Positions 1 through 32,667 of a DNA stretch of 32,667 bases are shown in pieces. Every line of letters starts with the position of its first letter. The first letter of the stretch is position 1. This stretch comes from an uncultured Spirochaetales bacterium. GTDB taxonomy: Bacteria > UBP6 > UBA1177. The notes under the pieces are model-generated. The model was not told where the DNA came from. It was given only the letters and a program-made list of their open reading frames with translations, and ran no database searches. The position numbers were made by a program, and so were the translations under genes. The stretch is from positions 1 through 32,667 of the forward strand of contig CACZFE010000028.1 in the NCBI GenBank assembly GCA_902780365.1. The letters are read 5' to 3'.

Positions 1-67
1 CGGCGGCACTTTGCGCCGATTTCGCAGGGATCATGGCAGCTGTCGCCTTCTGTCATCTGTTCTGGTA

Positions 68-126
68 GCGGCGGCAGATCTTGTCGGTATATCGTTATTC
101 CGTTATTCCGATATAACGACCGCCGC
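68..126. terminator. Long imperfect hairpin between a convergent left-edge ORF end and the coaE 3' end; possible terminator
   Basis: Outer stem GCGGCGG (68-74) pairs with CCGCCGC (120-126). Inner stem GTCGGTATATCG (83-94) pairs with CGATATAACGAC (109-120) with one mismatch. There is no clean T-run, so function is uncertain. Confidence 0.3.
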
Positions 127-132
127 AAAAAT

Positions 133-732
133 TTATAAGATTTCTCTTGCTATTTTTTCCAAGGTAAACCGCGTCACTTCGATTCCGTAAGAAGTGTCGA
201 TTATGTGAGTCGCGAAAGGTTTTTTATCCTCAAAAGACATCTGCGAGGCGATTTTTATCTTCGCCTCTTCCTCGGTTATGTTGTCGCGTGTCATCAGGCG
301 GCCCAGCTGGATCTCGGGCTTACACCACGTGAGCATCACGGTGTCGAAATATTTGTGCCAGCCCGCTTCGATAAGGATAGCAGCCTCAAGGATAACCGGC
401 GAAGCAAGGGATAATTCATCAATAATTTCAAAAGTTTTCTGTAAAATTGCAGGATGGGTGATCTGATTCAGCTTTTCGAGTTCAGCTTTATCCGAAAAAA
501 CGATTTTTCCCAAAGTCTTGCGGTCGATACTGCCGTTTTTTATGACGTCAGCTCCGAAAGTTTCACCTATTTTTTCGATAATTTCTGCATTTTTAAGAAT
601 TTCATGCCCAACTGAATCGGCTGAAACGACCTTGAACCCAAGATTGTCGCGGAAGTAATCGAGAACGACGGTCTTCCCTGTCGCAATGGAACCAGTCAGC
701 GCGGCTACGACCTTATTTTTTGCCTTCGCCAT
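133..732 (-). CDS. coaE: dephospho-CoA kinase
   Basis: 199-aa ORF with the N-terminal P-loop ALTGSIATGKT. Length and the ITHPAI motif are typical of CoaE. Confidence 0.9.
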   Translation of the reverse strand: MAKAKNKVVAALTGSIATGKTVVLDYFRDNLGFKVVSADSVGHEILKNAEIIEKIGETFGADVIKNGSIDRKTLGKIVFSDKAELEKLNQITHPAILQKTFEIIDELSLASPVILEAAILIEAGWHKYFDTVMLTWCKPEIQLGRLMTRDNITEEEAKIKIASQMSFEDKKPFATHIIDTSYGIEVTRFTLEKIAREIL

Positions 733-1003
733 CGCGTTCTCTCAGAAAAACACGGATATAGTAGGGTCTGTCGCCTTTAGCATCGATTTTGATAAGCTGC
801 TTGTCCTTGAGTTTCATCGGCATTTTGTAGGTTACGACTTTGCCGTCAGGCATCTGCACTGTCTGCGGCACACCTTCCTGGACTTCATCTACATAAATCA
901 CCTGGTCGATAACGAGCGCGTTTTCAGGCAACTTCGGCTCTACTTCGCAACCGGCCAGAAACATCAGAAAAAGCACCGAAACAGCGATAAAAAACAAACG
1001 CAT
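713..1003 (-). CDS. small lipoprotein, unknown function
   Basis: 96-aa ORF with a signal peptide and lipobox (FLMFLAGC). Its stop overlaps the coaE start by 20 nt, suggesting an operon. Confidence 0.6.
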   Translation of the reverse strand: MRLFFIAVSVLFLMFLAGCEVEPKLPENALVIDQVIYVDEVQEGVPQTVQMPDGKVVTYKMPMKLKDKQLIKIDAKGDRPYYIRVFLRERDGEGKK

Positions 1004-1146
1004 CTTTTCCTCCGGAACAAAAAATTCGCGGCATTATAGTGAAAACGGCTAAAGATACAAATCGCCGATTCTTGACTTTAAATATGATTTTTAATAAATT
1101 CGCCCGTCTGAACCACGCTTATTGTAAATCTATTTGGGGGATATAT

Positions 1147-2745
1147 ATGAAATTCATAAATAAGGCATTGTTTTTATTAGTGTTATTGGCTTTAAGCGAA
1201 TTGAACGCATCCACCGTGACAGAGACTTTGGGTGCTACAGGCACGGTAAACCCCTTCAGCGCGAGAATGTTCGTCGGCGGTGCCGAGGCTACTTATTTCA
1301 ATCCGGCACTTCTTCCGAAAACAAAAAGAAGTTTCACTTTGAACATGTTTTACAGTTACCGCAATCTTGACATAACCCTTTTCGACCGTCCTGAATCTCT
1401 GAATATCGTGGGAAACATCACCGAAAACTCGGGAATTTACGGCGCTAACCAGACAAACAGGGACAAATACGAAACAAACCTTCCGTACAAGACCCGTCCT
1501 ACTGCGGATCTTGATGCAAGAGGTAAAAACGATTCCAAGGAAGGCAACCTCTACGGCGCTGTCGGCCTGGTGCTTCCGATTTGGAAAGACTACATCGCGC
1601 TTGGTTTTTACGGAATGCTCCCGATGGGTTCGCTGATGAAGGAGAAATCCTTTTTCGCGGACGAAAGAGAAGCAAATTTCTCTAACTCGCTCCACTACGA
1701 GCTTTACGACGACAGAATGACCTCTTTCAACCTTTCGCTTGCACTTGCCGGCGGCTACAAATGGGTTTATGCCGGAGTCGGCGTCAATATCACGGCTGAA
1801 GCAAATGTCCAGGCTCCGATCTTTACTCCGGACGCGGGCAAAAACGAGAATAAAATCGGGACGATGGCTGAAATCAAACCGAAACTCGTTCCCCATTTCG
1901 GCCTTATCGTAAGACCGTGGGGACCGATCCAGCTCGGTTTCACGGCACATCTTCCGGCAAAAACCGACATCGATGTCGATACAAAAATCACTTTCTGGTA
2001 TATCGACCGCGACAAAGAGGCCGAAATCAACAGAAACAGGGTGCATGTCGCTTACGCTTTCAGACCGCTCGCCCTCTCGCCGTCGATCGCCATCGTCGAC
2101 TACAAATTCAAGAACGACCTTGAGCTCAGCGTCGGTTTTACCGCTATCTGGAGACAGTGGTCAAAATACAAAAACCGTTACAATGAAAGCCCGGAATACA
2201 ACATATACTGGGACAACACTATTCAGGAAAAAGACGAAAACGGCAACATGAAAGTCGGCGGCTGGACTTCGGAATACGTAGACAAATACAAATGGAAAGA
2301 CAGCTGGGAATTCACTCTCGGCACCAATTTCAAATACCACGCAATCAAAACCGGTCTCGACCTCGCCTACTTCATGTCGCCTGTCCCCAAGCAGGACGGC
2401 AGAACAAACTATGTCGACAACGACAGGATGAGCATCGCGGCGGGTTTCAGCTACACCTGGGATCTTCCGGAAAATCTGCAGCTTGAGCTCGGCGGCAACT
2501 TTCAGGCTCACATAATGCTTGAAAGAACGACGAAAAAGGAGGAAGGCGAGGCAAATTCAGTCGGAAAAGACGGAAAAACAGTCGACGAGTTCCCGGATTC
2601 CGAATGCGACGGCTTCGGAGACTGCCCTGTCGGGACTCCGATAGCAGAATCAGAAGGTTTTCAGACAAACAATCCCGGTTATCCGGGATATAAAAGCAGC
2701 GGCCAGATATTTACAGGCGGTTTGTGGCTTACACTTTACTTTTAG
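1147..2745 (+). CDS. outer-membrane beta-barrel protein, unknown family
   Basis: I chose the internal ATG at 1147, preceded by GGGGG at 1136-1140. This gives the signal peptide MKFINKALFLLVLLALSELNAS. The sequence has alternating aromatic/Gly beta-strand character and a C-terminal ...LWLTLYF ending in Phe, as in OMPs. Confidence 0.7.
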   Translation: MKFINKALFLLVLLALSELNASTVTETLGATGTVNPFSARMFVGGAEATYFNPALLPKTKRSFTLNMFYSYRNLDITLFDRPESLNIVGNITENSGIYGANQTNRDKYETNLPYKTRPTADLDARGKNDSKEGNLYGAVGLVLPIWKDYIALGFYGMLPMGSLMKEKSFFADEREANFSNSLHYELYDDRMTSFNLSLALAGGYKWVYAGVGVNITAEANVQAPIFTPDAGKNENKIGTMAEIKPKLVPHFGLIVRPWGPIQLGFTAHLPAKTDIDVDTKITFWYIDRDKEAEINRNRVHVAYAFRPLALSPSIAIVDYKFKNDLELSVGFTAIWRQWSKYKNRYNESPEYNIYWDNTIQEKDENGNMKVGGWTSEYVDKYKWKDSWEFTLGTNFKYHAIKTGLDLAYFMSPVPKQDGRTNYVDNDRMSIAAGFSYTWDLPENLQLELGGNFQAHIMLERTTKKEEGEANSVGKDGKTVDEFPDSECDGFGDCPVGTPIAESEGFQTNNPGYPGYKSSGQIFTGGLWLTLYF

Positions 2746-2754
2746 GAGGATAAA

Positions 2755-3909
2755 ATGAAGAAATTTGCAGTTATTTTAACAGCTTTTGTTATGGCGCTTT
2801 TTGTTGTTTCATGCGGCGGAGGAAGCGACGATCCGGCAGACAGCGGAGATACCGATACAAACGAGGAAAAACCGGCTGACACAGATACTGACACATCGGA
2901 CAGCGATACAGGTTCGGAAACTCCGGACACGGCGACAGACACGACTCCCGAAACCGATACCGATTCAGACGAAACCGATACGACTCCTGAAGATCCGACC
3001 GATACAGACACCGACACGACCCCTGTCGACGGCAACTGCACGGAAGGCGAAACGAGACTCGGGGAAACAGTCTGCGGCTCTACTCAGCACGGCAAACTTT
3101 ATCAGGTATGCAAAGACGGCGACTGGGAAGATACCGAAAAATGCACCTGCGATCCGGGCGAATACCCCGAAGTATGCGGATATTACGGACAGAAAATGTG
3201 GTTCACATCTTCTTCGAAAGTCGCTACGATCGACCTCGCAGAAGGCTGGACGAGAACATATTTCCACATCGTTCAGGAGCAGGAACAGGACAAAGTTCAT
3301 ATCAAGGCAACATACTGCAACATCAAAATCGACAACTCGATGAGCGCGCTTCTTCAAGTTATCATGCCGCAGTCGTTTGCAGACGCTCTTGGAACGGCTG
3401 ACAAAGAATCGTATATCACCAAAAATGACGACGGAACTTTCGGATTCGATCAGGATGTTTTCTGGGAGATCCGCGGAATCGATCCTGCATGCTACGGCGA
3501 CAATCCGGCAGGATACAACCTTCCGACAAATTCGGCCGATCCGTGCGTTCAGGACTGGGACAACGACGGAATGCCGGGACTTACCGTCAACGCAAAAGGA
3601 ACGATCGGCGGAAACAGCATAATGAATATGGTCGAAAAATCGTCTTCAGTTATCCATGACGGTTTGATTTCGGAAGACGGTCTGAAAATCGACGCTCTTG
3701 TCACATGGACAGACGAGCAGAAGATTCTTTTTGCAGAAAACAAAGCTTTGCAAGGCGGCTCAGACAACAAGATCAAAGATGAATCGAGCAAATTCGACGG
3801 CCCGGCGAACTTCATCGAGCAGGTCAAAATCGAAGACGGCAGCGACTGCGCGTTTATCGTCAACAACGCTGCGACAATTTTCTCGCCGGATCCTGTAAAC
3901 CTCAAGTAA
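2755..3909 (+). CDS. lipoprotein with a Thr/Asp-rich low-complexity linker and a Cys-containing globular domain
   Basis: 384 aa with signal peptide and lipobox (ALFVVSCGG). It starts 10 nt after the OMP gene, so the two are probably co-transcribed. Confidence 0.75.
   Translation: MKKFAVILTAFVMALFVVSCGGGSDDPADSGDTDTNEEKPADTDTDTSDSDTGSETPDTATDTTPETDTDSDETDTTPEDPTDTDTDTTPVDGNCTEGETRLGETVCGSTQHGKLYQVCKDGDWEDTEKCTCDPGEYPEVCGYYGQKMWFTSSSKVATIDLAEGWTRTYFHIVQEQEQDKVHIKATYCNIKIDNSMSALLQVIMPQSFADALGTADKESYITKNDDGTFGFDQDVFWEIRGIDPACYGDNPAGYNLPTNSADPCVQDWDNDGMPGLTVNAKGTIGGNSIMNMVEKSSSVIHDGLISEDGLKIDALVTWTDEQKILFAENKALQGGSDNKIKDESSKFDGPANFIEQVKIEDGSDCAFIVNNAATIFSPDPVNLK
2827..3033 (+). repeat. Low-complexity (D-T/T-D/T-P) coding repeat
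   Basis: Encodes DTDTNEEKPADTDTDTSDSDTGSETPDTATDTTPETDTDSDETDTTPEDPTDTDTDTTP. The nucleotide pattern is GAYACN-rich, which also produces spurious ORFs in other frames and strands. Confidence 0.8.
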
Positions 3910-3923
3910 GTGACGAAAAATAT

Positions 3924-3951
3924 TTGACAAATATCATTTTTTTTATACACT
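3924..3951 (+). promoter_or_regulatory. sigma70-like promoter candidate for the HD gene
   Basis: TTGACA at 3924-3929, a 16-nt spacer, then TACACT at 3946-3951. The ATG at 3960 follows almost immediately with no clear RBS. Confidence 0.3.
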
Positions 3952-3959
3952 GTTGAGCC

Positions 3960-4883
3960 ATGAGTGATTTTACGATCGATAAATCAGCTTTTCCTCTCCA
4001 GCTCGCAAGACTCGGAGATTCGCGTAATGTTGAAGAATGCAGAGGTATTCTTTTACATCTTCTGGAACTTATGAAGCTTGATCAGGCTGAAATCGGCAAA
4101 ACTTTGAATATTTTTGACGATGTTTACAGCCTTTACTGCGGAAAATTCCCCGGATACAAATCCTGCGACACCGAATATCACGATTTCAGACATGTGATCG
4201 ACGTGGTTCTCGCTTCGATCAGGATCACCGATTCCCTGATGCTCTGCGGCGAGACATTCTCGAAACACAACATTTTTCTTGTTGCTATCGGAGCTATTTT
4301 CCACGACACGGGCTACATTCCCGAAATCAACGATCCGGTAGAAAACGGTGCTGTCTACACTTCTACCCACGTCAGACGCAGTATGGTTTTTGCGGAAAAA
4401 TACATGTCTCAGCGCGGATACACAGCTGAAGATATTGAGAAAACCACCCAGATGATCCTTCTCACCGACCTCAGCGTAAAACTTGACGACATCAAATTTT
4501 TTGATGCCGAAACCGAAAGATTTGCGAAAATTCTTGCTTCAGCCGATCTTATAGGTCAGATGGCCGACAGAGTTTATCTCGAAAAACTTCTTTTTCTGTA
4601 TCGCGAATTCCAGATGGGAAACATTCCTTTCTACACTTCAGAAGAGGATCTTCTCGCAAAAACAATCGGTTTTTTCAAAATCATGGAAAACCGTCTTACA
4701 AACACCCTGGACGGAGTGAACGCGAAACTTGTCCTCCATTTCCAGAAAAGATACGACATCAACGAGGATCTTTACCGCAAGGGAATGAACAACAACCTTG
4801 CATACCTTACAAAAATCCTCGACGAGCATCCGGGCCACCACAGAGAATATCTCCGCCGTGACAATATGGTTAAAAAGCTCTGA
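3960..4883 (+). CDS. HD-domain phosphohydrolase family protein
   Basis: 307 aa. H...HD signature is present: YHDFRHVIDV and AIFHDTGY. Confidence 0.75.
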   Translation: MSDFTIDKSAFPLQLARLGDSRNVEECRGILLHLLELMKLDQAEIGKTLNIFDDVYSLYCGKFPGYKSCDTEYHDFRHVIDVVLASIRITDSLMLCGETFSKHNIFLVAIGAIFHDTGYIPEINDPVENGAVYTSTHVRRSMVFAEKYMSQRGYTAEDIEKTTQMILLTDLSVKLDDIKFFDAETERFAKILASADLIGQMADRVYLEKLLFLYREFQMGNIPFYTSEEDLLAKTIGFFKIMENRLTNTLDGVNAKLVLHFQKRYDINEDLYRKGMNNNLAYLTKILDEHPGHHREYLRRDNMVKKL

Positions 4884-4924
4884 TTTTTCCGATACTTAAA
4901 CAAATTTCAGCTTTTGGAGTCGTT

Positions 4925-6784
4925 ATGAAAAAAATCAATTTTGCACTGATTCTTCTTATCCTATGCATTGCTTCCTGTTCGTCCAAAAACGAAAAACCGG
5001 TTCCTTCAGAAGAAACCAAAACCGCTCCCGCCGCAGCCGCGAAAACGATCGTCGACTACACCGGGATCGAGACCTCGCATTCGGGTTATCTCCTTGAAAA
5101 CGGTTCAAAACTTTACATCGCAAGAAAGGAAAACGCAGCACAGCTTTATCTCGAATCGGCTGACGGAAAAGAGACTAAGCAGCTCACTTTTCTTGAAGAC
5201 GCGGTTGAAAGTTATGCTCTGAGTCCTGATGAATCGCAGCTCATATTCAGTGCGGCAAAAGGCGGGAACGAGCAGTATGATTTTTATCTTTACTCTTTCA
5301 AAACCGGAAAATACGAACCGCTTCTGGTCGATGATTCAATACGTTACGAAGATCCTACGTGGCTTAACGAAAACGAGATCTTATATGCCTCAAACGAAGC
5401 CAACGGAAAGGATTTTTATATCTATCACCTTGATATCGCTGCGAAAAAACGCACTCTTCTGGTTGAAAAGAAAGGCTTCAACAACATAAGCGACGCCCTT
5501 TCGAAAGACGATTTTCTTTTCTACACCTACGAAAGCAACATGAAAACCGTTCCCTACCGCTTCCAGAACGGCAAGGCGAAAAAAATGAAAACAGGCGACG
5601 AGAACAAAAAATATATCCCTATCGCCTATTTCGACGGCGGGATCCTGATGAAAACCAACGAAAAAAATGACATGGAATACCTTGAAATCGTTCTCGATTT
5701 CGCCAAAAAACCGGTTTTTGAGGGCAAATGGGGCGTTGAATCGGTCACTGTTGACTACAAAAGCCGCGATGAAGCCGTTTTCTGCACGAACGAGGAAGGT
5801 TACAGCAAGTGTTTCCACTACAAAAAAGGGGAGATCAAACCGCTTGATTTCGGCAGATCGCTTGTCGGGCTCAATTCGCTCAAAAACGGGAAGCTTGTTC
5901 TCAAAGTTTCTTCGGAAGGCGACATCCCTCAACCGCAAGTATTTGATTTAACTACAAAAACATTTCAGAAATTCGGTTATGTCAACGCAAACGGGATCGA
6001 TGTTTCGCTTTTTGCAACTCCAGAACTCAGAAAGGTGAAAAGTTTCGACGGCGAAGAGATCCCCTACTTCATCTATATTCCTAAAACAGGAAAAGCGCCA
6101 TACACTGTTCTCGTCAGCTTTCACGGCGGTCCGGAAGGTCAGTTCAGGCCCGGTTTCACCCCGCAGTTCCAGTATTTTCTTTCAAAAGGGATCGCCGTCG
6201 CGGCACCGAATGTCCGCGGCTCTTCCGGTTACGGCAAAAGATTTATGGACCTTGACAACTACAAACTCCGCATGAACGCAGTCAAAGACGGCGGCGCGAT
6301 TCTGGAAGACCTAGTGAAAAGCGGCATCGCAAAACCGAACACTTTTATTGCAACCGGCGGAAGTTACGGCGGTTTCATGACAGTCGCGTCGATGGCACAG
6401 TTCGCCGGCGACTACATCTGCGGAATCGACAATGTCGGAGTAGTCGATCTCATCAATTTCCTTGAAAACACCTCAAGTTACAGGCGGCACCTGCGTGAAG
6501 CCGAATACGGTCCCCTCACCGACCGTGAGTTTTTAGCTTCGATTTCACCCACGAACATGGTCGACAAGATCAAAGGAGAGCTTTTCGTTTTCCATGGAGC
6601 GAACGATCCGAGAGTTCCTGTAAGCGACGCCTACATTCTCATCGACAAGATGAAAAAAGCGGGCAAAAAAGTTCAGAAACACATTTTCGAAGACGAAGGA
6701 CACGGATATCGCAAAAAGGCGAACAGAGACATATACTTCCTTAAAAGTGCCGAATTCATTGAAAACTGCGTAAAGGCTAACTAA
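4925..6784 (+). CDS. S9 family serine peptidase (prolyl oligopeptidase / acylaminoacyl-peptidase type), lipoprotein
   Basis: 619 aa with lipobox LILCIASCSS and an N-terminal propeller-like region. The C-terminal alpha/beta hydrolase part carries the nucleophile elbow GGSYGG, Asp in HGANDPRV and His in DEGHGY. Confidence 0.85.
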   Translation: MKKINFALILLILCIASCSSKNEKPVPSEETKTAPAAAAKTIVDYTGIETSHSGYLLENGSKLYIARKENAAQLYLESADGKETKQLTFLEDAVESYALSPDESQLIFSAAKGGNEQYDFYLYSFKTGKYEPLLVDDSIRYEDPTWLNENEILYASNEANGKDFYIYHLDIAAKKRTLLVEKKGFNNISDALSKDDFLFYTYESNMKTVPYRFQNGKAKKMKTGDENKKYIPIAYFDGGILMKTNEKNDMEYLEIVLDFAKKPVFEGKWGVESVTVDYKSRDEAVFCTNEEGYSKCFHYKKGEIKPLDFGRSLVGLNSLKNGKLVLKVSSEGDIPQPQVFDLTTKTFQKFGYVNANGIDVSLFATPELRKVKSFDGEEIPYFIYIPKTGKAPYTVLVSFHGGPEGQFRPGFTPQFQYFLSKGIAVAAPNVRGSSGYGKRFMDLDNYKLRMNAVKDGGAILEDLVKSGIAKPNTFIATGGSYGGFMTVASMAQFAGDYICGIDNVGVVDLINFLENTSSYRRHLREAEYGPLTDREFLASISPTNMVDKIKGELFVFHGANDPRVPVSDAYILIDKMKKAGKKVQKHIFEDEGHGYRKKANRDIYFLKSAEFIENCVKAN

Positions 6785-7659
6785 TGGACAACATTAAATT
6801 TTTTCACGATTTTCTCCTGCATGAGAAACGCCGTTCCATAAAAACAGCCGATTCCTACTGTCTAGATATCGAACTTATGCAGCGTTATTTTACCGAAGTA
6901 GGCATCACTCTCGAAGAGGCCGACAAAGACGACATAAAGGACTACCTCGGAGCGATCTATTCGGAGGTCAAGGCATCATCTCTCAGGCGCAAGATCGCGG
7001 CTGTAAGACAATTCTACCTCTTTCTGCACAAACGCAAAATTATTGAAGATAATCCGACTCTTGCGCTTTCCGGCCCGAAGAAGGACGGCATTCTTCCCGG
7101 CGCCTTGACCCGCGAGGAAATGGCAAAACTGATCGAATACAACTATCCTCAGAATCTCAAAGGGCTGCGTGACCGCGCGATAATCGAAATGCTTTACAGC
7201 AGCGGAGTCCGTGTCGGAGAACTCGTTTCCATCAAAATCAAAGACATGGATTTCAAAGAAAAAACCGTTACCGTTCTGGGAAAAGGCAACAAAGAAAGGC
7301 TGCTTCCGGTAACAAGCCAGGCTATTGATTCTATTGAGAATTATCTTATGAAACGCCCTACCGGAAAAGAGAAGGATTCAATAATTTTCTGCAATTTGAA
7401 CGGCGGTCAGCTCACCGAGCGCGGAGTGCAGTTCATAATCGACACTCTTGCAAGAAACTGCGGGATCTACCGCAAAGTCACTCCCCACATGCTGCGTCAC
7501 AGCTTTGCGACCCATTTTTTGGAAAACGGCATGAATCTCAGGTACTTACAAAAACTTTTGGGACACAGCAACCTCTCCACGACCGAAATTTATACCAATT
7601 TGTCGATTGAACATATTGAAAAAGTCTACCGTAAAGCCCATCCGGGTTCGAAGAACTGA
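6784..7659 (+). CDS. tyrosine site-specific recombinase, XerC/XerD type
   Basis: 291 aa. Contains an N-terminal SAM-like domain and the catalytic motifs ...GVRVGEL..., HMLRHSFATHFL and LGHSNLSTTEIYT. The start overlaps the peptidase stop (TAATG). Confidence 0.85.
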   Translation: MDNIKFFHDFLLHEKRRSIKTADSYCLDIELMQRYFTEVGITLEEADKDDIKDYLGAIYSEVKASSLRRKIAAVRQFYLFLHKRKIIEDNPTLALSGPKKDGILPGALTREEMAKLIEYNYPQNLKGLRDRAIIEMLYSSGVRVGELVSIKIKDMDFKEKTVTVLGKGNKERLLPVTSQAIDSIENYLMKRPTGKEKDSIIFCNLNGGQLTERGVQFIIDTLARNCGIYRKVTPHMLRHSFATHFLENGMNLRYLQKLLGHSNLSTTEIYTNLSIEHIEKVYRKAHPGSKN

Positions 7660-7666
7660 AAAATCC

Positions 7667-8569
7667 TTATCTGATCAGGCTGAACTCAAAATCTGCGAAA
7701 AACGTGGGAACGAACTTGCCGTCGGTAAAGTCTGAATCCTTGAGGACATTGTAATTCATCCCGATTCCGGCTCCCAAAGCAAACCAGCTGAAAACACTGT
7801 AACTTCCGCCTGCTTCGACACCTAAGGACCAGTCGTTGAAGTTTGAATGTCCGGTGTTATCCCAGATTTTTTTGTAACCGAGTCCTGCTTTCAGCGCGAA
7901 ATCTTTGATTCTGTAAAATCCGCCAGCCGTGATCCCGAGCGAATAAGCCCTTTTGGACGAAGTGCTGTAATCGGTCCCGACAGAAAGAGTCGAATAAATG
8001 TTTGCGAAATTTACTCTGACACCTGTGCTGAGCATCGGATCGAATTCGGTGTCGTGCTGAGTCTGGAGAATGAGGTCTAATGAAAACAATGAAGGATCTT
8101 CTTGTTTAATGATTTCAGGCTCTTTTTCTGTTTTCACGACTTTTTTATTTTCTTTTTTCTCCTCTTTTTCATAAATCGGATAGTCGTATCTCGGAGTCGT
8201 TCCGTAGTATTCGCCCCAGTTTTTTGAAGTCGGCGAATATTCCTCTTTTTGAGGCTCATTTTTCTTTGGTTCCGCTTCAAGAATTTTGGTTTCGGCCTCT
8301 TCAGGGACTGTTTTGTCACTTATTTCATGCGTTTTTTCAAGAGTTTGCTTCTTTTCTTCGCTGTTTTCTTCGGTTTTTTCTTCCGCTGCGGCCGATTTTT
8401 CCTCTTTTTTATCTTCTTTCTCAAGATCTCCGAAAACGACTTTTTCCCATCCCGGAGCGTTCGCCCCTTCGCTGATCTCCACTGTCAGTTCGAAAGGCTT
8501 TTCCTCATCAGCGGAAACGATGATTTGGATAAAAAAAAGAGTAATAAAAACAAATATTTGAAATTTCAA
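7667..8569 (-). CDS. secreted protein with a Glu/Lys-rich region and a C-terminal OMP-type beta-barrel domain
   Basis: 300 aa with signal peptide MKFQIFVFITLFFIQIIVSA. A long E/K-rich low-complexity middle is followed by about 130 aa of alternating-hydrophobic strands rich in G/Y/S. Confidence 0.6.
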   Translation of the reverse strand: MKFQIFVFITLFFIQIIVSADEEKPFELTVEISEGANAPGWEKVVFGDLEKEDKKEEKSAAAEEKTEENSEEKKQTLEKTHEISDKTVPEEAETKILEAEPKKNEPQKEEYSPTSKNWGEYYGTTPRYDYPIYEKEEKKENKKVVKTEKEPEIIKQEDPSLFSLDLILQTQHDTEFDPMLSTGVRVNFANIYSTLSVGTDYSTSSKRAYSLGITAGGFYRIKDFALKAGLGYKKIWDNTGHSNFNDWSLGVEAGGSYSVFSWFALGAGIGMNYNVLKDSDFTDGKFVPTFFADFEFSLIR

Positions 8570-8575
8570 AGCATC

Positions 8576-8776
8576 TTAGTTCAAAGGTGACGGAGCAAAA
8601 ACGAACATCGAAACTTTAGTCTCATTTTTCTGCGCGTCAAGAACTATTTTGTGCTTGTGTGAATAGTTTGAATATTCAGCCGAGGTGAGGATTTCCATCC
8701 GGCCGTTTTTCTCTGTTTTTACGACGAACGGGATCGAGTTTTTCCCTTTTTTAAGGCTTCCGGTCCACTCATGCAT
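8576..8776 (-). CDS. hypothetical protein
   Basis: 66-aa ORF tightly packed between two same-strand genes. No recognisable motif. Confidence 0.4.
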   Translation of the reverse strand: MHEWTGSLKKGKNSIPFVVKTEKNGRMEILTSAEYSNYSHKHKIVLDAQKNETKVSMFVFAPSPLN

Positions 8777-8787
8777 TCGGGTCTCCC

Positions 8788-9138
8788 TTATTTTTTCATC
8801 CGATGAAAATCTTCCGTAGCATCGTAGACAAGATTTATCGTAACAGGATCTCCTGCCGCGACAACAGATTCGGAAATTTTTTCCCCTTTTTCACTTTTTG
8901 CCGGAGCGAAAAAGAAAATAAAAAAGACGATCACAAAAACAGCGGCTACCGCCGAAACCGCTCTCGAAAGCGCGATGAATTTGGCGCGTCTTTTTCTGAT
9001 GGCAGCAGCTTCTTCAAGCCGTGCATCGATTTTTTTCTGGAATTCTTCACCGATCTCATCATCAGATTTTCTGTAGGATTTCAACAGCTTGCCGTATTCT
9101 TCAGGCATTTTTTCAAGATTTTCTCTTTCCTTTTCCAT
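8788..9138 (-). CDS. single-pass membrane protein, unknown function
   Basis: I chose the ATG at 9138, with GAGG 5 nt upstream. A charged N-terminal helix is followed by one TM segment (AVSAVAAVFVIVFFIFFFAP). Confidence 0.5.
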   Translation of the reverse strand: MEKERENLEKMPEEYGKLLKSYRKSDDEIGEEFQKKIDARLEEAAAIRKRRAKFIALSRAVSAVAAVFVIVFFIFFFAPAKSEKGEKISESVVAAGDPVTINLVYDATEDFHRMKK

Positions 9139-9247
9139 AACGACCTCAACAAACAACAATAATACGACTTCGAAAGTCTCAAAAAGTTACATTTTTATTT
9201 ATTTTTTTGCGCGTTTTTGCTAAAAAGCGCTGTTTTCGGAGGTGAAA

Positions 9248-10153
9248 ATGCTGAACAACAAAGAATGGGAGCTCATAAATTTCGCGAAAGGCGGAAAAAA
9301 CGCTTTCATCGGGGACGACTGCGCGGTCTGGAACGAAAAATCACTTGTCGTAACTACCGATCATTTCTGCGAAAATGTCCATTTCGACCTTTCTTTCATG
9401 CCGGCTGAGGCTGTGGGCTGGAGGCTTATGGCGGCGAATGCGAGCGACGTCATTTCGATGGGATCGAGACCGACTCACTATCTTCTCAACATCGCAGTTC
9501 CTGAGGGCGGCTTTGAAAACGCCAAAAAAATGATAGAAGGGATCCATAATTTCGCCGAAAAATACAATATCGCGCTCCTTGGCGGCGACACGACCGCGGC
9601 TGAAAAATTCACTCTCGGAGTCACGATGTTCGGCGACAAGCCCGCGAAACCGCTTCTCAGGAGCGCTGCGAAACCGGGAGATTTCGTCTATCTCGCGGCT
9701 GAAACAGGGCTTTCACTCTGCGGATTCAAGGCTCTTAAAAACAAACTTCCGGGGTTTAAAAAGTCGGTCGAGAGGTTTTTACACCCCGATCCCCACAAGC
9801 ATATTCCAAGTAAAATCAATGAGTTGAATGCCGCGATAGATATAAGCGACTCTCTTATGAGCGAACTCAGGCTTCTCTGCAACCTGTCGGATGTCTCGAT
9901 CGAGATCGACTTTGACAAAATTCCGGTCCACGAGGAAGTGAGAATTTACAGCTCGCAGTTTTCGGTCCCGCTTGAAAGACTTCTTTTCGGAAGCGGAGAA
10001 GAGTTCATCATGCTATTCACGGCGGATCACAAGATCGATGGAGCCTTTGAAATAGGCAAAGTAACCGATAAACCAGGAAAAAAACTTGAAATTATTGGCA
10101 AAAACGGCGTTATCGACGCTGATTCTGTTAAACTTTTTTCTCATTTCGGCTGA
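9248..10153 (+). CDS. thiL: thiamine-monophosphate kinase
   Basis: ATG at 9248 lies 5 nt after GGAGG (9238-9242). AIR-synthase-like motifs are present: GDDCAV, VVTTDHF, ANASDVISMG and LLGGDT. Confidence 0.85.
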   Translation: MLNNKEWELINFAKGGKNAFIGDDCAVWNEKSLVVTTDHFCENVHFDLSFMPAEAVGWRLMAANASDVISMGSRPTHYLLNIAVPEGGFENAKKMIEGIHNFAEKYNIALLGGDTTAAEKFTLGVTMFGDKPAKPLLRSAAKPGDFVYLAAETGLSLCGFKALKNKLPGFKKSVERFLHPDPHKHIPSKINELNAAIDISDSLMSELRLLCNLSDVSIEIDFDKIPVHEEVRIYSSQFSVPLERLLFGSGEEFIMLFTADHKIDGAFEIGKVTDKPGKKLEIIGKNGVIDADSVKLFSHFG

Positions 10154-10574
10154 AAGTATCTGCGGATATCCGCAGGAAGCGACAGTCGAAGTGACTTCGC
10201 AGACCGGTGCGAAAAAAATCTTTTCTGTAGGAATCGCCGAAACCGCCCGTGAGCACGAACAAGGGCTCATGTACTGCAAAAAAATGGAAAAAAATCAAGG
10301 ACTTTTCTTCATTTTCGACACCGAAAAACCCCACTTTTTCTGGATGAAAAACACATTAATAGAACTTGCAGTGATATTTGTTGACCGCGATTTCAATGTA
10401 ATAGCCGTGAGAAAAGGAGTTCCTCTCAGCAAAACGACCCTTCCCAGCGTGAAACCTTCGCAATTCGTCCTTGAAGTGAACTGGGAAGCGGGAAAATCGA
10501 TCCTTCCCGGCGACAAAATCAAGTTGAAAATGAAGTGCCCCCTCTCTATGACCTCATCCCCAGCCCTTCTCTGA
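10086..10574 (+). CDS. DUF192 family protein with signal peptide
   Basis: TTG start, 162 aa, with the DUF192-type core FFWMKNTLIELAVIFVDRDFNVIAV. It overlaps the thiL 3' end by 68 nt. The last ~10 codons lie inside repeat A. Confidence 0.65.
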   Translation: MKLLAKTALSTLILLNFFLISAESICGYPQEATVEVTSQTGAKKIFSVGIAETAREHEQGLMYCKKMEKNQGLFFIFDTEKPHFFWMKNTLIELAVIFVDRDFNVIAVRKGVPLSKTTLPSVKPSQFVLEVNWEAGKSILPGDKIKLKMKCPLSMTSSPALL

Positions 10575-10625
10575 CCTCACCTCTAACCCCTCTCCAGTGT
10601 GGCGAGGGGAACCTGCGAAGGGAGA
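10545..10625. repeat. Mosaic GC-rich hairpin repeat, copy A
   Basis: Positions 10575-10611 (CCTCACCTCTAACCCCTCTCCAGTGTGGCGAGGGGAA) match the reverse complement of 28474-28510 at 35/37. Internal hairpin is CCCCTC-N11-GAGGGG. The copy lies between the convergent DUF192 and ugd genes. Confidence 0.85.
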
Positions 10626-10629
10626 AATT

Positions 10630-11871
10630 TCAGTCTCTTCTAAAGAAATCTCTGGTGTAGACTTTGTCTTTCACATCGTCGAGAACGGTGTCGTAGCGGT
10701 TCGCGATGATCGCGTCACAGCTTTTCTTGAAGCGTTCGATGTCGTTGACGACAAGCGAGCCGAAGAAAGTCGTGCCCTCTTCCAAAGCGGGTTCATAGAC
10801 TATCACCGTCGCACCTTTCGCCTTGATGCGCTTCATTACCCCCTGGATTGAACTCTGGCGGAAGTTGTCGCTGTTGCTTTTCATCGTGAGGCGGAAAACT
10901 CCTATCGTTATCGGGCGTTCCTTCGAGGCATTCCACATCGAAGAGCCCGTGTAATATCCGGCCTTTGCGAGCACTCTGTCGGCAATGAAATCCTTTCTCG
11001 TGCGGTTGCTTTCGACTATCGCCTGGATCAGGTTTTCAGGAACGTCGGCATAGTTTGCAAGGAGCTGTTTCGTGTCTTTCGGAAGGCAGTAGCCGCCGTA
11101 TCCGAAGGAAGGGTTGTTGTACTGGTCGCCGATCCTCGGATCCAGGCAGACTCCTTTGATGATATTCGCCGTGTCGAGCCCTTTCATTTCGGCGTATGTA
11201 TCCAGTTCGTTGAAGTAACTTACACGAAGCGCGAGGTATGTATTTGCGAAAAGTTTTACCGCCTCCGCTTCCGTAAAATCCATGAAAAGCGTCGGAACAT
11301 CCTTCTTTTCGGCACCTTCTTGCAGAAGTTTTACAAAAATCTCGGCTGCATCGCGTGTTTTTTCGTCGCATCCCGCGATTATCCTGCTCGGATAAAGGTT
11401 ATCGTAAAGCGCTTTCGACTCACGCAAAAATTCCGGACTGAAAATTATGTTCTCACTCCCCTTCTTTTCGCGGATGTGTCTCGTAAAACCTACAGGGATA
11501 GTCGATTTTATCACCATTATCGCGTTTTTGTTGACGCTCATCACAAGGTCGATGACCGCTTCTACCGCGCTCGTATCGAAGAAATTCTTCTGCGGATCGT
11601 AGTTCGTCGGAGCCGCAATAATGACAAAATCAGCATCGGCATAAGCGCTTTTCCCGTCAGTCGTCGCTTTCAGACTCAGCTCCTTTTCAGCTAAATACTT
11701 CTCGATGTAGTCATCCTGGATCGGCGACTTCTTTTCATTAAGAAGTTTCACCTTTTCAGGAACAATATCGACCGCCGTTACATCGTGATGCTGAGAGAGC
11801 AGGACAGCAAGCGAAAGCCCTACATAACCGCTTCCGGCAACAGCTATTTTCAGATCTTCGAATCTGCGCAT
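10630..11871 (-). CDS. ugd: UDP-glucose 6-dehydrogenase
   Basis: ATG at 11871 lies 5 nt after GGAGG. Contains the Rossmann motif [10 protein letters not shown] and the catalytic Cys motif [11 protein letters not shown]. Confidence 0.9.
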
Positions 11872-11884
11872 GATCACCTCCGTA

Positions 11885-12017
11885 AAAACCTCACCCTTTT
11901 TATCTCCCTCTCAGTCGCTTTGCGACAGCTCCCCCAAAGTGGGAGCCAAGCTTGCCTCTCACTCAGGGAGAGGTGGCAGCCAAAGGCTGACGGAGAGGGC
12001 AAAGAGGTCAAACCGCC
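11885..12017. repeat. Mosaic GC-rich hairpin repeats, copy B (in the putative ugd 5' leader)
   Basis: Positions 11953-11981 are identical (29/29) to the reverse complement of 29852-29880. The modules CTCAG-GTCGC-TTT-GCGAC-AGCTCCCC and GGCAGCC-AAA-GGCTG..GGAGAGGGC are colinear with copy E. Confidence 0.85.
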
Positions 12018-12048
12018 GCATTATACTGATTTTTTTAGGAAATGCGAG
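12018..12048 (-). promoter_or_regulatory. 31-nt promoter-like block facing ugd, with a TATAAT -10
   Basis: The minus strand reads CTCGCATTTCCTAAAAAAATCAGTATAATGC. This matches 31703-31733 on the plus strand at 29/31. Confidence 0.35.
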
Positions 12049-12283
12049 AGGGGATTTTATAAAGCATCATAATTTTTTTCGAATATTCTATTGCTTTTTC
12101 ACAACAACAGCATATAATGCGAATCCAGAAAGAACGTCGCCGGACAATGCGAGGGTTTTTTAACCAGCATATTTGTTATGTGGTAGTCGCACCGGGGGTT
12201 CTTTCATTTTTTTCTGCACAAAATCGTGTCTTTTTCAATTCTACGGAATCAGTCATGCGGTTTAGATTGTGGTTTTAGATTAA

Positions 12284-13189
12284 TTAAAAAATCCCTTTTC
12301 CAGATATTTTTCCTAGGACCTTTATCGCCTCGTCATAAGGAACTTTTTTGAACAATAATTTCTCTGTTGTAGCGATATAATCGGCTTTATACGGCTCTTT
12401 TTCTATAATTTCCGCAAGAAGCCTGTTGATTTCCACACCATCCTGTGCAGACAGGCAGATACTACGCTGTTTTCGTTCTTCTCTGACACGATTTACGAGC
12501 TTTTTCAAAGACTCGTCCGGCTTAACAACCTCAAGCAATTTATAAATATCGTATATGTGTCTGGAATGCTGTTCGCATTTACCGTCAAGATAGTAGTCAC
12601 ACAAAGCAAAAACTTTGTCGACAAACGTCCTTTCCGGCTTTTGGACTTTTATCGGGAACGGTCGAATATCGCTCGTATCCATAAAATCCAGCGCATTCTC
12701 TTTGCTCAGATAATCAAAAATATAATTGCCAACATTTCGCGTTTCGGTGGGATATATGCCTGTAAAAACAGCGGTTTCCACAATCAGTTTGCGGTTTACA
12801 GCGGAAAAAGCAAAAACCGACGGATAACCGATCACATAACGGTTAAAATCCCTGCGGCTGCGTATCTCGTCAAAATTCTCAAGATTCAGTCCGGAAACGT
12901 TTACAGCCTCAACAATACCTTCTTTCAGTTTTCTCCTCCGCCCTTCGGAAGGTTTCTCATTTTCTTCAAATATCGACAGATCTATGTCTTCCGAAAAACG
13001 GTCTATCAAACGGTAGCATTTTGACAACGATGTTCCGCCTTTAAAAATAATGTCAGGTACCAGTGAAGCTATGCTTCTAAGCAGCAGAGTAACATAGTAA
13101 TCCTTTTCTATAATCGCGGAGTCTATGCCGTATTCCGCAGAAACTCTGAGAAGAATATCCTCAAAAATATCACGATTTTCATGCAACAC
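12284..13189 (-). CDS. AbiEii/AbiGii-family nucleotidyltransferase toxin (type IV TA / abortive infection)
   Basis: 301 aa with the DUF1814-type motif FKGGTSLSKCYRLIDRFSEDIDLS. It is paired with an upstream AbiEi-like gene. Confidence 0.8.
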   Translation of the reverse strand: MLHENRDIFEDILLRVSAEYGIDSAIIEKDYYVTLLLRSIASLVPDIIFKGGTSLSKCYRLIDRFSEDIDLSIFEENEKPSEGRRRKLKEGIVEAVNVSGLNLENFDEIRSRRDFNRYVIGYPSVFAFSAVNRKLIVETAVFTGIYPTETRNVGNYIFDYLSKENALDFMDTSDIRPFPIKVQKPERTFVDKVFALCDYYLDGKCEQHSRHIYDIYKLLEVVKPDESLKKLVNRVREERKQRSICLSAQDGVEINRLLAEIIEKEPYKADYIATTEKLLFKKVPYDEAIKVLGKISGKGIF

Positions 13190-13796
13190 TGTATATCACC
13201 TCGCTCACAATAAGGTTTCGCATAGCCTTGTCCGGGAAAAACCGGCTGTATTCCGTAATCATGTTCCGGGTAATCCCCTTTTCTTTTATGAACCGGCAGA
13301 CCGTTTTTTTTCTTTCGTCATCAAAAAACTCTGCCGATGTGAAGTTCATCAGTTCCAGAAGTTGCATAACATCGGAATTTTCTTTTGTGATTTTCGTTCT
13401 GGAACGCCTCAGGATCACTTTCTGGGAATTGACAGAAATCTCCCTCAATTTTGTCTTCTCATTGTTGGTATAAATTTCAATGCTGTTAGGCATCTGAGTC
13501 GAGAGATTCATCAGGTTGAGCAGCGTATTTCCCGAATAATATCCAATAGTATCATTCCCGTCAGATATATATTTTTTCAGAATGACTTTTCTCGGATCAA
13601 GAAGAGTTTTCCCTAAAAAAGTCGTCTTCGGAATATAACAGACACCTTTGTCATATCTGACAATCTGCCCGTTTTTGCAAAGACGGCTCAATTCCTTGAA
13701 TATCCATGGTCTGGAATAATCCTCGAACTGGATATCACTCGTAAAAATCGGCTCGTTATAACCATATTTTTTCAACAAAAACTCATATAAACCCAT
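13179..13796 (-). CDS. AbiEi-family antitoxin / transcriptional regulator
   Basis: ATG at 13796 lies 7 nt after GGAGG. The N-terminal wHTH-like segment is ...IFKELSRLCKNGQIVRYDKGVCYIP. It overlaps the toxin gene by 11 nt. Confidence 0.75.
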   Translation of the reverse strand: MGLYEFLLKKYGYNEPIFTSDIQFEDYSRPWIFKELSRLCKNGQIVRYDKGVCYIPKTTFLGKTLLDPRKVILKKYISDGNDTIGYYSGNTLLNLMNLSTQMPNSIEIYTNNEKTKLREISVNSQKVILRRSRTKITKENSDVMQLLELMNFTSAEFFDDERKKTVCRFIKEKGITRNMITEYSRFFPDKAMRNLIVSEVIYSVA

Positions 13797-13893
13797 GGTG
13801 CGACCTCCATTTTCCACATTTTATATCATATCATACCTTGTAAGTCAATAAAAATATAATTTGCGGAGATTTAGGTGAAAAACGCATCCGTAG

Positions 13894-13915
13894 GGACGTA
13901 ACCTGATACGTCTCC
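13894..13915. repeat. GAGACG-N10-CGTC hairpin module upstream of abiEi
   Basis: GGACGTAACCTGATACGTCTCC. Over the central 20 nt its reverse complement differs by one base from 31463-31482. AAAAACGCATC lies adjacent at both sites. Confidence 0.7.
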
Positions 13916-13988
13916 AACCCAATTTTTCAATTATTTTCGATATTTTCGTGAGATTTTTGAAGAATTCCCAGAGAAAAGAGGCGTGTTT

Positions 13989-15752
13989 TTATTCCTCCAC
14001 TATCGCCCCGATATCCAAGATTCTTGAAAAATATTGTGCTCCGGCCTTTGTCAGATGTCTGCAATCCTGGCTTATGAATTTGTTGTCATCGGTAAAAACT
14101 CTGACCATGCCGTTTTCATCGCTGACAAGAGACATCAGATTTATGTAATGATCTCCGTATTTTTCTGATTCTTCCAAGTTCTGTTTCATCAAGCCTTCCG
14201 GCATTTTTACTTTCTGCCGGAAATAGCCTTCCGTGCTGCGTTTGGCATATATTATGCCGTTGGATTCACCGAAATTCTTGTTGCCGATGACATAAAGTTT
14301 TTCTTTTGGAACTGCGTTTGACATATATTCGGGAACTCCAACATAGCTTGGGCCTTCGGCATAAAAAACCATATCGGCTTTTTCAATCAGAGAGGCATAT
14401 TTTTCGACATTTTCTTCGGTATTTCTCAAATATGAAAGTTCAAGAACAGCTTTTTTATCATATTCTCGCAATATGTTCACCCAGTCTCTGCCAAAACTGT
14501 TGCCGAAAACAAGAATGTGTTTTTTTGCAGAATCTTCGAAACCGATTTTCATATGACGAGGAATATCAACATACTCTGCATGCATTCCTCTTTTGACATT
14601 GTCTTTGCTGACATTAAGTTCTGGAACATCCCTGACAACTCCGGCATTCAGATAAATCGCAAAACTTACTCCGCAAACGAGTGCCGCAAACACCAAATTG
14701 AAAATGGCGAAGTATAATCTGCTCCTCGTAGGTGATGTGAATTTATCTAATTTGGATTCAACAAAGCGGTATGAAATCTCGGAAAGGAGAATTGTTACAA
14801 TCAGAAAAACTGAGAAACTGACCGCATCCTGATTCGGGAAAACTGAATAAAATAAGAAAGCTATCACGAACTGATGCCAGATGTAGATGCTGTAGCTTCT
14901 TTTACCAAGCGCAGCGAAAAAATTAGCAAAAGCATTGAAAATTCTGTTTTGTATCTGCATATTGTTTCCGGCAAAAACAACTGCAGAAGTCGCCGCCACA
15001 ACAGCTAAAAGCATGAAAGCAGGAGAAATGATCGCAACTCTTGAGCACATCATCAAAAGAATCACAACCAAAGAAACAGCCATGATGCAAAGAGCCTTTT
15101 TGCGTGAAATCTCTTTTGCCGTCAAAGCAATCAAGCCTCCTGCAGAAAGCTCAAAAACTCTGAAAGGGAGATAGTAGAATTTCCATTCCGTAGGCAGTGG
15201 AAGCAGAAACAGAACAAGTGAAATCACACTCATAGCAACACCTGCAACCAGCAGACCTTTTTTCGTGTTTTTCAACAACTTCACACAAATGAGATACAAC
15301 AGCGGAAGAATCACATAAGCCTGCATCAGAACATCGACATACCACATGTGCATCAGCGGTTTGTAAAGATTGACGACATCCCAGTAATTTTTGGTCGTTA
15401 TCGCCTGAAGCACATTATTTGCAAAAAGTGTCGAAGCAACAGCCGACTCCGCTAGATTTTCATAATTATCAGGCAACATCGTAAAATAACCAATAACGAC
15501 AGCAACTGCAGAAACAAGCAGAATCAAAGGCCACAAACGCACAGCTTTTTTGAAGATAAAACTCCAGTAATTGAAAGTTTTTGCCTCAAATTGCTTTGAA
15601 AGCCCCTTCACAAGCAGATATCCGCTGATAACAAAAAACACATCGACACCAAGATATCCATAAGGAAACCACGCGCCGAAATGATATAAAACAACGGCGA
15701 CAATCGCCAGACCTTTAAGGAAATCGAGGATTATGGAACGGTTGGTGGACAT
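13989..15752 (-). CDS. acyltransferase family 3 O-acyltransferase with C-terminal SGNH-like domain (OafA/OatA type)
   Basis: 587 aa. The N-terminal part is a multi-TM acyltransferase_3 region (LDFLKGLAIVAVVLYHF..GVDVFFVISGYL). The C-terminal part is a soluble domain (ILVFGNSFGRDW). Confidence 0.85.
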   Translation of the reverse strand: MSTNRSIILDFLKGLAIVAVVLYHFGAWFPYGYLGVDVFFVISGYLLVKGLSKQFEAKTFNYWSFIFKKAVRLWPLILLVSAVAVVIGYFTMLPDNYENLAESAVASTLFANNVLQAITTKNYWDVVNLYKPLMHMWYVDVLMQAYVILPLLYLICVKLLKNTKKGLLVAGVAMSVISLVLFLLPLPTEWKFYYLPFRVFELSAGGLIALTAKEISRKKALCIMAVSLVVILLMMCSRVAIISPAFMLLAVVAATSAVVFAGNNMQIQNRIFNAFANFFAALGKRSYSIYIWHQFVIAFLFYSVFPNQDAVSFSVFLIVTILLSEISYRFVESKLDKFTSPTRSRLYFAIFNLVFAALVCGVSFAIYLNAGVVRDVPELNVSKDNVKRGMHAEYVDIPRHMKIGFEDSAKKHILVFGNSFGRDWVNILREYDKKAVLELSYLRNTEENVEKYASLIEKADMVFYAEGPSYVGVPEYMSNAVPKEKLYVIGNKNFGESNGIIYAKRSTEGYFRQKVKMPEGLMKQNLEESEKYGDHYINLMSLVSDENGMVRVFTDDNKFISQDCRHLTKAGAQYFSRILDIGAIVEE

Positions 15753-15822
15753 TGGGGACTCCTTTTATTTTATCAGTTTTTTTGCCACTATAATCAAATC
15801 AAGGATAGCAATCAAAAGATTC

Positions 15823-16839
15823 TTAGTTTTGAGCCTTTATCTCTTTACCAGAAAATGTCCCGTAAGGTTTTCCTGACACATCTCCAGTTTTATAATAATC
15901 TGCCAACATCTTCAAAACAATATCAATATCTTTTTCATCTTCAATGAGAAGATTGCCATTATCGACCTTCAGGTTATCTCCATATTTTTTACAAACATTT
16001 TTCATTTTGCTTATAGCCTTATCATCAATATTTCGATAATTGCCTATTCTGGCGATACGAACAAGCTTTTTATGCAATGACGGGGTTGTTTCTATTTGTT
16101 CTGCTATCTTTTCTAATCCTTTTATCTTATTGGTTTGTTTTAATTGCTCAACAACTTTTTTAGCTTCTTCCTTATACTCTTCTTGTAACCCAACAATTTG
16201 TTCAAAACACCCCTTTTTGATAACATAAAAAATTTCGTCATAATAGATGCAGTCTATTTGTTTATCAAGATTTACAGTTTCACCTTTTAGCAATTCCAAT
16301 TTTTGATTTGTTGTATCAAAGAATGTACGAATTATTCTTAACCAACTCTTCCCTTCTCGCTCATCAACAGCAACTTTACCGGATTGTATTTTTCTAAATG
16401 TATAAATCCAATCCTTGGCTGTTAAATCGTTAAAACCGACGCAATAAGCCCACAATTCATCATTGTTTTGAAGTATTGCTTCAATACTTTGCATTTTATC
16501 CGGGCTTTTTTGCAGTTGATTTGTGACGACATCGGCAAATGAGAAGACTTTATTTTTCATTGAATATGTAAACAAATGCTCTGTGTCATCAGAAATGACA
16601 TCATAATCTATCATTTCAAAGTTCTTTTTTATCGTTATATTTAATTGCTCTTGAGATAAATCATATAGATACTGCCTGATTTCATCATTGATATCTACTT
16701 GATAAACCTTGAATAGATACTTGTCCATTACCTTGCTTGATTTTTTAATGTTTTCTTTAAGCATTCTGGTAATGAAAAACAACTTAAGATCAACCACTTC
16801 AGTAGATGTAATTTTGTCCAAAATTTCTTGTAATGTCAT
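15823..16839 (-). CDS. soluble protein, KwaB (DUF4868)-like by size and context; family not verifiable here
   Basis: 338 aa with no TM segment and no catalytic motif recognised, plus a charged helical stretch LQEEYKEEAKKVVEQLKQTNKIKGLEKIAEQIE. The start overlaps the stop of the upstream 4-TM gene (ATGA). The DNA is very AT-rich. Confidence 0.5.
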   Translation of the reverse strand: MTLQEILDKITSTEVVDLKLFFITRMLKENIKKSSKVMDKYLFKVYQVDINDEIRQYLYDLSQEQLNITIKKNFEMIDYDVISDDTEHLFTYSMKNKVFSFADVVTNQLQKSPDKMQSIEAILQNNDELWAYCVGFNDLTAKDWIYTFRKIQSGKVAVDEREGKSWLRIIRTFFDTTNQKLELLKGETVNLDKQIDCIYYDEIFYVIKKGCFEQIVGLQEEYKEEAKKVVEQLKQTNKIKGLEKIAEQIETTPSLHKKLVRIARIGNYRNIDDKAISKMKNVCKKYGDNLKVDNGNLLIEDEKDIDIVLKMLADYYKTGDVSGKPYGTFSGKEIKAQN

Positions 16840-17471
16840 GTTGTTTCCCTATGTCTATCTGCAAAAAACAATTTAAAACCAATAGAGTATATTTTTACAA
16901 TACTTCCTTCTTCTATGTTTGCATTCCTCATAATAATCATTCCGCTTTTTCTTTTCCCGTTTTGCTCCTCATATTCAATTTCAAATATGGAATATTTAAA
17001 GTTTATAACCGGATTTACAAGTAACAGGCTGGAATTGATGTATATGCGGTATATAATAAATAACAAAAACAACAGAGCAAATACTTCATATACAGTATTG
17101 AAGCCTTGAAATATAAACGGGATAATGTAAGTTGCAATGTATCCTATGGAGTCGCCGTTTCTATTGGAAATTTTTATGATAGTAACATTGTCTCCATTCT
17201 TTACATTCTTTTGTAAATTAAAAAACAATAATTTACAACCAACCAAAGACAGCATGGATATGATTATGAGCAATACTGAAAGTCCAAACTTAATAAAAAA
17301 AGTCCCAACCGTTGCTTGAGAAATTCCACACCAACATAAAAATTGAGCATTGTTGCAAATCTGCTTGAATGCAATTAGTATGAACAGTGGTAAGTAGGAA
17401 GTAAGAAAAAGCACCAGTTTGGCTATTCCATACAGGTTATTATGCTTCGTTTGTTTTTCACTCGTTCCCAT
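16836..17471 (-). CDS. four-TM membrane protein, KwaA-like by architecture
   Basis: 211 aa with four hydrophobic helices: LVLFLTSYLPLFILIAF, FGLSVLLIIISMLSLVG, IGYIATYIIPFIF and VFALLFLLFIIYRIYI. A soluble tail of about 60 aa follows. Confidence 0.5.
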   Translation of the reverse strand: MGTSEKQTKHNNLYGIAKLVLFLTSYLPLFILIAFKQICNNAQFLCWCGISQATVGTFFIKFGLSVLLIIISMLSLVGCKLLFFNLQKNVKNGDNVTIIKISNRNGDSIGYIATYIIPFIFQGFNTVYEVFALLFLLFIIYRIYINSSLLLVNPVINFKYSIFEIEYEEQNGKRKSGMIIMRNANIEEGSIVKIYSIGFKLFFADRHRETT

Positions 17472-17540
17472 CTTCCATCCTTATTTCCACTACATTTTCT
17501 TCTGATTGTAAAAACTGAGCATTGTTTAATCCTATTTCCG

Positions 17541-18620
17541 TCATTTAAGAACATCCATCGTTCTTTCAATCCCTTCTTTAATTACGTAACGCGGTTTCCA
17601 TCCCAGTTTTTTAAGTTTGCTGCCATCAAGCAGAGCTTTTGTCGCCTTGCTGTATCCGGCCGCTTCGACTGCATCCGGAATCTCAAATACAACCTTTTTT
17701 CCTGCATGTTCTGCAATTATGCTGGCAAGGTCCTTAAGCATGATGTTTGATGCTTCGTCGGCAATATTGTATGCCTCTCCGTTTTCACCTTTCAAAAGCA
17801 GGAACAGAAATCCGGATATTGCATCAGCCATGTATGTGTAGGAATAATTCTGAGTTCCTGCCGACTTCAAAACGATATCTTCACCGGCGACACCTTTCTT
17901 TATGAACTGGCTTATCGCCTTTGTATCGCTCATAAGCATTGTCGGCCCGTAAGAACGCGTGAAGCGCGCAATCACAACATCAAGACCCTTCTGCGATTTA
18001 TATGCCTGACAAAGAGCTTCACCGCAGCGTTTGCTTTCAGGATAACCCGCTCTAAGCGTGTTGGAATCGATATATCCGCAGTAGTGCTCGTCAAACATTT
18101 CGATATCACCGCGGTTTTCACCATAAACTTCATTTGAAGATGCAAAAACAAATCTGGCTGCATTGTGAGCAATCGCAAAATCAAGCATATTCTGAAGCCC
18201 GATGATATTTGTGGTTATGGTTCCTATAGGATCTGTCGCATACTGCACAGGATGCGTGTTCGAAGCAAGATGCAGGACATAATCAACAGTTCCGAGATCA
18301 TCTCTTACAAAAGGCTTATTGATGTCATAAGGAATAAAAACCAGATTTTTATCTCCCCACCATTTGGAAAAACGCTCTTTTGCCTTTTCCTGCGCGCGGC
18401 CTAAAGCATAAACAGTGCAGTTGAGTCCTTCAGTATTTTTCTGCATGACAACATCAACAAAAAAGCTGCCGAGAAGACCGGTAGCACCGGACAAAAGAAC
18501 AGATTTGTTCTGAAGTTTTTCCCATGGGATGTTTATGTTCGCGATATTAGTCAAATCTTTGACATAAAGTTGATTGTCATAAAGTGTTGTCAATTGTTTT
18601 TCCTCGTGTTTAGCGTTCAT
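17541..18620 (-). CDS. NAD-dependent epimerase/dehydratase (extended SDR)
   Basis: 359 aa with the glycine-rich motif LLSGATGLLGSF and the catalytic YPESK (YxxxK). Confidence 0.85.
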   Translation of the reverse strand: MNAKHEEKQLTTLYDNQLYVKDLTNIANINIPWEKLQNKSVLLSGATGLLGSFFVDVVMQKNTEGLNCTVYALGRAQEKAKERFSKWWGDKNLVFIPYDINKPFVRDDLGTVDYVLHLASNTHPVQYATDPIGTITTNIIGLQNMLDFAIAHNAARFVFASSNEVYGENRGDIEMFDEHYCGYIDSNTLRAGYPESKRCGEALCQAYKSQKGLDVVIARFTRSYGPTMLMSDTKAISQFIKKGVAGEDIVLKSAGTQNYSYTYMADAISGFLFLLLKGENGEAYNIADEASNIMLKDLASIIAEHAGKKVVFEIPDAVEAAGYSKATKALLDGSKLKKLGWKPRYVIKEGIERTMDVLK

Positions 18621-19680
18621 CTTTTCTTTGCAGGATTTCTATGTTTTCACAAGTTCTTGATGAGTTGATATCAAACCTGTTTTCGTTAAAAACGAATCTT
18701 CTTATAAATGCTTTAAGCAGATTTTTTCTTCTTGCGAAGAACATGGATTTATAAGCCAAATCCTCATTGTATGGCATAATCTCTGCAATATCCGCTATAG
18801 GATTGTAGTCATCTTCCAAAACAGACATTCCACTGTCAAAACCTGTAAATTCTTTGCATTTTTCGACCAAGCCATTCCTTATTTTCATAAAAGCAGTTGG
18901 ATTAGACGGAGGATTATTAACATCGTAAACTTGCGGGTTTGCAATGAAATCCTTTTTATCCACAATATTCAAACATTCCTCAAGACCATCGAAACGTGTT
19001 TTTGCATCATAGTTATCTTGTTTGATCACACAGACAGGCGTTCCGAATGCCGTTGATGGAAGAGCTGCATGCAGAGCAATAGTAACAACACAATGAGCAT
19101 TATGATATAAAAACAATGTAAACTTGGCCATCCTTATCCTTTGTTCATAAGAAAAGCAGACTTTCTGCTCTCTGCCGATACAAATTACCCTTTTATTTGT
19201 GCGTGATTTTATTGCTTTAACTACCTCATCTGGAACATCTACGCAGAGAATATAGCCATCAATAAACTTATGTTTTAAAGAAGGATTCGGCAATAAGGTG
19301 GTGGTCATACAACCAGTAAAATAAGCATCAATTCCTTTTGAACGTAAAAATTCCGCTGTTCCTTTGTCTCTGCATCCTATAGGTTCATGCTGCTTGAAAT
19401 ATTGAATATTCTTTTTATTCATAAATTTGTCATTTCTGAGACGATATTGCAGATGAAAAGAGACAAATAAAGGATTTATGGATGAAGCTGGAGGAAAATG
19501 TTTGCCCTCCCACAACCACCAATGGTTCATAATCAAAGATACTGGGGATTCACATTTGAACTCATCTATCCGCTCTCGATGAATTAAGTAATCAACTTTC
19601 GGCAAAAAACGAAAAGCCGCAAGACATTGAACTTCATCACCGATGTTAAATGATGACGTAGTTAAAAGACCATATTTCAT
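18610..19680 (-). CDS. polysaccharide pyruvyl transferase family protein
   Basis: 356 aa with an N-terminal SFNIGDEVQ motif typical of the PS_pyruv_trans family. The glycan-operon context fits. Confidence 0.65.
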   Translation of the reverse strand: MKYGLLTTSSFNIGDEVQCLAAFRFLPKVDYLIHRERIDEFKCESPVSLIMNHWWLWEGKHFPPASSINPLFVSFHLQYRLRNDKFMNKKNIQYFKQHEPIGCRDKGTAEFLRSKGIDAYFTGCMTTTLLPNPSLKHKFIDGYILCVDVPDEVVKAIKSRTNKRVICIGREQKVCFSYEQRIRMAKFTLFLYHNAHCVVTIALHAALPSTAFGTPVCVIKQDNYDAKTRFDGLEECLNIVDKKDFIANPQVYDVNNPPSNPTAFMKIRNGLVEKCKEFTGFDSGMSVLEDDYNPIADIAEIMPYNEDLAYKSMFFARRKNLLKAFIRRFVFNENRFDINSSRTCENIEILQRKDER

Positions 19681-19692
19681 ATATTACACCTA

Positions 19693-20409
19693 TTATTTCA
19701 ACCAATTATCCTTATCCGACTTGAGATATGCTTTGAACATTTCCAAATCATCTTTTGTAGTCAGCTTTATGTTTTTGTCAGACCCTGCGGCGAAATAAAG
19801 GCGCTCGCCCAATTCAACCATCATGGTGTTGGTGTATGAAGAACCGTAAATACCGATTTTTTCAGCGAATGCTTTTTTGTAACCCCAAAGCAGTTTTTCA
19901 AACTTGTATGCCTGCGGAGTTGAAACTCTGCGCAATGTTTCACGTGGAATATACTTCACTGTGCTGATGTCATCGTCAACAACAAAAATCTGCTCGTTGT
20001 AAGGCAACGAAGTGACGGCATTGCCGTACTGTGTCGCCTTCATGATCACATCGGTTAAAACAGTTTCATCGACAAGAGGTCTTATTCCGTCATGAATAAC
20101 AACGATATCATCGTCAGCGCACTTGCCTTCAAGGTTGTAGACACCGTTACGGATAGATTCCTGCCCGGTTGCTCCGCCTGAAACCACCCATTTGAGTTTA
20201 GAGATATTGAATTGTTTTGCATACGCCCAGAGGACATCGTGCCAGCCGTCAATGCAGACAACTTCTATCGCGTCTATCTGCGGATGTTTCTGGAAACCTT
20301 CCAAAGTGTAGATAAGAACAGGTTTGTCATAGACATTGATAAACTGTTTGGGAATGTCCTGTCCCATTCTGGAGCCGGAACCTCCGGCAATAATTACAGC
20401 AACGTTCAT
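19693..20409 (-). CDS. IspD/TarI-family cytidylyltransferase, probably making CDP-ribitol or a related CDP-alditol
   Basis: 238 aa with VIIAGGSGSRMGQDIPKQF. It is directly adjacent to licD. Confidence 0.8.
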   Translation of the reverse strand: MNVAVIIAGGSGSRMGQDIPKQFINVYDKPVLIYTLEGFQKHPQIDAIEVVCIDGWHDVLWAYAKQFNISKLKWVVSGGATGQESIRNGVYNLEGKCADDDIVVIHDGIRPLVDETVLTDVIMKATQYGNAVTSLPYNEQIFVVDDDISTVKYIPRETLRRVSTPQAYKFEKLLWGYKKAFAEKIGIYGSSYTNTMMVELGERLYFAAGSDKNIKLTTKDDLEMFKAYLKSDKDNWLK

Positions 20410-21219
20410 TTATCCCTCCTTGTCTGAATATTTCGCATACGGGGTCGTTAAATCAAGATAATAACCATGGTGAGAAACCCTTTTTTCCTCTGGAGGCAAC
20501 TTTCTCCAGTCACCATATATATTTTTCAGATAATCTTCTGCCTGTTCAGGTCCAAATATCTTTGTATCTTCAAAATCGTATAAAGTTGGCTTAGAAAAGT
20601 CGGAAAGAGGCACTATTTCCTTAAGTCCCCATGCTCCCACCAAATTACCACCCCAAACCGCCGTTTTATACGGCACTTTTTGACAAACTTCATTGATTTT
20701 TTGCGACAACTTTTTCTCAGAAATTATAAAATTGGGAACTGCTTGAGCAAGAAACAGCAAAGCATTTTTATAAAAACTTCTGCCCTTTTTAAGCTTGATT
20801 TGCCTTAATGCCAAAAGATTCAATTTATTCTGAATTACCTTGTAATTGCTCTTGGCTTCTTCCTTGGAATTTCCCAGCCCGTCAAGTGGAAAAATGTCCA
20901 GATAAACTCCGCGAACCAATTTGTTTTTCACATTTTCTATCAAAGTCGTCTGAGTGTCATAGAGTTTGCAATAAGGACAGCAGTAATTCGGATCATTCGA
21001 AAGCGGAGTTTCTAGGAGATATCTGTCATCAATTTTTTGATTACTCAGCAATGTTATCAACAAGTTATAATCTTCACGCGGAATCCCGAGATCTATGTCG
21101 TCATCCCATGGGATAAACCCCTTGTGCCGCAATGCTCCAAGCAATGTCCCGCCTAAAGCGTAATATCTGATATTGTGCTCAACACAATAACTATGAAATG
21201 CTTTTAACATGGTTAACAA
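20410..21219 (-). CDS. licD: LicD-family phosphotransferase
   Basis: 269 aa with the LicD signature GGTLLGALRHKGFIPWDDDIDLG. Confidence 0.85.
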   Translation of the reverse strand: MLTMLKAFHSYCVEHNIRYYALGGTLLGALRHKGFIPWDDDIDLGIPREDYNLLITLLSNQKIDDRYLLETPLSNDPNYCCPYCKLYDTQTTLIENVKNKLVRGVYLDIFPLDGLGNSKEEAKSNYKVIQNKLNLLALRQIKLKKGRSFYKNALLFLAQAVPNFIISEKKLSQKINEVCQKVPYKTAVWGGNLVGAWGLKEIVPLSDFSKPTLYDFEDTKIFGPEQAEDYLKNIYGDWRKLPPEEKRVSHHGYYLDLTTPYAKYSDKEG

Positions 21220-22373
21220 ACATCGCTGATCAAGTTAAAGCAATTCAAACCGATAAGGACAAGTAAAACTAAAACTTGAAAAACTGCGGAAGTTACTGTT
21301 GTTGCGGTTACTTGTTTCTGTTTATTTATTGCTCCCAATGTCGGCCAGCCATAAATCATGGAAAGAAAACCAAAAAACATTACCGGAGTCAGCAAACGTA
21401 ACAAATATGAGGCCTCTGTGTATTTAGCCCCACCTACAATCAAAAGAGCTTCTTTGGCTACCAAAAAAGTAAATATGCAACCTACAGCAATTATCGGCAG
21501 GAAAATTTTTACAGTTTTCTGAATTATACTGCGCTTTTTAGAAAGAACCATCTGAGGATAAATTCCCGATATAATAGGAGTGTAGAAAGATTGAACTGCT
21601 CCTATTATTTGCGCGCAGACGCTCCAATATGCAACATTCACCGGATCTATAAAAATACCTATGAGCAAAGTGTTTAACGCACCGAAGGCTGATGTGGCCA
21701 TATTAGATACAAAATATACGGCCGAATCTTTCAATTTTTTTACCGCAGAGCGCAATCCGTCGGGACAGATCTTTACGTTCAGTTTTTTCAACTGAATCCA
21801 GACAAGAACTATTGCTACCATGGAGCCTATGATATTCAGAATCGGGATCCAAAGGATATCCGCGTCGCTTCTAACGACAACGAAAGTCAGCAAAGTTGCA
21901 ATCCCGCGCATAACAACAAAACGGATCGTGATGATCTCCATTTTCTCAATACCACGGAAATAAAAATCCATCAGAAAAACTGTGAGGAATACCGTCACGA
22001 AGGAAAGCACCGTATAAAGCATATTTTGATTGAGAATTGGAATAAAAATCATAGCTGCAATCAATATGACAAAAGCAAATAAACATAGGATCAGACGTGC
22101 AACAAAAATATTTCCGATTTCACGGTTTATTTCATCCTGTTTTCCCAAAACCAGAACAATGGCTTTTGTTCCCGAAAGCATGAAACCAAAATCCACCATC
22201 AACTGCATATATTGCATCGTAGCTTTCACATAAGATACAACACCATAAGTCTCCACGCTAAGAACACGTGTCAAATACGGCAGAGTAACAAGAGGGAATA
22301 CCATTTTGGCAATGTTCAACAAATAGAGCATAGAAACATTTTTTACAATTTTGTTTTTAGAGGTTTGCATCAA
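21213..22373 (-). CDS. wzx: oligosaccharide flippase (Wzx / MOP superfamily)
   Basis: 386 aa, polytopic. The N-terminus KNVSMLYLLNIAKMVFPLVTLPYLTRVLSVETYG is typical of Wzx. Confidence 0.75.
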   Translation of the reverse strand: MMQTSKNKIVKNVSMLYLLNIAKMVFPLVTLPYLTRVLSVETYGVVSYVKATMQYMQLMVDFGFMLSGTKAIVLVLGKQDEINREIGNIFVARLILCLFAFVILIAAMIFIPILNQNMLYTVLSFVTVFLTVFLMDFYFRGIEKMEIITIRFVVMRGIATLLTFVVVRSDADILWIPILNIIGSMVAIVLVWIQLKKLNVKICPDGLRSAVKKLKDSAVYFVSNMATSAFGALNTLLIGIFIDPVNVAYWSVCAQIIGAVQSFYTPIISGIYPQMVLSKKRSIIQKTVKIFLPIIAVGCIFTFLVAKEALLIVGGAKYTEASYLLRLLTPVMFFGFLSMIYGWPTLGAINKQKQVTATTVTSAVFQVLVLLVLIGLNCFNLISDVC

Positions 22374-23777
22374 CTATTTACCAATATTTATATGCCACCT
22401 GCTGATTCTGAATAAAAACCAGAAAGTAACAATATACGCCAAAGTATATGCCAAACTCGACATCAAATCACCACGCAACATGAAGAAAAAACACGGAGGA
22501 AGAAAAGGATAAATAATTTTTATGAAACTAAAGCTCTGATTGTTCGGAGCATTTTCCCAATATTTTCGGTCAAGAATGGTGCATAAAATGCCAAAAACGA
22601 ATGCAAACAAAACAACTCCGAATATTCCAAAATTGATATAACCTTCTCCAATGAGCGGACAGGAAATATTTGAGAAAAGTTGTCCTTGAAATTTTGCAAT
22701 CATTGCTCCTGTTCCGATTGGTTTTGCTGCCCAAATGCTTCTTGGAACAAAGAAAAATATTGCACCTAAAAGCTGATGGCCATAAGTAAAATCGGCAACT
22801 TCGACATAATTTCGCACGCCTTCAATCATTGAAAATGCATCATAGTTCGATGACAAATATTCTTCCTGTAAATTAGAAGCCATACCATAAAGTGCAGAAA
22901 AAAGGTTTTCATTATAAATACTCATCCTTCTGAAAACATTCAAAATAGGGAAAACTGCAACTGTTGCCCCGAGAAAACAAAGAATATACCAAGGTTTTTG
23001 CCTAAAGTTTTCCAAATCACGATAGAAAAAAACGACAAACAATCCGAGATAAATAACTCCTGCTTCGTTTCTCGAAACCGCAAAAGGAAAACACGAGAGC
23101 AAGAGGACTATTGAGTTGATGAACAGAAGCTTATTCACTTTAATCTCTTTTTTTATTGCCGTCATAATCAGTAAAGTTTCCGTAAAAACTATTGTTGCCC
23201 TGGAACATTTTGACCAAATCAATCCGACAGCTATTGACATCTCAACCGCATCTTCACTGGCCTTCATATCAGCACGGGAAAACATATTATAGAATCCATA
23301 TCTTGACACAATCATGATTCCACAAACAAGGCTGATAAATGTGAAAATATAAAGCCAGCCGGATGATATTTTTTCTCTCTGTTTGGCACATGGCAGATGA
23401 ATTTTTTTTCCAATAAGACTGCCGCTTAAGGAGTAGACAACAATCCACAAAATAATCATCAGACAACTTTTGGTAACATTCTCGTTATCCATGGAGTTAA
23501 ATCCCCACACAGAAAATCCAAAAGAAGCTTGTGTTAGCGGAGCCACAAAAAAGAAAATCAGTGTAAAAATCCAGTGAATCATGTTCAAAGTTACTGCTGC
23601 ATATCCGAGTTCACGAATTATCCCAATAACGCTGAACATCGCAATAACAAAAAAGAGAAGCGATGCTTCCAAAGAAACCGTGTCGGTTATCTGACCTGGC
23701 AGAATAGCAACCAGCAGAACGATAATTGCAATAAAAACAATGAGTTTTTTGGATGAGAGGATGCCTTTATTTTCCAT
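22374..23777 (-). CDS. polytopic membrane protein, probable O-unit polymerase (Wzy-like)
   Basis: 467 aa with more than 10 hydrophobic helices and no other motif. It sits between a GT and Wzx. The stop abuts the wzx start. Confidence 0.6.
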   Translation of the reverse strand: MENKGILSSKKLIVFIAIIVLLVAILPGQITDTVSLEASLLFFVIAMFSVIGIIRELGYAAVTLNMIHWIFTLIFFFVAPLTQASFGFSVWGFNSMDNENVTKSCLMIILWIVVYSLSGSLIGKKIHLPCAKQREKISSGWLYIFTFISLVCGIMIVSRYGFYNMFSRADMKASEDAVEMSIAVGLIWSKCSRATIVFTETLLIMTAIKKEIKVNKLLFINSIVLLLSCFPFAVSRNEAGVIYLGLFVVFFYRDLENFRQKPWYILCFLGATVAVFPILNVFRRMSIYNENLFSALYGMASNLQEEYLSSNYDAFSMIEGVRNYVEVADFTYGHQLLGAIFFFVPRSIWAAKPIGTGAMIAKFQGQLFSNISCPLIGEGYINFGIFGVVLFAFVFGILCTILDRKYWENAPNNQSFSFIKIIYPFLPPCFFFMLRGDLMSSLAYTLAYIVTFWFLFRISRWHINIGK

Positions 23778-24885
23778 TGTTTCTTTCTAAAATAATCTGA
23801 ATTTTTTCCACCAACCCTTCCTTATCTCCGCACTCCACGACATTTTCTTCAGGCACACTTTCCGGGCTGCCGCCTGTCCGATAAGTTATTGTCGGAGTGC
23901 CGCAAGCCTGAGCTTCAAGATTTGTTGTGGGATAGTTATCTTCATAAGTCGGATTCACAAAAACATCTGCCGCTGTGTAGATTTCAGCGAGTTCTTGCGG
24001 GCTGTTTGTCCTTCTGATGCCGATTATGTTTTTCGGCAGAGTATCGATCTGTTTCTGCGTGAGCCCGACAAGAACGATCTGGCATGAATCATCCATTTTT
24101 TCAGCCAACCACAGGAAATCGTTCAAACCTTTTCTTTCACTCCACGGACTTGCAACACCAAGCACGATTCTTTTATTCTGCAATCCGTATCTTTCACGGA
24201 AATCGCTCGGAGTCGGCTTGAAAACATTGGTGTCGATTGTGTTGTAATGCACTTCAACGGTATATTCCTTCAAAAAGCTCTGCTTCACCAAGTCAGCGAG
24301 CCACTTTGAAGGAGTTATCAAAGTCATATTTTTGACACCTGTGAAGGCTTGTTTTTTTCTGTCAAAATTCTCTTTTGAGCGGTCAAAAAAGAAACTGGAG
24401 GGATAACACTTTTTCTGCGGACAATTTTCGCAATGGGTTTTCCACTTGTCACATCCCACAAAAGTGAAGTGGGAACAGTGACCGGTGAATGTCCAGCAGT
24501 CGTGCAGAGTCCATTTTACTTCCATTTCAGGGTGTTTTTTTATCCACGCAAACAGAAGTTCATAGTTGATGTAATATCCGTGGGTGTTGTGCAGCCAGAG
24601 CATATCAGGTTTGTATTCTTCAGCCCATTCGAGGAATTTTTTTGTCGCTGATTTTGAACCGAGACCGTGAGCATCGAAAAGGCGCGAAATAACACCATGG
24701 ATTTTGACATCGAAATCTGTGCCGATGCGAACAGCGTATTTCTGATATTTTTCGGGAACAAAAGCTCTTCTGCCGTAAGCGATTTTCACTTCATGCCCCT
24801 GAGATTCGTATTCCTGCGCCAGTTCAGTGCAGATGCGGCCGGTGCTACCGATGCCGCAGACTGAATTGACAAAAAGAATTTTCAT
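23767..24885 (-). CDS. glycosyltransferase family 4
   Basis: I chose the ATG at 24885 (MKILFVNS...); the track start at 24903 is GTG. The C-terminal GT-B motif is VNPTYEDNYPTTNLEAQACGTP. Confidence 0.8.
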   Translation of the reverse strand: MKILFVNSVCGIGSTGRICTELAQEYESQGHEVKIAYGRRAFVPEKYQKYAVRIGTDFDVKIHGVISRLFDAHGLGSKSATKKFLEWAEEYKPDMLWLHNTHGYYINYELLFAWIKKHPEMEVKWTLHDCWTFTGHCSHFTFVGCDKWKTHCENCPQKKCYPSSFFFDRSKENFDRKKQAFTGVKNMTLITPSKWLADLVKQSFLKEYTVEVHYNTIDTNVFKPTPSDFRERYGLQNKRIVLGVASPWSERKGLNDFLWLAEKMDDSCQIVLVGLTQKQIDTLPKNIIGIRRTNSPQELAEIYTAADVFVNPTYEDNYPTTNLEAQACGTPTITYRTGGSPESVPEENVVECGDKEGLVEKIQIILERNNGK

Positions 24886-25065
24886 ATTTTTAAGAATCCC
24901 CACTCACGATTACAACAAGCGAATTCAATTTTGCAAAGATATGGAATCACTAAAAAAAGTCAACATTCGACAATTCCTTAAAAAATATCGAATTTCAAAA
25001 AAAAATCGCTATACTCTCCCAGTTTCAAGTTTTTTCTTAATTGTGAACTTTTAAGGTTGATTGCA
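24886..25065. promoter_or_regulatory. Divergent intergenic control region between the two glycosyltransferase transcription units
   Basis: 180-nt AT-rich gap between oppositely oriented genes. It contains a TATACT -10-like hexamer upstream of the plus-strand gene and an ATTCGA-N17-TCGAAT inverted repeat. Confidence 0.3.
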
Positions 25066-26265
25066 ATGAAACTTTTATTCTTACTTTTAGAACTTTCACC
25101 AGACACGACAGCCTCCGCGATGTATCCGGATTTAATGGAGGAATTGAAAAATCACGGCCACGAAATCACAGTTGTTGCTCCATCGGTCAACGGTGCTGAA
25201 ACAACACTCCAGACAGAACGCGGACTTCAAGTGCTGCGAGTAAAAAGTATGCCGATTGTCGGTGTTCATAATCTCATAAAAAAGGGAATCGGCATGGCAT
25301 TACTTCCCCATTTCTTTAAAAAGGCTTACAAAAAATATCTCGGTGATCAAAAATTCGATTGGATTTTTATGCCTACCCCGCCGATAACTTTGATTGATGT
25401 CGTATCTTACATCAAACAGAAATCAGGAGCTAAATTTTACCTGATCCTGAGAGACATTCATCCTCAAAGTGCAGCCAGCATAGGACTCATAAAATACAAA
25501 TTCATGTATGACTACTTGGCCAAAAGAGCGAAAAAAGGCTATGAAATAGCCGACAAAATAGGCTGTATGTCACAAGGAAACATTGATTTTATTGCCTCGA
25601 ACTATCCCGAACTTGATAGACAGAAATTAGTTCTTCTGATGAACTGGCAAAAAGACGAGGGTTATTCTGAACCCAAAGTAAATATTCGTGAAAAATACAA
25701 TCTTGAAGGCAAAACTCTTGCTTTGTTCGGAGGCAACATAGGTCACGGACAAAGAATAGAAAACATCCATTTCCTAGCGAAACATTACAAAGATAGATCT
25801 GATGTTGTTTTTCTGGTTATCGGAAAAGGCGTAAAAAAAGCCGCTTTGCAGCAAATGATTGAAAAAGACAACTTAAAAAATGTAATATTCTTAAATTTCC
25901 TGCCACGAGACGAATATCTGGATTTTATCAAATCTGTCGATATTGGACTTATTTCCATAAGTGAAAAATACACCGTTCCGACGTGTCCTTCAAAAGCTGT
26001 TTCCTACATGTCTCTAAAAATACCGATAATGGCTATGATAAACTACGGCAGCGATTACGGCACAATTATCGAAAACGCAGGAGCCGGTTTCTGGGCGGAA
26101 GGAGACAAAAAAGAAAAAGTTGTCGAACTATTCGACAAATTGCTTGAAAGCAGCGAACTCCGCAAGAAAATGGGAGAAAACGGATATAAATTCTATCTTG
26201 AAAACCTTACAGCAGAACATGCTTATAATGCCGTTATGAAGGAAATAGAAAATGAAAAAGCTTAG
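25066..26265 (+). CDS. glycosyltransferase family 4 (WcaI/WbuB-like)
   Basis: I chose the ATG at 25066; the track start is TTG at 25057. 399 aa with GT-B fold features and the C-terminal ...CPSKAVSYMSLKIPIMA.... Confidence 0.8.
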   Translation: MKLLFLLLELSPDTTASAMYPDLMEELKNHGHEITVVAPSVNGAETTLQTERGLQVLRVKSMPIVGVHNLIKKGIGMALLPHFFKKAYKKYLGDQKFDWIFMPTPPITLIDVVSYIKQKSGAKFYLILRDIHPQSAASIGLIKYKFMYDYLAKRAKKGYEIADKIGCMSQGNIDFIASNYPELDRQKLVLLMNWQKDEGYSEPKVNIREKYNLEGKTLALFGGNIGHGQRIENIHFLAKHYKDRSDVVFLVIGKGVKKAALQQMIEKDNLKNVIFLNFLPRDEYLDFIKSVDIGLISISEKYTVPTCPSKAVSYMSLKIPIMAMINYGSDYGTIIENAGAGFWAEGDKKEKVVELFDKLLESSELRKKMGENGYKFYLENLTAEHAYNAVMKEIENEKA

Positions 26266-26833
26266 CCTGACCTTCAGATTCATGCGTCTTCTTGGACTTA
26301 ATTTGTCTGAGGAAGAATATGGACAAATTTCCTTGTTCGGAGCAATCTATAGAGCGTATTTAGGTTTCAGAAACGCCTTTTTACTCAAATACTGCATGTA
26401 TTCCGTATTGTTAGGCTCTTTTAACTATCGAAAAATCAGACCTTTTTTATGGCGTAAAATGGGAGCAAAAGTAGGTAAAGACTGCTTTATCGGATATGAA
26501 GTCTGGATGGATGTCACTCATTCCGATTTAATAGAATTGGAAGACCATGTGCATGTGGCCAATCGTTGCTTGCTCCTGTGCCATCAAAGAGATCTTTCGC
26601 ACTACTTTGTCGGTGACGATTATGCAAAACTTTCGTATAGAAAGAGTAAGATTGTGTTAAAGAAAGGCTGTCTTATAGGAATGGGAACCATAGTCTGCCC
26701 TGGAGTCACAGTCGGTGAAGGAGCCATTGTCGGAGCAGGATCATTGGTTACAAGAGATATTCCGGCATGGTGTGTCGCAGTAGGAAATCCCGCTAAAGTA
26801 GTAAGACAAATACCCAAGAAAGAAGAAAAATGA
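26252..26833 (+). CDS. hexapeptide-repeat O-acetyltransferase (WcaF / maltose-acetyltransferase-like)
   Basis: 193 aa with left-handed beta-helix repeats: GCLIGMGTIVCPGVTVGEGAIVGAGSLVTRDIPAWCVAVGNPAKV. Confidence 0.8.
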   Translation: MKKLSLTFRFMRLLGLNLSEEEYGQISLFGAIYRAYLGFRNAFLLKYCMYSVLLGSFNYRKIRPFLWRKMGAKVGKDCFIGYEVWMDVTHSDLIELEDHVHVANRCLLLCHQRDLSHYFVGDDYAKLSYRKSKIVLKKGCLIGMGTIVCPGVTVGEGAIVGAGSLVTRDIPAWCVAVGNPAKVVRQIPKKEEK

Positions 26834-27690
26834 GAATCCTTACTTTTGACATAGAAGAGTGGTTTCATCTTTTGGATAACCCATCAACCAAAACAGAAAA
26901 TGAATGGGAAAAATACGAGGTAAGAATTTATCAAAATGTTGACAAAATTCTTGAAATCATTGAAAAAACCGACACTAAAGCAACGTTTTTCATCATAGGC
27001 TGGATTGCAAAAAAATATCCGGACATCGTAAAGCGTATTTCCGAAAAATATGAAATCGGATCACATACCTGCTACCATCAGTTGGTTTGGCAACAGAATC
27101 AAAAAGAATTCAAAGAAGATTTGTCAGCTTCAATCAAACTTTTGCAAGATATTTCCGGCAAACCGGTAAAATATTTCAGGGCTCCCGGATTTTCAATCAG
27201 AACAAGCGAATTGTGGGCATTTGAAGTGATAAAAGAATGCGGAATAGAAATAGACTGCTCGATCTTCCCTGCACATCATGCCCACGGAGGGATCCCACTT
27301 TTCCCAAAACCATATCCTTCAATAATTCAATACAAAGGAATCAAACTGAAAGAATTTCCATGTGTATTTAAAAATATCGGAAAACACCACATTGTTTTCT
27401 CTGGTGGAGGATATTTCAGAATTATTCCTTATTGGCTGCTCAAAAAATGGACGTCAAAATGTAACGAATATCTTCTTTCCTATATTCACCCAAGAGATCT
27501 GGATGCAACCCAACCAATGATTAAGGATTTGCCTTTAAAAAGGAAATTCCGCTCCTATATCGGCATAAAAAATGCAGCGAACAAATTGGAAAAATGGCTC
27601 ACAGACTTTGATTTCACAGATATTGAAACGGCCGACAAATCTTTTGACTGGAACAAAGCTCAGATCGTTAATTTTGATCAGATAAAATAA
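26830..27690 (+). CDS. polysaccharide deacetylase family protein (DUF3473-type)
   Basis: 286 aa with an N-terminal ILTFDIEEWFH, plus ATFFIIGW and SHTCYH metal-site-like motifs. ATGA overlap with the preceding gene. Confidence 0.7.
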   Translation: MRILTFDIEEWFHLLDNPSTKTENEWEKYEVRIYQNVDKILEIIEKTDTKATFFIIGWIAKKYPDIVKRISEKYEIGSHTCYHQLVWQQNQKEFKEDLSASIKLLQDISGKPVKYFRAPGFSIRTSELWAFEVIKECGIEIDCSIFPAHHAHGGIPLFPKPYPSIIQYKGIKLKEFPCVFKNIGKHHIVFSGGGYFRIIPYWLLKKWTSKCNEYLLSYIHPRDLDATQPMIKDLPLKRKFRSYIGIKNAANKLEKWLTDFDFTDIETADKSFDWNKAQIVNFDQIK

Positions 27691-28562
27691 GCATTTATTG
27701 AAAAAGATTTTTGGGCTGGAAGTCGCTTCAAATTCCAATACTTCTTCACCCCTCTCGCCGTATACCAGCACATGAAATATGCTGCTTCAAACAGGTTCAA
27801 ACCGACATGGCGGTAAGTTTTCCATGTTCTGAATGCAGCTTTCATCTTGTTTCTCGTCATCGAGTTCGTAGACAAACGGTACGAGAGCAGAGGTTCATCC
27901 AACCCGATGATTTTACACCCTGATTTAGCCATTTTTAGCCACATCGCAAAATCACTGCTTATATCATCACCGATGACATAGAACTGCTCGTAAAGCTCCT
28001 TTTTCACAAGAACAGACGAGTTGGAAATAATATCCTGCTTCAAAAGCTCGCGGTATGAAATGGTGCATGGAACATGAAGCTGCCAGTTTATGTGATTTCC
28101 GTCGTTGTCGATGAATGCGGAACCGGTGAAAACAAGGTCGGCATTCTCTTTTTCGGCGAGAGCGAACTGCTTTTCAAGTTTGCAACTGTCCCAGATATCG
28201 TCGCTGTCAAGCACCGCGATCCACTCGCCTTTCGCAGCTTCAAGAGCTTTTTTGCGGGTGAGGGAGACACCGAGATTGCTCTCGTTACTGATAACACGGA
28301 TGCGCGGATCGGATTTCGCGAAAGAATCAGCAATTTCCAAGGTGTTGTCTTTCGAACAATCGTTCACCACAATCAGTTCCCAATCGGTATATGTCTGCGC
28401 CAGTACGGAACGGATCGCCGCTGCGATTTTAGACCCCTCGCCTTTTGGAGACGTTTCATGAAACGTCTCTACATTCCCCTCGCCACACTGGAGAGGGGTC
28501 AGGGGTGAGGTTCCCGCATTGTATGCCGCCATGATTATGGTGATCAATGGTCTAGTCATCAT
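27678..28562 (-). CDS. glycosyltransferase family 2 carrying an in-frame repeat-element insertion near the N-terminus
   Basis: Shows GT-A features: IIMAAYNA, LIVVNDCSKDN and AVLDSDDIW (DxD). TSPLTPLQCGEGNVETFHETSPKGEG is intercalated between AAYNAG and SKIAAAIRSVLAQTY. Confidence 0.8.
   Translation of the reverse strand: MMTRPLITIIMAAYNAGTSPLTPLQCGEGNVETFHETSPKGEGSKIAAAIRSVLAQTYTDWELIVVNDCSKDNTLEIADSFAKSDPRIRVISNESNLGVSLTRKKALEAAKGEWIAVLDSDDIWDSCKLEKQFALAEKENADLVFTGSAFIDNDGNHINWQLHVPCTISYRELLKQDIISNSSVLVKKELYEQFYVIGDDISSDFAMWLKMAKSGCKIIGLDEPLLSYRLSTNSMTRNKMKAAFRTWKTYRHVGLNLFEAAYFMCWYTARGVKKYWNLKRLPAQKSFSINAYFI
28434..28511. repeat. Mosaic hairpin repeat, copy C, inside the GT2 CDS
   Basis: Three parts. 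28474-28510 is the reverse complement of the copy A core (35/37). 28448-28469 is the perfect 22-nt palindrome GAGACGTTTCATGAAACGTCTC. 28434-28446 (CCCCTCGCCTTTT) is identical to 29780-29792. Confidence 0.85.
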
Positions 28563-28568
28563 TACTTC

Positions 28569-29525
28569 TCAACACTTTCCATCCGAATACCCTTGATAAG
28601 CTGATTTCAGAATCTTCTCAAATCGGATTCTGATTCCCTGCTTATAATATTCCTTCCTGACTGCACTGCAAATCGGAATCCCTTCATAGGATTCAGGAAC
28701 ATCATCAATCAGTTTATATATATCCTGAAGATGGTTTTCTATCAGCGGAACATTTCTTTTTACAGCATCCCGCAAACCCGGGCAATCCATCATAATAAGT
28801 TTTGGACCGCTGAGAATATGACCATCTACTTCATAAGCCGTTACTGAAGCCCCCAGAACATCTCTCTCCAACTTATCTTTTTGCATATGCATTACTATTT
28901 GTTCATCCGATGTTTTATTGGAAAAAGCGTTCCCGTTATCATACACAGGAGCTATTTTGTAAATTTCCCCATTGAAAACCAACCCCCAGTTGCCGTTATT
29001 CCGATCATTGTTATCGATAAGAATATCAACAACCACCATGTCCCAAAAATGTTCCTTCAAGCCTTCGACATTTTTGAGATGACGATTCTCTTCCAAATGA
29101 AACAAAAGCTCCGGCAGATTTACTCTGTCACCTGATTTTGATTCAGCAAAACCCTCAAGTTCTTCTGTCCGTTCTTCACTATACGCATTTTTTATTGTGC
29201 GTATTTCAGACAATCCTCCGCGAATTACGCAAAAATCCTTGCAGGCAACAACTACTTTGCCTTTCTTTATGCCAAGCAGCGTCTTGTGGACATCGTAGCC
29301 CAGAATCTCGTAGACATGACTCCCGAGATATTCCGACAGCGGTGCGGTCGTATAGGAAATATTACGAGCATTATTCCTCATTCCTCGAGTAGTCTTAGGA
29401 TACTTTATAAACCAAAACTCCCCGTCAATCAGTATACCGTCTTTGTTTCCGCCATTACCACCGTATATTCCGTCACGGTTGCTGAGAGGAAAAAGTTTTT
29501 CGTCATCAAAATTGTATATCTGCAT
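28569..29525 (-). CDS. HipA-family (HipA_C-like) Ser/Thr kinase, putative toxin
   Basis: I chose the ATG at 29525; the track ORF begins at an upstream GTG. 318 aa with the G-rich loop YGGNGGNKDG, the catalytic-loop-like ILIDNNDRNNGNWGLVF, and KIAPVYDNGNAF matching the HipA AP-x-YD motif. Confidence 0.6.
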   Translation of the reverse strand: MQIYNFDDEKLFPLSNRDGIYGGNGGNKDGILIDGEFWFIKYPKTTRGMRNNARNISYTTAPLSEYLGSHVYEILGYDVHKTLLGIKKGKVVVACKDFCVIRGGLSEIRTIKNAYSEERTEELEGFAESKSGDRVNLPELLFHLEENRHLKNVEGLKEHFWDMVVVDILIDNNDRNNGNWGLVFNGEIYKIAPVYDNGNAFSNKTSDEQIVMHMQKDKLERDVLGASVTAYEVDGHILSGPKLIMMDCPGLRDAVKRNVPLIENHLQDIYKLIDDVPESYEGIPICSAVRKEYYKQGIRIRFEKILKSAYQGYSDGKC

Positions 29526-29527
29526 TT

Positions 29528-29761
29528 TTACCACTCCGGGTATCTGGAGACAATAATATCCCACTGTTTTTGATTCATATGCCCACTGGCTACAGATGCT
29601 TTGCACAACATATCTACGGCTCTTGCCATACCGAAATACTGCGGATCGCCTTCCCGATCATATCTTTCGCAGTCTTCGATTGTATTTCTAAGCACTTCGC
29701 CATGAATAGGGAATTCGATTTTTACATCATCATTGATCCAACGGTATTGCACTGATCTCAT
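29528..29761 (-). CDS. 77-aa protein of unknown family, candidate cognate antitoxin/partner of the kinase
   Basis: AAGGAG lies 6 nt upstream of the ATG at 29761. Its stop TAA (29528-29530) is 2 nt from the kinase ATG. No HTH is recognisable. Confidence 0.5.
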   Translation of the reverse strand: MRSVQYRWINDDVKIEFPIHGEVLRNTIEDCERYDREGDPQYFGMARAVDMLCKASVASGHMNQKQWDIIVSRYPEW

Positions 29762-29980
29762 TTACATCTCCTTTCTATTCCCCTCGCCTTTTGAAGACAT
29801 TTGACCCCTCAGACAACCTGCGGTTGCCGTATAGCCCTCTCCGGCAGCCCCGGCTGCCACCTCTCCCTGAGTGAGAGGCAGGGAAAGACTTGGCCCGCCC
29901 TTCTCAGCTCCTACTTCAGGGGAGCCTATAGAGGTGCCCGCATTGTATGCCGCCATAATTATAGTGATAGTCGGTGTCAT
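29762..29980 (-). pseudogene. Orphan GT2 5' stub fused to repeat copy D
   Basis: Encodes MTPTITIIMAAYNAGTS, close to the N-terminus of the intact GT2 (ITIIMAAYNAGTS), followed only by repeat-derived sequence. It ends with TAA directly before the 77-aa gene ATG. Its start overlaps the upstream gene stop (ATGA). Confidence 0.6.
29778..29935. repeat. Mosaic GC-rich hairpin repeats, copy D
   Basis: 29852-29880 is the reverse complement of 11953-11981 (29/29). 29803-29828 is the reverse complement of 31673-31698 (24/26, both mismatches in the hairpin loop). 29780-29792 is identical to 28434-28446. Confidence 0.85.
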
Positions 29981-31446
29981 TTTTCAACCACCTCCCAATG
30001 ACCGCCTTTGTCTGGACCGATACGGCGGATAAGATTTTCTTTTTGCATTTCGCTCAACATCTTTTTGACAGTCGTATGACCTAATCCCAGTTCTTCTTCC
30101 AATTTTACTATTGTGATAAAACTATCGTTTTTAATGGCGGCAAGTATTTGGCGGATTTTTTCTGGCCACTTTTCTGGCCACTTTTCTGGCCATTTTTCTA
30201 TTTTCTGGTCACTTTCTGTACCCTTTTCATTTCCCTGTATATTTCCTTCCTCTCCGGCATTCAATTCAAAAGGTGCGGCATCTATCTTGTTGAACGGAAT
30301 TGTGACTACGATAAAATTCTTTTTGACAGCGATTGTATCGCGTCCGTATGCCTTGACGATCGTTGGAACACCGCGCCCTGAACGCTCGCTAAGCCTGAGC
30401 TGAAGGAAAATCGAGGCAAGTGCTTCGTTTACGGGAATGCTGACTCCATTATAAAAACCTTCTAGATCCTGTTCGATTCCAAGCCCGCCGTGGGAGACGA
30501 TTTCTATTCTGTCGGTGAACACGCTTATCATCGGGGCATTCATGGCAAGCCATTTGTTGTGAATGAAAGCATTCAAAAGTGCTTCGTGGAAAGCCTCGTA
30601 ATCAAAAAGAGGAACATCTTTGCGTTCCGAAATACGCCCGCGTTCGTCAGCCTGAATGATGTTTATAGCGTCGCCGTATTCCAGTATTTTATCCATGGAA
30701 TACAAAATGCAGGAATTTCCGTATTCTTTCACGGAAAAAAGAGTGTCAGCCTTGGTTTTTCCGCTGAAAACAGAAACGCGGATCGGAATATCATTTGAAT
30801 CGGCAAGCAGGAGTGCCATTATGTTGTAGCGGCCGTCTGCTGTCAGCAGTTTGAGCGTTTTCTTAAAGGTGTCACGTCTGAGTCTGATCCCTTTTGCACC
30901 GTAATACAAAAAGAGTTTCTCGAAAGTCAGATCCTGCGCATAATCAGGTGAGGCAGTGTTCACGATAGTAGGAATTCCGTTTGAAAGCACGTTCAGCAGA
31001 CGGATTTCCCACTCCGGAAATTTTGAAATCTTTTCCTTGCTTGAACCTATCCGGATAAACGTCTGGTTCATGAACTTTGTCGGAACGGATTTCGCGGCAG
31101 GAACAGTCAGCAAAACAATTCTTTTGCCGGAAATTTCAGCTTCATCGACTTCAAACGCAAGACTCGGCTTTAAGTGGCGTGCAAGGTAATGTTTGTAAGG
31201 TTCGTGCTCGATATCCTTGTCGAAATTAACCGTTGTTCCGGTAATTTCATGCGTTTTGTCACTCACACCCCAGACAATATAGCCGTATTCCCGCCCGCTC
31301 AAAGCCGCGCCGTTGGAAATCGCGGAAATATATTCACCGATTTCGTCCTTTGAAAACCAGTTCTCTTTGAAATCGAGCCATTCGTATTCGTGCGGAAGCA
31401 AAATCAGGTTCGTGACAGTGTCAATTATGTTGAGGGCGGGTGTCAT
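29977..31446 (-). CDS. AlbA_2 (Schlafen-like) / HATPase_c_4-like / C-terminal wHTH protein, of the class often annotated as RecG-like transcriptional regulator
   Basis: 489 aa. N-terminal HEYEWLDFKENW...AISNGAALSGREYGYIVWGV. Middle FHEALLNAFIHNKWLAMNAPMISVFTDRIEIVSHGGL. C-terminal ITIVKLEEELGLGHTTVKKMLSEMQKENLIRRIG. AAGGAG RBS is present. Confidence 0.8.
   Translation of the reverse strand: MTPALNIIDTVTNLILLPHEYEWLDFKENWFSKDEIGEYISAISNGAALSGREYGYIVWGVSDKTHEITGTTVNFDKDIEHEPYKHYLARHLKPSLAFEVDEAEISGKRIVLLTVPAAKSVPTKFMNQTFIRIGSSKEKISKFPEWEIRLLNVLSNGIPTIVNTASPDYAQDLTFEKLFLYYGAKGIRLRRDTFKKTLKLLTADGRYNIMALLLADSNDIPIRVSVFSGKTKADTLFSVKEYGNSCILYSMDKILEYGDAINIIQADERGRISERKDVPLFDYEAFHEALLNAFIHNKWLAMNAPMISVFTDRIEIVSHGGLGIEQDLEGFYNGVSIPVNEALASIFLQLRLSERSGRGVPTIVKAYGRDTIAVKKNFIVVTIPFNKIDAAPFELNAGEEGNIQGNEKGTESDQKIEKWPEKWPEKWPEKIRQILAAIKNDSFITIVKLEEELGLGHTTVKKMLSEMQKENLIRRIGPDKGGHWEVVEK
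30158..30193. repeat. 12-nt tandem repeat x3 (TTTTCTGGCCAC), coding (EKWP)3
   Basis: Units at 30158-30169, 30170-30181 and 30182-30193 (last base differs), followed by a degenerate copy. It lies in the linker before the wHTH. Confidence 0.9.
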
Positions 31447-31462
31447 TTATTTATCTCCTTCT

Positions 31463-31484
31463 GAGACGCATCAGGTTACGTCTC
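31463..31484. repeat. GAGACG-N10-CGTCTC hairpin module immediately upstream of the AlbA_2-gene RBS
   Basis: GAGACGCATCAGGTTACGTCTC. Related to 13894-13915 (reverse complement) and to the palindrome at 28448-28469. Confidence 0.7.
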
Positions 31485-31547
31485 TACAAAAAAACGCATC
31501 TCGCGCGTGAAACATATTGAAATTAGTGAAAAAGTCAACAAATACAA

Positions 31548-31702
31548 ACCCCTCCGTCACTGCGTGACACCTCCCAGACCCCTCAGCCGCTTTGCGGCAG
31601 CTCCCCTACCTCAGGGGAGCCTTGACGGGGAGGCAAGAATCGGTAGAAAGGCGCCCCTAAATTAGGGGAGCTGGCAACCAAAGGTTGTCTGAGGGGTCTC
31701 TT
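31548..31702. repeat. Mosaic GC-rich hairpin repeats, copy E
   Basis: Contains the hairpins GTCAC-TGC-GTGAC, GCCGC-TTT-GCGGC, GCTCCCCT-ACCTC-AGGGGAGC, GCGCCCCT-AAATT-AGGGGAGC and GGCAACC-AAA-GGTTGTC+TGAGGGGTC. Module order is colinear with copy B. Confidence 0.85.
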
Positions 31703-31733
31703 CTCGCATTTCCAAAAAAATTCAGTATAATGC
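31703..31733 (+). promoter_or_regulatory. 31-nt promoter-like block facing the capE/fnlA-like gene, with TATAAT at 31726-31731
   Basis: CTCGCATTTCCAAAAAAATTCAGTATAATGC. It matches the minus strand of 12018-12048 at 29/31 and lies 43 nt upstream of the ATG at 31774. Confidence 0.4.
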
Positions 31734-31773
31734 ACCGTTTTTGTTGATGTTCACTTTTTAAACGAGGTTGAAG

Positions 31774-32667
31774 ATGACTGAATTTAACGGCGCGACGCTG
31801 ATGATCACGGGCGGAACGGGCTCGTTCGGAAATACCGTTCTCAAACATTTCCTCACTTCCGATATCGCTCAGATCCGAATTTTCTCGCGTGACGAGAAGA
31901 AGCAGGACGATATGCGCCACGACTTGCAGGCGAAATATCCCGATTATGCTAAAAAAGTTAAATTTTATGTCGGCGATGTCCGTGATCCGCGTTCTCTGGC
32001 TGACGCGATGCCGGGTGTCGACTATATTTTCCACGCAGCCGCATTGAAACAGGTCCCCTCTTGCGAATTCTTCCCGATGCAGGCGGTAAAAACCAATGTT
32101 GAAGGGACCGACAACATGCTTCACGCTGCAATAAATGCGGGTGTAAAGAGAGTCGTCTGCCTCAGCACTGACAAAGCCGCTTATCCGATAAACGCGATGG
32201 GGATAAGCAAGGCGATGATGGAACACGTCATCTATGCGAACGCGAGAGTCGCTGCAGAGCGTGGCGGAACTGTTATCTGCTGCACCCGTTACGGCAACGT
32301 AATGTGCAGCCGCGGTTCGGTAATCCCGCTTTTCATCGACCAGATCCACGCCGGAAATCCGATAACGATAACAGACCCGAACATGACGCGTTTCCTGATG
32401 AACCTTGACGAGGCGGTAGAACTTGTCAGATTCGCTTTCGGGCACGCAAATCCGGGCGATCTCTTCATCCAGAAAGCAGACGCTTCGACGATCGGAGACC
32501 TGGCAAAGGCTGTGCAGAAACTTTTCGGCGACACCGGAACCAACATCATCGGCACAAGGCATGGCGAAAAACTTTACGAAACCCTTATGACAAGAGAGGA
32601 AAGGCTCCGTTCCGAAGATATGGGAAAATACTTCAGAGTCGCAGCCGACAACCGCGACCTCAACTAC
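31774..32667 (+). CDS. UDP-N-acetylglucosamine 4,6-dehydratase/5-epimerase (CapE/FnlA/WbjB family), 3'-truncated by the window edge
   Basis: Not in the ORF track because it has no stop in the window. GAGG RBS is present. My own translation gives MTEFNGATLMITGGTGSFGNTVLKHFL...IRIFSRDEKKQDDM...HAAALKQVPSCEFFP...CLSTDKAAYPINAMGISKAMME...TRYGNVMCSRGSVIPLFIDQI...TDPNMTRFLM...GTRHGEKLYETLMTREE...RDLNY. These are hallmark CapE/FnlA strings. Confidence 0.9.
   Translation, partial: MTEFNGATLMITGGTGSFGNTVLKHFLTSDIAQIRIFSRDEKKQDDMRHDLQAKYPDYAKKVKFYVGDVRDPRSLADAMPGVDYIFHAAALKQVPSCEFFPMQAVKTNVEGTDNMLHAAINAGVKRVVCLSTDKAAYPINAMGISKAMMEHVIYANARVAAERGGTVICCTRYGNVMCSRGSVIPLFIDQIHAGNPITITDPNMTRFLMNLDEAVELVRFAFGHANPGDLFIQKADASTIGDLAKAVQKLFGDTGTNIIGTRHGEKLYETLMTREERLRSEDMGKYFRVAADNRDLNY

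Follow-up and report, generated by a model that had tools for sequence, protein, structure and literature searches.

Probable REP/BIME-like palindromic DNA units clustered in a strain-variable polysaccharide/defence island of an uncultured Spirochaetales bacterium

Hairpin patches in the polysaccharide/defence island

We analysed a stretch of 32,667 nt (the window) from a contig of an uncultured Spirochaetales bacterium. Short GC-rich hairpin modules are concentrated about 15-fold, within this contig, in a strain-variable polysaccharide/defence (anti-phage) island whose left edge is cluster A. Positions 1-10537 of the window contain no modules, and about 145 kb of DNA from relatives contain only two clusters. 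The features are:

10538..10629, no strand: cluster A, between the convergent ends of the DUF192 gene (plus) and the UDP-glucose dehydrogenase gene (minus)
11901..12004, plus: cluster B core, alpha unit (11904-11948, plus) and inverted beta unit (11953-12003)
12010..12054, minus: promoter-like block P1, containing TTTCCTAAAAAAATCAGTATAATG and reading towards B and the dehydrogenase gene
13890..13914, plus: F, a solitary delta unit (GTAG and GGACG-N10-CGTCTC) between the end of the acyltransferase gene and the start of AbiEi
28434..28511, minus: cluster C, a 78-nt (26-aa) in-frame insert in the GT2 gene
28507..28562, minus: GT2 5' end, copy 1, duplicated at 29931-29980
28569..29761, minus: HipA-like kinase (PDC-M03A) and 77-aa partner, a cassette bracketed by C and D
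29773..29930, no strand: cluster D, inside a stub ORF (29762-29980, minus)
31463..31487, minus: G, a delta unit immediately 5' of the start of the AlbA_2/Schlafen-like gene
31548..31700, no strand: cluster E, a REPIN-like inverted dimer (alpha/alpha)
31697..31741, plus: promoter-like block P2, 5' of the CapD-like gene (ATG at 31774)

A sequence-only reading of this DNA had described five REP/BIME-like patches. We observed that these are indeed mosaics of short GC-rich hairpin units in both orientations and that all five are real; the two extra delta sites, F and G, bring the total to seven. The reported 29/29 match between 11953-11981 and 29852-29880 (reverse complement) was found again, with 0 expected in 100 shuffles, as was the 24/26 match between 29803-29828 and 31673-31698 (reverse complement), in which both mismatches fall inside the 3-nt loop (TGC vs TTT). 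The match of A to C is present, but at 36/38 rather than 35/37 (10574-10611 against 28474-28511, reverse complement); its chance expectation is 0, as for every module tested. The GTAG-tagged hairpin GTAGRGACG-N10-CGTCTC has three copies (13890-13914, 28448-28472 and 31463-31487), compared to 0 expected. Cluster A starts at 10538 and not at 10545, and 10538 is the exact point where homology to the DUF192 genes of relatives stops.

We also confirmed that the window has no transposase and that A extends DUF192, C lies in frame within GT2 and D lies inside the stub ORF. Contigs from independent runs span the junctions, running through A and B (X1), D (X5) and E (X7); thus, the arrangement is not an assembly artefact. 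The cassettes bracketed by modules are AbiE (B to F), HipA-like (C to D) and AlbA_2 (D to G/E), and a Fic/Doc pair lies between two clusters in another locus, L039. That modules mark every boundary was, however, overstated, since the Kiwa cassette borders (15753-15822 and 17472-17540) are module-free, as is the divergent promoter region at 24904-25056.

Unit types, folding and covariation

The modules had been described as interchangeable pieces of 13-37 nt. We found that they do not interchange freely but belong to four unit types, alpha, beta, gamma and delta, with nesting and truncation. Alpha and beta consist of a CCCCTC tag, a variable hairpin (4-6 bp, 3-nt loop) and a fixed CTCCCC-loop-GGGGAG hairpin. 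Gamma is a CCCCTCKCC/GGMGAGGGG hairpin with a GGTGAGG tail. Delta is a hairpin bearing the GTAG tag of classical REPs, which alpha, beta and gamma lack. An alpha unit joined to an inverted beta unit gives a quasi-palindrome about 105 nt long whose closing helix covaries.

In cluster A, the gamma unit (10574-10611) reads ACCTCACC-TCTAA-CCCCTCTCC-loop-GGCGAGGGG and has a degenerate half copy in front of it (10551-10573). The GC content of the cluster is 0.58 (island, 0.40), and the DUF192 ORF, having lost its stop codon, continues about 12 codons into it. Cluster B is one example of the quasi-palindrome, REPIN/BIME-like and with CCCTCTC/GAGAGGG closing it. Within the leader it occupies the stretch between P1 and the start codon of the dehydrogenase gene (11871), beside a gamma-tail fragment (11888-11898), and its fold is multibranch (z -2.5). 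An Acutalibacter locus (L070) matches it at 78% identity over 104 nt.

P1 and P2, which adjoin B and E, are 45-nt AT-rich blocks in inverted orientation with 84% identity. P1 is identical at 38/38 positions to 5449-5486 of L039; among 494 loci, the block was found in the window and L039 only, and it was absent from all viral contigs searched. A sigma-70 scan did not flag P1, so its promoter function is putative.

The cluster C insert follows IIMAAYNAGT in the GT2 protein and is composed of an extra CCCCTCGCC arm (28434-28442), a delta unit (28448-28472, minus) and a gamma unit (28474-28511, minus). The delta unit appears to be nested between two CCCCTCGCC copies. The cluster folds with a z of -4.5, and metagenome depth at its delta unit is 485 vs 5.6. 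The stub ORF that holds D has 72 codons and begins with a second copy of the GT2 N-terminus, the duplicated 5' end being direct repeat D5 (38 nt, 92% identity). Cluster D comprises a truncated gamma/delta junction (29777-29802), the left part of alpha with its hairpin (29803-29829, plus), a beta unit (29833-29882, plus) and an alpha unit without the small hairpin (29899-29928, plus). It is stop-free in just one of six frames, and its whole fold is not significant (z -1.2). Cluster E (fold z -5.3) contains a truncated beta (31549-31576), an alpha (31578-31622, plus), a 28-nt spacer and an inverted alpha (31651-31698, minus). Its first alpha unit reads as sitting in the apparent loop of a beta hairpin (CACCTCCC…GGGGAGG). 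The cluster is 79% identical over 124 nt to L039.

Alpha units were searched for with a 20-base pattern whose gaps were left free, so the gap hairpin was unconstrained by the query. In 100 of the 138 matches listed, the gap folded as a perfect hairpin with 4 bp or more, compared to 0.7% of shuffles. In this hairpin, 94.8% of cells were paired, nearly all Watson-Crick, with only 2/290 G-T cells, and one pair showed all four Watson-Crick types. Its covariation score was 0.458 vs 0.10 (0/500 shuffles). The closing helix of the composite had 6.3/9 positions paired vs 4.43 +/- 0.28 with shuffled partners (0/2000). RNAalifold gave 9 compensated pairs. Stem-preserving covariation, named earlier as a check, is therefore present in both the alpha hairpin and the closing helix. 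However, insertion of units into loops of pre-existing hairpins would also produce the closing-helix covariation.

Distribution, gain and loss

Genome stretches with the alpha and gamma patterns number more than 120 and come from eight or more taxon groups. Alpha had at least 138 matches in genome contigs, those listed including Clostridia, Alphaproteobacteria, Deinococcus, Bifidobacterium, Dehalococcoidia, Bacteroidales and Negativicutes, and occurred in at least 119 viral stretches (about 3 expected); gamma was found in at least 49 viral stretches. Confinement to this locus as local duplications, which had been raised against the REP/BIME-like reading, is contradicted by this recurrence in many genomes and viral stretches. 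The repeat family is common to many bacterial phyla and their phages. Alpha units elsewhere are solitary and intergenic in 123/138 matches listed and have no orientation bias relative to transcription, as judged by gene-context surveys in which ORFs in GC-rich DNA were called crudely.

Among close relatives, some have units and others lack them, in phages as well as in this lineage. Comparison of L228 with L293 revealed a clean 106-nt insert, and further filled/empty pairs were also found. In one relative (L497), a delta unit and a gamma unit of 37 nt, the latter flanked by a GAAC direct repeat, occupy two sites at which the window has neither. At cluster A, strain contigs X2 and X4 have about 113 nt of other module sequence, and in both the core of cluster B is replaced ('skips 138'). 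The HipA-like cassette, between C and D, is one cassette gain bounded by units: strain X24/X25 is without it, and the X24 contig joins 28435 to 29916 via 41 nt (28436-29915 missing).

Target-site duplications differed in length from one filled/empty pair to another (0, 4 and about 5 nt), so no transposition chemistry is readable from them. Several phage 'insertions' were larger blocks also carrying a ribosome-binding site, and recombination of intergenic cassettes, instead of transposition of units, could account for these. The copy number in this genome looks low, with B single-copy (≥90% likeness) and A only about 6-fold over background in the source sample.

Nature of the units and a candidate partner enzyme

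We consider it fairly likely that the patches are REP/BIME/REPIN-like palindromic DNA units, non-coding and non-autonomous, which are gained and lost as small blocks and are clustered in the polysaccharide/defence island. Like the REP/BIME of enterobacteria and pseudomonads and the REPIN-RAYT systems, they are short GC-rich imperfect palindromes with an unpaired tag, are found alone or as inverted dimers in which a short spacer separates two diverged unit types, have compensating stems, are mostly intergenic and sometimes genic in frame, and bracket a candidate partner gene as in REP-RAYT (PMC3733652, PMC6006769, PMC3116915). However, the REP tag GT[AG]G is found here in delta only, alpha and beta having two hairpins and a CCCCTC tag, and the bracketed gene encodes a DUF559 PD-(D/E)XK nuclease rather than the HUH Y1 transposase (TnpA_REP) of RAYT systems. 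While REPIN/RAYT systems are reported to be lineage-specific and vertically inherited (bioRxiv 10.1101/2022.05.22.493013), this family is common to distant phyla and abundant in phage contigs.

MITEs (Correia/NEMIS, ERIC, RUP) are similarly small and non-autonomous, with strain-variable presence and terminal complementarity. Here, in contrast, the terminal repeats are just 6-12 nt and are not conserved but show compensating variation, there is no consistent target-site duplication, and no parent insertion sequence was found. Arbiol et al. (2010) reportedly described 'mobile regulatory cassettes' (PeSL), promoter plus hairpin blocks that flank accessory genes in hyperplastic regions of T4-type phages; these would mediate shuffling via recombination and are said to belong to one phage group with its own early-promoter consensus. 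Unlike PeSL, the promoter-like block here is lineage-specific and the hairpin units cross phyla. Rickettsia palindromic elements (RPE), intragenic REPs, are in-frame insertions adding 20-30 residues (PMC3733652, PMC2229807), as cluster C adds 26 to the GT2 protein, with no sequence relationship. The SNRs of Deinococcus radiodurans, of which there are dozens, are small non-coding repeats with an 'unusual, mosaic structure' that one species carries and a relative lacks (PMC1978522). They are alike by description only; alpha/beta composites are present in four Deinococcus genomes. The alphaproteobacterial CGTC-tagged REPs are a super-family with head-to-head dimers and no known dedicated transposase (PMC3733652). 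They have one 8-9-bp stem starting with A-T pairs and a CCA tail, whereas the units here have variable 4-6-bp stems and a second fixed hairpin.

We regard it as unlikely that the modules were selected locally, gene by gene, as cis-acting RNA elements (terminators, attenuators or mRNA stabilisers/insulators). B does lie between a promoter-like block and a start codon, the homologous L039 leader runs from promoter through composite and T-run to the DegT gene, and A lies between convergent gene ends. Phage units occur between tightly packed genes, often just 5' of the ribosome-binding site, and REPs work as RNA elements in some genomes (PMC3733652). However, terminator scoring picked no module, only hairpins adjoining F and G. 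The modules occur in both orientations relative to transcription, wobble pairs are almost absent, C is translated in frame, and E is upstream of its putative promoter. No Rfam family matches the modules, and coverage in the single RNA run was nil. Selection on RNA or DNA structure had been suggested earlier; the stems are indeed kept by compensation, and selection looks DNA-level rather than RNA-level because of the scarcity of G-T cells, the lack of orientation bias and the opposite orientation of the composite in the homologous leaders of the window and L039. The units would act as DNA structures, namely hairpins or cruciforms formed in the single-stranded or supercoiled state.

It is distinctly unlikely that the modules are passive passengers, brought with foreign cassettes (e.g. 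from Clostridia or their phages) and inactive in this host. Among matches listed, alpha/beta units are commonest in gut Clostridia and their viral contigs, B resembles the Acutalibacter composite, and no alpha/beta unit was seen in the sampled core of this lineage. Nevertheless, delta and gamma occur, polymorphic, in core regions of L497, and the cassettes have 30-40% GC vs 55-60% in the Clostridia carrying most matches listed. Module content also differs among strains whose flanking genes are 96-98% identical, which argues for turnover within this lineage.

We find it improbable that a dedicated site-specific defence-cassette system uses the modules as its recombination sites, like integron attC or the T4-type promoter/stem-loop cassettes, even though the bracketed AbiE, HipA-like and AlbA_2 cassettes, the Fic/Doc pair of L039 and a putative portable promoter block travelling with the clusters are in its favour. 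The window contains no RYYYAAC…GTTRRRY pair and no integron integrase, its only tyrosine recombinase being a syntenic XerC/D-like core gene; the Kiwa borders are module-free, and units elsewhere are mostly solitary and intergenic. The HipA-like junction has a 38-nt duplicated coding segment, so homologous exchange fits better. Chance similarity, duplications confined to the locus or chimeric assembly at repeats, suggested by the short shared segments (25-45 nt) and the metagenomic contig, are refuted by 0 expected per module, hundreds of copies elsewhere and junctions reproduced in other samples' assemblies.

On the preferred reading, as REP/BIME/REPIN-like DNA units, the several copies in the island would offer short homology patches where cassettes exchange, the AbiE, HipA-like and AlbA_2 cassettes being would-be examples. 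The HipA-like cassette may have arrived by a Campbell-type or unequal crossover, since both the gamma/delta junction and the GT2 5' end are duplicated around it.

An enzyme encoded outside the window would copy or move the units in trans. A DUF559 (Vsr-like PD-(D/E)XK) nuclease may be the most likely partner, because units bracket its genes elsewhere, as REPs bracket RAYT genes; the link is a statistical association in other organisms, with a putative activity. Neither a transposase nor a DUF559 gene was found in the window, L039 or 144 kb from relatives. In 1.85 Mb of alpha loci there are 8 DUF559 genes, 7 of them adjoining units, compared to 0 in 2.33 Mb of controls. In the reverse test, 80 loci were picked by the DUF559 protein alone, and the fixed hairpin lay within 300 nt of the DUF559 gene in 41 of them. 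Its density was 2.08 per kb near the gene vs 0.185 per kb further off, and the unit tags mostly faced the gene (23 vs 7 upstream, 17 vs 6 downstream).

Four palindromic unit types in the GC-rich patches

We observed that the GC-rich patches of the window belong to a real repeat family, with a REP/BIME-like design, constraint at the DNA level and turnover between strains. The three matches quoted in the sequence-only reading held: 11953-11981 was identical to the reverse complement of 29852-29880 (29/29), 10574-10611 agreed with 28474-28511 at 36/38 positions, and 29803-29828 agreed with 31673-31698 at 24/26, with both mismatches in the 3-nt loop. The chance expectation in shuffled sequence was none for all three. 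The GC content of the patches was 56-62%, against 40% in the surrounding island and 46% in the core. Since patches A, B, D and E were each crossed by independent contigs of other sequencing runs, their arrangement is not an assembly artefact.

Two elements had been overlooked. The first is a fourth unit, a GTAG-tagged hairpin at 13890-13914, 28448-28472 and 31463-31487. The second is a 45-nt AT-rich block with TATAAT, present as inverted copies beside B (12010-12054) and E (31697-31741). This block is a putative promoter, judging from its conservation and TATAAT box; a sigma-70 scan of the window did not flag it. Reading the patches against relatives resolved four unit types, which are arranged in the patches as follows.

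Unit types and patches of the window
Alpha unit: CC(C/T)CTCAG, a small hairpin, then CAGCTCCCC-loop-GGGGAGC
Beta unit (own strand): CCCTCTCCGNC, a hairpin, then CACCTCTCC-loop-GGAGAGG; the design of alpha in other words
Gamma unit: CCCCTCKCC-loop-GGMGAGGGG, then TYAGRGGTGAGG
Delta unit: GTAG(A/G)GACG-N10-CGTCTC
A, 10538-10629: single gamma unit
B, 11901-12004: alpha and inverted beta; closed multibranch fold, z -2.5
C, 28434-28511: delta between two copies of CCCCTCGCC, then gamma; z -4.5
D, 29773-29930: patchwork of truncated units; fold no better than shuffles
E, 31548-31700: inverted alpha pair, z -5.3; truncated beta at left, the first alpha apparently lying within the loop of this beta

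Mobile regulatory cassettes are known from T4-type phages, and the blocks of promoter and hairpins beside accessory genes resemble them. The sequence AATCGGTAGAA was seen in the spacer of the inverted alpha pair, both at 31630-31645 of the window and at about 3733-3750 of the comparison locus L039. This sequence has a GGTAG core reminiscent of the ops/JUMPstart element found in polysaccharide operons, but here its position is upstream of the promoter-like block.

Distribution and structural constraint

We scanned one genome per species with the alpha pattern CTCAG-N11-15-CAGCTCCCC-N5-9-GGGAGC, which has 20 fixed bases, and obtained at least 138 matches, while about 27 were expected by chance. 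The matches listed came from gut and rumen Clostridia, Caulobacter, Phenylobacterium, other Alphaproteobacteria, Deinococcus, Bifidobacterium, Dehalococcoidia, Bacteroidales and Negativicutes, and 123 of these 138 were solitary alpha units. Among the IMG/VR viral contigs, the alpha pattern was found in at least 119 stretches (about 3 expected) and the gamma pattern in 49. The delta pattern specifies 15 bases and would give hundreds of chance viral matches, so that its viral scan carries no weight. The modules are therefore not local duplications confined to this locus, the outcome that would have told against a dispersed family, since the alpha and gamma patterns are widespread in genomes and viral contigs. 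Small palindromic repeats are usually regarded as lineage-specific curiosities; here the two-hairpin design, and even its core words, were constant across Deinococcus, gut Clostridia and phages.

An exact search for the dehydrogenase protein matched only the contig of the window itself. A metagenome scan with this protein recovered only homologues of 75-80% identity from unrelated gut organisms and no orthologous strain loci; as a negative control, 752 kb of these contigs centred on the homologues held no units. The relatives had 2 unit clusters in about 145 kb. In the source sample, the depth of A was 36 vs 6, and B was single-copy.

In 100 of the 138 listed matches, against 0.7% of shuffles, the gap that the alpha pattern leaves unconstrained was a perfect hairpin with 4 bp or more, and 30 different stem sequences occurred. 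We aligned 58 distinct 13-nt gaps without gapping. Paired cells made up 94.8% of this alignment (76.6% in shuffles), and the covariation score was 0.458 against 0.10, a level reached in 0/500 shuffles. When the partner was shifted by one to three columns, pairing fell to 21-49%. One pair was A-T in 29 gaps, G-C in 17, T-A in 8 and C-G in 4, with zero mispairs. The ends of 23 alpha/beta composites paired along 8 contiguous bases on average; in this closing helix, beyond the conserved CTC/GAG, 6.3 of 9 positions paired, compared with 4.43 +/- 0.28 with shuffled partners (0/2000). An independent RNAalifold run also predicted the closing helix, together with four hairpins inside it, and counted nine compensated pairs. 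The stem-preserving covariation that the sequence-only reading had proposed as a test was thus present in the hairpin, in the closing helix and in the RNAalifold fold.

That reading had taken the spared stems to fit selection on RNA or DNA structure. Only 2/290 cells were G-T. At genome loci, with crude gene calls, the placement was tandem in 38 cases, convergent in 16 and divergent in 12, and units were oriented like the flanking genes in 21 cases and opposite to them in 17. Neither at genome nor at viral loci did the units favour one orientation with respect to the genes beside them. In L039, the composite lies in the opposite orientation within a leader otherwise homologous to that of the window. 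The scarcity of wobble pairs, the lack of orientation bias and the flipped composite together point to a constraint that acts on DNA, or on both strands, and not on one RNA. Coverage in a metatranscriptome run (X16) was confined to conserved coding pieces.

Between L039 and the window the promoter block was identical at 38/38 positions and the alpha/beta composites were near-identical, while the neighbours of L039 were unlike those of the window: a ThsA-Macro protein, a Fic/Doc pair and a DegT aminotransferase. At 2641-5430 of L039, the ThsA-Macro protein is followed by a 339-aa protein and the Fic/Doc pair, all between two module clusters; after these come the promoter block of the window, a composite, a T-run and the DegT aminotransferase gene.

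Island context and turnover between strains

The left 10.5 kb of the window is core genome (CoaE, FadL, a peptidase, Xer, ThiL and DUF192) and is syntenic with the relatives; the FadL-type outer-membrane gene suggests a diderm organism. Homology to relatives ends at 10538, within the DUF192 stop codon, and a polysaccharide/defence island starts there. As relatives with ThiL 90-95% identical carry three different gene sets after DUF192 (L202-L206, L495-L498), this position is a recurrent integration or rearrangement hotspot. The polysaccharide locus encodes a UDP-glucose dehydrogenase, epimerases, Wzx, Wzy, glycosyltransferases, an acyltransferase and a CapD-like gene, and is broken up by the anti-phage/toxin modules AbiEii/AbiEi, Kiwa KwaA/KwaB, HipA-like and AlbA_2.

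Anti-phage/toxin modules and RNA motif of the island
12129-12209, + strand: DUF3800-VII RNA motif (RF02967), 60 bits against a 36-bit threshold; sole Rfam match of the window
15823-17471, - strand: Kiwa pair, complete; KwaB E = 4e-124, KwaA E = 5e-73; about 30% GC
Among the anti-phage/toxin modules: HipA-like kinase (PDC-M03A) with a 77-aa partner, and the AlbA_2/HATPase_c_4 protein

Module clusters were found on both sides of AbiE, the HipA-like pair and AlbA_2. The units mark the entry points of these three cassettes in a surface-polysaccharide locus, and offer a handle on how defence islands are assembled. The claim that they mark every module boundary was too strong, as both Kiwa and the internal divergent promoter region are without bracketing modules. 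Kiwa is inserted in the polysaccharide operon between the acyltransferase and the epimerase, with short, AT-rich borders that contain no palindromic units. In this contig, the units are concentrated in the island but not confined to it.

As for placement, A is convergent, B and E are promoter-proximal and C is intragenic. The claim that copies sit inside coding sequence without breaking frames was borne out by C, which adds 26 in-frame residues to the glycosyltransferase gene GT2, right after the IIMAAYNAGT strand, and in this C resembles the Rickettsia RPEs and other intragenic REPs. D occupies a stub ORF whose start is a second copy of the GT2 N-terminus. Units can create spurious ORFs, lengthen real ones and break assemblies, and their recognition improves annotation.

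Gain and loss could be followed in several comparisons. Related viral contigs contained many filled/empty pairs in which a unit-bearing block of 50-180 nt lay exactly between two genes; the cleanest was a 106-nt insert present in L228 and missing from L293, with identical flanks. In the close relative L497, which has ThiL 91% identical to that of the window and shares the left-hand synteny, a delta unit lies between the Gate and CoaE gene ends and has no counterpart in the window. Upstream of FadL, L497 carries a 37-nt gamma unit with a flanking GAAC direct repeat and, at 1640-1700, a tandem array of about 2.5 copies of CAGGTCACACAGGAGACGTGT with a delta-like end …GTCACGTCTCTAC; both are absent from the window. 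No units were found in about 125 kb of the other relatives. In the strain contigs X2 and X4, where ThiL, DUF192 and the dehydrogenase are 96-98% identical, the module sequence differs at A and B, so that units turn over between strains whose flanking genes have hardly diverged.

The clearest event concerned the HipA-like cassette. In strain X24/X25, just 41 nt separate the body of GT2 from its 5' end, and 28436-29915 is missing, a segment that contains C, the HipA-like cassette, the first of the two GT2 5' copies and most of D. The cassette is therefore an insertion, and at least one cassette gain was bounded by units. The insertion duplicated the segment from CCCCTCGCCTTTTGRAGACRTTT to the GT2 5' end (repeats D5 and D10). 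Homologous exchange, of Campbell type or unequal, at module-bearing patches would predict exactly this duplication.

A 12-nt tandem repeat, TTTTCTGGCCAC x3, was noted in the coding sequence of the AlbA_2/HATPase_c_4 gene (30158-30199). The metagenome depth was 1217 at this repeat and 5.6 in its flanks, indicating that it is common to very many paralogues or organisms. The window is also 188 nt shorter than the public contig with the same genes (L001): it lacks about 46 nt at about 8806 and about 132 nt near 21229, and the first of these gaps interrupts an ORF of 203 aa called in L001.

Known element classes and a candidate nuclease partner

REP, BIME and REPIN elements are tagged palindromes that occur singly or as inverted heterodimers, have compensating stems and sometimes lie in frame in genes (PMC3733652, PMC6006769). 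The units share this design in its tags, its single or inverted heterodimeric arrangement, its compensating stems and its occasional in-frame copies. The REP size range of 20-40 bp with a stem-loop was matched, with delta at 25 nt, gamma at 38 nt and alpha at 45 nt, and B and E have the inverted pair with a short spacer, foldable as a long hairpin, of a REPIN/BIME. The classical tag (GT[AG]G or CGTC) divides the family: delta had GTAG in 3/3 copies, whereas alpha, beta and gamma carry CCCCTC or GGTGAGG. The units also differ from REPINs in having a two-hairpin unit, a distribution across phyla and phages, and a different bracketed gene. The window lacks a transposase, as the sequence-only reading had stated, and also a RAYT (Y1 HUH) gene.

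Other classes fitted less well. A MITE was rejected, since the units have ends of 6-12 nt that vary in a compensatory manner, and the target-site duplications were 0 nt, 4 nt or about 5 nt and imperfect. For intrinsic terminators, no module was called and no T-run directly follows any module; the only calls near units were hairpins beside the solitary delta units at 13890-13914 (13898-13885) and 31463-31487 (31508-31494). Against Rfam 15, the module regions gave nothing below E = 0.1. The DUF3800-VII motif lies between B with its promoter-like block and the AbiEii 3' end, convergent with AbiEii; a DUF3800 gene is absent from the window, and the motif here accompanies the AbiE pair. An integron attC site was dismissed, as the RYYYAAC … GTTRRRY pair is on neither strand of the window, whose only integrase-family gene is the syntenic Xer-like core gene.

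Our literature search found no description of this repeat family. The Caulobacter CIR repeats were reportedly described by Chen and Shapiro in 2003; no GANTC site was present in the Caulobacter composites. The Deinococcus radiodurans SNRs have been called 'mosaic' repeats (PMC1978522), and the present family may overlap with these SNRs and perhaps with other named repeats.

The best lead for a mobilising enzyme was a candidate nuclease. Among the loci fetched, small DUF559 genes (PF04480, Vsr-like PD-(D/E)XK) repeatedly had units on either side. The loci picked by the alpha DNA pattern alone, 1.85 Mb of sequence, contained 8 DUF559 genes, against 0 in 2.33 Mb of controls, and 7 of the 8 had units within 400 nt, mostly on both sides. 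For the reciprocal test, 80 viral loci were fetched by the DUF559 protein profile only. A CTCYCC-loop-GGRGAG hairpin lay within 300 nt of the gene in 41 of them, and hairpin density in the same loci was 2.08 per kb near the gene against 0.185 per kb further out. The layout was constant: fixed hairpin, small hairpin, GAGGGG, gene, CCCCTC, small hairpin, fixed hairpin. The tag faced the gene in 23 vs 7 cases upstream and 17 vs 6 downstream. Unit type tracked the host, with alpha/beta in low-GC contigs and gamma-like and other variants in high-GC contigs. REP/RAYT pairs are defined by such bracketing; here the nuclease is another one. A homing endonuclease of a group I intron already belongs to the Vsr/DUF559 clade (PMC3424549), and no paper linking DUF559 to palindromic repeats was found.

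No DUF559 gene is present in the window, in L039 or in 144 kb of relatives, and for this organism the link is an inference. A tblastn match at 10143-10244 of the window (34 aa, E = 5e-4, tiny database) is antisense within DUF192 and was judged spurious. It is a tentative suggestion, and perhaps an unlikely one, that alpha, beta and gamma are the cognate DNA sites of DUF559 nucleases, a second REP/RAYT-type partnership in Clostridia, Negativicutes, Alphaproteobacteria, Deinococcus and their phages, with single units and inverted dimers that would give rise to the junctions where defence and polysaccharide cassettes are exchanged. If true, DUF559 would be a testable partner for repeats that lack a RAYT and for a large class of 'orphan' palindromic repeats, and a very common and uncharacterised family would gain its first biological role. 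In L499-L578, many of the DUF559 genes are no more than a few hundred bases from the end of their viral contig, as expected if assemblies break at the flanking repeats or predicted prophages have their borders there.

Follow-up and report, generated by a model that had tools for sequence, protein, structure and literature searches.

The kwaA-kwaB gene pair on the minus strand of the window (the whole 32,667-nucleotide stretch of DNA that was analyzed) is, as judged from profile matches and predicted folds, a member of the known Kiwa anti-phage family. It is very probably an intact Kiwa system that was gained horizontally as a bare module and that now resides in the variable end of a glycan locus of a ruminant-gut bacterium. 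The pair and its surroundings comprise the following features:

17541-18620, minus strand: SDR epimerase/dehydratase gene, the 5′ neighbor of kwaA
17472..17540, minus strand: SDR-kwaA spacer of 69 nt; an SD-like AAGGA precedes the ATG by 6 nt
16836..17471, minus strand: kwaA, 211 aa; putative sensor subunit of Kiwa, a four-TM protein whose C-terminal domain is beta-rich and cytoplasmic
16836..16839, minus strand: ATGA shared by the kwaA stop and kwaB start, read directly from the sequence and taken as translational coupling
15823..16839, minus strand: kwaB, 338 aa; soluble, with a C-terminal DUF4868 domain, the putative Kiwa DNA-binding effector subunit
15823..17443, minus strand: horizontally shared two-gene module, delimited by blastn similarity to the nearest Kiwa loci
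15753..15822, minus strand: kwaB-AT3 spacer of 70 nt, in which AAGGAG precedes the AT3 start
13989-15752, minus strand: AT3 acyltransferase gene, the 3′ neighbor of kwaB
12284..13817, minus strand: AbiEi/AbiEii pair, a second defense system one gene further downstream

The first-pass annotation had described two minus-strand ORFs with an ATGA overlap in the stretch of the window that is richest in AT, wedged between same-strand SDR and O-acyltransferase genes of a polysaccharide operon. This description was accurate. The ORF coordinates were exactly as it gave them, the overlap between start and stop reads aacaacATGAcatta, and same-strand SDR and AT3 acyltransferase genes of a polysaccharide locus lie on either side. 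The kwaAB region is the GC minimum of the window (~0.31), with the lowest values of the 1-kb windows at 16001-17000 (0.305) and 16501-17500 (0.311). The GC and GC3 contents are 0.316 and 0.330 for kwaA, and 0.311 and 0.286 for kwaB; elsewhere in the window, GC3 is 0.50-0.59 in core genes and 0.31-0.54 in glycan genes. Parts of the SDR-kwaA-kwaB-AT3 order were present in six independent assemblies, two of them just ~96-97% DNA-identical, and the cassette junctions are therefore not an assembly artefact.

KwaA matched the PADLOC KwaA profile PDLC00212 with an E value of 5e-73, where residues 9-207 aligned to profile positions 3-203 of 205. The identical KwaA protein bears a precomputed PF28043 (KwaA) tag, and PF28043 was present in all 120 KwaA relatives among the matches listed. 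The KwaA (A2) profile also matched the PDB chain of KwaA 9mrg_A (E 1.7e-11). A crude hydropathy scan revealed three strong TM cores and one weaker core. In the AlphaFold model (AF2; pLDDT 78, pTM 0.66), helices spanned residues 5-47, 52-92, 105-120, and 127-145, and beta strands spanned residues 94-102, 161-168, 174-181, 191-198, and 201-206. Both the scan and the model back the layout of four TM helices and a soluble tail that had been proposed for the 211-aa protein. When the model was searched against the PDB with Foldseek, the best seven matches were all KwaA chains (9mrx_A, 9mrr, and 9mrg; E 2e-6 to 1e-3; TM 0.45-0.59), and the next match had an E value of 0.32. The identity to E. coli KwaA in these alignments was 16-19%. 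The profile, the AF2 model, and the Foldseek matches thus all describe a four-TM protein with a beta-rich intracellular part, as is characteristic of KwaA, in which a beta-barrel is built from the intracellular loop and the C-terminus.

KwaB matched the PADLOC KwaB profile PDLC00223 (E 4.2e-124; residues 1-337 on profile positions 2-337 of 339), as well as 7 other PADLOC KwaB models. The suggested DUF4868 domain was borne out not only by these profiles but also by Pfam PF16162, which scored 71.6 bits (gathering cut-off 26.3) over residues 128-318, aligned to profile positions 3-182 of 186, and which was found in all 120 KwaB relatives among the matches listed. No KwaB match was obtained by sequence among the PDB chains, either with the single sequence or with a 21-sequence profile. 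This KwaB subfamily is too divergent for a match to the PDB by sequence, so structure prediction and Foldseek were needed. The AF2 model of KwaB was mediocre (pLDDT 66). At E ≤ 0.001, the only PDB entries that Foldseek matched to it were the solved KwaB structures 9mtn, 9nyu, and 9mrx_D, with prob 1.00 and alignments of 337-358 columns (E 3e-6 to 2e-5; next match E 0.26), which is the outcome expected for the KwaB assignment suggested in the first pass. Superposition of the model on the solved KwaB was poor (TM 0.32-0.38, rmsd 13-16 Å). Because of this poor rigid superposition and the low pLDDT, recognition of the fold rests on the local structural alphabet, and it is with the caveat of low TM that the Foldseek matches indicate an N-terminal alpha/beta domain followed by a C-terminal DUF4868 fold, as in KwaB. 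The identity to E. coli KwaB in the Foldseek alignments was 11-15%, at which sequence alignment of the two at the residue level is unreliable. In E. coli KwaB, the DNA-contact residues are R142, R167, K187, R233, N134, and D169. The E. coli KwaA-KwaB interface involves K75, N77, Y181, and F183 of KwaA and R21 and P100-Q103 of KwaB. The C-terminal half of KwaB in the clade of the window contains invariant basic positions, for example R149, K150, K155, K180, and H256-K257-K258.

The immediate neighbors of kwaAB are glycan genes, with AbiE, one gene away, as the defense exception. This location is the sole point in favor of a role outside defense, in which a membrane protein and a soluble partner would serve glycan export, modification, or regulation. 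Glycan-related Pfam domains were present in all genes around kwaAB; KwaA and KwaB had none at E ≤ 1. Both proteins instead belong to Kiwa families by sequence and by fold, and their homologues in the eight clusters sampled are not in glycan loci. We therefore consider a non-defense role extremely improbable. The Kiwa (KwaA/KwaB) call of the first-pass annotation was correct, as the profiles, TM topology, fold, and neighborhoods agree, and its fallback of an uncharacterized sensor/effector pair is moot. The kwaAB pair is an ordinary family member that is already annotated by standard tools (PADLOC, Pfam PF16162/PF28043).

The homologous loci support the same assignment. In all eight other KwaB clusters (loci L007-L015 and L095-L105), kwaA was directly upstream of kwaB. 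A defense island or mobile element surrounded Kiwa in 8/8 of these clusters, and a glycan or polysaccharide operon in 0/8. Restriction-modification, toxin-antitoxin/Abi, RADAR-like, or other defense genes or integrases adjoined every cluster. The neighbors included methylase/specificity pairs, ToxN, YoeB, AbiEii, GmrSD, NACHT, putAbiC, Gabija-like OLD+UvrD, adenosine deaminase, TIR, SLFN helicase, Vsr, Fic, and integrases. Where the first-pass annotation had allowed for a lack of KwaB similarity and for homologues that are scattered or sit mainly outside defense contexts, we found KwaB similarity and homologue pairs co-localized in defense contexts. The KwaB identity of the nearest relatives was 93% (L007/L008), 88% (L013-L015), and 86% (L010-L012 and L099/L100). 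Like the window copy, these relatives have the same gene sizes, close kwaA-kwaB spacing, and low GC (0.29-0.30). Their pair, however, is located a few to ~22 nt downstream of methyltransferase and specificity-subunit genes, whereas the window copy follows the SDR gene. PADLOC assigns the methyltransferases upstream of the relatives' Kiwa to three separate MTase families. Nearly all relatives with a name are Bacteroidota, and the Kiwa clade of the window is rich in AT in each of the hosts sampled.

The nucleotide identity to the nearest relatives (~79-90%) was confined to kwaA-kwaB. In blastn, 1621 nt aligned with 89.9% identity to L007 and 89.3% to L008. This similarity begins ~10 codons into kwaA and stops exactly at the kwaB stop codon, with dissimilar flanks. 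The pair is under purifying selection, with dN/dS of 0.10-0.25 for kwaA and 0.05-0.10 for kwaB. The confinement of DNA similarity to the pair, the dN/dS of 0.05-0.25, and the clade-wide AT-richness together indicate that kwaAB is a mobile two-gene defense module. Since the limits of the module are those of the coding sequences, no regulatory DNA was brought along.

Related assemblies and loci were also compared. In L004 and L005, kwaAB is 99.8-100% conserved while the neighboring AT3 allele is 92% identical. L004, a diverged strain, shares the SDR-kwaA spacer with 100% identity; the kwaB-AT3 spacer is likewise unchanged (100%) in L004/L005, with AT3 beyond it at 92%. This step from 100% in the spacer to 92% in the adjoining AT3 indicates a recombination breakpoint. 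AT3 was considered as a co-traveler of Kiwa and rejected, both because of this difference between the AT3 and Kiwa alleles and because no homologue locus has AT3 beside Kiwa. The SDR and Kiwa genes were missing near the AT3 relatives (68-72% identity). The closest relatives of the glycan locus (L037 and L016) are without kwaA, kwaB, AT3, and AbiE downstream of SDR, and the loci related by the SDR scan each carry different cargo at this position. A clean empty site, with SDR followed directly by AT3, was not found in the SDR protein genome scan or the AT3 metagenome scan. The related loci therefore show the absence of Kiwa rather than a precise pre-insertion junction.

The surface-polysaccharide locus is of the Wzx/Wzy type, and the cassette occupies its hypervariable 3′ portion. 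The nearby AbiE pair was identified by PADLOC (AbiEi, PDLC02236, E 3.3e-63; AbiEii, PDLC02292, E 1.3e-84) and by Pfam PF08843 (107 bits). The position of Kiwa in the glycan locus looks incidental, because it is not conserved in the Kiwa clade (0/8 other clusters). The likeliest explanation is that Kiwa landed in a variable region that is prone to recombination and that took up AbiE as well. A literature search on defense systems embedded in capsule loci returned general defense-hotspot papers only. As for the host, relatives of the SDR and IspD of the window came from Ruminococcaceae and Lachnospiraceae MAGs, and strong SD sites are present in the window. A Clostridial affinity that was read from these relatives and from the SD strength was withdrawn, as glycan genes are transfer-prone. 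The relatives of the core S9 peptidase were unclassified '[bacterium]' entries only, together with distant Planctomycetota/Phycisphaerae matches.

Co-expression of kwaAB with the glycan genes appears plausible from the arrangement of the locus, because the genes are on the same strand, are separated by gaps of 69-70 nt, and lack a terminator-like hairpin in both flanking spacers (intrinsic-terminator scan, 11800-19000). Read-through from the glycan operon probably accounts for at least part of kwaAB transcription. A scan of 11800-19000 for sigma-70 promoters and terminators found none in either kwaAB spacer, although its counts were at the level of shuffled sequence (21 vs 20.1 and 6 vs 5.0 expected), that is, at chance and uninformative on promoters.

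This arrangement could also be read as a functional unit, in which Kiwa is deliberately co-transcribed or co-regulated with the phage-receptor glycan, or is tuned to the phages for which this glycan is the receptor. The hairpin-free, closely spaced same-strand order on both sides of kwaAB is compatible with such a unit, as is the near-complete conservation of spacers and genes among strains whose loci differ at other positions. In E. coli, moreover, tail-fiber mutants evade Kiwa, which ties its activation to the receptor-binding step (PMC11785009). The lack of any polysaccharide operon around Kiwa in the eight other clusters sampled nevertheless argues against a dedicated unit, and so do the closest related glycan loci, which are without Kiwa, and the module itself, which ends at its coding sequences and carried in no regulatory DNA. 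In addition, mosaicism is the general rule in the variable parts of glycan loci, and a pyruvyl-transferase-like gene, the divergent AT3 allele, and AbiE likewise appear inserted or exchanged in this locus. We therefore regard a dedicated receptor-and-sensor unit as unlikely. It is similarly doubtful that Kiwa was captured for transcription from the polysaccharide promoter, with the sensor made in step with the receptor glycan. If it was, selection for the arrangement would explain why the cassette and spacers are nearly invariant beside an AT3 allele that differs by 8%, and co-regulation of kwaAB with the glycan would be a neat example that ties receptor expression to post-adsorption immunity.

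The pair might also have been acquired but be unexpressed or nonfunctional in its host. Its strongly foreign composition would fit silent or decaying cargo, as would the lack of a recognizable promoter of its own in the chance-level sigma-70 scan. Compared with sister assemblies, other genes of the window carry what appear to be two disruptive deletions (140 nt near 21225 and 49 nt near 8808), which suggests that this lineage tolerates gene decay. Against decay of kwaAB itself, both ORFs are full length against the KwaA and KwaB profiles, the dN/dS values are low, the SD-like sites and the ATGA coupling are intact, and the identical KwaA protein was found in at least 7 contigs from several samples. 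Silent cargo is thus highly improbable, and we favor an intact, horizontally gained Kiwa.

By analogy with the Kiwa system of E. coli (PMC11785009), KwaA, with its four TM helices and cytoplasmic beta-barrel, would form tetramers that sit in the cytoplasmic membrane and recruit KwaB dimers into a supercomplex. [quoted passage not shown] Activated KwaB may then bind the incoming DNA via its DUF4868 domain, and KwaB on DNA would stall replication and thus block late transcription, without killing the cell (PMC11785009). On this analogy, kwaAB probably functions against phages and against conjugation as well.

The E. coli O55:H7/ECOR Kiwa (PDB 9mrg, 9mrr, 9mrx, 9mtn, and 9nyu; PMC11785009) has the same kwaA-to-kwaB operon as the window. 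The architecture is also shared, with four TM helices plus a beta-rich cytoplasmic domain in KwaA, and an alpha/beta N-terminus plus a C-terminal DUF4868 in KwaB. In contrast, the window Kiwa belongs to a very divergent subfamily (11-19% identity to E. coli; best PADLOC models PDLC00212/PDLC00223), and its KwaB is ~23 residues longer. Horizontal transfer spreads the mobile Kiwa systems of E. coli (PMC11785009), which are found in a prophage, plasmid, or genomic island, whereas the window Kiwa is in a polysaccharide locus. The Kiwa of the Gram-positive Streptococcus thermophilus 90730, which is active against phages and thus extends Kiwa protection beyond Enterobacteria, is located in a CRISPR3-associated defense island (PMC11514479), again unlike the glycan-locus site of the window copy.

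A comparable logic is known from Zorya (ZorAB) and similar membrane-anchored systems, where a membrane complex senses the envelope disturbance that a phage causes on entry and is linked to a cytoplasmic effector that acts on DNA. The likeness to the window Kiwa is limited to this general sensor/effector logic, as no sequence or fold kinship was found and PADLOC gave no Zorya matches.

The main value of the finding is as a validation, since a reading of the raw sequence without tools recognized Kiwa by gene size, order, and topology. A Kiwa lodged beside AbiE in a variable polysaccharide locus also indicates that such loci can collect defense genes. For the family, it is a modest data point that a Bacteroidota-centered, very AT-rich Kiwa clade travels as a bare two-gene module and can lodge in a polysaccharide locus.

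The cassette lies in a minus-strand surface-polysaccharide locus, and its two genes and immediate neighbours are as follows:

16836..17471, minus strand: kwaA, 211 aa
15823..16839, minus strand: kwaB, 338 aa
17541-18620, minus strand: SDR epimerase/dehydratase, neighbour on the kwaA side
13989-15752, minus strand: AT3 acyltransferase, neighbour on the kwaB side

The stop codon of kwaA and the start codon of kwaB share the motif ATGA. The coordinates, lengths and overlap of the two ORFs were exactly those of the first-pass annotation, made from the raw sequence alone, and the domains of the neighbouring genes bore out its same-strand placement of the pair between SDR and AT3. The upstream part of the locus encodes a GT1 glycosyltransferase, a Wzy-like polymerase, a Wzx flippase, LicD, an IspD-like cytidylyltransferase and a pyruvyl-transferase-like protein, and the downstream part encodes an AbiEi/AbiEii pair and UDP-glucose dehydrogenase. 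As also claimed earlier, the cassette is the most AT-rich stretch of the window, with the GC minimum (0.305-0.311 in 1-kb windows) located there. GC3 was 0.33 for kwaA and 0.29 for kwaB; the glycan genes have 0.31-0.54, and the core genes, which occupy the left end of the window, reach 0.50-0.59. An identical KwaB protein is encoded on at least seven contigs. Parts of the SDR-kwaA-kwaB-AT3 order were found in six independent assemblies, two of them at only 95.6-96.8% DNA identity, so the arrangement is real and common to diverged strains.

The 211-aa protein matched the PADLOC KwaA model PDLC00212 end to end (E 5e-73), along with 12 further KwaA models, and PF28043 (KwaA) is already assigned to the identical protein in public precomputed annotation. 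A profile of 31 KwaA relatives retrieved from the PDB solely the solved KwaA chains 9mrg/9mrr/9mrx (E 1.7e-11, positions 15-190 of 207). In the AlphaFold model (pLDDT 78, pTM 0.66), the four long helices are accompanied by one beta strand in the loop between TM2 and TM3 and by four more strands at the C-terminus. Its best seven PDB matches were all KwaA chains (E 2e-6 to 1e-3, TM 0.45-0.59), with the next match at E 0.32. The profile and structure matches agree on KwaA, and the model fits the four-TM topology read from the sequence.

The 338-aa protein matched PADLOC PDLC00223 end to end (E 4.2e-124) as well as seven further KwaB models, and scored 71.6 bits against Pfam PF16162 (KwaB/DUF4868; cut-off 26.3), a domain already annotated on the identical protein in public precomputed annotation. 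The window KwaB is too divergent for a sequence-level PDB search to find the solved KwaB. The KwaB model (pLDDT 66, pTM 0.57) significantly matched only KwaB 9mtn, 9nyu and 9mrx_D over the full length (E 3e-6 to 2e-5, probability 1.00; next E 0.26). The global TM-scores against solved KwaB were low (0.32-0.38); we take the match to mean that the fold is recognised, from a two-domain model of mediocre quality, and not that the structures superpose well.

On these profile and model matches, the cassette is a Kiwa system and both proteins belong to Kiwa families. The DUF4868 domain, the KwaB fold, the topology and fold of KwaA, the conserved adjacency and the defence-island residence of homologues all fit, and the earlier Kiwa proposal was correct. 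Compared to E. coli Kiwa, the window proteins form a different sequence subfamily (11-19% identity), and the locus differs in taxonomic range and insertion site. For this clade, we infer the mechanism by homology with the published system (PMC11785009). KwaA tetramers in the cytoplasmic membrane and KwaB dimers would form an extended supercomplex. Via DUF4868, KwaB would bind incoming DNA and bring replication forks to a halt, which would prevent late transcription. The cell would survive, so this action would not be abortive infection. Activation begins outside the cell, as shown by tail-fibre escape mutants, and KwaB is inhibited by DNA mimics such as lambda Gam (PMC11785009). Kiwa function extends to a monoderm, since a system from S. 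thermophilus gives protection against lactococcal phages (PMC11514479).

The protein collection contained 860 KwaB and 436 KwaA relatives. Among the matches listed, the named relatives were almost all from Bacteroidota (Dysgonomonas, Porphyromonadaceae, Paludibacteraceae, Prolixibacteraceae, Flavobacterium, Myroides, Bacteroides), with one from Erysipelotrichales; inter-phylum transfer of the module therefore seems likely. Genomic context was sampled for eight other KwaB clusters, from 93% down to 70% identity. kwaA was directly upstream of kwaB in every locus, and the context was a defence island or mobile element in all eight clusters. In four clusters (L007-L015, L099, L100; KwaB 86-93% identical to that of the window), kwaA-kwaB followed a methyltransferase and specificity subunit (M-S pair) by a few to ~22 nt. 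These methyltransferases have an HSDR_N_2 nuclease-like N-terminus and N6_Mtase/Eco57I domains, and no separate R subunit was seen near the M-S pairs of the nearest relatives. The methyltransferases span three PADLOC families (PDLC03034, PDLC03318, PDLC03018), which suggests that the clade is repeatedly, possibly non-randomly, associated with M-S pairs. Other neighbours in these clusters were YoeB/Phd, ToxN, AbiEii, PDC-S14, NA37 and AAA_15/DUF4276. The remaining clusters were located beside GmrSD/NACHT/putAbiC; a Gabija-like OLD+UvrD pair, adenosine deaminase and SymE; integrases, RhuM and HEPN; and TIR/SLFN-helicase/Vsr/Fic, respectively.

Nucleotide similarity between the window and L007, one of the nearest Kiwa loci, was 89.9% and confined to 17443..15823, a stretch that covers kwaA from roughly codon 10 onwards and kwaB through its stop codon. 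Nucleotide comparison with the nearest Kiwa loci revealed no flank similarity. The clade has a GC content of 0.27-0.31 in every host (L007, L010, L013, L095, L096, window), with flanks at 0.38-0.52. The AT-richness therefore belongs to the mobile module and is stable across hosts. A dN/dS of 0.05-0.25 indicates purifying selection on both genes.

Additional features of the surrounding locus are:

12284-13817, minus strand: AbiEi/AbiEii pair (PADLOC AbiEi E 3e-63, AbiEii E 1e-84; Pfam PF08843 107 bits), between the genes for AT3 and UDP-glucose dehydrogenase
18610-19680, minus strand: polysaccharide pyruvyl-transferase-like gene between the IspD-like and SDR genes (GC 0.358, GC3 0.31)
28569-29606 and 29977-31446, minus strand: two more defence-like genes, bordering the glycan locus on its upstream side

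Two loci from gut MAGs of reindeer and red deer, L037 and L016, were most closely related to the glycan locus: six genes of the window recur in L037 at 83-98% amino-acid identity, and IspD (95%) and SDR (90%) recur in L016. Downstream of SDR, both carry other cargo and lack kwaA, kwaB, AT3 and AbiE; the window thus has two defence systems at the 3' end of its polysaccharide locus. In the diverged strains L004 and L005, kwaA, kwaB and both spacers were 99.8-100% identical to the window, whereas the adjoining AT3 was only 92% identical at the DNA level. From these two comparisons, the 3' part of the locus is a mosaic shaped by recombination, which took up Kiwa and AbiE separately. An allele-exchange breakpoint was located right at the AT3 start, and O-acylation of the glycan is possibly a phage-receptor trait that varies in its own right. 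In L016-L021, L037 and L054 (IspD 78-98% identical), IspD is directly followed by SDR, and the pyruvyl-transferase-like gene looks like another insertion in this mosaic.

One gene of the edge pair encodes a HipA-like kinase (PADLOC candidate PDC-M03A, E 1e-18). The other combines SLFN/AlbA_2, HATPase_c_4 and wHTH domains, with a weak PDC-S50 match, and has a conserved counterpart (84% aa) at the corresponding position of L037. At the wzx/licD junction (~21213-21229), the window lacks ~140 nt, flanked by 5-nt microhomology, that are present in the independent, otherwise 99.98-100% identical assemblies L001 and L002. As a result, the last 29 residues of the Wzx flippase are replaced by 4, and licD is left without its RBS, its start codon and its first 10 codons. 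The difference could be genuine strain variation, which would leave the glycan operon damaged, or it could have arisen in assembly. At 8808/8809, the window has 49 nt fewer than L001 within a minus-strand gene starting at 9138, causing a frameshift after residue 110 and a premature stop in a Pfam-less 203-aa predicted membrane-anchored protein. The glycan genes were closest to ruminant-gut MAGs and Ruminococcaceae/Lachnospiraceae (Clostridia) MAGs. The core S9 peptidase (4925-6784, plus strand) had solely unclassified relatives down to ~47% identity, followed by Planctomycetota/Phycisphaerae at 36-38%.

The cassette is separated from the glycan genes by 69 and 70 nt on the same strand, a terminator scan found no terminator-like hairpin in either spacer, and SD-like sites precede kwaA and AT3. 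These features make read-through transcription from the glycan operon plausible. Window genes use strong SD sites. A promoter scan around the cassette was at chance level and neither shows nor excludes its own promoter. A conserved functional coupling of Kiwa with the glycan locus is nevertheless improbable, because Kiwa is missing from the closest glycan loci and none of the eight other sampled KwaB clusters was located within a polysaccharide operon. On the same grounds, the co-location is very probably incidental. Standard defence-annotation tools already call the Kiwa system, which is an ordinary one at an unusual and probably incidental site.

Follow-up and report, generated by a model that had tools for sequence, protein, structure and literature searches.

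In the stretch of DNA analysed here (the window, 32,667 nt), a GT2 glycosyltransferase gene on the minus strand carries, in its 5' part, an in-frame block built from repeat modules whose other copies lie mainly in non-coding DNA. The genes and features relevant to this locus are as follows.

27678–28562, minus strand: GT2 glycosyltransferase gene (GT-A fold, TuaG-like; 294 aa, ORF intact) that carries the insert; assigned by PF00535, AlphaFold and Foldseek
28434–28511, minus strand: in-frame repeat block of 78 nt or 26 codons, residues 18–43 (TSPLTPLQCGEGNVETFHETSPKGEG); delimited by alignments, reading frames and folding
28474–28511, minus strand: module 1, ACCTCACCCC-N5-hairpin CCCTCTCCAGTGTGGCGAGGGG, 95% identical to 10574–10611
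28448–28472, minus strand: module 2, the GTAG-headed palindrome GTAGAGACGTTTCATGAAACGTCTC, REP-like, from a family with three copies in the window
28434–28447, minus strand: module 3, AAAAGGCGAGGGG, a half-copy of the 3' arm of module 1, at the right edge of the insert and at a recombination breakpoint (19-nt match, step in divergence)
28569–29761, minus strand: two-gene cassette between GT2 5' ends, coding for a 77-aa protein (29528–29761) and a 318-aa CtkA/HipA-like kinase (28569–29525)
29762–29980, minus strand: 72-aa remnant ORF, comprising a second GT2 5' end (MTPTITIIMAAYNAG) fused to a repeat cluster, with its end in the leader of the gene that follows
29780–29935, minus strand: B cluster, 156 nt or 52 codons of other repeat modules, stop-free in the GT2 frame only
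29977–31446, minus strand: SLFN/AlbA_2 + HATPase_c_4 + wHTH gene (Pfam), the conserved left flank of the junction
10574–10611, plus strand: intergenic copy of module 1 in the 55-nt spacer of convergent genes, abutting the DUF192 stop codon
11880–12054, no strand assigned: intergenic repeat island, with modules common to the B cluster and 31550–31741
13890–13914, plus strand: intergenic GTAG hairpin copy
31463–31741, no strand assigned: divergent intergenic region with a GTAG hairpin (31463–31487) and a mosaic island (31550–31741)

The interrupted protein and its repeat modules

The GT2 protein matches the Pfam model Glycos_transf_2 (PF00535) with E=4e-35 and 121.7 bits (cut-off 23.3), and scores 205 bits with the NCBIfam TuaG model, under the equivalog cut-off of 400. 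Profile alignments from both collections begin at residues 42–50, i.e. they are interrupted by the insert. An AlphaFold model that includes the insert (pLDDT 85.8, pTM 0.84) shows the Rossmann-like GT-A fold, and its best Foldseek matches are to GT2 enzymes, among them SpsA, PmHS2 and K4CP (E=1e-16 to 1e-17). The DxD motif is present as DSDD at residues 119–122 and is invariant across the family.

The N-terminus of the protein reads IIMAAYNAG-TSPLTPLQCGEGNVETFHETSPKGEG-SKIAAAIRSVLAQTY. Aligned to the family pattern AAYNAEKT-IxxAIxSVLxQTY, it becomes NAG[26 aa]SKI, and hence excising the block gives exactly the family spacing between the AYN motif and the following helix, as the first-pass annotation had proposed. 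That annotation placed the insert at 28431–28514; the in-frame block is real, but its exact span is 28434–28511, one codon less on each side. Translation passes through it without a stop, also as first described. The 26 added residues lie between strand β1 and helix α1 and begin merely two residues past the AYN motif. In GT-A enzymes this motif touches the nucleotide sugar, as seen in SpsA-type structures, so a change in GT2 activity or specificity is conceivable.

Each of the three modules has relatives in the window. The 37-mer initially noted also at 10575–10611 is in fact part of a 38-mer (28474–28511 versus 10574–10611) with two mismatches, a similarity reached by 0 of 100 shuffles. A perfect 22-nt palindrome (GAGACGTTTCATGAAACGTCTC) is indeed found at 28448–28469, and the GTAG palindrome family to which it belongs has copies at 13890–13914, 28448–28472 and 31463–31487, against a chance expectation of 0. 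The 13-mer thought to be shared with 29780–29792 does match there, but the similarity actually extends over 19 nt at 95% identity (28434–28452 versus 29780–29798). The short motif of this half-module, GGCGAGGGG, is seen four times in the window versus 0.1 expected.

Both the window and related rumen MAGs carry copies of the modules in non-coding DNA, in line with the original description of the block. Outside GT2, the window copies are all intergenic save those in the 72-aa remnant ORF (29762–29980), and five of seven repeat islands are intergenic, while intergenic DNA makes up only ~6% of the window. About 125 nt of 31463–31741 are collinear (72.6% identity) with an in-frame cluster inside a GT2 orthologue, P0016. 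Elsewhere, the tail of the DUF192 gene reads through into modules at its C-terminal end, as does P0002 (L004). A search against Rfam returned no RNA family over any module, the sole window match being a DUF3800-VII RNA elsewhere.

We compared the filled site (GGGA/ACCTC...GAGGGG/TCTAAA, with slashes at the block edges) with the empty one (AATGCCGGTGCGACACTG) and saw no target-site duplication. Clear terminal inverted repeats are likewise lacking at the GT2 site, where the sole terminal complementarity is a 6-bp outer stem, and no transposase was found to explain entry of the block.

Folded in silico, the block alone adopts a Y-shaped structure (RNA, –33.6 kcal/mol), and as DNA (84 nt, 28431–28514) it yields a folding z of –2.9. 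The 201-nt 5' region of GT2, on the other hand, is no more structured than its shuffles (z=–1.4). The hairpins begin at codon 18, and predicted accessibility of the start site declines from 0.53 to 0.44. It had been suggested at the outset that strong 5' hairpins could affect translation; these values predict a small effect, and we dropped the idea of a translation-blocking hairpin because the ribosome-binding region is hardly affected.

Variation at the insertion site and tolerance of the loop

The block is absent from 115 of 118 aligned homologues, and an internal insertion of at least 6 aa occurs only in the window protein and in P0001. The insertion of the closest allele lies at the same site and differs from that of the window, being 63 nt long; no other homologue among the 118 has an insertion there. 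Two orthologues, L004 (NAGATLDI) and L005, have an empty site (88% and 81% nt identity, respectively). The insertion is polymorphic and lacking in nearly all homologues, and on these alignments an ancestral loop was rejected.

In-frame variants at the GT2 site measure 63 nt (L002), 78 nt (window and L058) and 156 nt (the B cluster). A 198-nt in-frame cluster occupies a second site in P0016, and another in-frame cluster a third site in P0023. With respect to content, L002 has just ACCTC left of module 1, while the window keeps module 1 and has a different 3' half. L059, the one contig returned by a metagenome scan with the GT2 5' motif, combines module 1 with a GGCTCCCC...GGGGAGCTG module and an AAKQ segment. 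The encoded peptide changes from one variant to the next (TSPLTPLQCGEG... versus TSIGSPEIGELDAK...), indicating that openness of the frame alone is conserved. The 78-nt block is stop-free in two of six frames and the B cluster in one of six, and in silico fusion of the latter to the GT2 body is in frame. A protein search with the concatenated module peptides, using a word index that misses short low-complexity segments, returned only the window's own 72-aa ORF. HMMER, run exhaustively with 30 aa of the insert region, gave five matches, all to unrelated tandem-repeat proteins, and is uninformative on the frequency of the peptide.

For the GT2 body, dN/dS is 0.12 (window–L002), 0.20 (window–L058) and 0.25 (L002–L058), compared to 0.25 for the insert-free pair L004–L005, although recombination at the insert edge means that the divergence is not strictly assignable to the time after insertion. 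The window and L058 carry the same insert and have diverged to a dS of 0.38 in the body, with no disruption in either. In the AlphaFold model, β1 (residues 7–13), the loop (14–44) and α1 (45–54) follow one another, with pLDDT below 50 for residues 20–41 and ~95 outside the loop, and the insert-free orthologue P0004 has an identical order of elements with a loop of 6 residues; one caveat here is that AlphaFold, given a deep alignment, would return this fold for an inactive enzyme as well. These data suggest that GT2 with its insert is probably still functional and that a 26-residue, predicted disordered loop is tolerated. Of the two outcomes initially envisaged, a tolerated loop or a freshly inactivated allele, the former is favoured by frame conservation, dN/dS and predicted fold, and the latter is less supported.

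Recent inactivation, which would make GT2 a young pseudogene caught before stops or frameshifts arise, seems unlikely to us. Proximity of the insert to the nucleotide-binding AYN motif and the truncated Pfam and NCBIfam matches would fit such a history. So would the internally deleted kinase gene of L058, an instance of decay in the polysaccharide locus; polysaccharide loci are strain-variable and often contain decaying genes. However, three alleles with different inserts are full-length ORFs in independent samples, and all variants are multiples of three and stop-free in frame, including the 156-nt cluster with its single open frame. Moreover, dN/dS equals that of the insert-free orthologues, and the window and L058 have both remained undisrupted at the dS given above.

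We consider it more doubtful still that the insert is a selected functional addition, whether as a lid over the donor site, as a peptide for interactions or as an mRNA structure tuning GT2 translation. One could point to the survival of the frame through several module replacements, to the self-contained –33.6 kcal/mol structure that the block forms in the first 130 coding nt and to the three neighbouring sites at which the GT2 family gained such clusters. But the peptide is neither conserved nor predicted to be ordered, the modest shift in start accessibility and the z of the 201-nt region argue against tuning, and stops in the other frames dictate the reading frame.

Repeat clusters as recombination junctions

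The second GT2 5' end and the B cluster lie 1.4 kb upstream of GT2 (29780–29980). Their presence, the kinase cassette and the cluster edges as breakpoints had been overlooked in the first-pass annotation. The two 5' ends are 92% identical (29931–29968 versus 28507–28544), and both window clusters end in TCTYCAAAAGGCGAGGGG. The remnant ORF begins in an ATGA overlap with the AlbA_2 stop codon, and so does the intact GT2 gene in L004 and L059. B cluster modules match 11953–11981 (100%), 31673–31698 and 31605–31622. The kinase resembles CtkA (PDB 3akj, E=5e-30) and has a weak match to HipA_C; its cassette is missing in the syntenic contig L002 and has an internal deletion in L058.

Comparison with related contigs places breakpoints at the clusters. 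The AlbA_2 gene (29977–31446) is 95–96% identical in nucleotide sequence to its counterparts in L002 and L036. Between the window and L058, 1 of 477 nt differs as far as the insert's right edge, against 64 of 539 nt beyond it (Fisher p=1.6e-17), and the step falls at the edge of module 3 (1/477 to 11/100). With L002, the gene body is held in common (21 differences in 756 nt), and the 5' end and insert differ. L056 is 99.8% identical up to ...AATGCGGGAAC and then enters a different gene; L059 has a GT2 5' end and cluster followed by an unrelated gene. Related contigs thus break or switch ancestry at cluster edges, so the clusters are recombination junctions, where neighbouring genes were probably swapped. 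Duplications and deletions are known to have their join-points at REPs.

The explanation that best accounts for the whole, to which we assign a probability of roughly 0.7, is that a REP/BIME-like mosaic entered GT2, was tolerated and turned over, with its edges serving as crossover points. The small hairpin modules that ordinarily would occupy intergenic DNA in this uncultured rumen lineage would, as a mosaic, have entered the 5' part of the gene. The block would persist because it is divisible by three and stop-free in the GT2 frame, and because the β1–α1 junction lets 26 residues loop out as a disordered surface segment; given frame and loop position, the enzyme is most likely still produced and active. 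Later, the cluster would have been remodelled where it stands, through gain, loss or exchange of modules by recombination between short shared motifs such as GGCGAGGGG, and its edges may have acted as short-homology crossover points. From a handful of short metagenome contigs, on which the donor/recipient scenario rests, we infer one such event in the window: an incoming segment (kinase cassette, second GT2 5' end and 78-nt cluster) would have been joined to the end of the resident GT2's own repeat cluster, and the old GT2 5' end would thereby have become the 72-aa remnant ORF.

A dedicated site-specific system, integron-like and with the GT2 5' end as part of an attachment site, could also move cassettes, but strikes us as quite improbable. 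Toxin-antitoxin/defence cassettes do lie beside the GT2 start in three strains (the kinase in the window, MqsA-like in L002, MNT/HepT in L060), yet the MqsA-like cassette is bordered by just a repeated AAAAAT and not by modules. Repeat islands border the AbiE, AlbA_2 and kinase cassettes, but the modules have no apparent attC-type core sites (GTTRRRY/RYYYAAC) by eye. The tyrosine recombinase gene of the window (6784–7659) is 20 kb off and encodes ordinary Xer-type domains. Finally, breakpoints fall within a few nt of AATGCGGGMAC, but they are several nt apart from one another, and homologous exchange accounts for the mosaic. A look-up of the UDP-glucose dehydrogenase gene context, made for polymorphism of the AbiE cassette, returned the window's own contig alone.

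A metagenome assembly chimera from repeat collapse is hardly credible: assemblers do break inside repeat modules, as the ends of L057 and L058 show, but the exact GT2 protein is present on four contigs, and recurrence of the junctions in independent assemblies, from remnant through cassette to second 5' end in L056 (SRR094926, 99.8%), from cassette through 5' end to insert in L057 (ERR3224605, 100%) and from insert to gene body in L058 (ERZ28614274), argues against an artefact.

Relation to known repeats and distribution across phyla

Rickettsia genomes contain palindromic repeats, termed RPEs, in frame inside protein-coding genes (PMC10969869). Like RPEs, the GT2 block is a palindromic, multi-copy, mostly non-coding element that is translated in frame at a fold-compatible position of a conserved enzyme. 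The module family also occurs in genes for a 929-aa sensor (L012) and a Mu-transposase-like protein (L053), and this presence of one element family in several unrelated genes is again RPE-like. However, RPEs come as single units of ~100–150 bp, encode a conserved peptide and are confined to Rickettsia, whereas the GT2 block is a mosaic of 14–38-nt modules, its peptide varies between alleles as modules are replaced in place, and its host lives freely in the rumen, unlike the reduced intracellular Rickettsia. By size and organism, then, the block is an analogue of RPEs and not a member. Palindromic repeats read in frame within enzymes are a textbook matter in Rickettsia but, to our knowledge, poorly documented elsewhere. 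Here the same outcome is seen in a free-living uncultured rumen lineage with far smaller modular units, which are swapped in place while the GT2 frame stays open.

By definition, a REP has a GC-rich imperfect palindrome directly behind its GT(A/G)G head (Nunvar 2010, PMC2817692). Only module 2, (T)GTAG-AGACGT-loop-ACGTCTC, has this head; modules 1 and 3 are without GTAG. The module copies seen in the window and in pieces of related MAGs suggest a mainly extragenic distribution, as REPs have, and stems vary in a compensatory fashion, e.g. GAGACGT/ACGTCTC versus GAGCCGT/ACGGCTC for module 2 in related rumen MAG loci. Inverted doublets, repeated three times in L034, may correspond to BIME/REPIN units (PMC3337134), whereas the GT2 insert has a single GTAG hairpin. 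The clusters, as mosaics of hairpins and linker motifs, may likewise be compared to BIMEs. Unlike REPs, which are extragenic by definition, one cluster here is translated, and while REP families are usually lineage-specific, module 2 occurs in Cyanobacteria and module 1 in several phyla. No RAYT gene is present in the 32,667-nt window.

Small non-autonomous MITE-type repeats (ERIC, Correia, BOX and cyanobacterial MITEs) can sit in ORFs, giving in-frame fusions or C-terminal extensions (PMC10969869). The read-through in P0002 and the DUF192 tail resembles these, but the units are far shorter, and the GT2 site has no evident terminal inverted repeats or target-site duplication. The small dispersed repeats (SDR) of Nostocales are reportedly 21–27-nt hairpins, seemingly mobile and nested in each other; they may be relatives of the insert modules, whose exact GTAG palindrome occurs in Nostocales plasmids. 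The present case brings together three subjects that are usually considered apart: repeats of the REP/BIME kind, loops inserted in proteins, and recombination junctions at which toxin-antitoxin/defence cassettes are shuffled in a polysaccharide locus.

In the GTDB genome collection, 46 stretches contain the core 22-mer of module 1. Of its 47 copies there, 39 have CCTCACC upstream as well, a motif that was not selected for. Carriers include UBP6-type rumen MAGs, Chloroflexota, Fibrobacterota, Treponema, Kiritimatiellia and Bacteroidales; against plasmids, module 1 gave weak matches only (84–87%, Azospirillum and Methylobacterium). Carriers of the GTAG palindrome are Nostocales and Oscillatoriales. 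In cyanobacterial plasmids, module 2 has 87–97% matches over the full 30-nt palindrome and an exact 27-nt match in Halotia. The palindrome also lies inside cyanobacterial NRPS and PKS genes, in frame and in the same frame as in GT2. Multiple module copies occur in 8-kb pieces of related MAGs. A phage collection gave no match and no hint of phage origin. The shared palindrome had raised the possibility that the window is cyanobacterial or melainabacterial; this was rejected, as its housekeeping homologues are all from unclassified 'bacterium' entries, with Planctomycetota next at ~36% identity.

Near-identical modules across phyla fit poorly with lineage-specific, vertically inherited repeat families. 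A more speculative joint reading, which we hold only tentatively and consider more likely wrong than right, is that these 25–40-nt hairpins form one family, nearly identical in distant phyla, are dispersed by a conserved, horizontally spreading machinery (RAYT-like or other) and repeatedly enter genes in the one stop-free frame ('...VETFHETS...', '...PLQCGEG...'). They would then act as portable homologies for the exchange of toxin-antitoxin/defence cassettes and gene 5' ends in surface-polysaccharide loci. If so, the GT2 insert would not be an isolated event but the visible trace of a general device for shuffling genes. On a practical level, the modules leave their mark on annotation and assembly: the 72-aa remnant is called as a gene, GT2 profile matches are clipped at the insert, and contigs break at modules.

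A repeat block within a glycosyltransferase gene

The ORF at 27678-28562 (-) encodes a 294-aa family-2 glycosyltransferase (GT2; Pfam PF00535, E=4e-35), for which the best NCBIfam model is TuaG. Read codon by codon, its N-terminus is MMTRPLITIIMAAYNAG-[TSPLTPLQCGEGNVETFHETSPKGEG]-SKIAAAIRSVLAQTY, where the bracket marks 26 inserted codons (28434-28511). The first-pass annotation had described an in-frame insertion of repeat modules here, and this description holds, although its limits lay one flanking codon too far out at each end. Three modules, each with copies elsewhere in the window, make up the 78-nt block:

Module 1, 28474-28511: ACCTCACCCCTGACCCCTCTCCAGTGTGGCGAGGGGAA; second copy at 10574-10611, with two mismatches
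Module 2, 28448-28472: perfect palindrome GAGACGTTTCATGAAACGTCTC, with GTA in front; copies at 13890-13914 and 31463-31487
Module 3, 28434-28447: AAAAGGCGAGGGG; repeats the 3' arm of module 1; 19-nt match to 29780-29798

None of the shuffles reproduced a match like that of module 1 at 10574-10611, and the number of module 2 copies expected by chance in the window is 0. As had been claimed, the modules are known from non-coding DNA elsewhere: the remaining copies in the window are all intergenic, save those in a 72-aa ORF. Folded alone, the block forms a closed Y-shaped structure (-33.6 kcal/mol as RNA; fold z-score -2.9 as DNA, for the 84 nt at 28431-28514). The repeat block in the GT2 gene is a real feature.

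Comparison with homologues argues against an ancestral loop. Among 118 aligned homologues, an internal insertion of at least 6 residues is seen only in the window GT2 and its closest relative, P0001 (93% identity, alignment A2); P0003, another homologue, carries a block identical to that of the window. The site is empty (AATGCCGGTGCGACACTGGAT, NAGATLD) in orthologues on contigs L004 (88% nucleotide identity) and L005 (81%). The family consensus is AAYNAEKT-IxxAIxSVLxQTY and the window reads NAG[26]SKI, so deletion of the block restores the usual spacing between the AYN motif and the helix exactly, as had been proposed. Judged by these alignments, the block is an insertion and not an old loop.

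Consequences of the insert for the protein

Two readings had been offered, an enzyme that tolerates the loop and a freshly inactivated allele. In a syntenic contig (L002, 95-96% identity), precisely this site is occupied by another block, of 63 nt (TSIGSPEIGELDAKQPERSGR), and the 78-nt block is present in a further related contig, L058, as well. In more distant orthologues, clusters of the same module families sit elsewhere in the beta1-beta2 segment, at two positions. Homologue P0016 has a 198-nt cluster after AQT, of which ~125 nt are collinear with the intergenic island 31540-31700 of the window (72.6% identity), and P0023 has a shorter one. All cluster variants have a length that is a multiple of three and no stop in the GT2 frame; the 78-nt block is open in two of six frames. 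Gene-body dN/dS is 0.12-0.25 for insert-bearing alleles versus 0.25 for insert-free alleles, values whose meaning is blurred by recombination. AlphaFold2, run on the 118-sequence alignment, gave a confident GT-A fold (pLDDT 85.8) in which disorder is confined to residues 20-41, between beta1 (7-13) and alpha1 (45-54) and close to the nucleotide-binding AYN motif. For an insert-free orthologue, P0004, the predicted structure has these elements too, with a loop of 6 residues. Foldseek groups the model with SpsA, PmHS2, K4CP and TarP. The in-frame variants, dN/dS and predicted fold favor the first reading, and the insert is probably a tolerated loop. An effect of the hairpins on translation, also suggested earlier, finds little support: they start at codon 18, predicted start-site accessibility changes from 0.53 to 0.44, and the 5' 201 nt of GT2 show no unusual degree of structure (z=-1.4).

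Functionally, the insert corresponds to the Rickettsia palindromic element (RPE) phenomenon, reviewed in PMC10969869. However, it is built of REP/BIME-like parts, whereas an RPE is one 100-150-bp unit, and the block does not belong to the RPE families. Real as it is, the insert is of moderate interest as a variant of a known phenomenon.

A second GT2 5' end and recombination at module clusters

The first 15 codons of GT2 are duplicated (28507-28544 versus 29931-29968, 92% identical), a feature overlooked in the first-pass annotation. The upstream copy starts at 29980, overlapping the SLFN/AlbA_2 stop; the GT2 start overlaps the AlbA_2 stop in contig L059 too, and L004 is without the AlbA_2 gene. 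From the upstream copy continues a second cluster:

B cluster, 29780-29935: 156 nt, composed of other modules

It is open solely in the GT2 frame, shares its end (TCTYCAAAAGGCGAGGGG) with the 78-nt block, and in an in silico fusion with the GT2 body yields a 319-aa protein in frame. In the window, B is followed by AATAGAAAGGAGATGTAAATG, a two-gene cassette (a 77-aa protein and a CtkA/HipA-like kinase; PDB 3akj, E=5e-30), the second GT2 5' end, the 78-nt block and the GT2 body. The outcome is a 72-aa remnant ORF, listed as a gene by gene callers. The kinase cassette is decaying in L058, where an internal deletion of 597 nt (window 29508 to 28910) in the kinase gene (247-606) leaves a 119-aa ORF.

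Window and L058 show 0 differences in 399 nt upstream of the block, one within it (at 28436) and 11 in the next 100 nt past it (64/539 overall; Fisher p=1.6e-17). The window and L002 share the gene body (21 differences in 756 nt) but not the 5' end or the insert. L056, assembled from an independent cow-rumen run, matches window 30028-28510 at 99.8% identity and departs after ...AATGCGGGAAC into a GT4-like gene. These patterns of sequence identity indicate that module clusters are recombination junctions. L059 runs from the AlbA_2 end through the GT2 5' end, module 1, the GGCTCCCC...GGGGAGCTG module and an AAKQ segment to a stop and then an unrelated gene. Pieces that are now split between the window copy and L002 stand together in L059, pointing back to an older and longer cluster in which modules were later lost or exchanged in situ. 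In the simplest history, an exchange with two homologies, the GT2 body and a short GGCGAGGGG-type module, would have imported from another strain the cassette, a second GT2 5' end and the 78-nt block.

Spread and genomic setting of the modules

Module 2 fits the REP architecture of Nunvar et al. (PMC2817692), in which a GC-rich palindrome follows a GT(A/G)G head. Compensatory changes in the stem are seen among its copies in pieces of related rumen MAGs, and in one stretch (L034) it forms three inverted doublets, like BIME/REPIN units (PMC3337134). Module 2 is REP-like in architecture; the name REP/REPIN is not yet warranted. No Rfam family covers the modules, no target-site duplication is visible at the GT2 insertion site, and no transposase has been linked to the modules in the window or the contig pieces examined.

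Module 1 (38 nt; (G)ACCTCACCCC-N5-6-CCCTCTCCANTGTGGCGAGGGG) recurs nearly unchanged in MAGs assigned to several phyla (L009-L054). Its 22-nt hairpin core, searched against GTDB representative genomes, occurs in 46 stretches versus ~0.5 expected (our calculation, uniform base composition), and an unselected CCTCACC motif lies 5-11 nt upstream in 39 of 47 copies. Carriers include UBP6 and unclassified rumen MAGs, Chloroflexota/Anaerolineae, Fibrobacteraceae, Chitinispirillaceae, Treponema, Kiritimatiellia and Bacteroidales. Some carrier contigs exceed 1 Mb (Fibrobacteraceae; Chloroflexia, whose copy is without the upstream motif), and hence mis-binning cannot account for every case. Of the whole finding, the identity of the modules across phyla is the most surprising aspect and the one least explained.

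Matches of 87-97% to the GTAG palindrome (over its full 30 nt) occur in 11 cyanobacterial plasmids, out of 12 matching plasmid records, and Halotia has one exact 27-nt match. The palindrome lies in frame in an NRPS and a PKS gene:

Halotia branconii plasmid (L065), NZ_CP124544.1, 77138-77169: in an NRPS (...VVFPNVETFHETSLQLTYQQL...; NVETFHETSLQ)
Planktothrix agardhii plasmid p3 (L066): as tandem variants, in a PKS (NVEMPQNVETPQNVETLHATSLQ)

The cyanobacterial frame is that of GT2, because the other two contain TAG or TGA. Module 1 is in frame in a 929-aa sensor/AraC-type protein (L012 4068-6857; 2-3 copies, read in another frame, in the linker that follows the membrane helix; DLTPEPLSGVARGE) and in a 780-aa Mu-transposase-like protein (L053 867-3209; TSPQTPLQCGEG). 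Genes also run into modules at their 3' ends. P0002 (L004 2790-2899) is missing its usual stop and has a 34-aa tail (..GSTETGELATAGRLRGQKSQMEINK) from two intergenic modules; the last ~10 residues of the window DUF192 protein (10540-10574; PLSMTSSPALL) and its TGA stop come from a degenerate module 1 copy.

The nearest named genome is a yak-rumen MAG, RGIG10122 (95% identity over 1.3 kb). For a housekeeping-type peptidase, all homologues with at least 47% identity carry no label but 'bacterium', and Planctomycetota follow at ~36%, which places the window in an uncultured, deeply branching rumen lineage. From ~10.6 kb on, the window is a surface-polysaccharide locus broken up by defence and toxin-antitoxin genes:

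12284-13817 (-): AbiEii and DUF6088-like partner
15823-17471 (-): KwaA/KwaB (Kiwa)
28569-31446 (-): SLFN/AlbA_2 and the cassette (77-aa protein, CtkA/HipA-like kinase)

The AbiE, AlbA_2 and kinase cassettes have repeat islands at their borders. An MNT/HepT pair lies just upstream of GT2 in L060 (1483-2119), and in L002 (1446-1673) an MqsA/YgiT-type zinc-finger gene separates the AlbA_2 stop from the GT2 start. This zinc-finger gene has no modules at its boundaries, so the association of modules with cassettes is a tendency and not a rule.

The sole Rfam match in the window, a DUF3800-VII RNA (RF02967; 12129-12209 (+), 60.1 bits, E=4e-10), has a repeat island on one side and the AbiEii gene on the other. 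A 45-nt inverted repeat pair (12010-12054 / 31697-31741, 84% complementary, with a -10-like box, CAGTATAATGC) lies upstream of the UDP-glucose dehydrogenase gene (ending at 11871) and the Polysacc_synt_2 gene (start 31774), and may be a shared promoter module attached to repeat islands. Two long ORFs are probably spurious: 31657-32562 (-) overlaps the real plus-strand Polysacc_synt_2 gene (Pfam E=5e-101), and 11870-12163 (+) consists largely of repeat modules. Within the AlbA_2 gene, a 12-nt tandem repeat (TTTTCTGGCCAC x3, encoding EKWPEKWPEKWPEK) occupies 30113-30200 (+ strand coordinates); a different repeat (AEKVTEKVAEKVTVKVTE) stands at this position in the AlbA_2 gene of L036, so the segment is a variable linker.

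What the first reader, a model, noticed from the sequence alone, without database searches (positions are those of the whole stretch)
28431..29980. Duplicated GT2 5' end with recombination junctions exactly at repeat modules flanking the kinase cargo
Reading the minus strand, the order is as follows. The AlbA_2 gene stop overlaps (ATGA) the start of a 72-codon stub encoding MTPTITIIMAAYNAGTS. About 158 nt of repeat copy D follows. Next comes TAA-ATG into the 77-aa gene, then the kinase. Six nucleotides later the intact GT2 starts, encoding ..ITIIMAAYNAGTS plus repeat copy C. The two GT2 5' segments match over about 38 nt with 4 mismatches. Both switch into repeat sequence at the same codon, after GCGGG(A/C)ACCTC. 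Both repeats end with the same AAAAGGCGAGGGG, after which the sequences diverge into either the GT2 body or the RBS of the 77-aa gene. This looks like a repeat-mediated insertion or allelic exchange that brought in about 1.4 kb of cargo. The repeats may act as recombination hot spots or docking sites. The stop/start overlaps chain AlbA_2, stub, 77-aa gene, kinase and GT2 into one tightly coupled transcription unit.
Basis: seen in the sequence. Interest (0 to 1): 0.68.

Follow-up and report, generated by a model that had tools for sequence, protein, structure and literature searches.

The report
Kinase cassette between duplicated glycosyltransferase starts
In an uncultured rumen bacterium, a two-gene kinase cassette sits between a truncated and an intact copy of a glycosyltransferase gene's start, each followed by small nested palindromic repeats, and related strains suggest that recombination at these short sequences moves such cassettes around a sugar-coat gene cluster.

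Summary

**Layout (minus strand).**
- The AlbA_2 gene (29977-31446) overlaps, by ATGA, a 72-codon stub. The stub is the first 15 codons of a TuaG-like GT2 plus a 156-nt palindromic array D (29780-29935).
- TAA-ATG leads into a 77-aa gene, then a CtkA/HipA-like kinase.
- Six nt later an intact GT2 starts. It carries a 78-nt in-frame array C (28434-28511) at the same codon.
- The two GT2 5' ends share 35/38 nt. Both arrays end in TCTYCAAAAGGCGAGGGG. No such match is expected by chance.

**Evidence from related rumen contigs.**
- The block D-77aa-kinase-GT2 5' also sits in front of a different gene.
- Versions without the block exist for both genetic backgrounds.
- One strain is identical to the window up to the last 3 nt of array C and 5-33% divergent beyond it.
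- A more distant locus has GT2 directly behind the same leader.
- AlbA_2's own first codons are a captured GT2 start.
- Array D looks like a hybrid of a 5' in-frame array and a GT2 3'-tail array.

**Best reading.** Short-homology recombination between the repeats and conserved glycosyltransferase 5' ends shuffles cassettes that carry no mobility genes, leaving stubs. Similar leader-flanked cassettes recur in four other loci. The mechanism is inferred, not shown.

The parts
31774..32667 (+). FnlA-like UDP-GlcNAc 4,6-dehydratase/5-epimerase gene. It is divergent from AlbA_2, runs off the window, and belongs to the polysaccharide locus.
   Evidence: NCBIfam TIGR04130 FnlA, E=1.5e-133; translation.
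31447..31773 (-). Intergenic leader. It holds a nested palindromic array (31555-31700), then the hairpin GTAGAGACGTAACCTGATGCGTCTC (31463-31487), then the RBS GGAGATAAATAA.
   Evidence: The array folds at -78.2 kcal/mol, z=-5.3. The leader is 86.6% identical to the leader in front of GT2 in L025.
31423..31446 (-). First 8 codons of AlbA_2 (MTPALNII). This is a third, partial copy of the GT2 start. Its last 9 nt (AACATAATT) are microhomology shared with the native AlbA_2 N-terminus.
   Evidence: 22 of 24 nt match the GT2 start of L025. AlbA_2 homologs P0156-P0158 and L043 begin M(I/T)..IDTVTN without the MTPAL prefix.
29977..31446 (-). AlbA_2 / HATPase_c_4 / winged-helix protein (489 aa). It is an accessory gene at the head of the operon.
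   Evidence: Pfam PF04326 1e-19, PF13749 6.9e-12, PF13412 8.7e-5. Absent from the homologous position in L025.
29936..29980 (-). GT2 5' end, type a (15 codons, MTPTITIIMAAYNAG). It is the start of the 72-codon stub ORF (29762-29980). Its ATG overlaps the AlbA_2 stop.
   Evidence: It is the same 5' type as the intact GT2 of L023/L024 (P0001).
29780..29935 (-). Array D: 156 nt (52 codons) of nested palindromic modules, open only in the GT2 reading frame.
   Evidence: Module positions. The first ~33 nt match the in-frame array of L023; the distal 45 nt match the 3'-tail array of the L025 GT2, read in the same frame. The stub ORF reads through all of D in the GT2 frame. The frame listing, offset 6 nt (29929-29774), shows stops in the other two frames.
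29762..29779 (-). RBS module of the 77-aa gene (AATAGAAAGGAGATGTAA). It is the left end of the cassette shared with other loci.
   Evidence: Homology to the cassette in L027/L028 starts at 29774.
29528..29761 (-). 77-aa gene of unknown family. It is always found directly upstream of the kinase and is a putative partner or antitoxin.
   Evidence: No Pfam, PADLOC, NCBIfam or PDB match. It is adjacent to the kinase in every context seen.
28569..29525 (-). CtkA/HipA-superfamily kinase (318 aa).
   Evidence: PDB 3AKJ CtkA, E=5.2e-30. PADLOC PDC-M03A, E=8.7e-19. Pfam HipA_C 21.4 bits, below the 30.5-bit cut-off.
28512..28562 (-). GT2 5' end, type b (17 codons, MMTRPLITIIMAAYNAG), 6 nt after the kinase stop. 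It travels with the cassette.
   Evidence: The same TGAgaagtaATGATGACT junction follows the kinase in L033-L037, L002 and L007.
28434..28511 (-). Array C: a 78-nt (26-codon) in-frame insertion in GT2, between strand beta1 and helix alpha1.
   Evidence: Canonical homologs lack it. Pfam GT2 resumes at residue 42, profile position 9. Residues 20-42 have pLDDT below 50 between beta1 (7-13) and alpha1 (45-54). It is open only in the GT2 frame.
27678..28433 (-). GT2 body (TuaG-like), apparently functional.
   Evidence: NCBIfam TuaG 1.6e-60. pN/pS is 0.13-0.25 against L023, L024, L007 and L025. Mosaic breakpoints lie at 28434-28437 (against L007) and near 28017 (against L024).

Best explanation
**What it is.** This is a mosaic junction at the head of a polysaccharide-biosynthesis operon of an uncultured rumen bacterium, possibly a Treponema.

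**Shown.**
- Small nested palindromic repeats have colonised the locus. One array sits in frame in the tolerant beta1-alpha1 loop of a TuaG-like GT2.
- A two-gene cassette with no mobility genes (77-aa gene plus CtkA/HipA-like kinase), together with the 5' end of the GT2 that natively follows it, is present in some strains and absent in others, in two different genetic backgrounds.
- Block boundaries coincide with the conserved GT2 5' segment and with array ends.

**Inferred.** The window's arrangement arose by homologous or homeologous recombination using very short homology patches.
- On the left, a hairpin module is shared by the in-frame 5' array of the resident GT2 and by an intercistronic (GT2 3'-tail) array that preceded the cassette in the donor.
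- On the right, the patch is the GT2 body or the end of array C.
- This joined resident GT2 5' + hybrid array D + RBS-77aa-kinase + donor GT2 5' + array C + GT2 body.
- The resident 5' end was left as a 72-codon stub. The stub still starts on the AlbA_2 stop and ends on the 77-aa start.

Later transfers of the block between backgrounds need only AlbA_2 on the left and the ~33-nt GT2 core, or an array end, on the right.

The same logic, cargo flanked by direct repeats of the leader or 5' stub of the displaced gene, explains AlbA_2's captured GT2 start and similar structures in four other loci.
For: **Presence/absence in two backgrounds.**
- L038 is AlbA_2-GT2 stub-GT4. L002 is AlbA_2 3' end-stub+D-77aa-kinase-GT2 5'b stub-the same GT4.
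- L023/L024 is AlbA_2-75aa-GT2, with the body 95-98% identical to the window from 28435. The window has the block in addition.

**Breakpoints.**
- L007 has 0 mismatches to the window from 28910 to 28437. The first mismatch is at 28436; identity then falls to 67-97% per 60-nt block.
- L024 has 19 mismatches in 28407-28017, then 1 in the following ~770 nt.

**Hybrid array D.** Its first ~33 nt match the 5' in-frame array of L023. Its distal 45 nt match the 3'-tail array of the L025 GT2, in the same reading frame, and are followed by the same type of RBS module.

**Cassette in other contexts.** At 87% nt identity it sits behind other genes. Homology starts exactly at the D/RBS boundary (29774) in L027/L028. 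In L033-L037 it is followed by the same gaagtaATGATGACT GT2 start.

**No mobility gene.** There is no integrase or transposase among the genes between 27678 and 31446.

**Recurrence of leader-flanked cargo.**
- L043: 92-125 nt repeated 3 times (95% and 66%) around AlbA_2 and YhcG.
- L026: 133 nt at 97% around YhcG.
- L033: 93 nt at 88%.
- L027: 35 nt repeated 3 times.

**AlbA_2's captured start.**

**GT2 kept under purifying selection despite the insert.** pN/pS is 0.13-0.25. The insert is a low-confidence loop in the model.
Against: - No donor configuration (a full-length GT2 with a 3'-tail array directly upstream of the 77-aa gene) was found.
- The shared modules that would have served as the left homology are only ~25-33 nt and imperfect, short for RecA-dependent exchange.
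- The direction of the event (import versus deletion from a larger ancestor) cannot be told from the contigs at hand.
- L002 and L007 are short metagenome contigs. The L002 junction runs through a conserved core. A private SNP links both sides, but a chimeric path is not strictly excluded.
- The species has no genome in the GTDB representative set. Genome-wide repeat copy number, any repeat-associated transposase and natural competence are therefore unknown.
Confidence: 0.58

Rival explanations
1. Ordinary decay in cis. The ancestor carried two full-length GT2 genes with the kinase cassette between them (AlbA_2-GT2a-77aa-kinase-GT2b). Recombination between the in-frame 5' array of GT2a and the array at its own 3' tail deleted the GT2a body in frame and left the stub. 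Nothing was imported.
For: - Array D combines a 5'-array start with a 3'-tail-array end in the same frame as the C-terminal tail of P0002.
- D is a multiple of 3 and open only in the GT2 frame.
- Deletion between direct repeats is the commonest outcome for dispersed repeats (established knowledge).
Against: - In L023/L024 the GT2 combines the stub-type 5' end with a body 95-98% identical to the window's second GT2. This needs a further deletion hybrid whose array does not match C.
- The same D-cassette-5'b block (99.8% identical) is followed by a different gene in L002, and that background exists without the block in L038. At least one inter-background exchange is therefore needed anyway.
- No contig with a full-length GT2 upstream of the 77-aa gene was found.
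Confidence: 0.25
2. Dedicated site-specific or transposase-driven cassette system. The palindromic arrays, or the leader segments, act as att-like or attC-like sites. An enzyme encoded elsewhere recognises them (a REP-associated tyrosine transposase, an IS200/IS605-type TnpA, or a tyrosine recombinase such as the XerC/D-like gene at 6784-7659). It inserts leader-flanked cassettes at gene 5' ends.
For: - Cargo flanked by direct repeats of a leader recurs in four further loci, with different leaders and different cargo.
- Hairpin modules sit at many cassette boundaries, directly before the RBS.
- A tyrosine recombinase gene lies in the window.
Against: - Breakpoints are not at one fixed nucleotide. 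GT2 stubs end after codon 13/14, 15-17 or 27, and GT4 stubs after codon 11, 29 or 64.
- Some junctions have no repeat at all (L038, L002, L027 stub 2).
- No motif common to the different leaders was seen.
- The recombinase is 22 kb away, looks like an ordinary XerC/D, and is not linked to the cassette in other loci.
Confidence: 0.1
3. Metagenome assembly artefact. The duplication results from collapsing or chimerically joining two strains at a shared repeat.
For: The region contains repeats shared between co-occurring strains, and all sequences come from short-read assemblies.
Against: Each junction of the window's arrangement is reproduced at 99.8-100% identity in independent samples and assemblers: ERZ27280324, SRR094926, SRR094437, ERR3224605 and ERZ28614274.
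Confidence: 0.03

Closest known systems
Rickettsia palindromic elements (RPEs) and other intragenic MITE-like repeats
   Same: Short palindromic repeats are inserted in frame into protein-coding genes that stay open and apparently functional (review PMC10969869). Here, in-frame arrays of 60 and 78 nt occur in intact GT2 alleles, and further in-frame inserts occur in homologs P0016 and P0023.
   Different: - The units here are much smaller (about 20-45 nt hairpins) and nested or modular.
- The array at one codon differs between strains (five variants).
- No target-site duplication or terminal inverted repeats of a classical MITE were seen.
- There is no Rfam match.
- The lineage is different.
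REP/BIME mosaic elements of enterobacteria and BOX elements of pneumococcus
   Same: They are modular mosaics of short hairpins dispersed in intercistronic regions of operons. They are known substrates of ectopic recombination (own knowledge; MITEs as recombination hot spots, PMC10969869).
   Different: Here the modules also lie inside reading frames and directly in front of ribosome-binding sites. Association with a RAYT-type transposase could not be examined.
Minimal mobile elements of Neisseria (cassettes exchanged by homologous recombination between conserved flanks)
   Same: Cassettes without mobility genes occupy a fixed site between conserved neighbours. Alternative contents occur in different strains, and mosaic identity patterns are typical of homologous recombination (PMC3787668).
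   Different: One homology arm here is only a ~33-50-nt gene 5' end or a repeat module. Exchange therefore leaves duplicated 5' stubs, and cassettes stack up in series.
Integron gene-cassette arrays
   Same: Promoterless accessory genes are stacked between a promoter and resident genes, with imperfect palindromes at many cassette boundaries.
   Different: There is no IntI and no attI/attC. Boundaries are imprecise. The duplicated unit is the leader of the displaced gene.
HipA-superfamily kinase modules (HipBA, HipBST), H. pylori CtkA, and PADLOC candidate system PDC-M03
   Same: The kinase matches CtkA (E=5.2e-30) and PDC-M03A (E=8.7e-19). It is preceded by a small gene, as in toxin-antitoxin pairs. 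In one strain the kinase is internally deleted while the small gene is intact.
   Different: Pfam HipA_C scores below its threshold. The 77-aa partner has no HTH and no HipB, HipS or PDC-M03B match. Toxicity and defence are untested.

Membership tests
Dispersed palindromic repeats (REP/BIME/MITE-like) | Short units repeated at several places, each able to form a hairpin | tested here: met
   Six arrays lie in 32.7 kb. Each module is present 2-3 times at 92-100% identity. Nested folds reach z=-5.3. The same modules occur in unrelated loci and in a viral contig.
Dispersed palindromic repeats (REP/BIME/MITE-like) | Terminal inverted repeats with a target-site duplication (classical MITE) | tested here: not met
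   Comparison of GT2 with and without the array shows a clean 78-nt (or 60-nt) insertion with no duplicated flank.
Dispersed palindromic repeats (REP/BIME/MITE-like) | Cognate transposase in the genome (RAYT or IS200/IS605 TnpA) | not testable with these tools
   Only a 32.7-kb contig is available, and the species is absent from the genome collection.
RPE-like in-frame repeat insertion | The repeat lies inside a coding gene, its length is a multiple of 3, it has no stop in the host frame, and the host gene is conserved | tested here: met
   Arrays of 78, 60 and 156 nt, open only in the GT2 frame. pN/pS of the GT2 body is 0.13-0.25. The insert lies in a predicted loop.
HipBA-type toxin-antitoxin module | Kinase passes the Pfam HipA_C threshold; an HTH antitoxin (HipB) lies upstream | tested here: not met
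   HipA_C scores 21.4 bits against a 30.5-bit cut-off. The 77-aa protein has no family match. Homology to CtkA and PDC-M03A places the kinase in the wider superfamily only.
PADLOC candidate defence system PDC-M03 | Component A plus its partner component | tested here: inconclusive
   Component A matched at E=8.7e-19. No PADLOC model matched the 77-aa gene.
Integron | IntI integrase with attI next to the array; attC at each cassette end | tested here: not met
   The only tyrosine recombinase is an XerC/D-like gene 22 kb away. Cassette boundaries are not uniform.
Integrase-borne genomic island with att direct repeats | Integrase inside the element, precise att core | tested here: not met
   The block contains only the 77-aa gene and the kinase. 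The direct repeats are 92% identical, with different arrays behind them.
Homologous-recombination cassette site (minimal-mobile-element type) | Alternative contents between conserved flanks, no mobility genes, mosaic identity breakpoints | tested here: met
   Alternative contents in L023, L025, L038 and L002 compared with the window. A sharp identity break at 28436 and another near 28017.

The most novel reading that the evidence does not exclude
Accessory defence and toxin-type genes in these rumen bacteria may move as 'leader cassettes'. Each cargo gene would travel with a copy of the leader (RBS, start and first codons, often with a palindromic array) of the gene it displaced. It could excise as a circle by recombination between its two flanking leaders. 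It could then re-insert at any operon gene with a similar start, regenerating the duplication and keeping translational coupling. This would be an integron-like cassette economy running on short-homology recombination, or on an as yet unidentified enzyme that acts at the hairpins.
Probability: 0.15. Interest if true: 0.8.

Novelty: new variant of a known kind. Interest (0 to 1): 0.5.

Why it matters
- Very short sequences (a ~33-nt conserved gene start and 20-45-nt hairpin modules) appear sufficient to move toxin or defence-type cassettes in and out of surface-polysaccharide operons of uncultured gut bacteria, with no mobility gene.
- These events leave recognisable scars: 5' stubs that keep ribosomes flowing into the cargo.
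- It adds an example outside Rickettsia of palindromic repeats living in frame inside an enzyme, here in the loop next to the nucleotide-binding motif of a GT-A glycosyltransferase.
- For annotation, such stubs and repeat-derived peptide stretches should not be called as genes or as domain novelties.

Tried and rejected
- **Genome scan.** A scan of 185,579 species genomes with the 20-mer ATGGCGGCATACAATGCGGG gave 14 hits. Thirteen were chance coding convergence (MAAYNAG in lytic transglycosylases, Lon and others). One (L012) was a glycosyltransferase start in an unrelated Planctomycetota genome.
- **JGI metagenome scan.** A degenerate 26-mer gave a single contig, L045. It was useful but small.
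- **Viral contigs.** No relative of the kinase was found, so there is no sign that a phage carries the cassette.
- **Rfam.** No family matches the arrays.
- **The 77-aa protein.** Pfam, PADLOC, NCBIfam and PDB sequence searches found nothing.
- **Literature.** Searches for PDC-M03, for CtkA with HipA, for nested small repeats and for rumen Treponema repeats gave nothing specific.
- **A 5-nt GGAAC duplication at the L002 junction.** I considered it a target-site duplication and rejected this. L038 shows the same junction with a diverged sequence, so the two are homologous.
- **Stub ORFs ending on the next start.** I considered this a universal rule. It holds (gap of 0-4 nt, or overlap) in 7 of the 11 stubs that have a called downstream gene, not in all.
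- **Canonical GT2 operon.** P0004 in L047 shows no cargo genes and its GT2 has no in-frame insert, which serves as a baseline.
Full report
**1. What is in the window**

Reading the minus strand from 31446, the order is as follows.
- AlbA_2 gene, 29977-31446, 489 aa. Pfam finds SLFN_AlbA_2, HATPase_c_4 and a winged helix.
- A 72-codon stub, 29762-29980. Its ATG overlaps the AlbA_2 stop as ATGA.
- A 77-aa gene, 29528-29761. Its ATG directly follows the stub's TAA.
- A 318-aa kinase, 28569-29525, starting 2 nt later.
- A 294-aa GT2, 27678-28562, starting 6 nt after the kinase stop.

On the other side of AlbA_2 lies a 327-nt repeat-rich leader and a divergent FnlA-like gene. The whole set is therefore embedded in a polysaccharide-biosynthesis locus that runs from about 13989 past the window's end.

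The kinase is a relative of H. pylori CtkA (PDB 3AKJ, E=5.2e-30). It also matches the PADLOC candidate component PDC-M03A (E=8.7e-19). Pfam HipA_C is below threshold. The 77-aa protein matches nothing.

**2. The duplicated GT2 start and the two arrays**

The segments 28507-28544 and 29931-29968 match at 35 of 38 positions. The 18-mer TCTYCAAAAGGCGAGGGG occurs only at 28434-28451 and 29780-29797. Neither match appears in any shuffle.

An alignment with homologs shows that canonical TuaG-like GT2 proteins are about 252 aa. They have nothing between AAYNA(G/E)xT and the following helix. The window's GT2 carries 26 extra residues there.
- In nucleotides, array C is 28434-28511 (78 nt) and array D is 29780-29935 (156 nt).
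- Both are multiples of three and open only in the GT2 frame. The other two frames have stops.
The copy at 10574-10611 includes it, as do copies in L033 and in a viral contig.

C and D differ internally. They share only the ACCTC start and the terminal module.

An AlphaFold model places residues 20-42 in a low-confidence loop between beta1 (7-13) and alpha1 (45-54). The GT2 body is under purifying selection against four relatives, with pN/pS 0.13-0.25. The insert-bearing enzyme is probably functional.

**3. What the repeats are**

The window holds six arrays built from a handful of 20-45-nt hairpin modules. Each module is present two or three times.
- The array at 31555-31700 folds into a nested set of hairpins at -78 kcal/mol (z=-5.3).
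- Array C folds as an outer stem (ACCTC.../...GAGGGG) enclosing two hairpins (z=-2.5). Array D shows no excess stability (z=-0.1).
- There is no Rfam match.

In related loci the same modules sit in three kinds of place.
- Directly in front of ribosome-binding sites. The GTAGAGACG..CGTCTC hairpin precedes GT2 in L025, AlbA_2 here, an ATPase in L027 and YhcG in L026.
- At gene 3' tails (L025).
- In frame within GT2 homologs at other positions (P0016, P0023).

Functionally they resemble REP/BIME or BOX mosaics. In their in-frame habit they resemble Rickettsia palindromic elements (PMC10969869).

**4. Comparative evidence**

Exact-protein look-ups retrieved related rumen contigs.

*L025.* This is a more distant locus with 88% identity in the GT2 body. 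It has the same leader (86.6% identity over 119 nt), hairpin and RBS, directly followed by GT2. There is no AlbA_2, no cassette and no 5' array. An array forms the GT2 C-terminal tail and leads into the next gene.

The leader homology runs 24 nt into AlbA_2's reading frame (22 of 24 nt). Other AlbA_2 homologs start M(I/T)..IDTVTN without the MTPAL prefix. AlbA_2 was therefore itself joined to a GT2 start, at an A(A/C)CATAATT microhomology.

*L023/L024.* This is the same locus at 95-98% identity. AlbA_2 is followed by a 75-aa MqsA-like gene, then a single intact GT2. That GT2 has the stub-type 5' end, a different 60-nt in-frame array, and a body that aligns to the window from 28435 onward.

*L038.* The AlbA_2 stop overlaps a 20-codon GT2 stub, followed by a GT4 gene.

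*L002.* The order is the 3' end of AlbA_2 (the contig begins inside the gene), stub, D, 77aa, kinase, GT2 5'b, and then that same GT4, with a homologous junction and no array C.

*L007.* It carries the 77aa gene, the kinase with a 598-nt internal deletion, GT2 5'b and array C. All of this is identical to the window down to 28437. The first mismatch is at 28436. Identity then falls to 67-97% per 60-nt block.

*L045* (JGI). A winged-helix gene's stop overlaps yet another GT2 stub, with a fifth array variant at the same codon.

The block D-77aa-kinase-5'b is thus present or absent in two backgrounds. Its right boundary is either the GT2 core or the end of array C.

**5. Origin of the stub**

Array D starts like the in-frame array of L023 (ACCTCTATAGGCTCYCCTGA..GGAGCTG). 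It ends like the 3'-tail array of the L025 GT2 (GGCAACCGCAGGTYGTCTGAGGGGTCAAA...). That end is read in the same frame as the P0002 tail and is followed by the same kind of RBS module. Both of those arrays contain the hairpin AGGCTCC.CTGAA..AGGGGAGCTG.

The simplest account is recombination within that module. One partner is a GT2 5' array. The other is an intercistronic array that preceded the 77-aa gene.

If the partner was on incoming DNA, with the right-hand crossover in the GT2 body, this is an import. I prefer this reading, because the block demonstrably occurs in different backgrounds and next to GT2 bodies of different ancestry.

If the partner was the 3' tail of the same gene, this is an in-frame internal deletion of a former first GT2. 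That is the main rival.

Either way the junction is repeat-mediated. The stub is a by-product, not a gene.

**6. The cassette elsewhere, and a general pattern**

The 77aa-kinase pair occurs in other polysaccharide loci at 87% nt identity, with the kinase protein at least 90% identical.
- It sits behind a MqsA-like gene (L026, L033-L037).
- It sits behind a GT4 5' stub whose ATG overlaps the stop of a winged-helix gene (L027/L028).
- It lies among other accessory genes: DUF3791/DUF3990, YhcG nuclease, a PDDEXK_9 ATPase, and RES and P4-cII-like genes.

In L027/L028 the homology to the window begins at 29774, exactly the D/RBS boundary. In L033-L037 the kinase is followed by the same gaagtaATGATGACT GT2 start. 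There the GT2 is cut after codon 27 by an array.

Direct repeats made of a leader or 5' stub flank cargo genes repeatedly.
- L043: 92-125 nt repeated 3 times around AlbA_2 and YhcG.
- L026: 133 nt at 97% around YhcG.
- L033: 93 nt at 88% around a RES-containing block.
- L027: 35 nt repeated 3 times.

In 7 of the 11 stubs that have a called downstream gene, the stub ORF ends 0-4 nt before the next ATG or overlaps it. This is consistent with retained translational coupling, but it is not universal.

Stub lengths vary from codon 11 to codon 64, and some junctions lack repeats. This argues against a precise site-specific enzyme.

A canonical homolog (P0004, in L047) sits in an ordinary operon with no cargo genes, and its protein has no in-frame insert.

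**7. Organism**

All related sequences come from ruminant gut metagenomes.
- A partial AlbA_2 homolog (P0167, 372 aa) that is 89% identical over 75% of the query is annotated Treponema sp. (MBR0494785.1).
- A member of the XerC-like cluster (at least 90% identical) is annotated only as 'bacterium'.
- A FadL-type outer-membrane protein in the window fits a diderm.

The assignment to Treponema is tentative, because AlbA_2 is mobile.

**8. Verdict**

- This is a repeat- and leader-mediated recombination junction with real cargo polymorphism.
- The conserved GT2 start is as important as the repeats.
- The shared entry codon reflects one old, diversifying in-frame array.
- The direction and enzymology of the founding event remain inferred.

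The kinds of process involved are known: ectopic recombination at dispersed repeats, in-frame palindromic repeats, and exchange of cassettes that carry no mobility genes. I am not aware of a description of the recurrent architecture of leader-flanked cassettes at gene 5' ends in polysaccharide loci.

Noticed in passing
window 12129-12209 (+): DUF3800-VII RNA motif (Rfam RF02967, 60.1 bits against a 36.2-bit threshold). It lies next to an AbiEi/AbiEii pair at 12284-13817 (-).
   Followed up: no
window 12010-12054 and 31697-31741: A 45-nt inverted repeat (84%) that is the same promoter-like sequence (TTTCC..AAAAAAAT.CAGTATAATG). One copy faces outward toward Ugd (10630-11877, -) and the other toward FnlA (31774->, +). 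Together they bracket the 19.6-kb polysaccharide segment.
   Followed up: partly
window 29958-29987 (-): A near-consensus sigma-70-like site, TTGAAA-18-TATAAT (11 of 12). It is formed by the AlbA_2 3' end and stub codons 7-8. It could give the cassette its own promoter. This is a consensus match only.
   Followed up: no
window 30160-30195 (AlbA_2 linker): 12-nt tandem repeats encode KWPEKWPEKWPEK between the ATPase-like and winged-helix domains. Homologs carry different 12-nt tandem repeats at the same place (P0155-P0160, L027, L043).
   Followed up: partly
L007 247-606 (compare window 29507-28911): In one strain the kinase has a 598-nt internal deletion while the 77-aa gene is intact and 100% identical. 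This is the decay pattern expected if the kinase is a dispensable or toxic partner.
   Followed up: partly
L026 10956-11133; L027 7294-7580: After the kinase lie 89-nt tandem repeats containing AAATGAGTAAATTACGAGAAGAAA. They look like degenerate copies of a gene start (MSKL..). Their origin and role are unknown.
   Followed up: no
L043 309-429, 1912-2033, 3257-3348 (GCA_002309575.1): A leader of 92-125 nt with a 31-36-codon ORF, ending on or near the next ATG, is repeated three times around AlbA_2 and YhcG (95% and 66% identity). This is the clearest case of leader-flanked cargo.
   Followed up: partly
L046 1735-1780 (IMGVR_UViG_2061766007_004171): A single basic repeat unit (GACCTCACCCCAACCCCTCTCCAGTGTGGCGAGGGGATTTGAGGT) lies between two genes of a rumen viral contig. 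The repeat family is therefore shared with a phage or prophage.
   Followed up: no
window 10540-10625 and 11880-12005: Two further arrays flank the Ugd gene. One lies between convergent genes. The other lies in the Ugd 5' leader, right up to its RBS, and folds at -57 kcal/mol (z=-2.6).
   Followed up: partly
P0016, P0023, P0002 (alignment A1): Other GT2 homologs carry repeat-derived peptide inserts at different positions (after SVQ, about 60 residues in P0016) or as a C-terminal tail. In-frame colonisation of this enzyme family is therefore recurrent.
   Followed up: partly

What the first reader, a model, noticed from the sequence alone, without database searches (positions are those of the whole stretch)
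28569..29761. Divergent short HipA-family kinase coupled to a 77-aa non-HTH partner: possible non-canonical kinase TA/defence module
The 318-aa protein keeps HipA_C-like landmarks. These are a G-rich loop (YGGNGGNKDG), a catalytic loop (IDNNDRNNGNWG) and an AP-x-YD motif (IAPVYDNG). It lacks the usual long N-terminal HipA domains. The catalytic loop reads D-R-N-N-G-N rather than the D-x-H-x-K-N I recall for E. coli HipA. Its upstream partner stops 2 nt before the kinase ATG. That partner is a 77-aa acidic protein with no recognisable HipB-type helix-turn-helix, so the pairing differs from both HipBA and HipBST. The pair sits between a duplicated GT2 5' end and the intact GT2, so it looks like an inserted cargo.
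Basis: partly seen in the sequence, partly recalled or inferred. Interest (0 to 1): 0.75.

Follow-up and report, generated by a model that had tools for sequence, protein, structure and literature searches.

The report
CtkA-like kinase with conserved small partner
A mobile two-gene cassette sits inside a capsule-synthesis locus and encodes a HipA-fold protein kinase of the Helicobacter CtkA type plus an undescribed 77-residue helical partner; it is most likely a new kind of kinase toxin-antitoxin or phage-defence pair, though no function has been tested.

Summary
Window 28569-29525 (-) encodes a 318-aa kinase. Window 29528-29761 (-) encodes a 77-aa protein whose stop lies 2 nt before the kinase ATG.

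The kinase misses Pfam HipA_C's threshold but is a clear relative of H. pylori CtkA (phmmer E 5e-30; Foldseek TM 0.82/0.90). HipT and HipA are the next-best folds. The D-R-N-N-G-N catalytic loop is invariant across the family.

The partner has no Pfam, NCBIfam, PADLOC, PDB or fold match. It is predicted with confidence as an extended N-terminus plus a three-helix bundle. It is not a chance ORF:
- It lies directly upstream of the kinase in 67 of 80 genomes from several phyla.
- It co-diverges with the kinase (Mantel r 0.79).
- It is fused to the kinase in three genomes.
- It carries an N-terminal Cro/C1 HTH in about 12 genomes.

Flanking genes are otherwise unrelated. A related strain has the same locus without the pair, which defines a 1.47-kb insertion at a REP-like element inside the GT2 gene.

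Best reading: a self-contained, mobile CtkA-type kinase/partner module that works like a type II toxin-antitoxin or abortive-infection system. Toxicity, neutralisation and target are untested, and a few relatives lack the partner. This is a new variant of a known kind.

The parts
29528..29761 (-). Small partner gene: 77 aa, pI 5.2, with an extended N-terminus (residues 1-21) and a three-helix bundle (H22-36, H41-59, H64-73). Putative kinase-binding antitoxin or regulator.
   Evidence: ORF. Family alignment with invariant F17, E32, K54, W67. AF2 pLDDT 93. No Pfam, NCBIfam, PADLOC, PDB or fold match. Directly upstream of the kinase in 67 of 80 genomes.
28569..29525 (-). CtkA-family (HipA-fold) Ser/Thr kinase gene, 318 aa. 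Putative toxin or effector.
   Evidence: phmmer to CtkA 3akj, E 5e-30. Foldseek to CtkA, E 3e-18, TM 0.82/0.90, with HipT and HipA next at TM about 0.5. PADLOC PDC-M03A, E 9e-19. Pfam HipA_C sub-threshold.
29436..29465 (-). Gly-rich (ATP-binding) loop YGGNGGNKDG, residues 21-30.
   Evidence: Position. Invariant G22, G23, G26, K28. Aligned to CtkA GFGGANGNK.
28983..29018 (-). Catalytic loop IDNNDRNNGNWG, residues 170-181. D174 is the putative catalytic base and N179 a Mg ligand.
   Evidence: Position. Invariant N172, D174, R175, N176, N177, G178, W180, G181. Aligned to CtkA GNFDRHNGNWG.
28932..28955 (-). Mg-binding motif IAPVYDNG, residues 191-198 (D196).
   Evidence: Position. Invariant P193, D196, N197, G198. 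Aligned to CtkA IAPIFDCG.
28436..29904 (-). Segment of about 1.47 kb that is present in the window but absent from a related strain. It holds the rest of REP-A, the partner gene, the kinase gene, the second GT2 5' end and REP-B.
   Evidence: blastn of L096/L097 against the window. Homology (94-98%) stops at 29905 and resumes at 28435.
29762..29980 (-). Remnant ORF of 72 codons: the first copy of the GT2 5' end (17 codons, MTPTITIIMAAYNAGTS) read through REP-like element A (about 29770-29930). Its stop abuts the partner's ATG. Probably not a functional protein.
   Evidence: The same N-terminus heads the intact GT2 allele P0178 in the related strain.
27678..28562 (-). Intact GT2 (TuaG-like) glycosyltransferase. 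Its start is 7 nt after the kinase stop. It carries the second 5' end copy (28507-28544) and an in-frame REP-derived insert of 28 codons (about 28436-28510).
   Evidence: Pfam Glycos_transf_2 E 4e-35, but the hit starts at residue 42, which is profile position 9. NCBIfam TuaG. Allele comparison.
29977..31446 (-). Upstream neighbour in the same transcription direction: Schlafen AlbA_2 + HATPase_c_4 + winged-HTH protein (489 aa). It is present in the related strain without the kinase pair, so it is not part of the module.
   Evidence: Pfam. PHROG 12156. L096 comparison.

Best explanation
The two genes form a self-contained, horizontally mobile module.

**Shown.**
- The 318-aa protein is a catalytically intact HipA-fold Ser/Thr kinase of the CtkA subfamily.
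- The 77-aa protein belongs to an unannotated family that travels with this kinase subfamily and co-evolves with it.
- The pair was inserted at a REP-like element inside the 5' end of a capsule GT2 gene. The inserted segment carries a second GT2 5' end that keeps the GT2 reading frame intact.

**Inferred.**
- The module works like a type II toxin-antitoxin or abortive-infection system.
- The partner is translated first from a coupled message. It binds the kinase through its conserved face (W8/I9/F17 in the N-terminal arm; E32, D35, K54, Q66/W67, Y74 on the bundle) and keeps it inactive.
- When the partner is lost or titrated, for example by phage infection, stress or loss of the element, the kinase phosphorylates an essential cellular protein and arrests growth. 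By analogy with HipA and HipT the target would be a translation factor such as an aminoacyl-tRNA synthetase.
- In relatives whose partner has an N-terminal Cro/C1 HTH, the same protein would also repress its own operon. The window's HTH-less version would rely on read-through from the upstream gene, or on the promoter-like site in the duplicated GT2 5' end.
For: **Kinase identity and intact active site.** CtkA by sequence, E 5e-30. CtkA by fold over the whole length, TM 0.82/0.90, with HipT and HipA toxins as the next hits. Gly-rich loop, K41, D174, N179 and D196 are invariant or nearly so. PADLOC candidate-defence kinase PDC-M03A, E 9e-19.

**Partner linkage.** The small-protein HMM hits an ORF directly upstream on the same strand in 67 of 80 GTDB species genomes, with gaps of -23 to +27 nt. 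These genomes span Lachnospiraceae, Bacilli, Erysipelotrichaceae, Treponema and Bacteroidales. The pairing is also seen in metagenome contigs with unrelated flanks, on a Treponema bryantii plasmid and on 2 viral contigs.

**Co-divergence.** Pearson r 0.79, Mantel 0 of 999 permutations. The partner evolves faster: mean distance 0.70 against 0.56 for the kinase.

**Physical-interaction hint.** Partner and kinase form one polypeptide in L037, L079 and L088.

**Antitoxin-like architecture.** About 12 of 80 partners have an N-terminal extension of 55-84 residues. Pfam HTH_26 scored 31-37 bits (cutoff 22) in all three that were tested.

**No conserved third gene.** 130 flanking ORFs hit 119 different Pfam families, and none occurs more than 5 times.

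**Mobility.** Relatives at 66-75% identity sit in unrelated contexts. The empty site in L096/L097 shows the insertion.

**Context.** The same polysaccharide locus holds complete AbiE and Kiwa systems.

**Precedent.** HipA-family kinases with non-HipB partners are predicted TAs (PMC8262856). One of them, HipAD/DS-6, has been validated as a phage defence (PMC13092281).
Against: - No toxicity, neutralisation, binding or phage assay exists for any member.
- Five relatives (L020, L024, L065, L089, L090) have no partner gene upstream, and their core kinase motifs look largely intact on a strict motif check. A sixth (L086) has a broken kinase gene. This is awkward for an obligate toxin.
- H. pylori CtkA, the only studied relative, is reported as a solitary ICE cargo gene and a T4SS-delivered, host-acting kinase (PMC5536186, PMC12443045).
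- The natural fusions could equally mean that the small domain is a regulatory or targeting domain rather than an inhibitor.
- The window's partner has no DNA-binding domain, so autoregulation, which is usual for type II TAs, is not evident.
- The kinase falls below Pfam's HipA_C cutoff.
- I could not run a complex prediction.
Confidence: 0.6

Rival explanations
1. A cellular signalling or regulatory kinase with a small adaptor, activator or substrate. The 77-aa protein targets or switches on the kinase, or is phosphorylated by it, and the pair is not toxic.
For: - Natural single-chain fusions of partner and kinase.
- Partner-less relatives with largely intact core motifs.
- Some neighbours are housekeeping or regulatory genes such as sigma factors and response regulators.
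- CtkA is reported to autophosphorylate and is not described as toxic to its producer (PMC5536186).
Against: - A core signalling pathway would show a conserved neighbourhood or a vertical distribution. Here the pair is patchily spread across phyla in variable islands, on a plasmid and on ICE-like contexts.
- The gene order, coupled small upstream gene, faster-evolving partner and HTH-fused partner variants fit antitoxins better than adaptors.
- The nearest structural relatives after CtkA are TA toxins.
Confidence: 0.22
2. A secreted, host- or competitor-directed effector kinase like H. pylori CtkA. The small protein would act as its secretion chaperone.
For: - Closest characterised homologue is CtkA.
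- Some relatives sit next to T4SS coupling proteins and Fic genes on ICE-like elements.
Against: - The window kinase ends ...QGYSDGKC and lacks the basic KRRR C-terminal tail. PMC5536186 identifies that tail as the T4SS signal and as peculiar to the H. pylori proteins.
- No secretion system is present in the 32.7-kb window.
- Most relatives have no T4SS neighbour.
- The HTH-fused partner variants are not chaperone-like.
Confidence: 0.07
3. The kinase pair is one part of a larger system together with the upstream Schlafen AlbA_2/ATPase/wHTH gene, or with the capsule genes. In that case it would act in capsule regulation or as a three-gene defence.
For: - Tight packing on one strand: Schlafen-like gene, GT2 remnant, partner, kinase, GT2, with overlapping or abutting stops and starts.
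- The Schlafen-like protein has a weak PADLOC PDC-S50 hit.
Against: - The related strain L096 keeps the Schlafen-like gene and GT2 at 94-96% identity but has no kinase pair.
- None of the 80 other loci shows a recurrent Schlafen or GT2 neighbour.
- L014 has the pair followed by a different glycosyltransferase.
Confidence: 0.04

Closest known systems
Helicobacter pylori CtkA (JHP0940; PDB 3akj/3akk/3akl)
   Same: - Same short HipA-like kinase fold over the whole length: TM 0.82/0.90, 27% identity, phmmer E 5e-30.
- Same Gly-rich loop near the N-terminus, same D-R-x-N-G-N-W-G catalytic loop and same AP-x-[YF]-D-x-G motif.
- Both are cargo of variable or mobile regions. In H. pylori the ctkA slot is interchangeable with AbiE-like and Fic modules (PMC12443045).
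   Different: - The catalytic-loop His of CtkA is Asn here and throughout this subfamily.
- There is no basic C-terminal T4SS tail.
- CtkA is described as a solitary gene and a host-acting effector, whereas this subfamily is coupled to a conserved small partner.
- A 68-aa ORF also abuts a Campylobacter fetus CtkA-type gene, but it is not detectably related to the partner family.
HipBST and hipJS modules (HipT/HipJ short kinases with HipS antitoxin)
   Same: - Short HipA-fold kinase lacking N-subdomain-1, with the Gly-rich loop near the N-terminus.
- Neutralised, or presumed to be, by a small non-DNA-binding protein encoded next to it.
- That small protein is fused to the kinase in other lineages, as HipS corresponds to the N-subdomain of HipA (PMC8262856).
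- HipT is the best non-CtkA structural hit.
   Different: - The partner is an all-alpha three-helix bundle of 77 aa, not the roughly 100-aa HipS/N-subdomain-1 fold. It has no sequence or fold match to HipS.
- There is no third HipB gene.
- Kinase-to-HipT similarity is only at fold level (TM about 0.53, 12% identity).
HipBA (E. coli HipA/HipB)
   Same: HipA-fold kinase downstream of a small co-transcribed partner. In about 12 of 80 relatives the partner has an Xre/Cro-type HTH like HipB.
   Different: - No roughly 100-aa N-terminal subdomain.
- The window's partner has no HTH.
- Pfam HipA_C is below threshold.
- The catalytic loop is D-R-N-N-G-N rather than the HipA-type loop.
PADLOC PDC-M03 / hipIN (HipA-like core kinase + HipS-HIRAN protein) and HipAD (DS-6)
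   Same: - The kinase matches PDC-M03A profiles, E 9e-19.
- The concept is the same: a HipA-family kinase paired with a non-HipB partner in defence islands.
- HipAD has been validated experimentally as a phage defence that depends on its kinase (PMC13092281).
   Different: - No HIRAN (PDC-M03B) or DUF3037/DUF1829 (HipAD) partner is present (PMC13245101 for the composition of PDC-M03).
- The partner here is upstream rather than downstream, much smaller, and unrelated.

Membership tests
HipA-fold kinase superfamily (Pfam HipA_C PF07804) | Scores above Pfam's gathering threshold for HipA_C | tested here: not met
   21.4 bits against a cutoff of 30.5, E 2e-4, covering only residues 154-215. Many homologues at about 50% identity do carry a precomputed PF07804 hit.
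HipA-fold kinase superfamily (Pfam HipA_C PF07804) | Core motifs present: Gly-rich loop, ATP-binding Lys, catalytic Asp/Asn loop and Mg-binding D-x-G | tested here: met
   G19-K28, K41, D174...N179 and D196-G198 are invariant or nearly so in 40 homologues. They align with the corresponding CtkA motifs.
HipA-fold kinase superfamily (Pfam HipA_C PF07804) | Three-dimensional fold similar to solved HipA/HipT structures | tested here: met
   AF2 model with pLDDT 86.6. Foldseek gives HipT(Lp) 8ezs at E 5e-6, and HipA 4pu5/3tpv/3dnt at E 1e-5 to 1e-4, TM about 0.5.
CtkA-type kinases (H. pylori JHP0940) | Full-length sequence and structural similarity to CtkA | tested here: met
   phmmer E 5e-30 over residues 19-208. 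Foldseek E 2.6e-18, TMq 0.82, TMt 0.90 over about 320 columns.
CtkA-type kinases (H. pylori JHP0940) | Basic, disordered C-terminal tail (KRRR) that serves as the T4SS signal, plus ICE/T4SS context (PMC5536186) | tested here: not met
   The protein ends ...KSAYQGYSDGKC. There are no T4SS genes in the window. The paper itself says the tail is peculiar to the H. pylori proteins.
CtkA-type kinases (H. pylori JHP0940) | Protein kinase activity and autophosphorylation | not testable with these tools
   Only motif conservation can be shown.
HipBA type II TA | Kinase has the roughly 100-aa N-subdomain-1 | tested here: not met
   The Gly-rich loop begins at residue 19 of 318.
HipBA type II TA | Upstream partner is an Xre-type HTH protein (HipB) | tested here: not met
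   No HTH family hit for the 77-aa protein at E<=1. The fold search finds no HTH protein. A subset of relatives do have an HTH_26 N-terminal domain.
HipBST | Tricistronic hipB-hipS-hipT, with HipS homologous to HipA N-subdomain-1 | tested here: not met
   Only two genes are present. The partner is all-alpha and has no PDB sequence or fold match to HipS complexes.
PADLOC PDC-M03 (HipA + HIRAN) | Both the A (kinase) and B (HIRAN-domain) genes are present and adjacent | tested here: not met
   The A profile matches at E 9e-19. The partner gives no PADLOC hit, and no HIRAN gene is nearby. Composition of PDC-M03 is from PMC13245101.
Type II toxin-antitoxin module (generic) | Two small co-oriented genes with coupled or overlapping stop and start, conserved as a pair and horizontally mobile | tested here: met
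   2-nt gap in the window. 67 of 80 loci have gaps of -23 to +27 nt. Co-divergence r 0.79. Flanks are unrelated. Empty site found.
Type II toxin-antitoxin module (generic) | Antitoxin carries a DNA-binding domain for autoregulation | tested here: not met
   Absent in the window's 77-aa protein. Present as HTH_26 in about 12 of 80 relatives.
Type II toxin-antitoxin module (generic) | Toxin arrests growth and the cognate partner neutralises it by direct binding | not testable with these tools
   This needs expression and rescue assays or a complex structure. The natural fusions are only an indirect hint of interaction.

The most novel reading that the evidence does not exclude
The 77-aa three-helix protein founds a new antitoxin or sensor family for HipA-fold kinases. 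That would be an eleventh Hip-type module organisation, beyond the ten catalogued in 2021. The pair would be an abortive-infection defence that is common in gut and rumen anaerobes. By implication, H. pylori CtkA, long treated as a host-directed virulence kinase, would descend from a bacterial toxin lineage and be an orphaned or re-purposed toxin.
Probability: 0.4. Interest if true: 0.65.

Novelty: new variant of a known kind. Interest (0 to 1): 0.55.

Why it matters
HipA-type kinases are the model for persistence toxins, and one with a non-HipB partner was recently validated as a phage defence. Their partners turn out to be very diverse.

This module adds a partner family that has no annotation and no detectable structural relative. 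The family has about 350 representative clusters at 50% identity (profile search, E<=1e-3). It is tied to the CtkA branch, which the published Hip phylogeny did not cover.

It gives a concrete, testable two-gene system for three questions:
- How does a 9-kDa helical protein control a kinase?
- What do CtkA-type kinases phosphorylate in bacteria?
- Is the reported virulence role of H. pylori CtkA secondary to a toxin ancestry?

The locus also shows toxin-antitoxin and defence cargo (AbiE, Kiwa, this pair) being shuffled into a capsule locus at REP-like elements. In one case the insertion lies inside a coding sequence and the reading frame is preserved.

Tried and rejected
1. **Complete PADLOC PDC-M03.** Rejected. 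Only the kinase profile matches, and there is no HIRAN partner (PMC13245101).
2. **Partner as HipB or HipS.** Rejected. It has no HTH hit and is all-alpha.
3. **Any known fold or sequence relative of the partner.** PDB Foldseek best E was 0.45, a generic bS20-like three-helix match. BFVD best E was 0.65. A profile search of PDB sequences gave one spurious hit at E 0.04. Nothing usable.
4. **Small ORF upstream of the Campylobacter fetus CtkA-type gene as a remote partner homologue.** hmmsearch and hhalign were both insignificant.
5. **Three-gene system with the Schlafen-like gene.** Rejected by the empty site and by the neighbourhood survey.
6. **Phage-borne module.** Only 4 of 2.9 million viral contigs carry a relative, and PHROG hits are weak.
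7. **Structured RNA in or around the cassette.** Rfam found nothing meaningful.
8. **Integron-cassette reading of the REP-like elements.** Considered from memory only. I saw no attC-like core sites by eye and had no attC model, so I did not pursue it.
9. **Literature.** No paper in the searchable library links CtkA-type kinases to an antitoxin or describes the small protein.
10. **Source organism.** Not identified. Exact-sequence look-ups returned no names, and the REP motifs occur only in this organism's contigs.
11. **Complex prediction.** Not possible.
Full report
**Observation.**
Two tightly packed minus-strand ORFs are present as described. A 77-aa ORF lies at 29528-29761. A 318-aa ORF runs from the ATG at 29525 to 28569. 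They are separated by 2 nt, with a GGAG 8-11 nt before the kinase ATG. A longer 345-aa reading from a GTG at 29606 is possible on paper, but homologues align from the ATG. The partner is mildly acidic, pI 5.2. The duplicated GT2 5' end is real: 28507-28544 and 29931-29968 share 38 nt at 92% identity.

**What the kinase is.**
- Pfam HipA_C matches only below threshold: 21.4 bits against 30.5, residues 154-215. NCBIfam gives nothing useful.
- A sequence search of the PDB finds Helicobacter pylori CtkA at E 5e-30 over residues 19-208.
- An AlphaFold2 model built on 40 homologues has pLDDT 86.6. It superposes on CtkA over its whole length: Foldseek E 2.6e-18, TM 0.82/0.90, 27% identity.
- The next hits are the toxins HipT (Legionella) and HipA (Shewanella, E. 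coli) at TM about 0.5, followed by PI4-kinases.
- PADLOC's candidate-defence kinase profile PDC-M03A matches at E 9e-19.
- Across 40 homologues at 44-80% identity, the Gly-rich loop (G19, Y21, G22, G23, G26, K28), K41, the catalytic loop N172-D174-R175-N176-N177-G178-W180-G181 and P193-D196-N197-G198 are invariant.

So this is a catalytically intact, short HipA-fold kinase of the CtkA branch. CtkA has His where this family has Asn.

**What the partner is.**
- It has no hit in Pfam, NCBIfam, PADLOC or PHROGs.
- A first search found only 15 close clusters. However, the small ORFs upstream of distant kinase homologues share the same pattern.
- A profile search raised this to 54 clusters. An exhaustive profile search of 1.84 billion representatives found 350 at E<=1e-3 and 171 at E<=1e-10.
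- Most are 70-82 aa. Among the listed hits with N-terminal extensions, the domain lies at the C-terminal end.
- F17, E32, K54 and W67 are invariant. I9, D35, Y42, D50, Q66 and Y74 are nearly so.
- AlphaFold2 predicts, at pLDDT 93, an extended N-terminal arm (residues 1-21) and a three-helix bundle.
- Foldseek against the PDB and against viral models finds only generic three-helix matches with E >= 0.45. A profile search of PDB sequences finds nothing credible.
- Public annotation calls members 'hypothetical protein'.

**Is the pairing real?**
I scanned one genome per GTDB species with kinase motifs. That gave 283 relatives, of which 80 loci were fetched. They come from Lachnospiraceae, Oscillospiraceae, Bacilli, Erysipelotrichaceae, Treponema, Bacteroidales and others, nearly all gut or rumen organisms.

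An HMM of the partner gave the following (L027 and L095 resolved by inspection):

| Arrangement | Loci |
|---|---|
| Partner directly upstream, same strand, gap -23 to +27 nt | 67 |
| Partner and kinase in one reading frame (L037, L079, L088) | 3 |
| Partner downstream of the kinase (L051) | 1 |
| Partner 828 nt upstream (L028) | 1 |
| No partner despite at least 300 nt of upstream sequence (L020, L024, L065, L089, L090; L086 has a broken kinase gene) | 6 |
| Cut by a contig end | 2 |

Partner and kinase distances co-vary: Pearson 0.79, Mantel 0 of 999 permutations. The partner diverges faster, 0.70 against 0.56 mean distance.

About 12 loci have a partner with a 55-84-residue N-terminal extension. 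The three I tested are Cro/C1-type HTH domains, Pfam HTH_26 at 31-37 bits against a cutoff of 22.

The 130 nearest flanking ORFs hit 119 different Pfam families, and none occurs more than five times. The conserved unit is therefore the pair and nothing else.

The pair also occurs on Treponema bryantii plasmid pTB1, annotated as two hypothetical proteins. It occurs on 2 of only 4 matching viral contigs.

**How it got here.**
- Contigs from a closely related strain (L096, L097) match the window at 94-98% on both sides. They run from the Schlafen-like gene, through a 75-aa MqsA/YgiT-type zinc-ribbon ORF, straight into an intact GT2 gene.
- Homology to the window stops at 29905 and resumes at 28435. 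The window therefore carries an extra 1,469 nt.
- That segment holds the rest of REP-like element A, the partner, the kinase, a second GT2 5' end and REP-like element B.
- The intact GT2 of the related strain (P0178) starts with the N-terminus that in the window heads only the 72-codon remnant ORF.
- A third sample (L014) has the same left junction but diverges at window 28510, the start of REP-B, into a different glycosyltransferase.
- Related REP-like sequences also flank the UDP-glucose dehydrogenase, AbiE and Schlafen-like genes.

The pair was thus brought in by recombination at a REP-like element inside the GT2 5' end. The insert supplies a replacement 5' end for GT2.

**Context.**
The window is a polysaccharide-biosynthesis locus. 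It also holds a complete AbiEi/AbiEii system (12284-13817) and a complete Kiwa system (15823-17471, a low-GC patch). It therefore behaves like a defence island.

**Mechanism.**
- Shown: an intact CtkA-type kinase; a co-inherited, co-evolving small partner; translational coupling; mobility.
- Inferred: the partner binds and restrains the kinase, as in type II toxin-antitoxin systems, and release of the kinase arrests growth by phosphorylating an essential protein.

Arguments for this inference:
- The gene order, with the small gene first.
- The faster-evolving partner.
- The HTH-plus-binding-domain architecture of a subset of partners.
- The fold kinship with HipT and HipA.
- Precedents for HipA-family kinases with unrelated partners. 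Ten organisations are catalogued in PMC8262856. HipAD/DS-6 has been validated as a kinase-dependent phage defence in PMC13092281.
- The split-versus-fused state of the partner recalls HipS, which is a separate antitoxin in HipBST but a fused N-subdomain in HipA (PMC8262856).

Arguments against:
- No experiment exists on any member.
- Five relatives with largely intact core motifs lack the partner.
- H. pylori CtkA is reported as a solitary ICE cargo gene and a T4SS-dependent host-acting kinase (PMC5536186, PMC12443045). Its basic C-terminal secretion tail is absent here, and that tail is said to be peculiar to H. pylori.
- The fusions could equally mean a regulatory or targeting domain.

I put the TA/defence-like reading at 0.6. 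A non-toxic kinase with an adaptor or activator gets about 0.2, a secreted effector with a chaperone under 0.1, and a larger system with the neighbours about 0.04.

**Comparison and novelty.**
- The kinase is a new member of the known CtkA/HipA-fold kind.
- The module organisation is not among the published Hip organisations: an upstream, roughly 75-aa, all-alpha partner that sometimes carries an HTH and is sometimes fused.
- It fails the defining features of HipBA (no N-subdomain, no HipB), HipBST (no HipS, no third gene) and PDC-M03/hipIN (no HIRAN protein).
- I found no paper linking CtkA-type kinases to an antitoxin. The searchable library is incomplete, so prior description elsewhere cannot be excluded.
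- I class it as a new variant of a known kind, with moderate interest (0.55). It is a clean, testable system and it reframes CtkA. But HipA-like kinases with assorted partners are already an established theme.

Noticed in passing
window 12284-13189 (-) and 13179-13817 (-): A complete AbiE abortive-infection/TA pair is embedded in the polysaccharide locus: AbiEii at PADLOC E 1e-84 and AbiEi at E 3e-63. REP-like sequences flank it at about 11910-11981 and 13890-13914.
   Followed up: partly
window 15823-16839 (-) and 16836-17471 (-): A complete Kiwa defence system (KwaB E 4e-124, KwaA E 5e-73) lies in a low-GC patch (0.30-0.34 against 0.42 for the window), between an acyltransferase gene and an epimerase gene of the capsule locus.
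   Followed up: partly
window about 28436-28510, within GT2 27678-28562 (-): The GT2 gene carries an in-frame REP-derived insert of 28 codons between the first beta-strand (IIMAAYNAG) and the rest of the GT-A domain. The Pfam hit starts at residue 42, which is profile position 9. A related strain's allele (P0178) has a different 21-codon insert at the same point. Whether the enzyme tolerates this is unknown.
   Followed up: partly
window 10574-10611, 11910-11981, 13890-13914, 28420-28515, 29765-29940, 31455-31710: A family of GC-rich palindromic REP/MITE-like elements (motifs GGCTCCCCTGARGTAGG, CCCCTCGCCTTTTG, GACCCCTCAG) lies at the borders of gene cassettes. Among 99 fetched loci these motifs occur only in this organism's contigs. 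The elements seem to mark recombination breakpoints in the capsule locus.
   Followed up: partly
window 29987-29958 (-): A near-consensus sigma-70-like promoter (TTGAAA, 18 nt, TATAAT; 11 of 12 positions) lies inside the first copy of the duplicated GT2 5' end. It could drive the partner/kinase cassette. The second copy (28547-28518) matches 9 of 12. This is a pattern match only.
   Followed up: no
L096 1446-1673 and L097 211-438 (related strain, same site): In the strain that lacks the kinase pair, a 75-aa MqsA/YgiT-type zinc-ribbon ORF sits between the Schlafen-like gene and GT2. The window has no such gene. This junction is therefore a hot spot for small cargo.
   Followed up: partly
window 30158-30218, within the Schlafen-like gene 29977-31446 (-): A 12-nt tandem repeat (TTTTCTGGCCAC, three full copies plus a degenerate fourth) encodes EKWPEKWPEKWP in the linker before the C-terminal winged-HTH. 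The same repeat is present in the related strain.
   Followed up: no
L037 2695-4080; L079 186-1430; L088 1163-2407: Natural single-chain fusions of the partner domain (N-terminal) and the CtkA-like kinase, found in Bacteroidaceae-type MAGs. These are useful constructs for structure prediction of the interface.
   Followed up: partly
L099 (Campylobacter fetus plasmid pCfviMP1) 2655-4642; L006-L009: CtkA-type kinase genes are repeatedly followed by a Fic-family gene: on the C. fetus plasmid, and on ICE-like loci in Clostridia next to TraG-type coupling proteins. This echoes the ctkA/fic alternation reported for the H. pylori tfs3 ICE.
   Followed up: no
L027 and L095; also P0223: Some genomes carry two CtkA-like kinase genes within 3 kb of each other. 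One representative protein (P0223, 180 aa) joins a ParE-toxin domain to the partner domain. It may be a real fusion or a gene-call read-through of adjacent TA genes.
   Followed up: no
window 31774-32667 (+): A gene runs off the window end and encodes a CapE/FnlA-type UDP-sugar 4,6-dehydratase N-terminus (MITGGTGSFG...), identified by eye only. The Schlafen-like gene and kinase cassette would then lie between divergent capsule operons. The 301-aa minus-strand ORF at 31657-32562 is probably its shadow.
   Followed up: no
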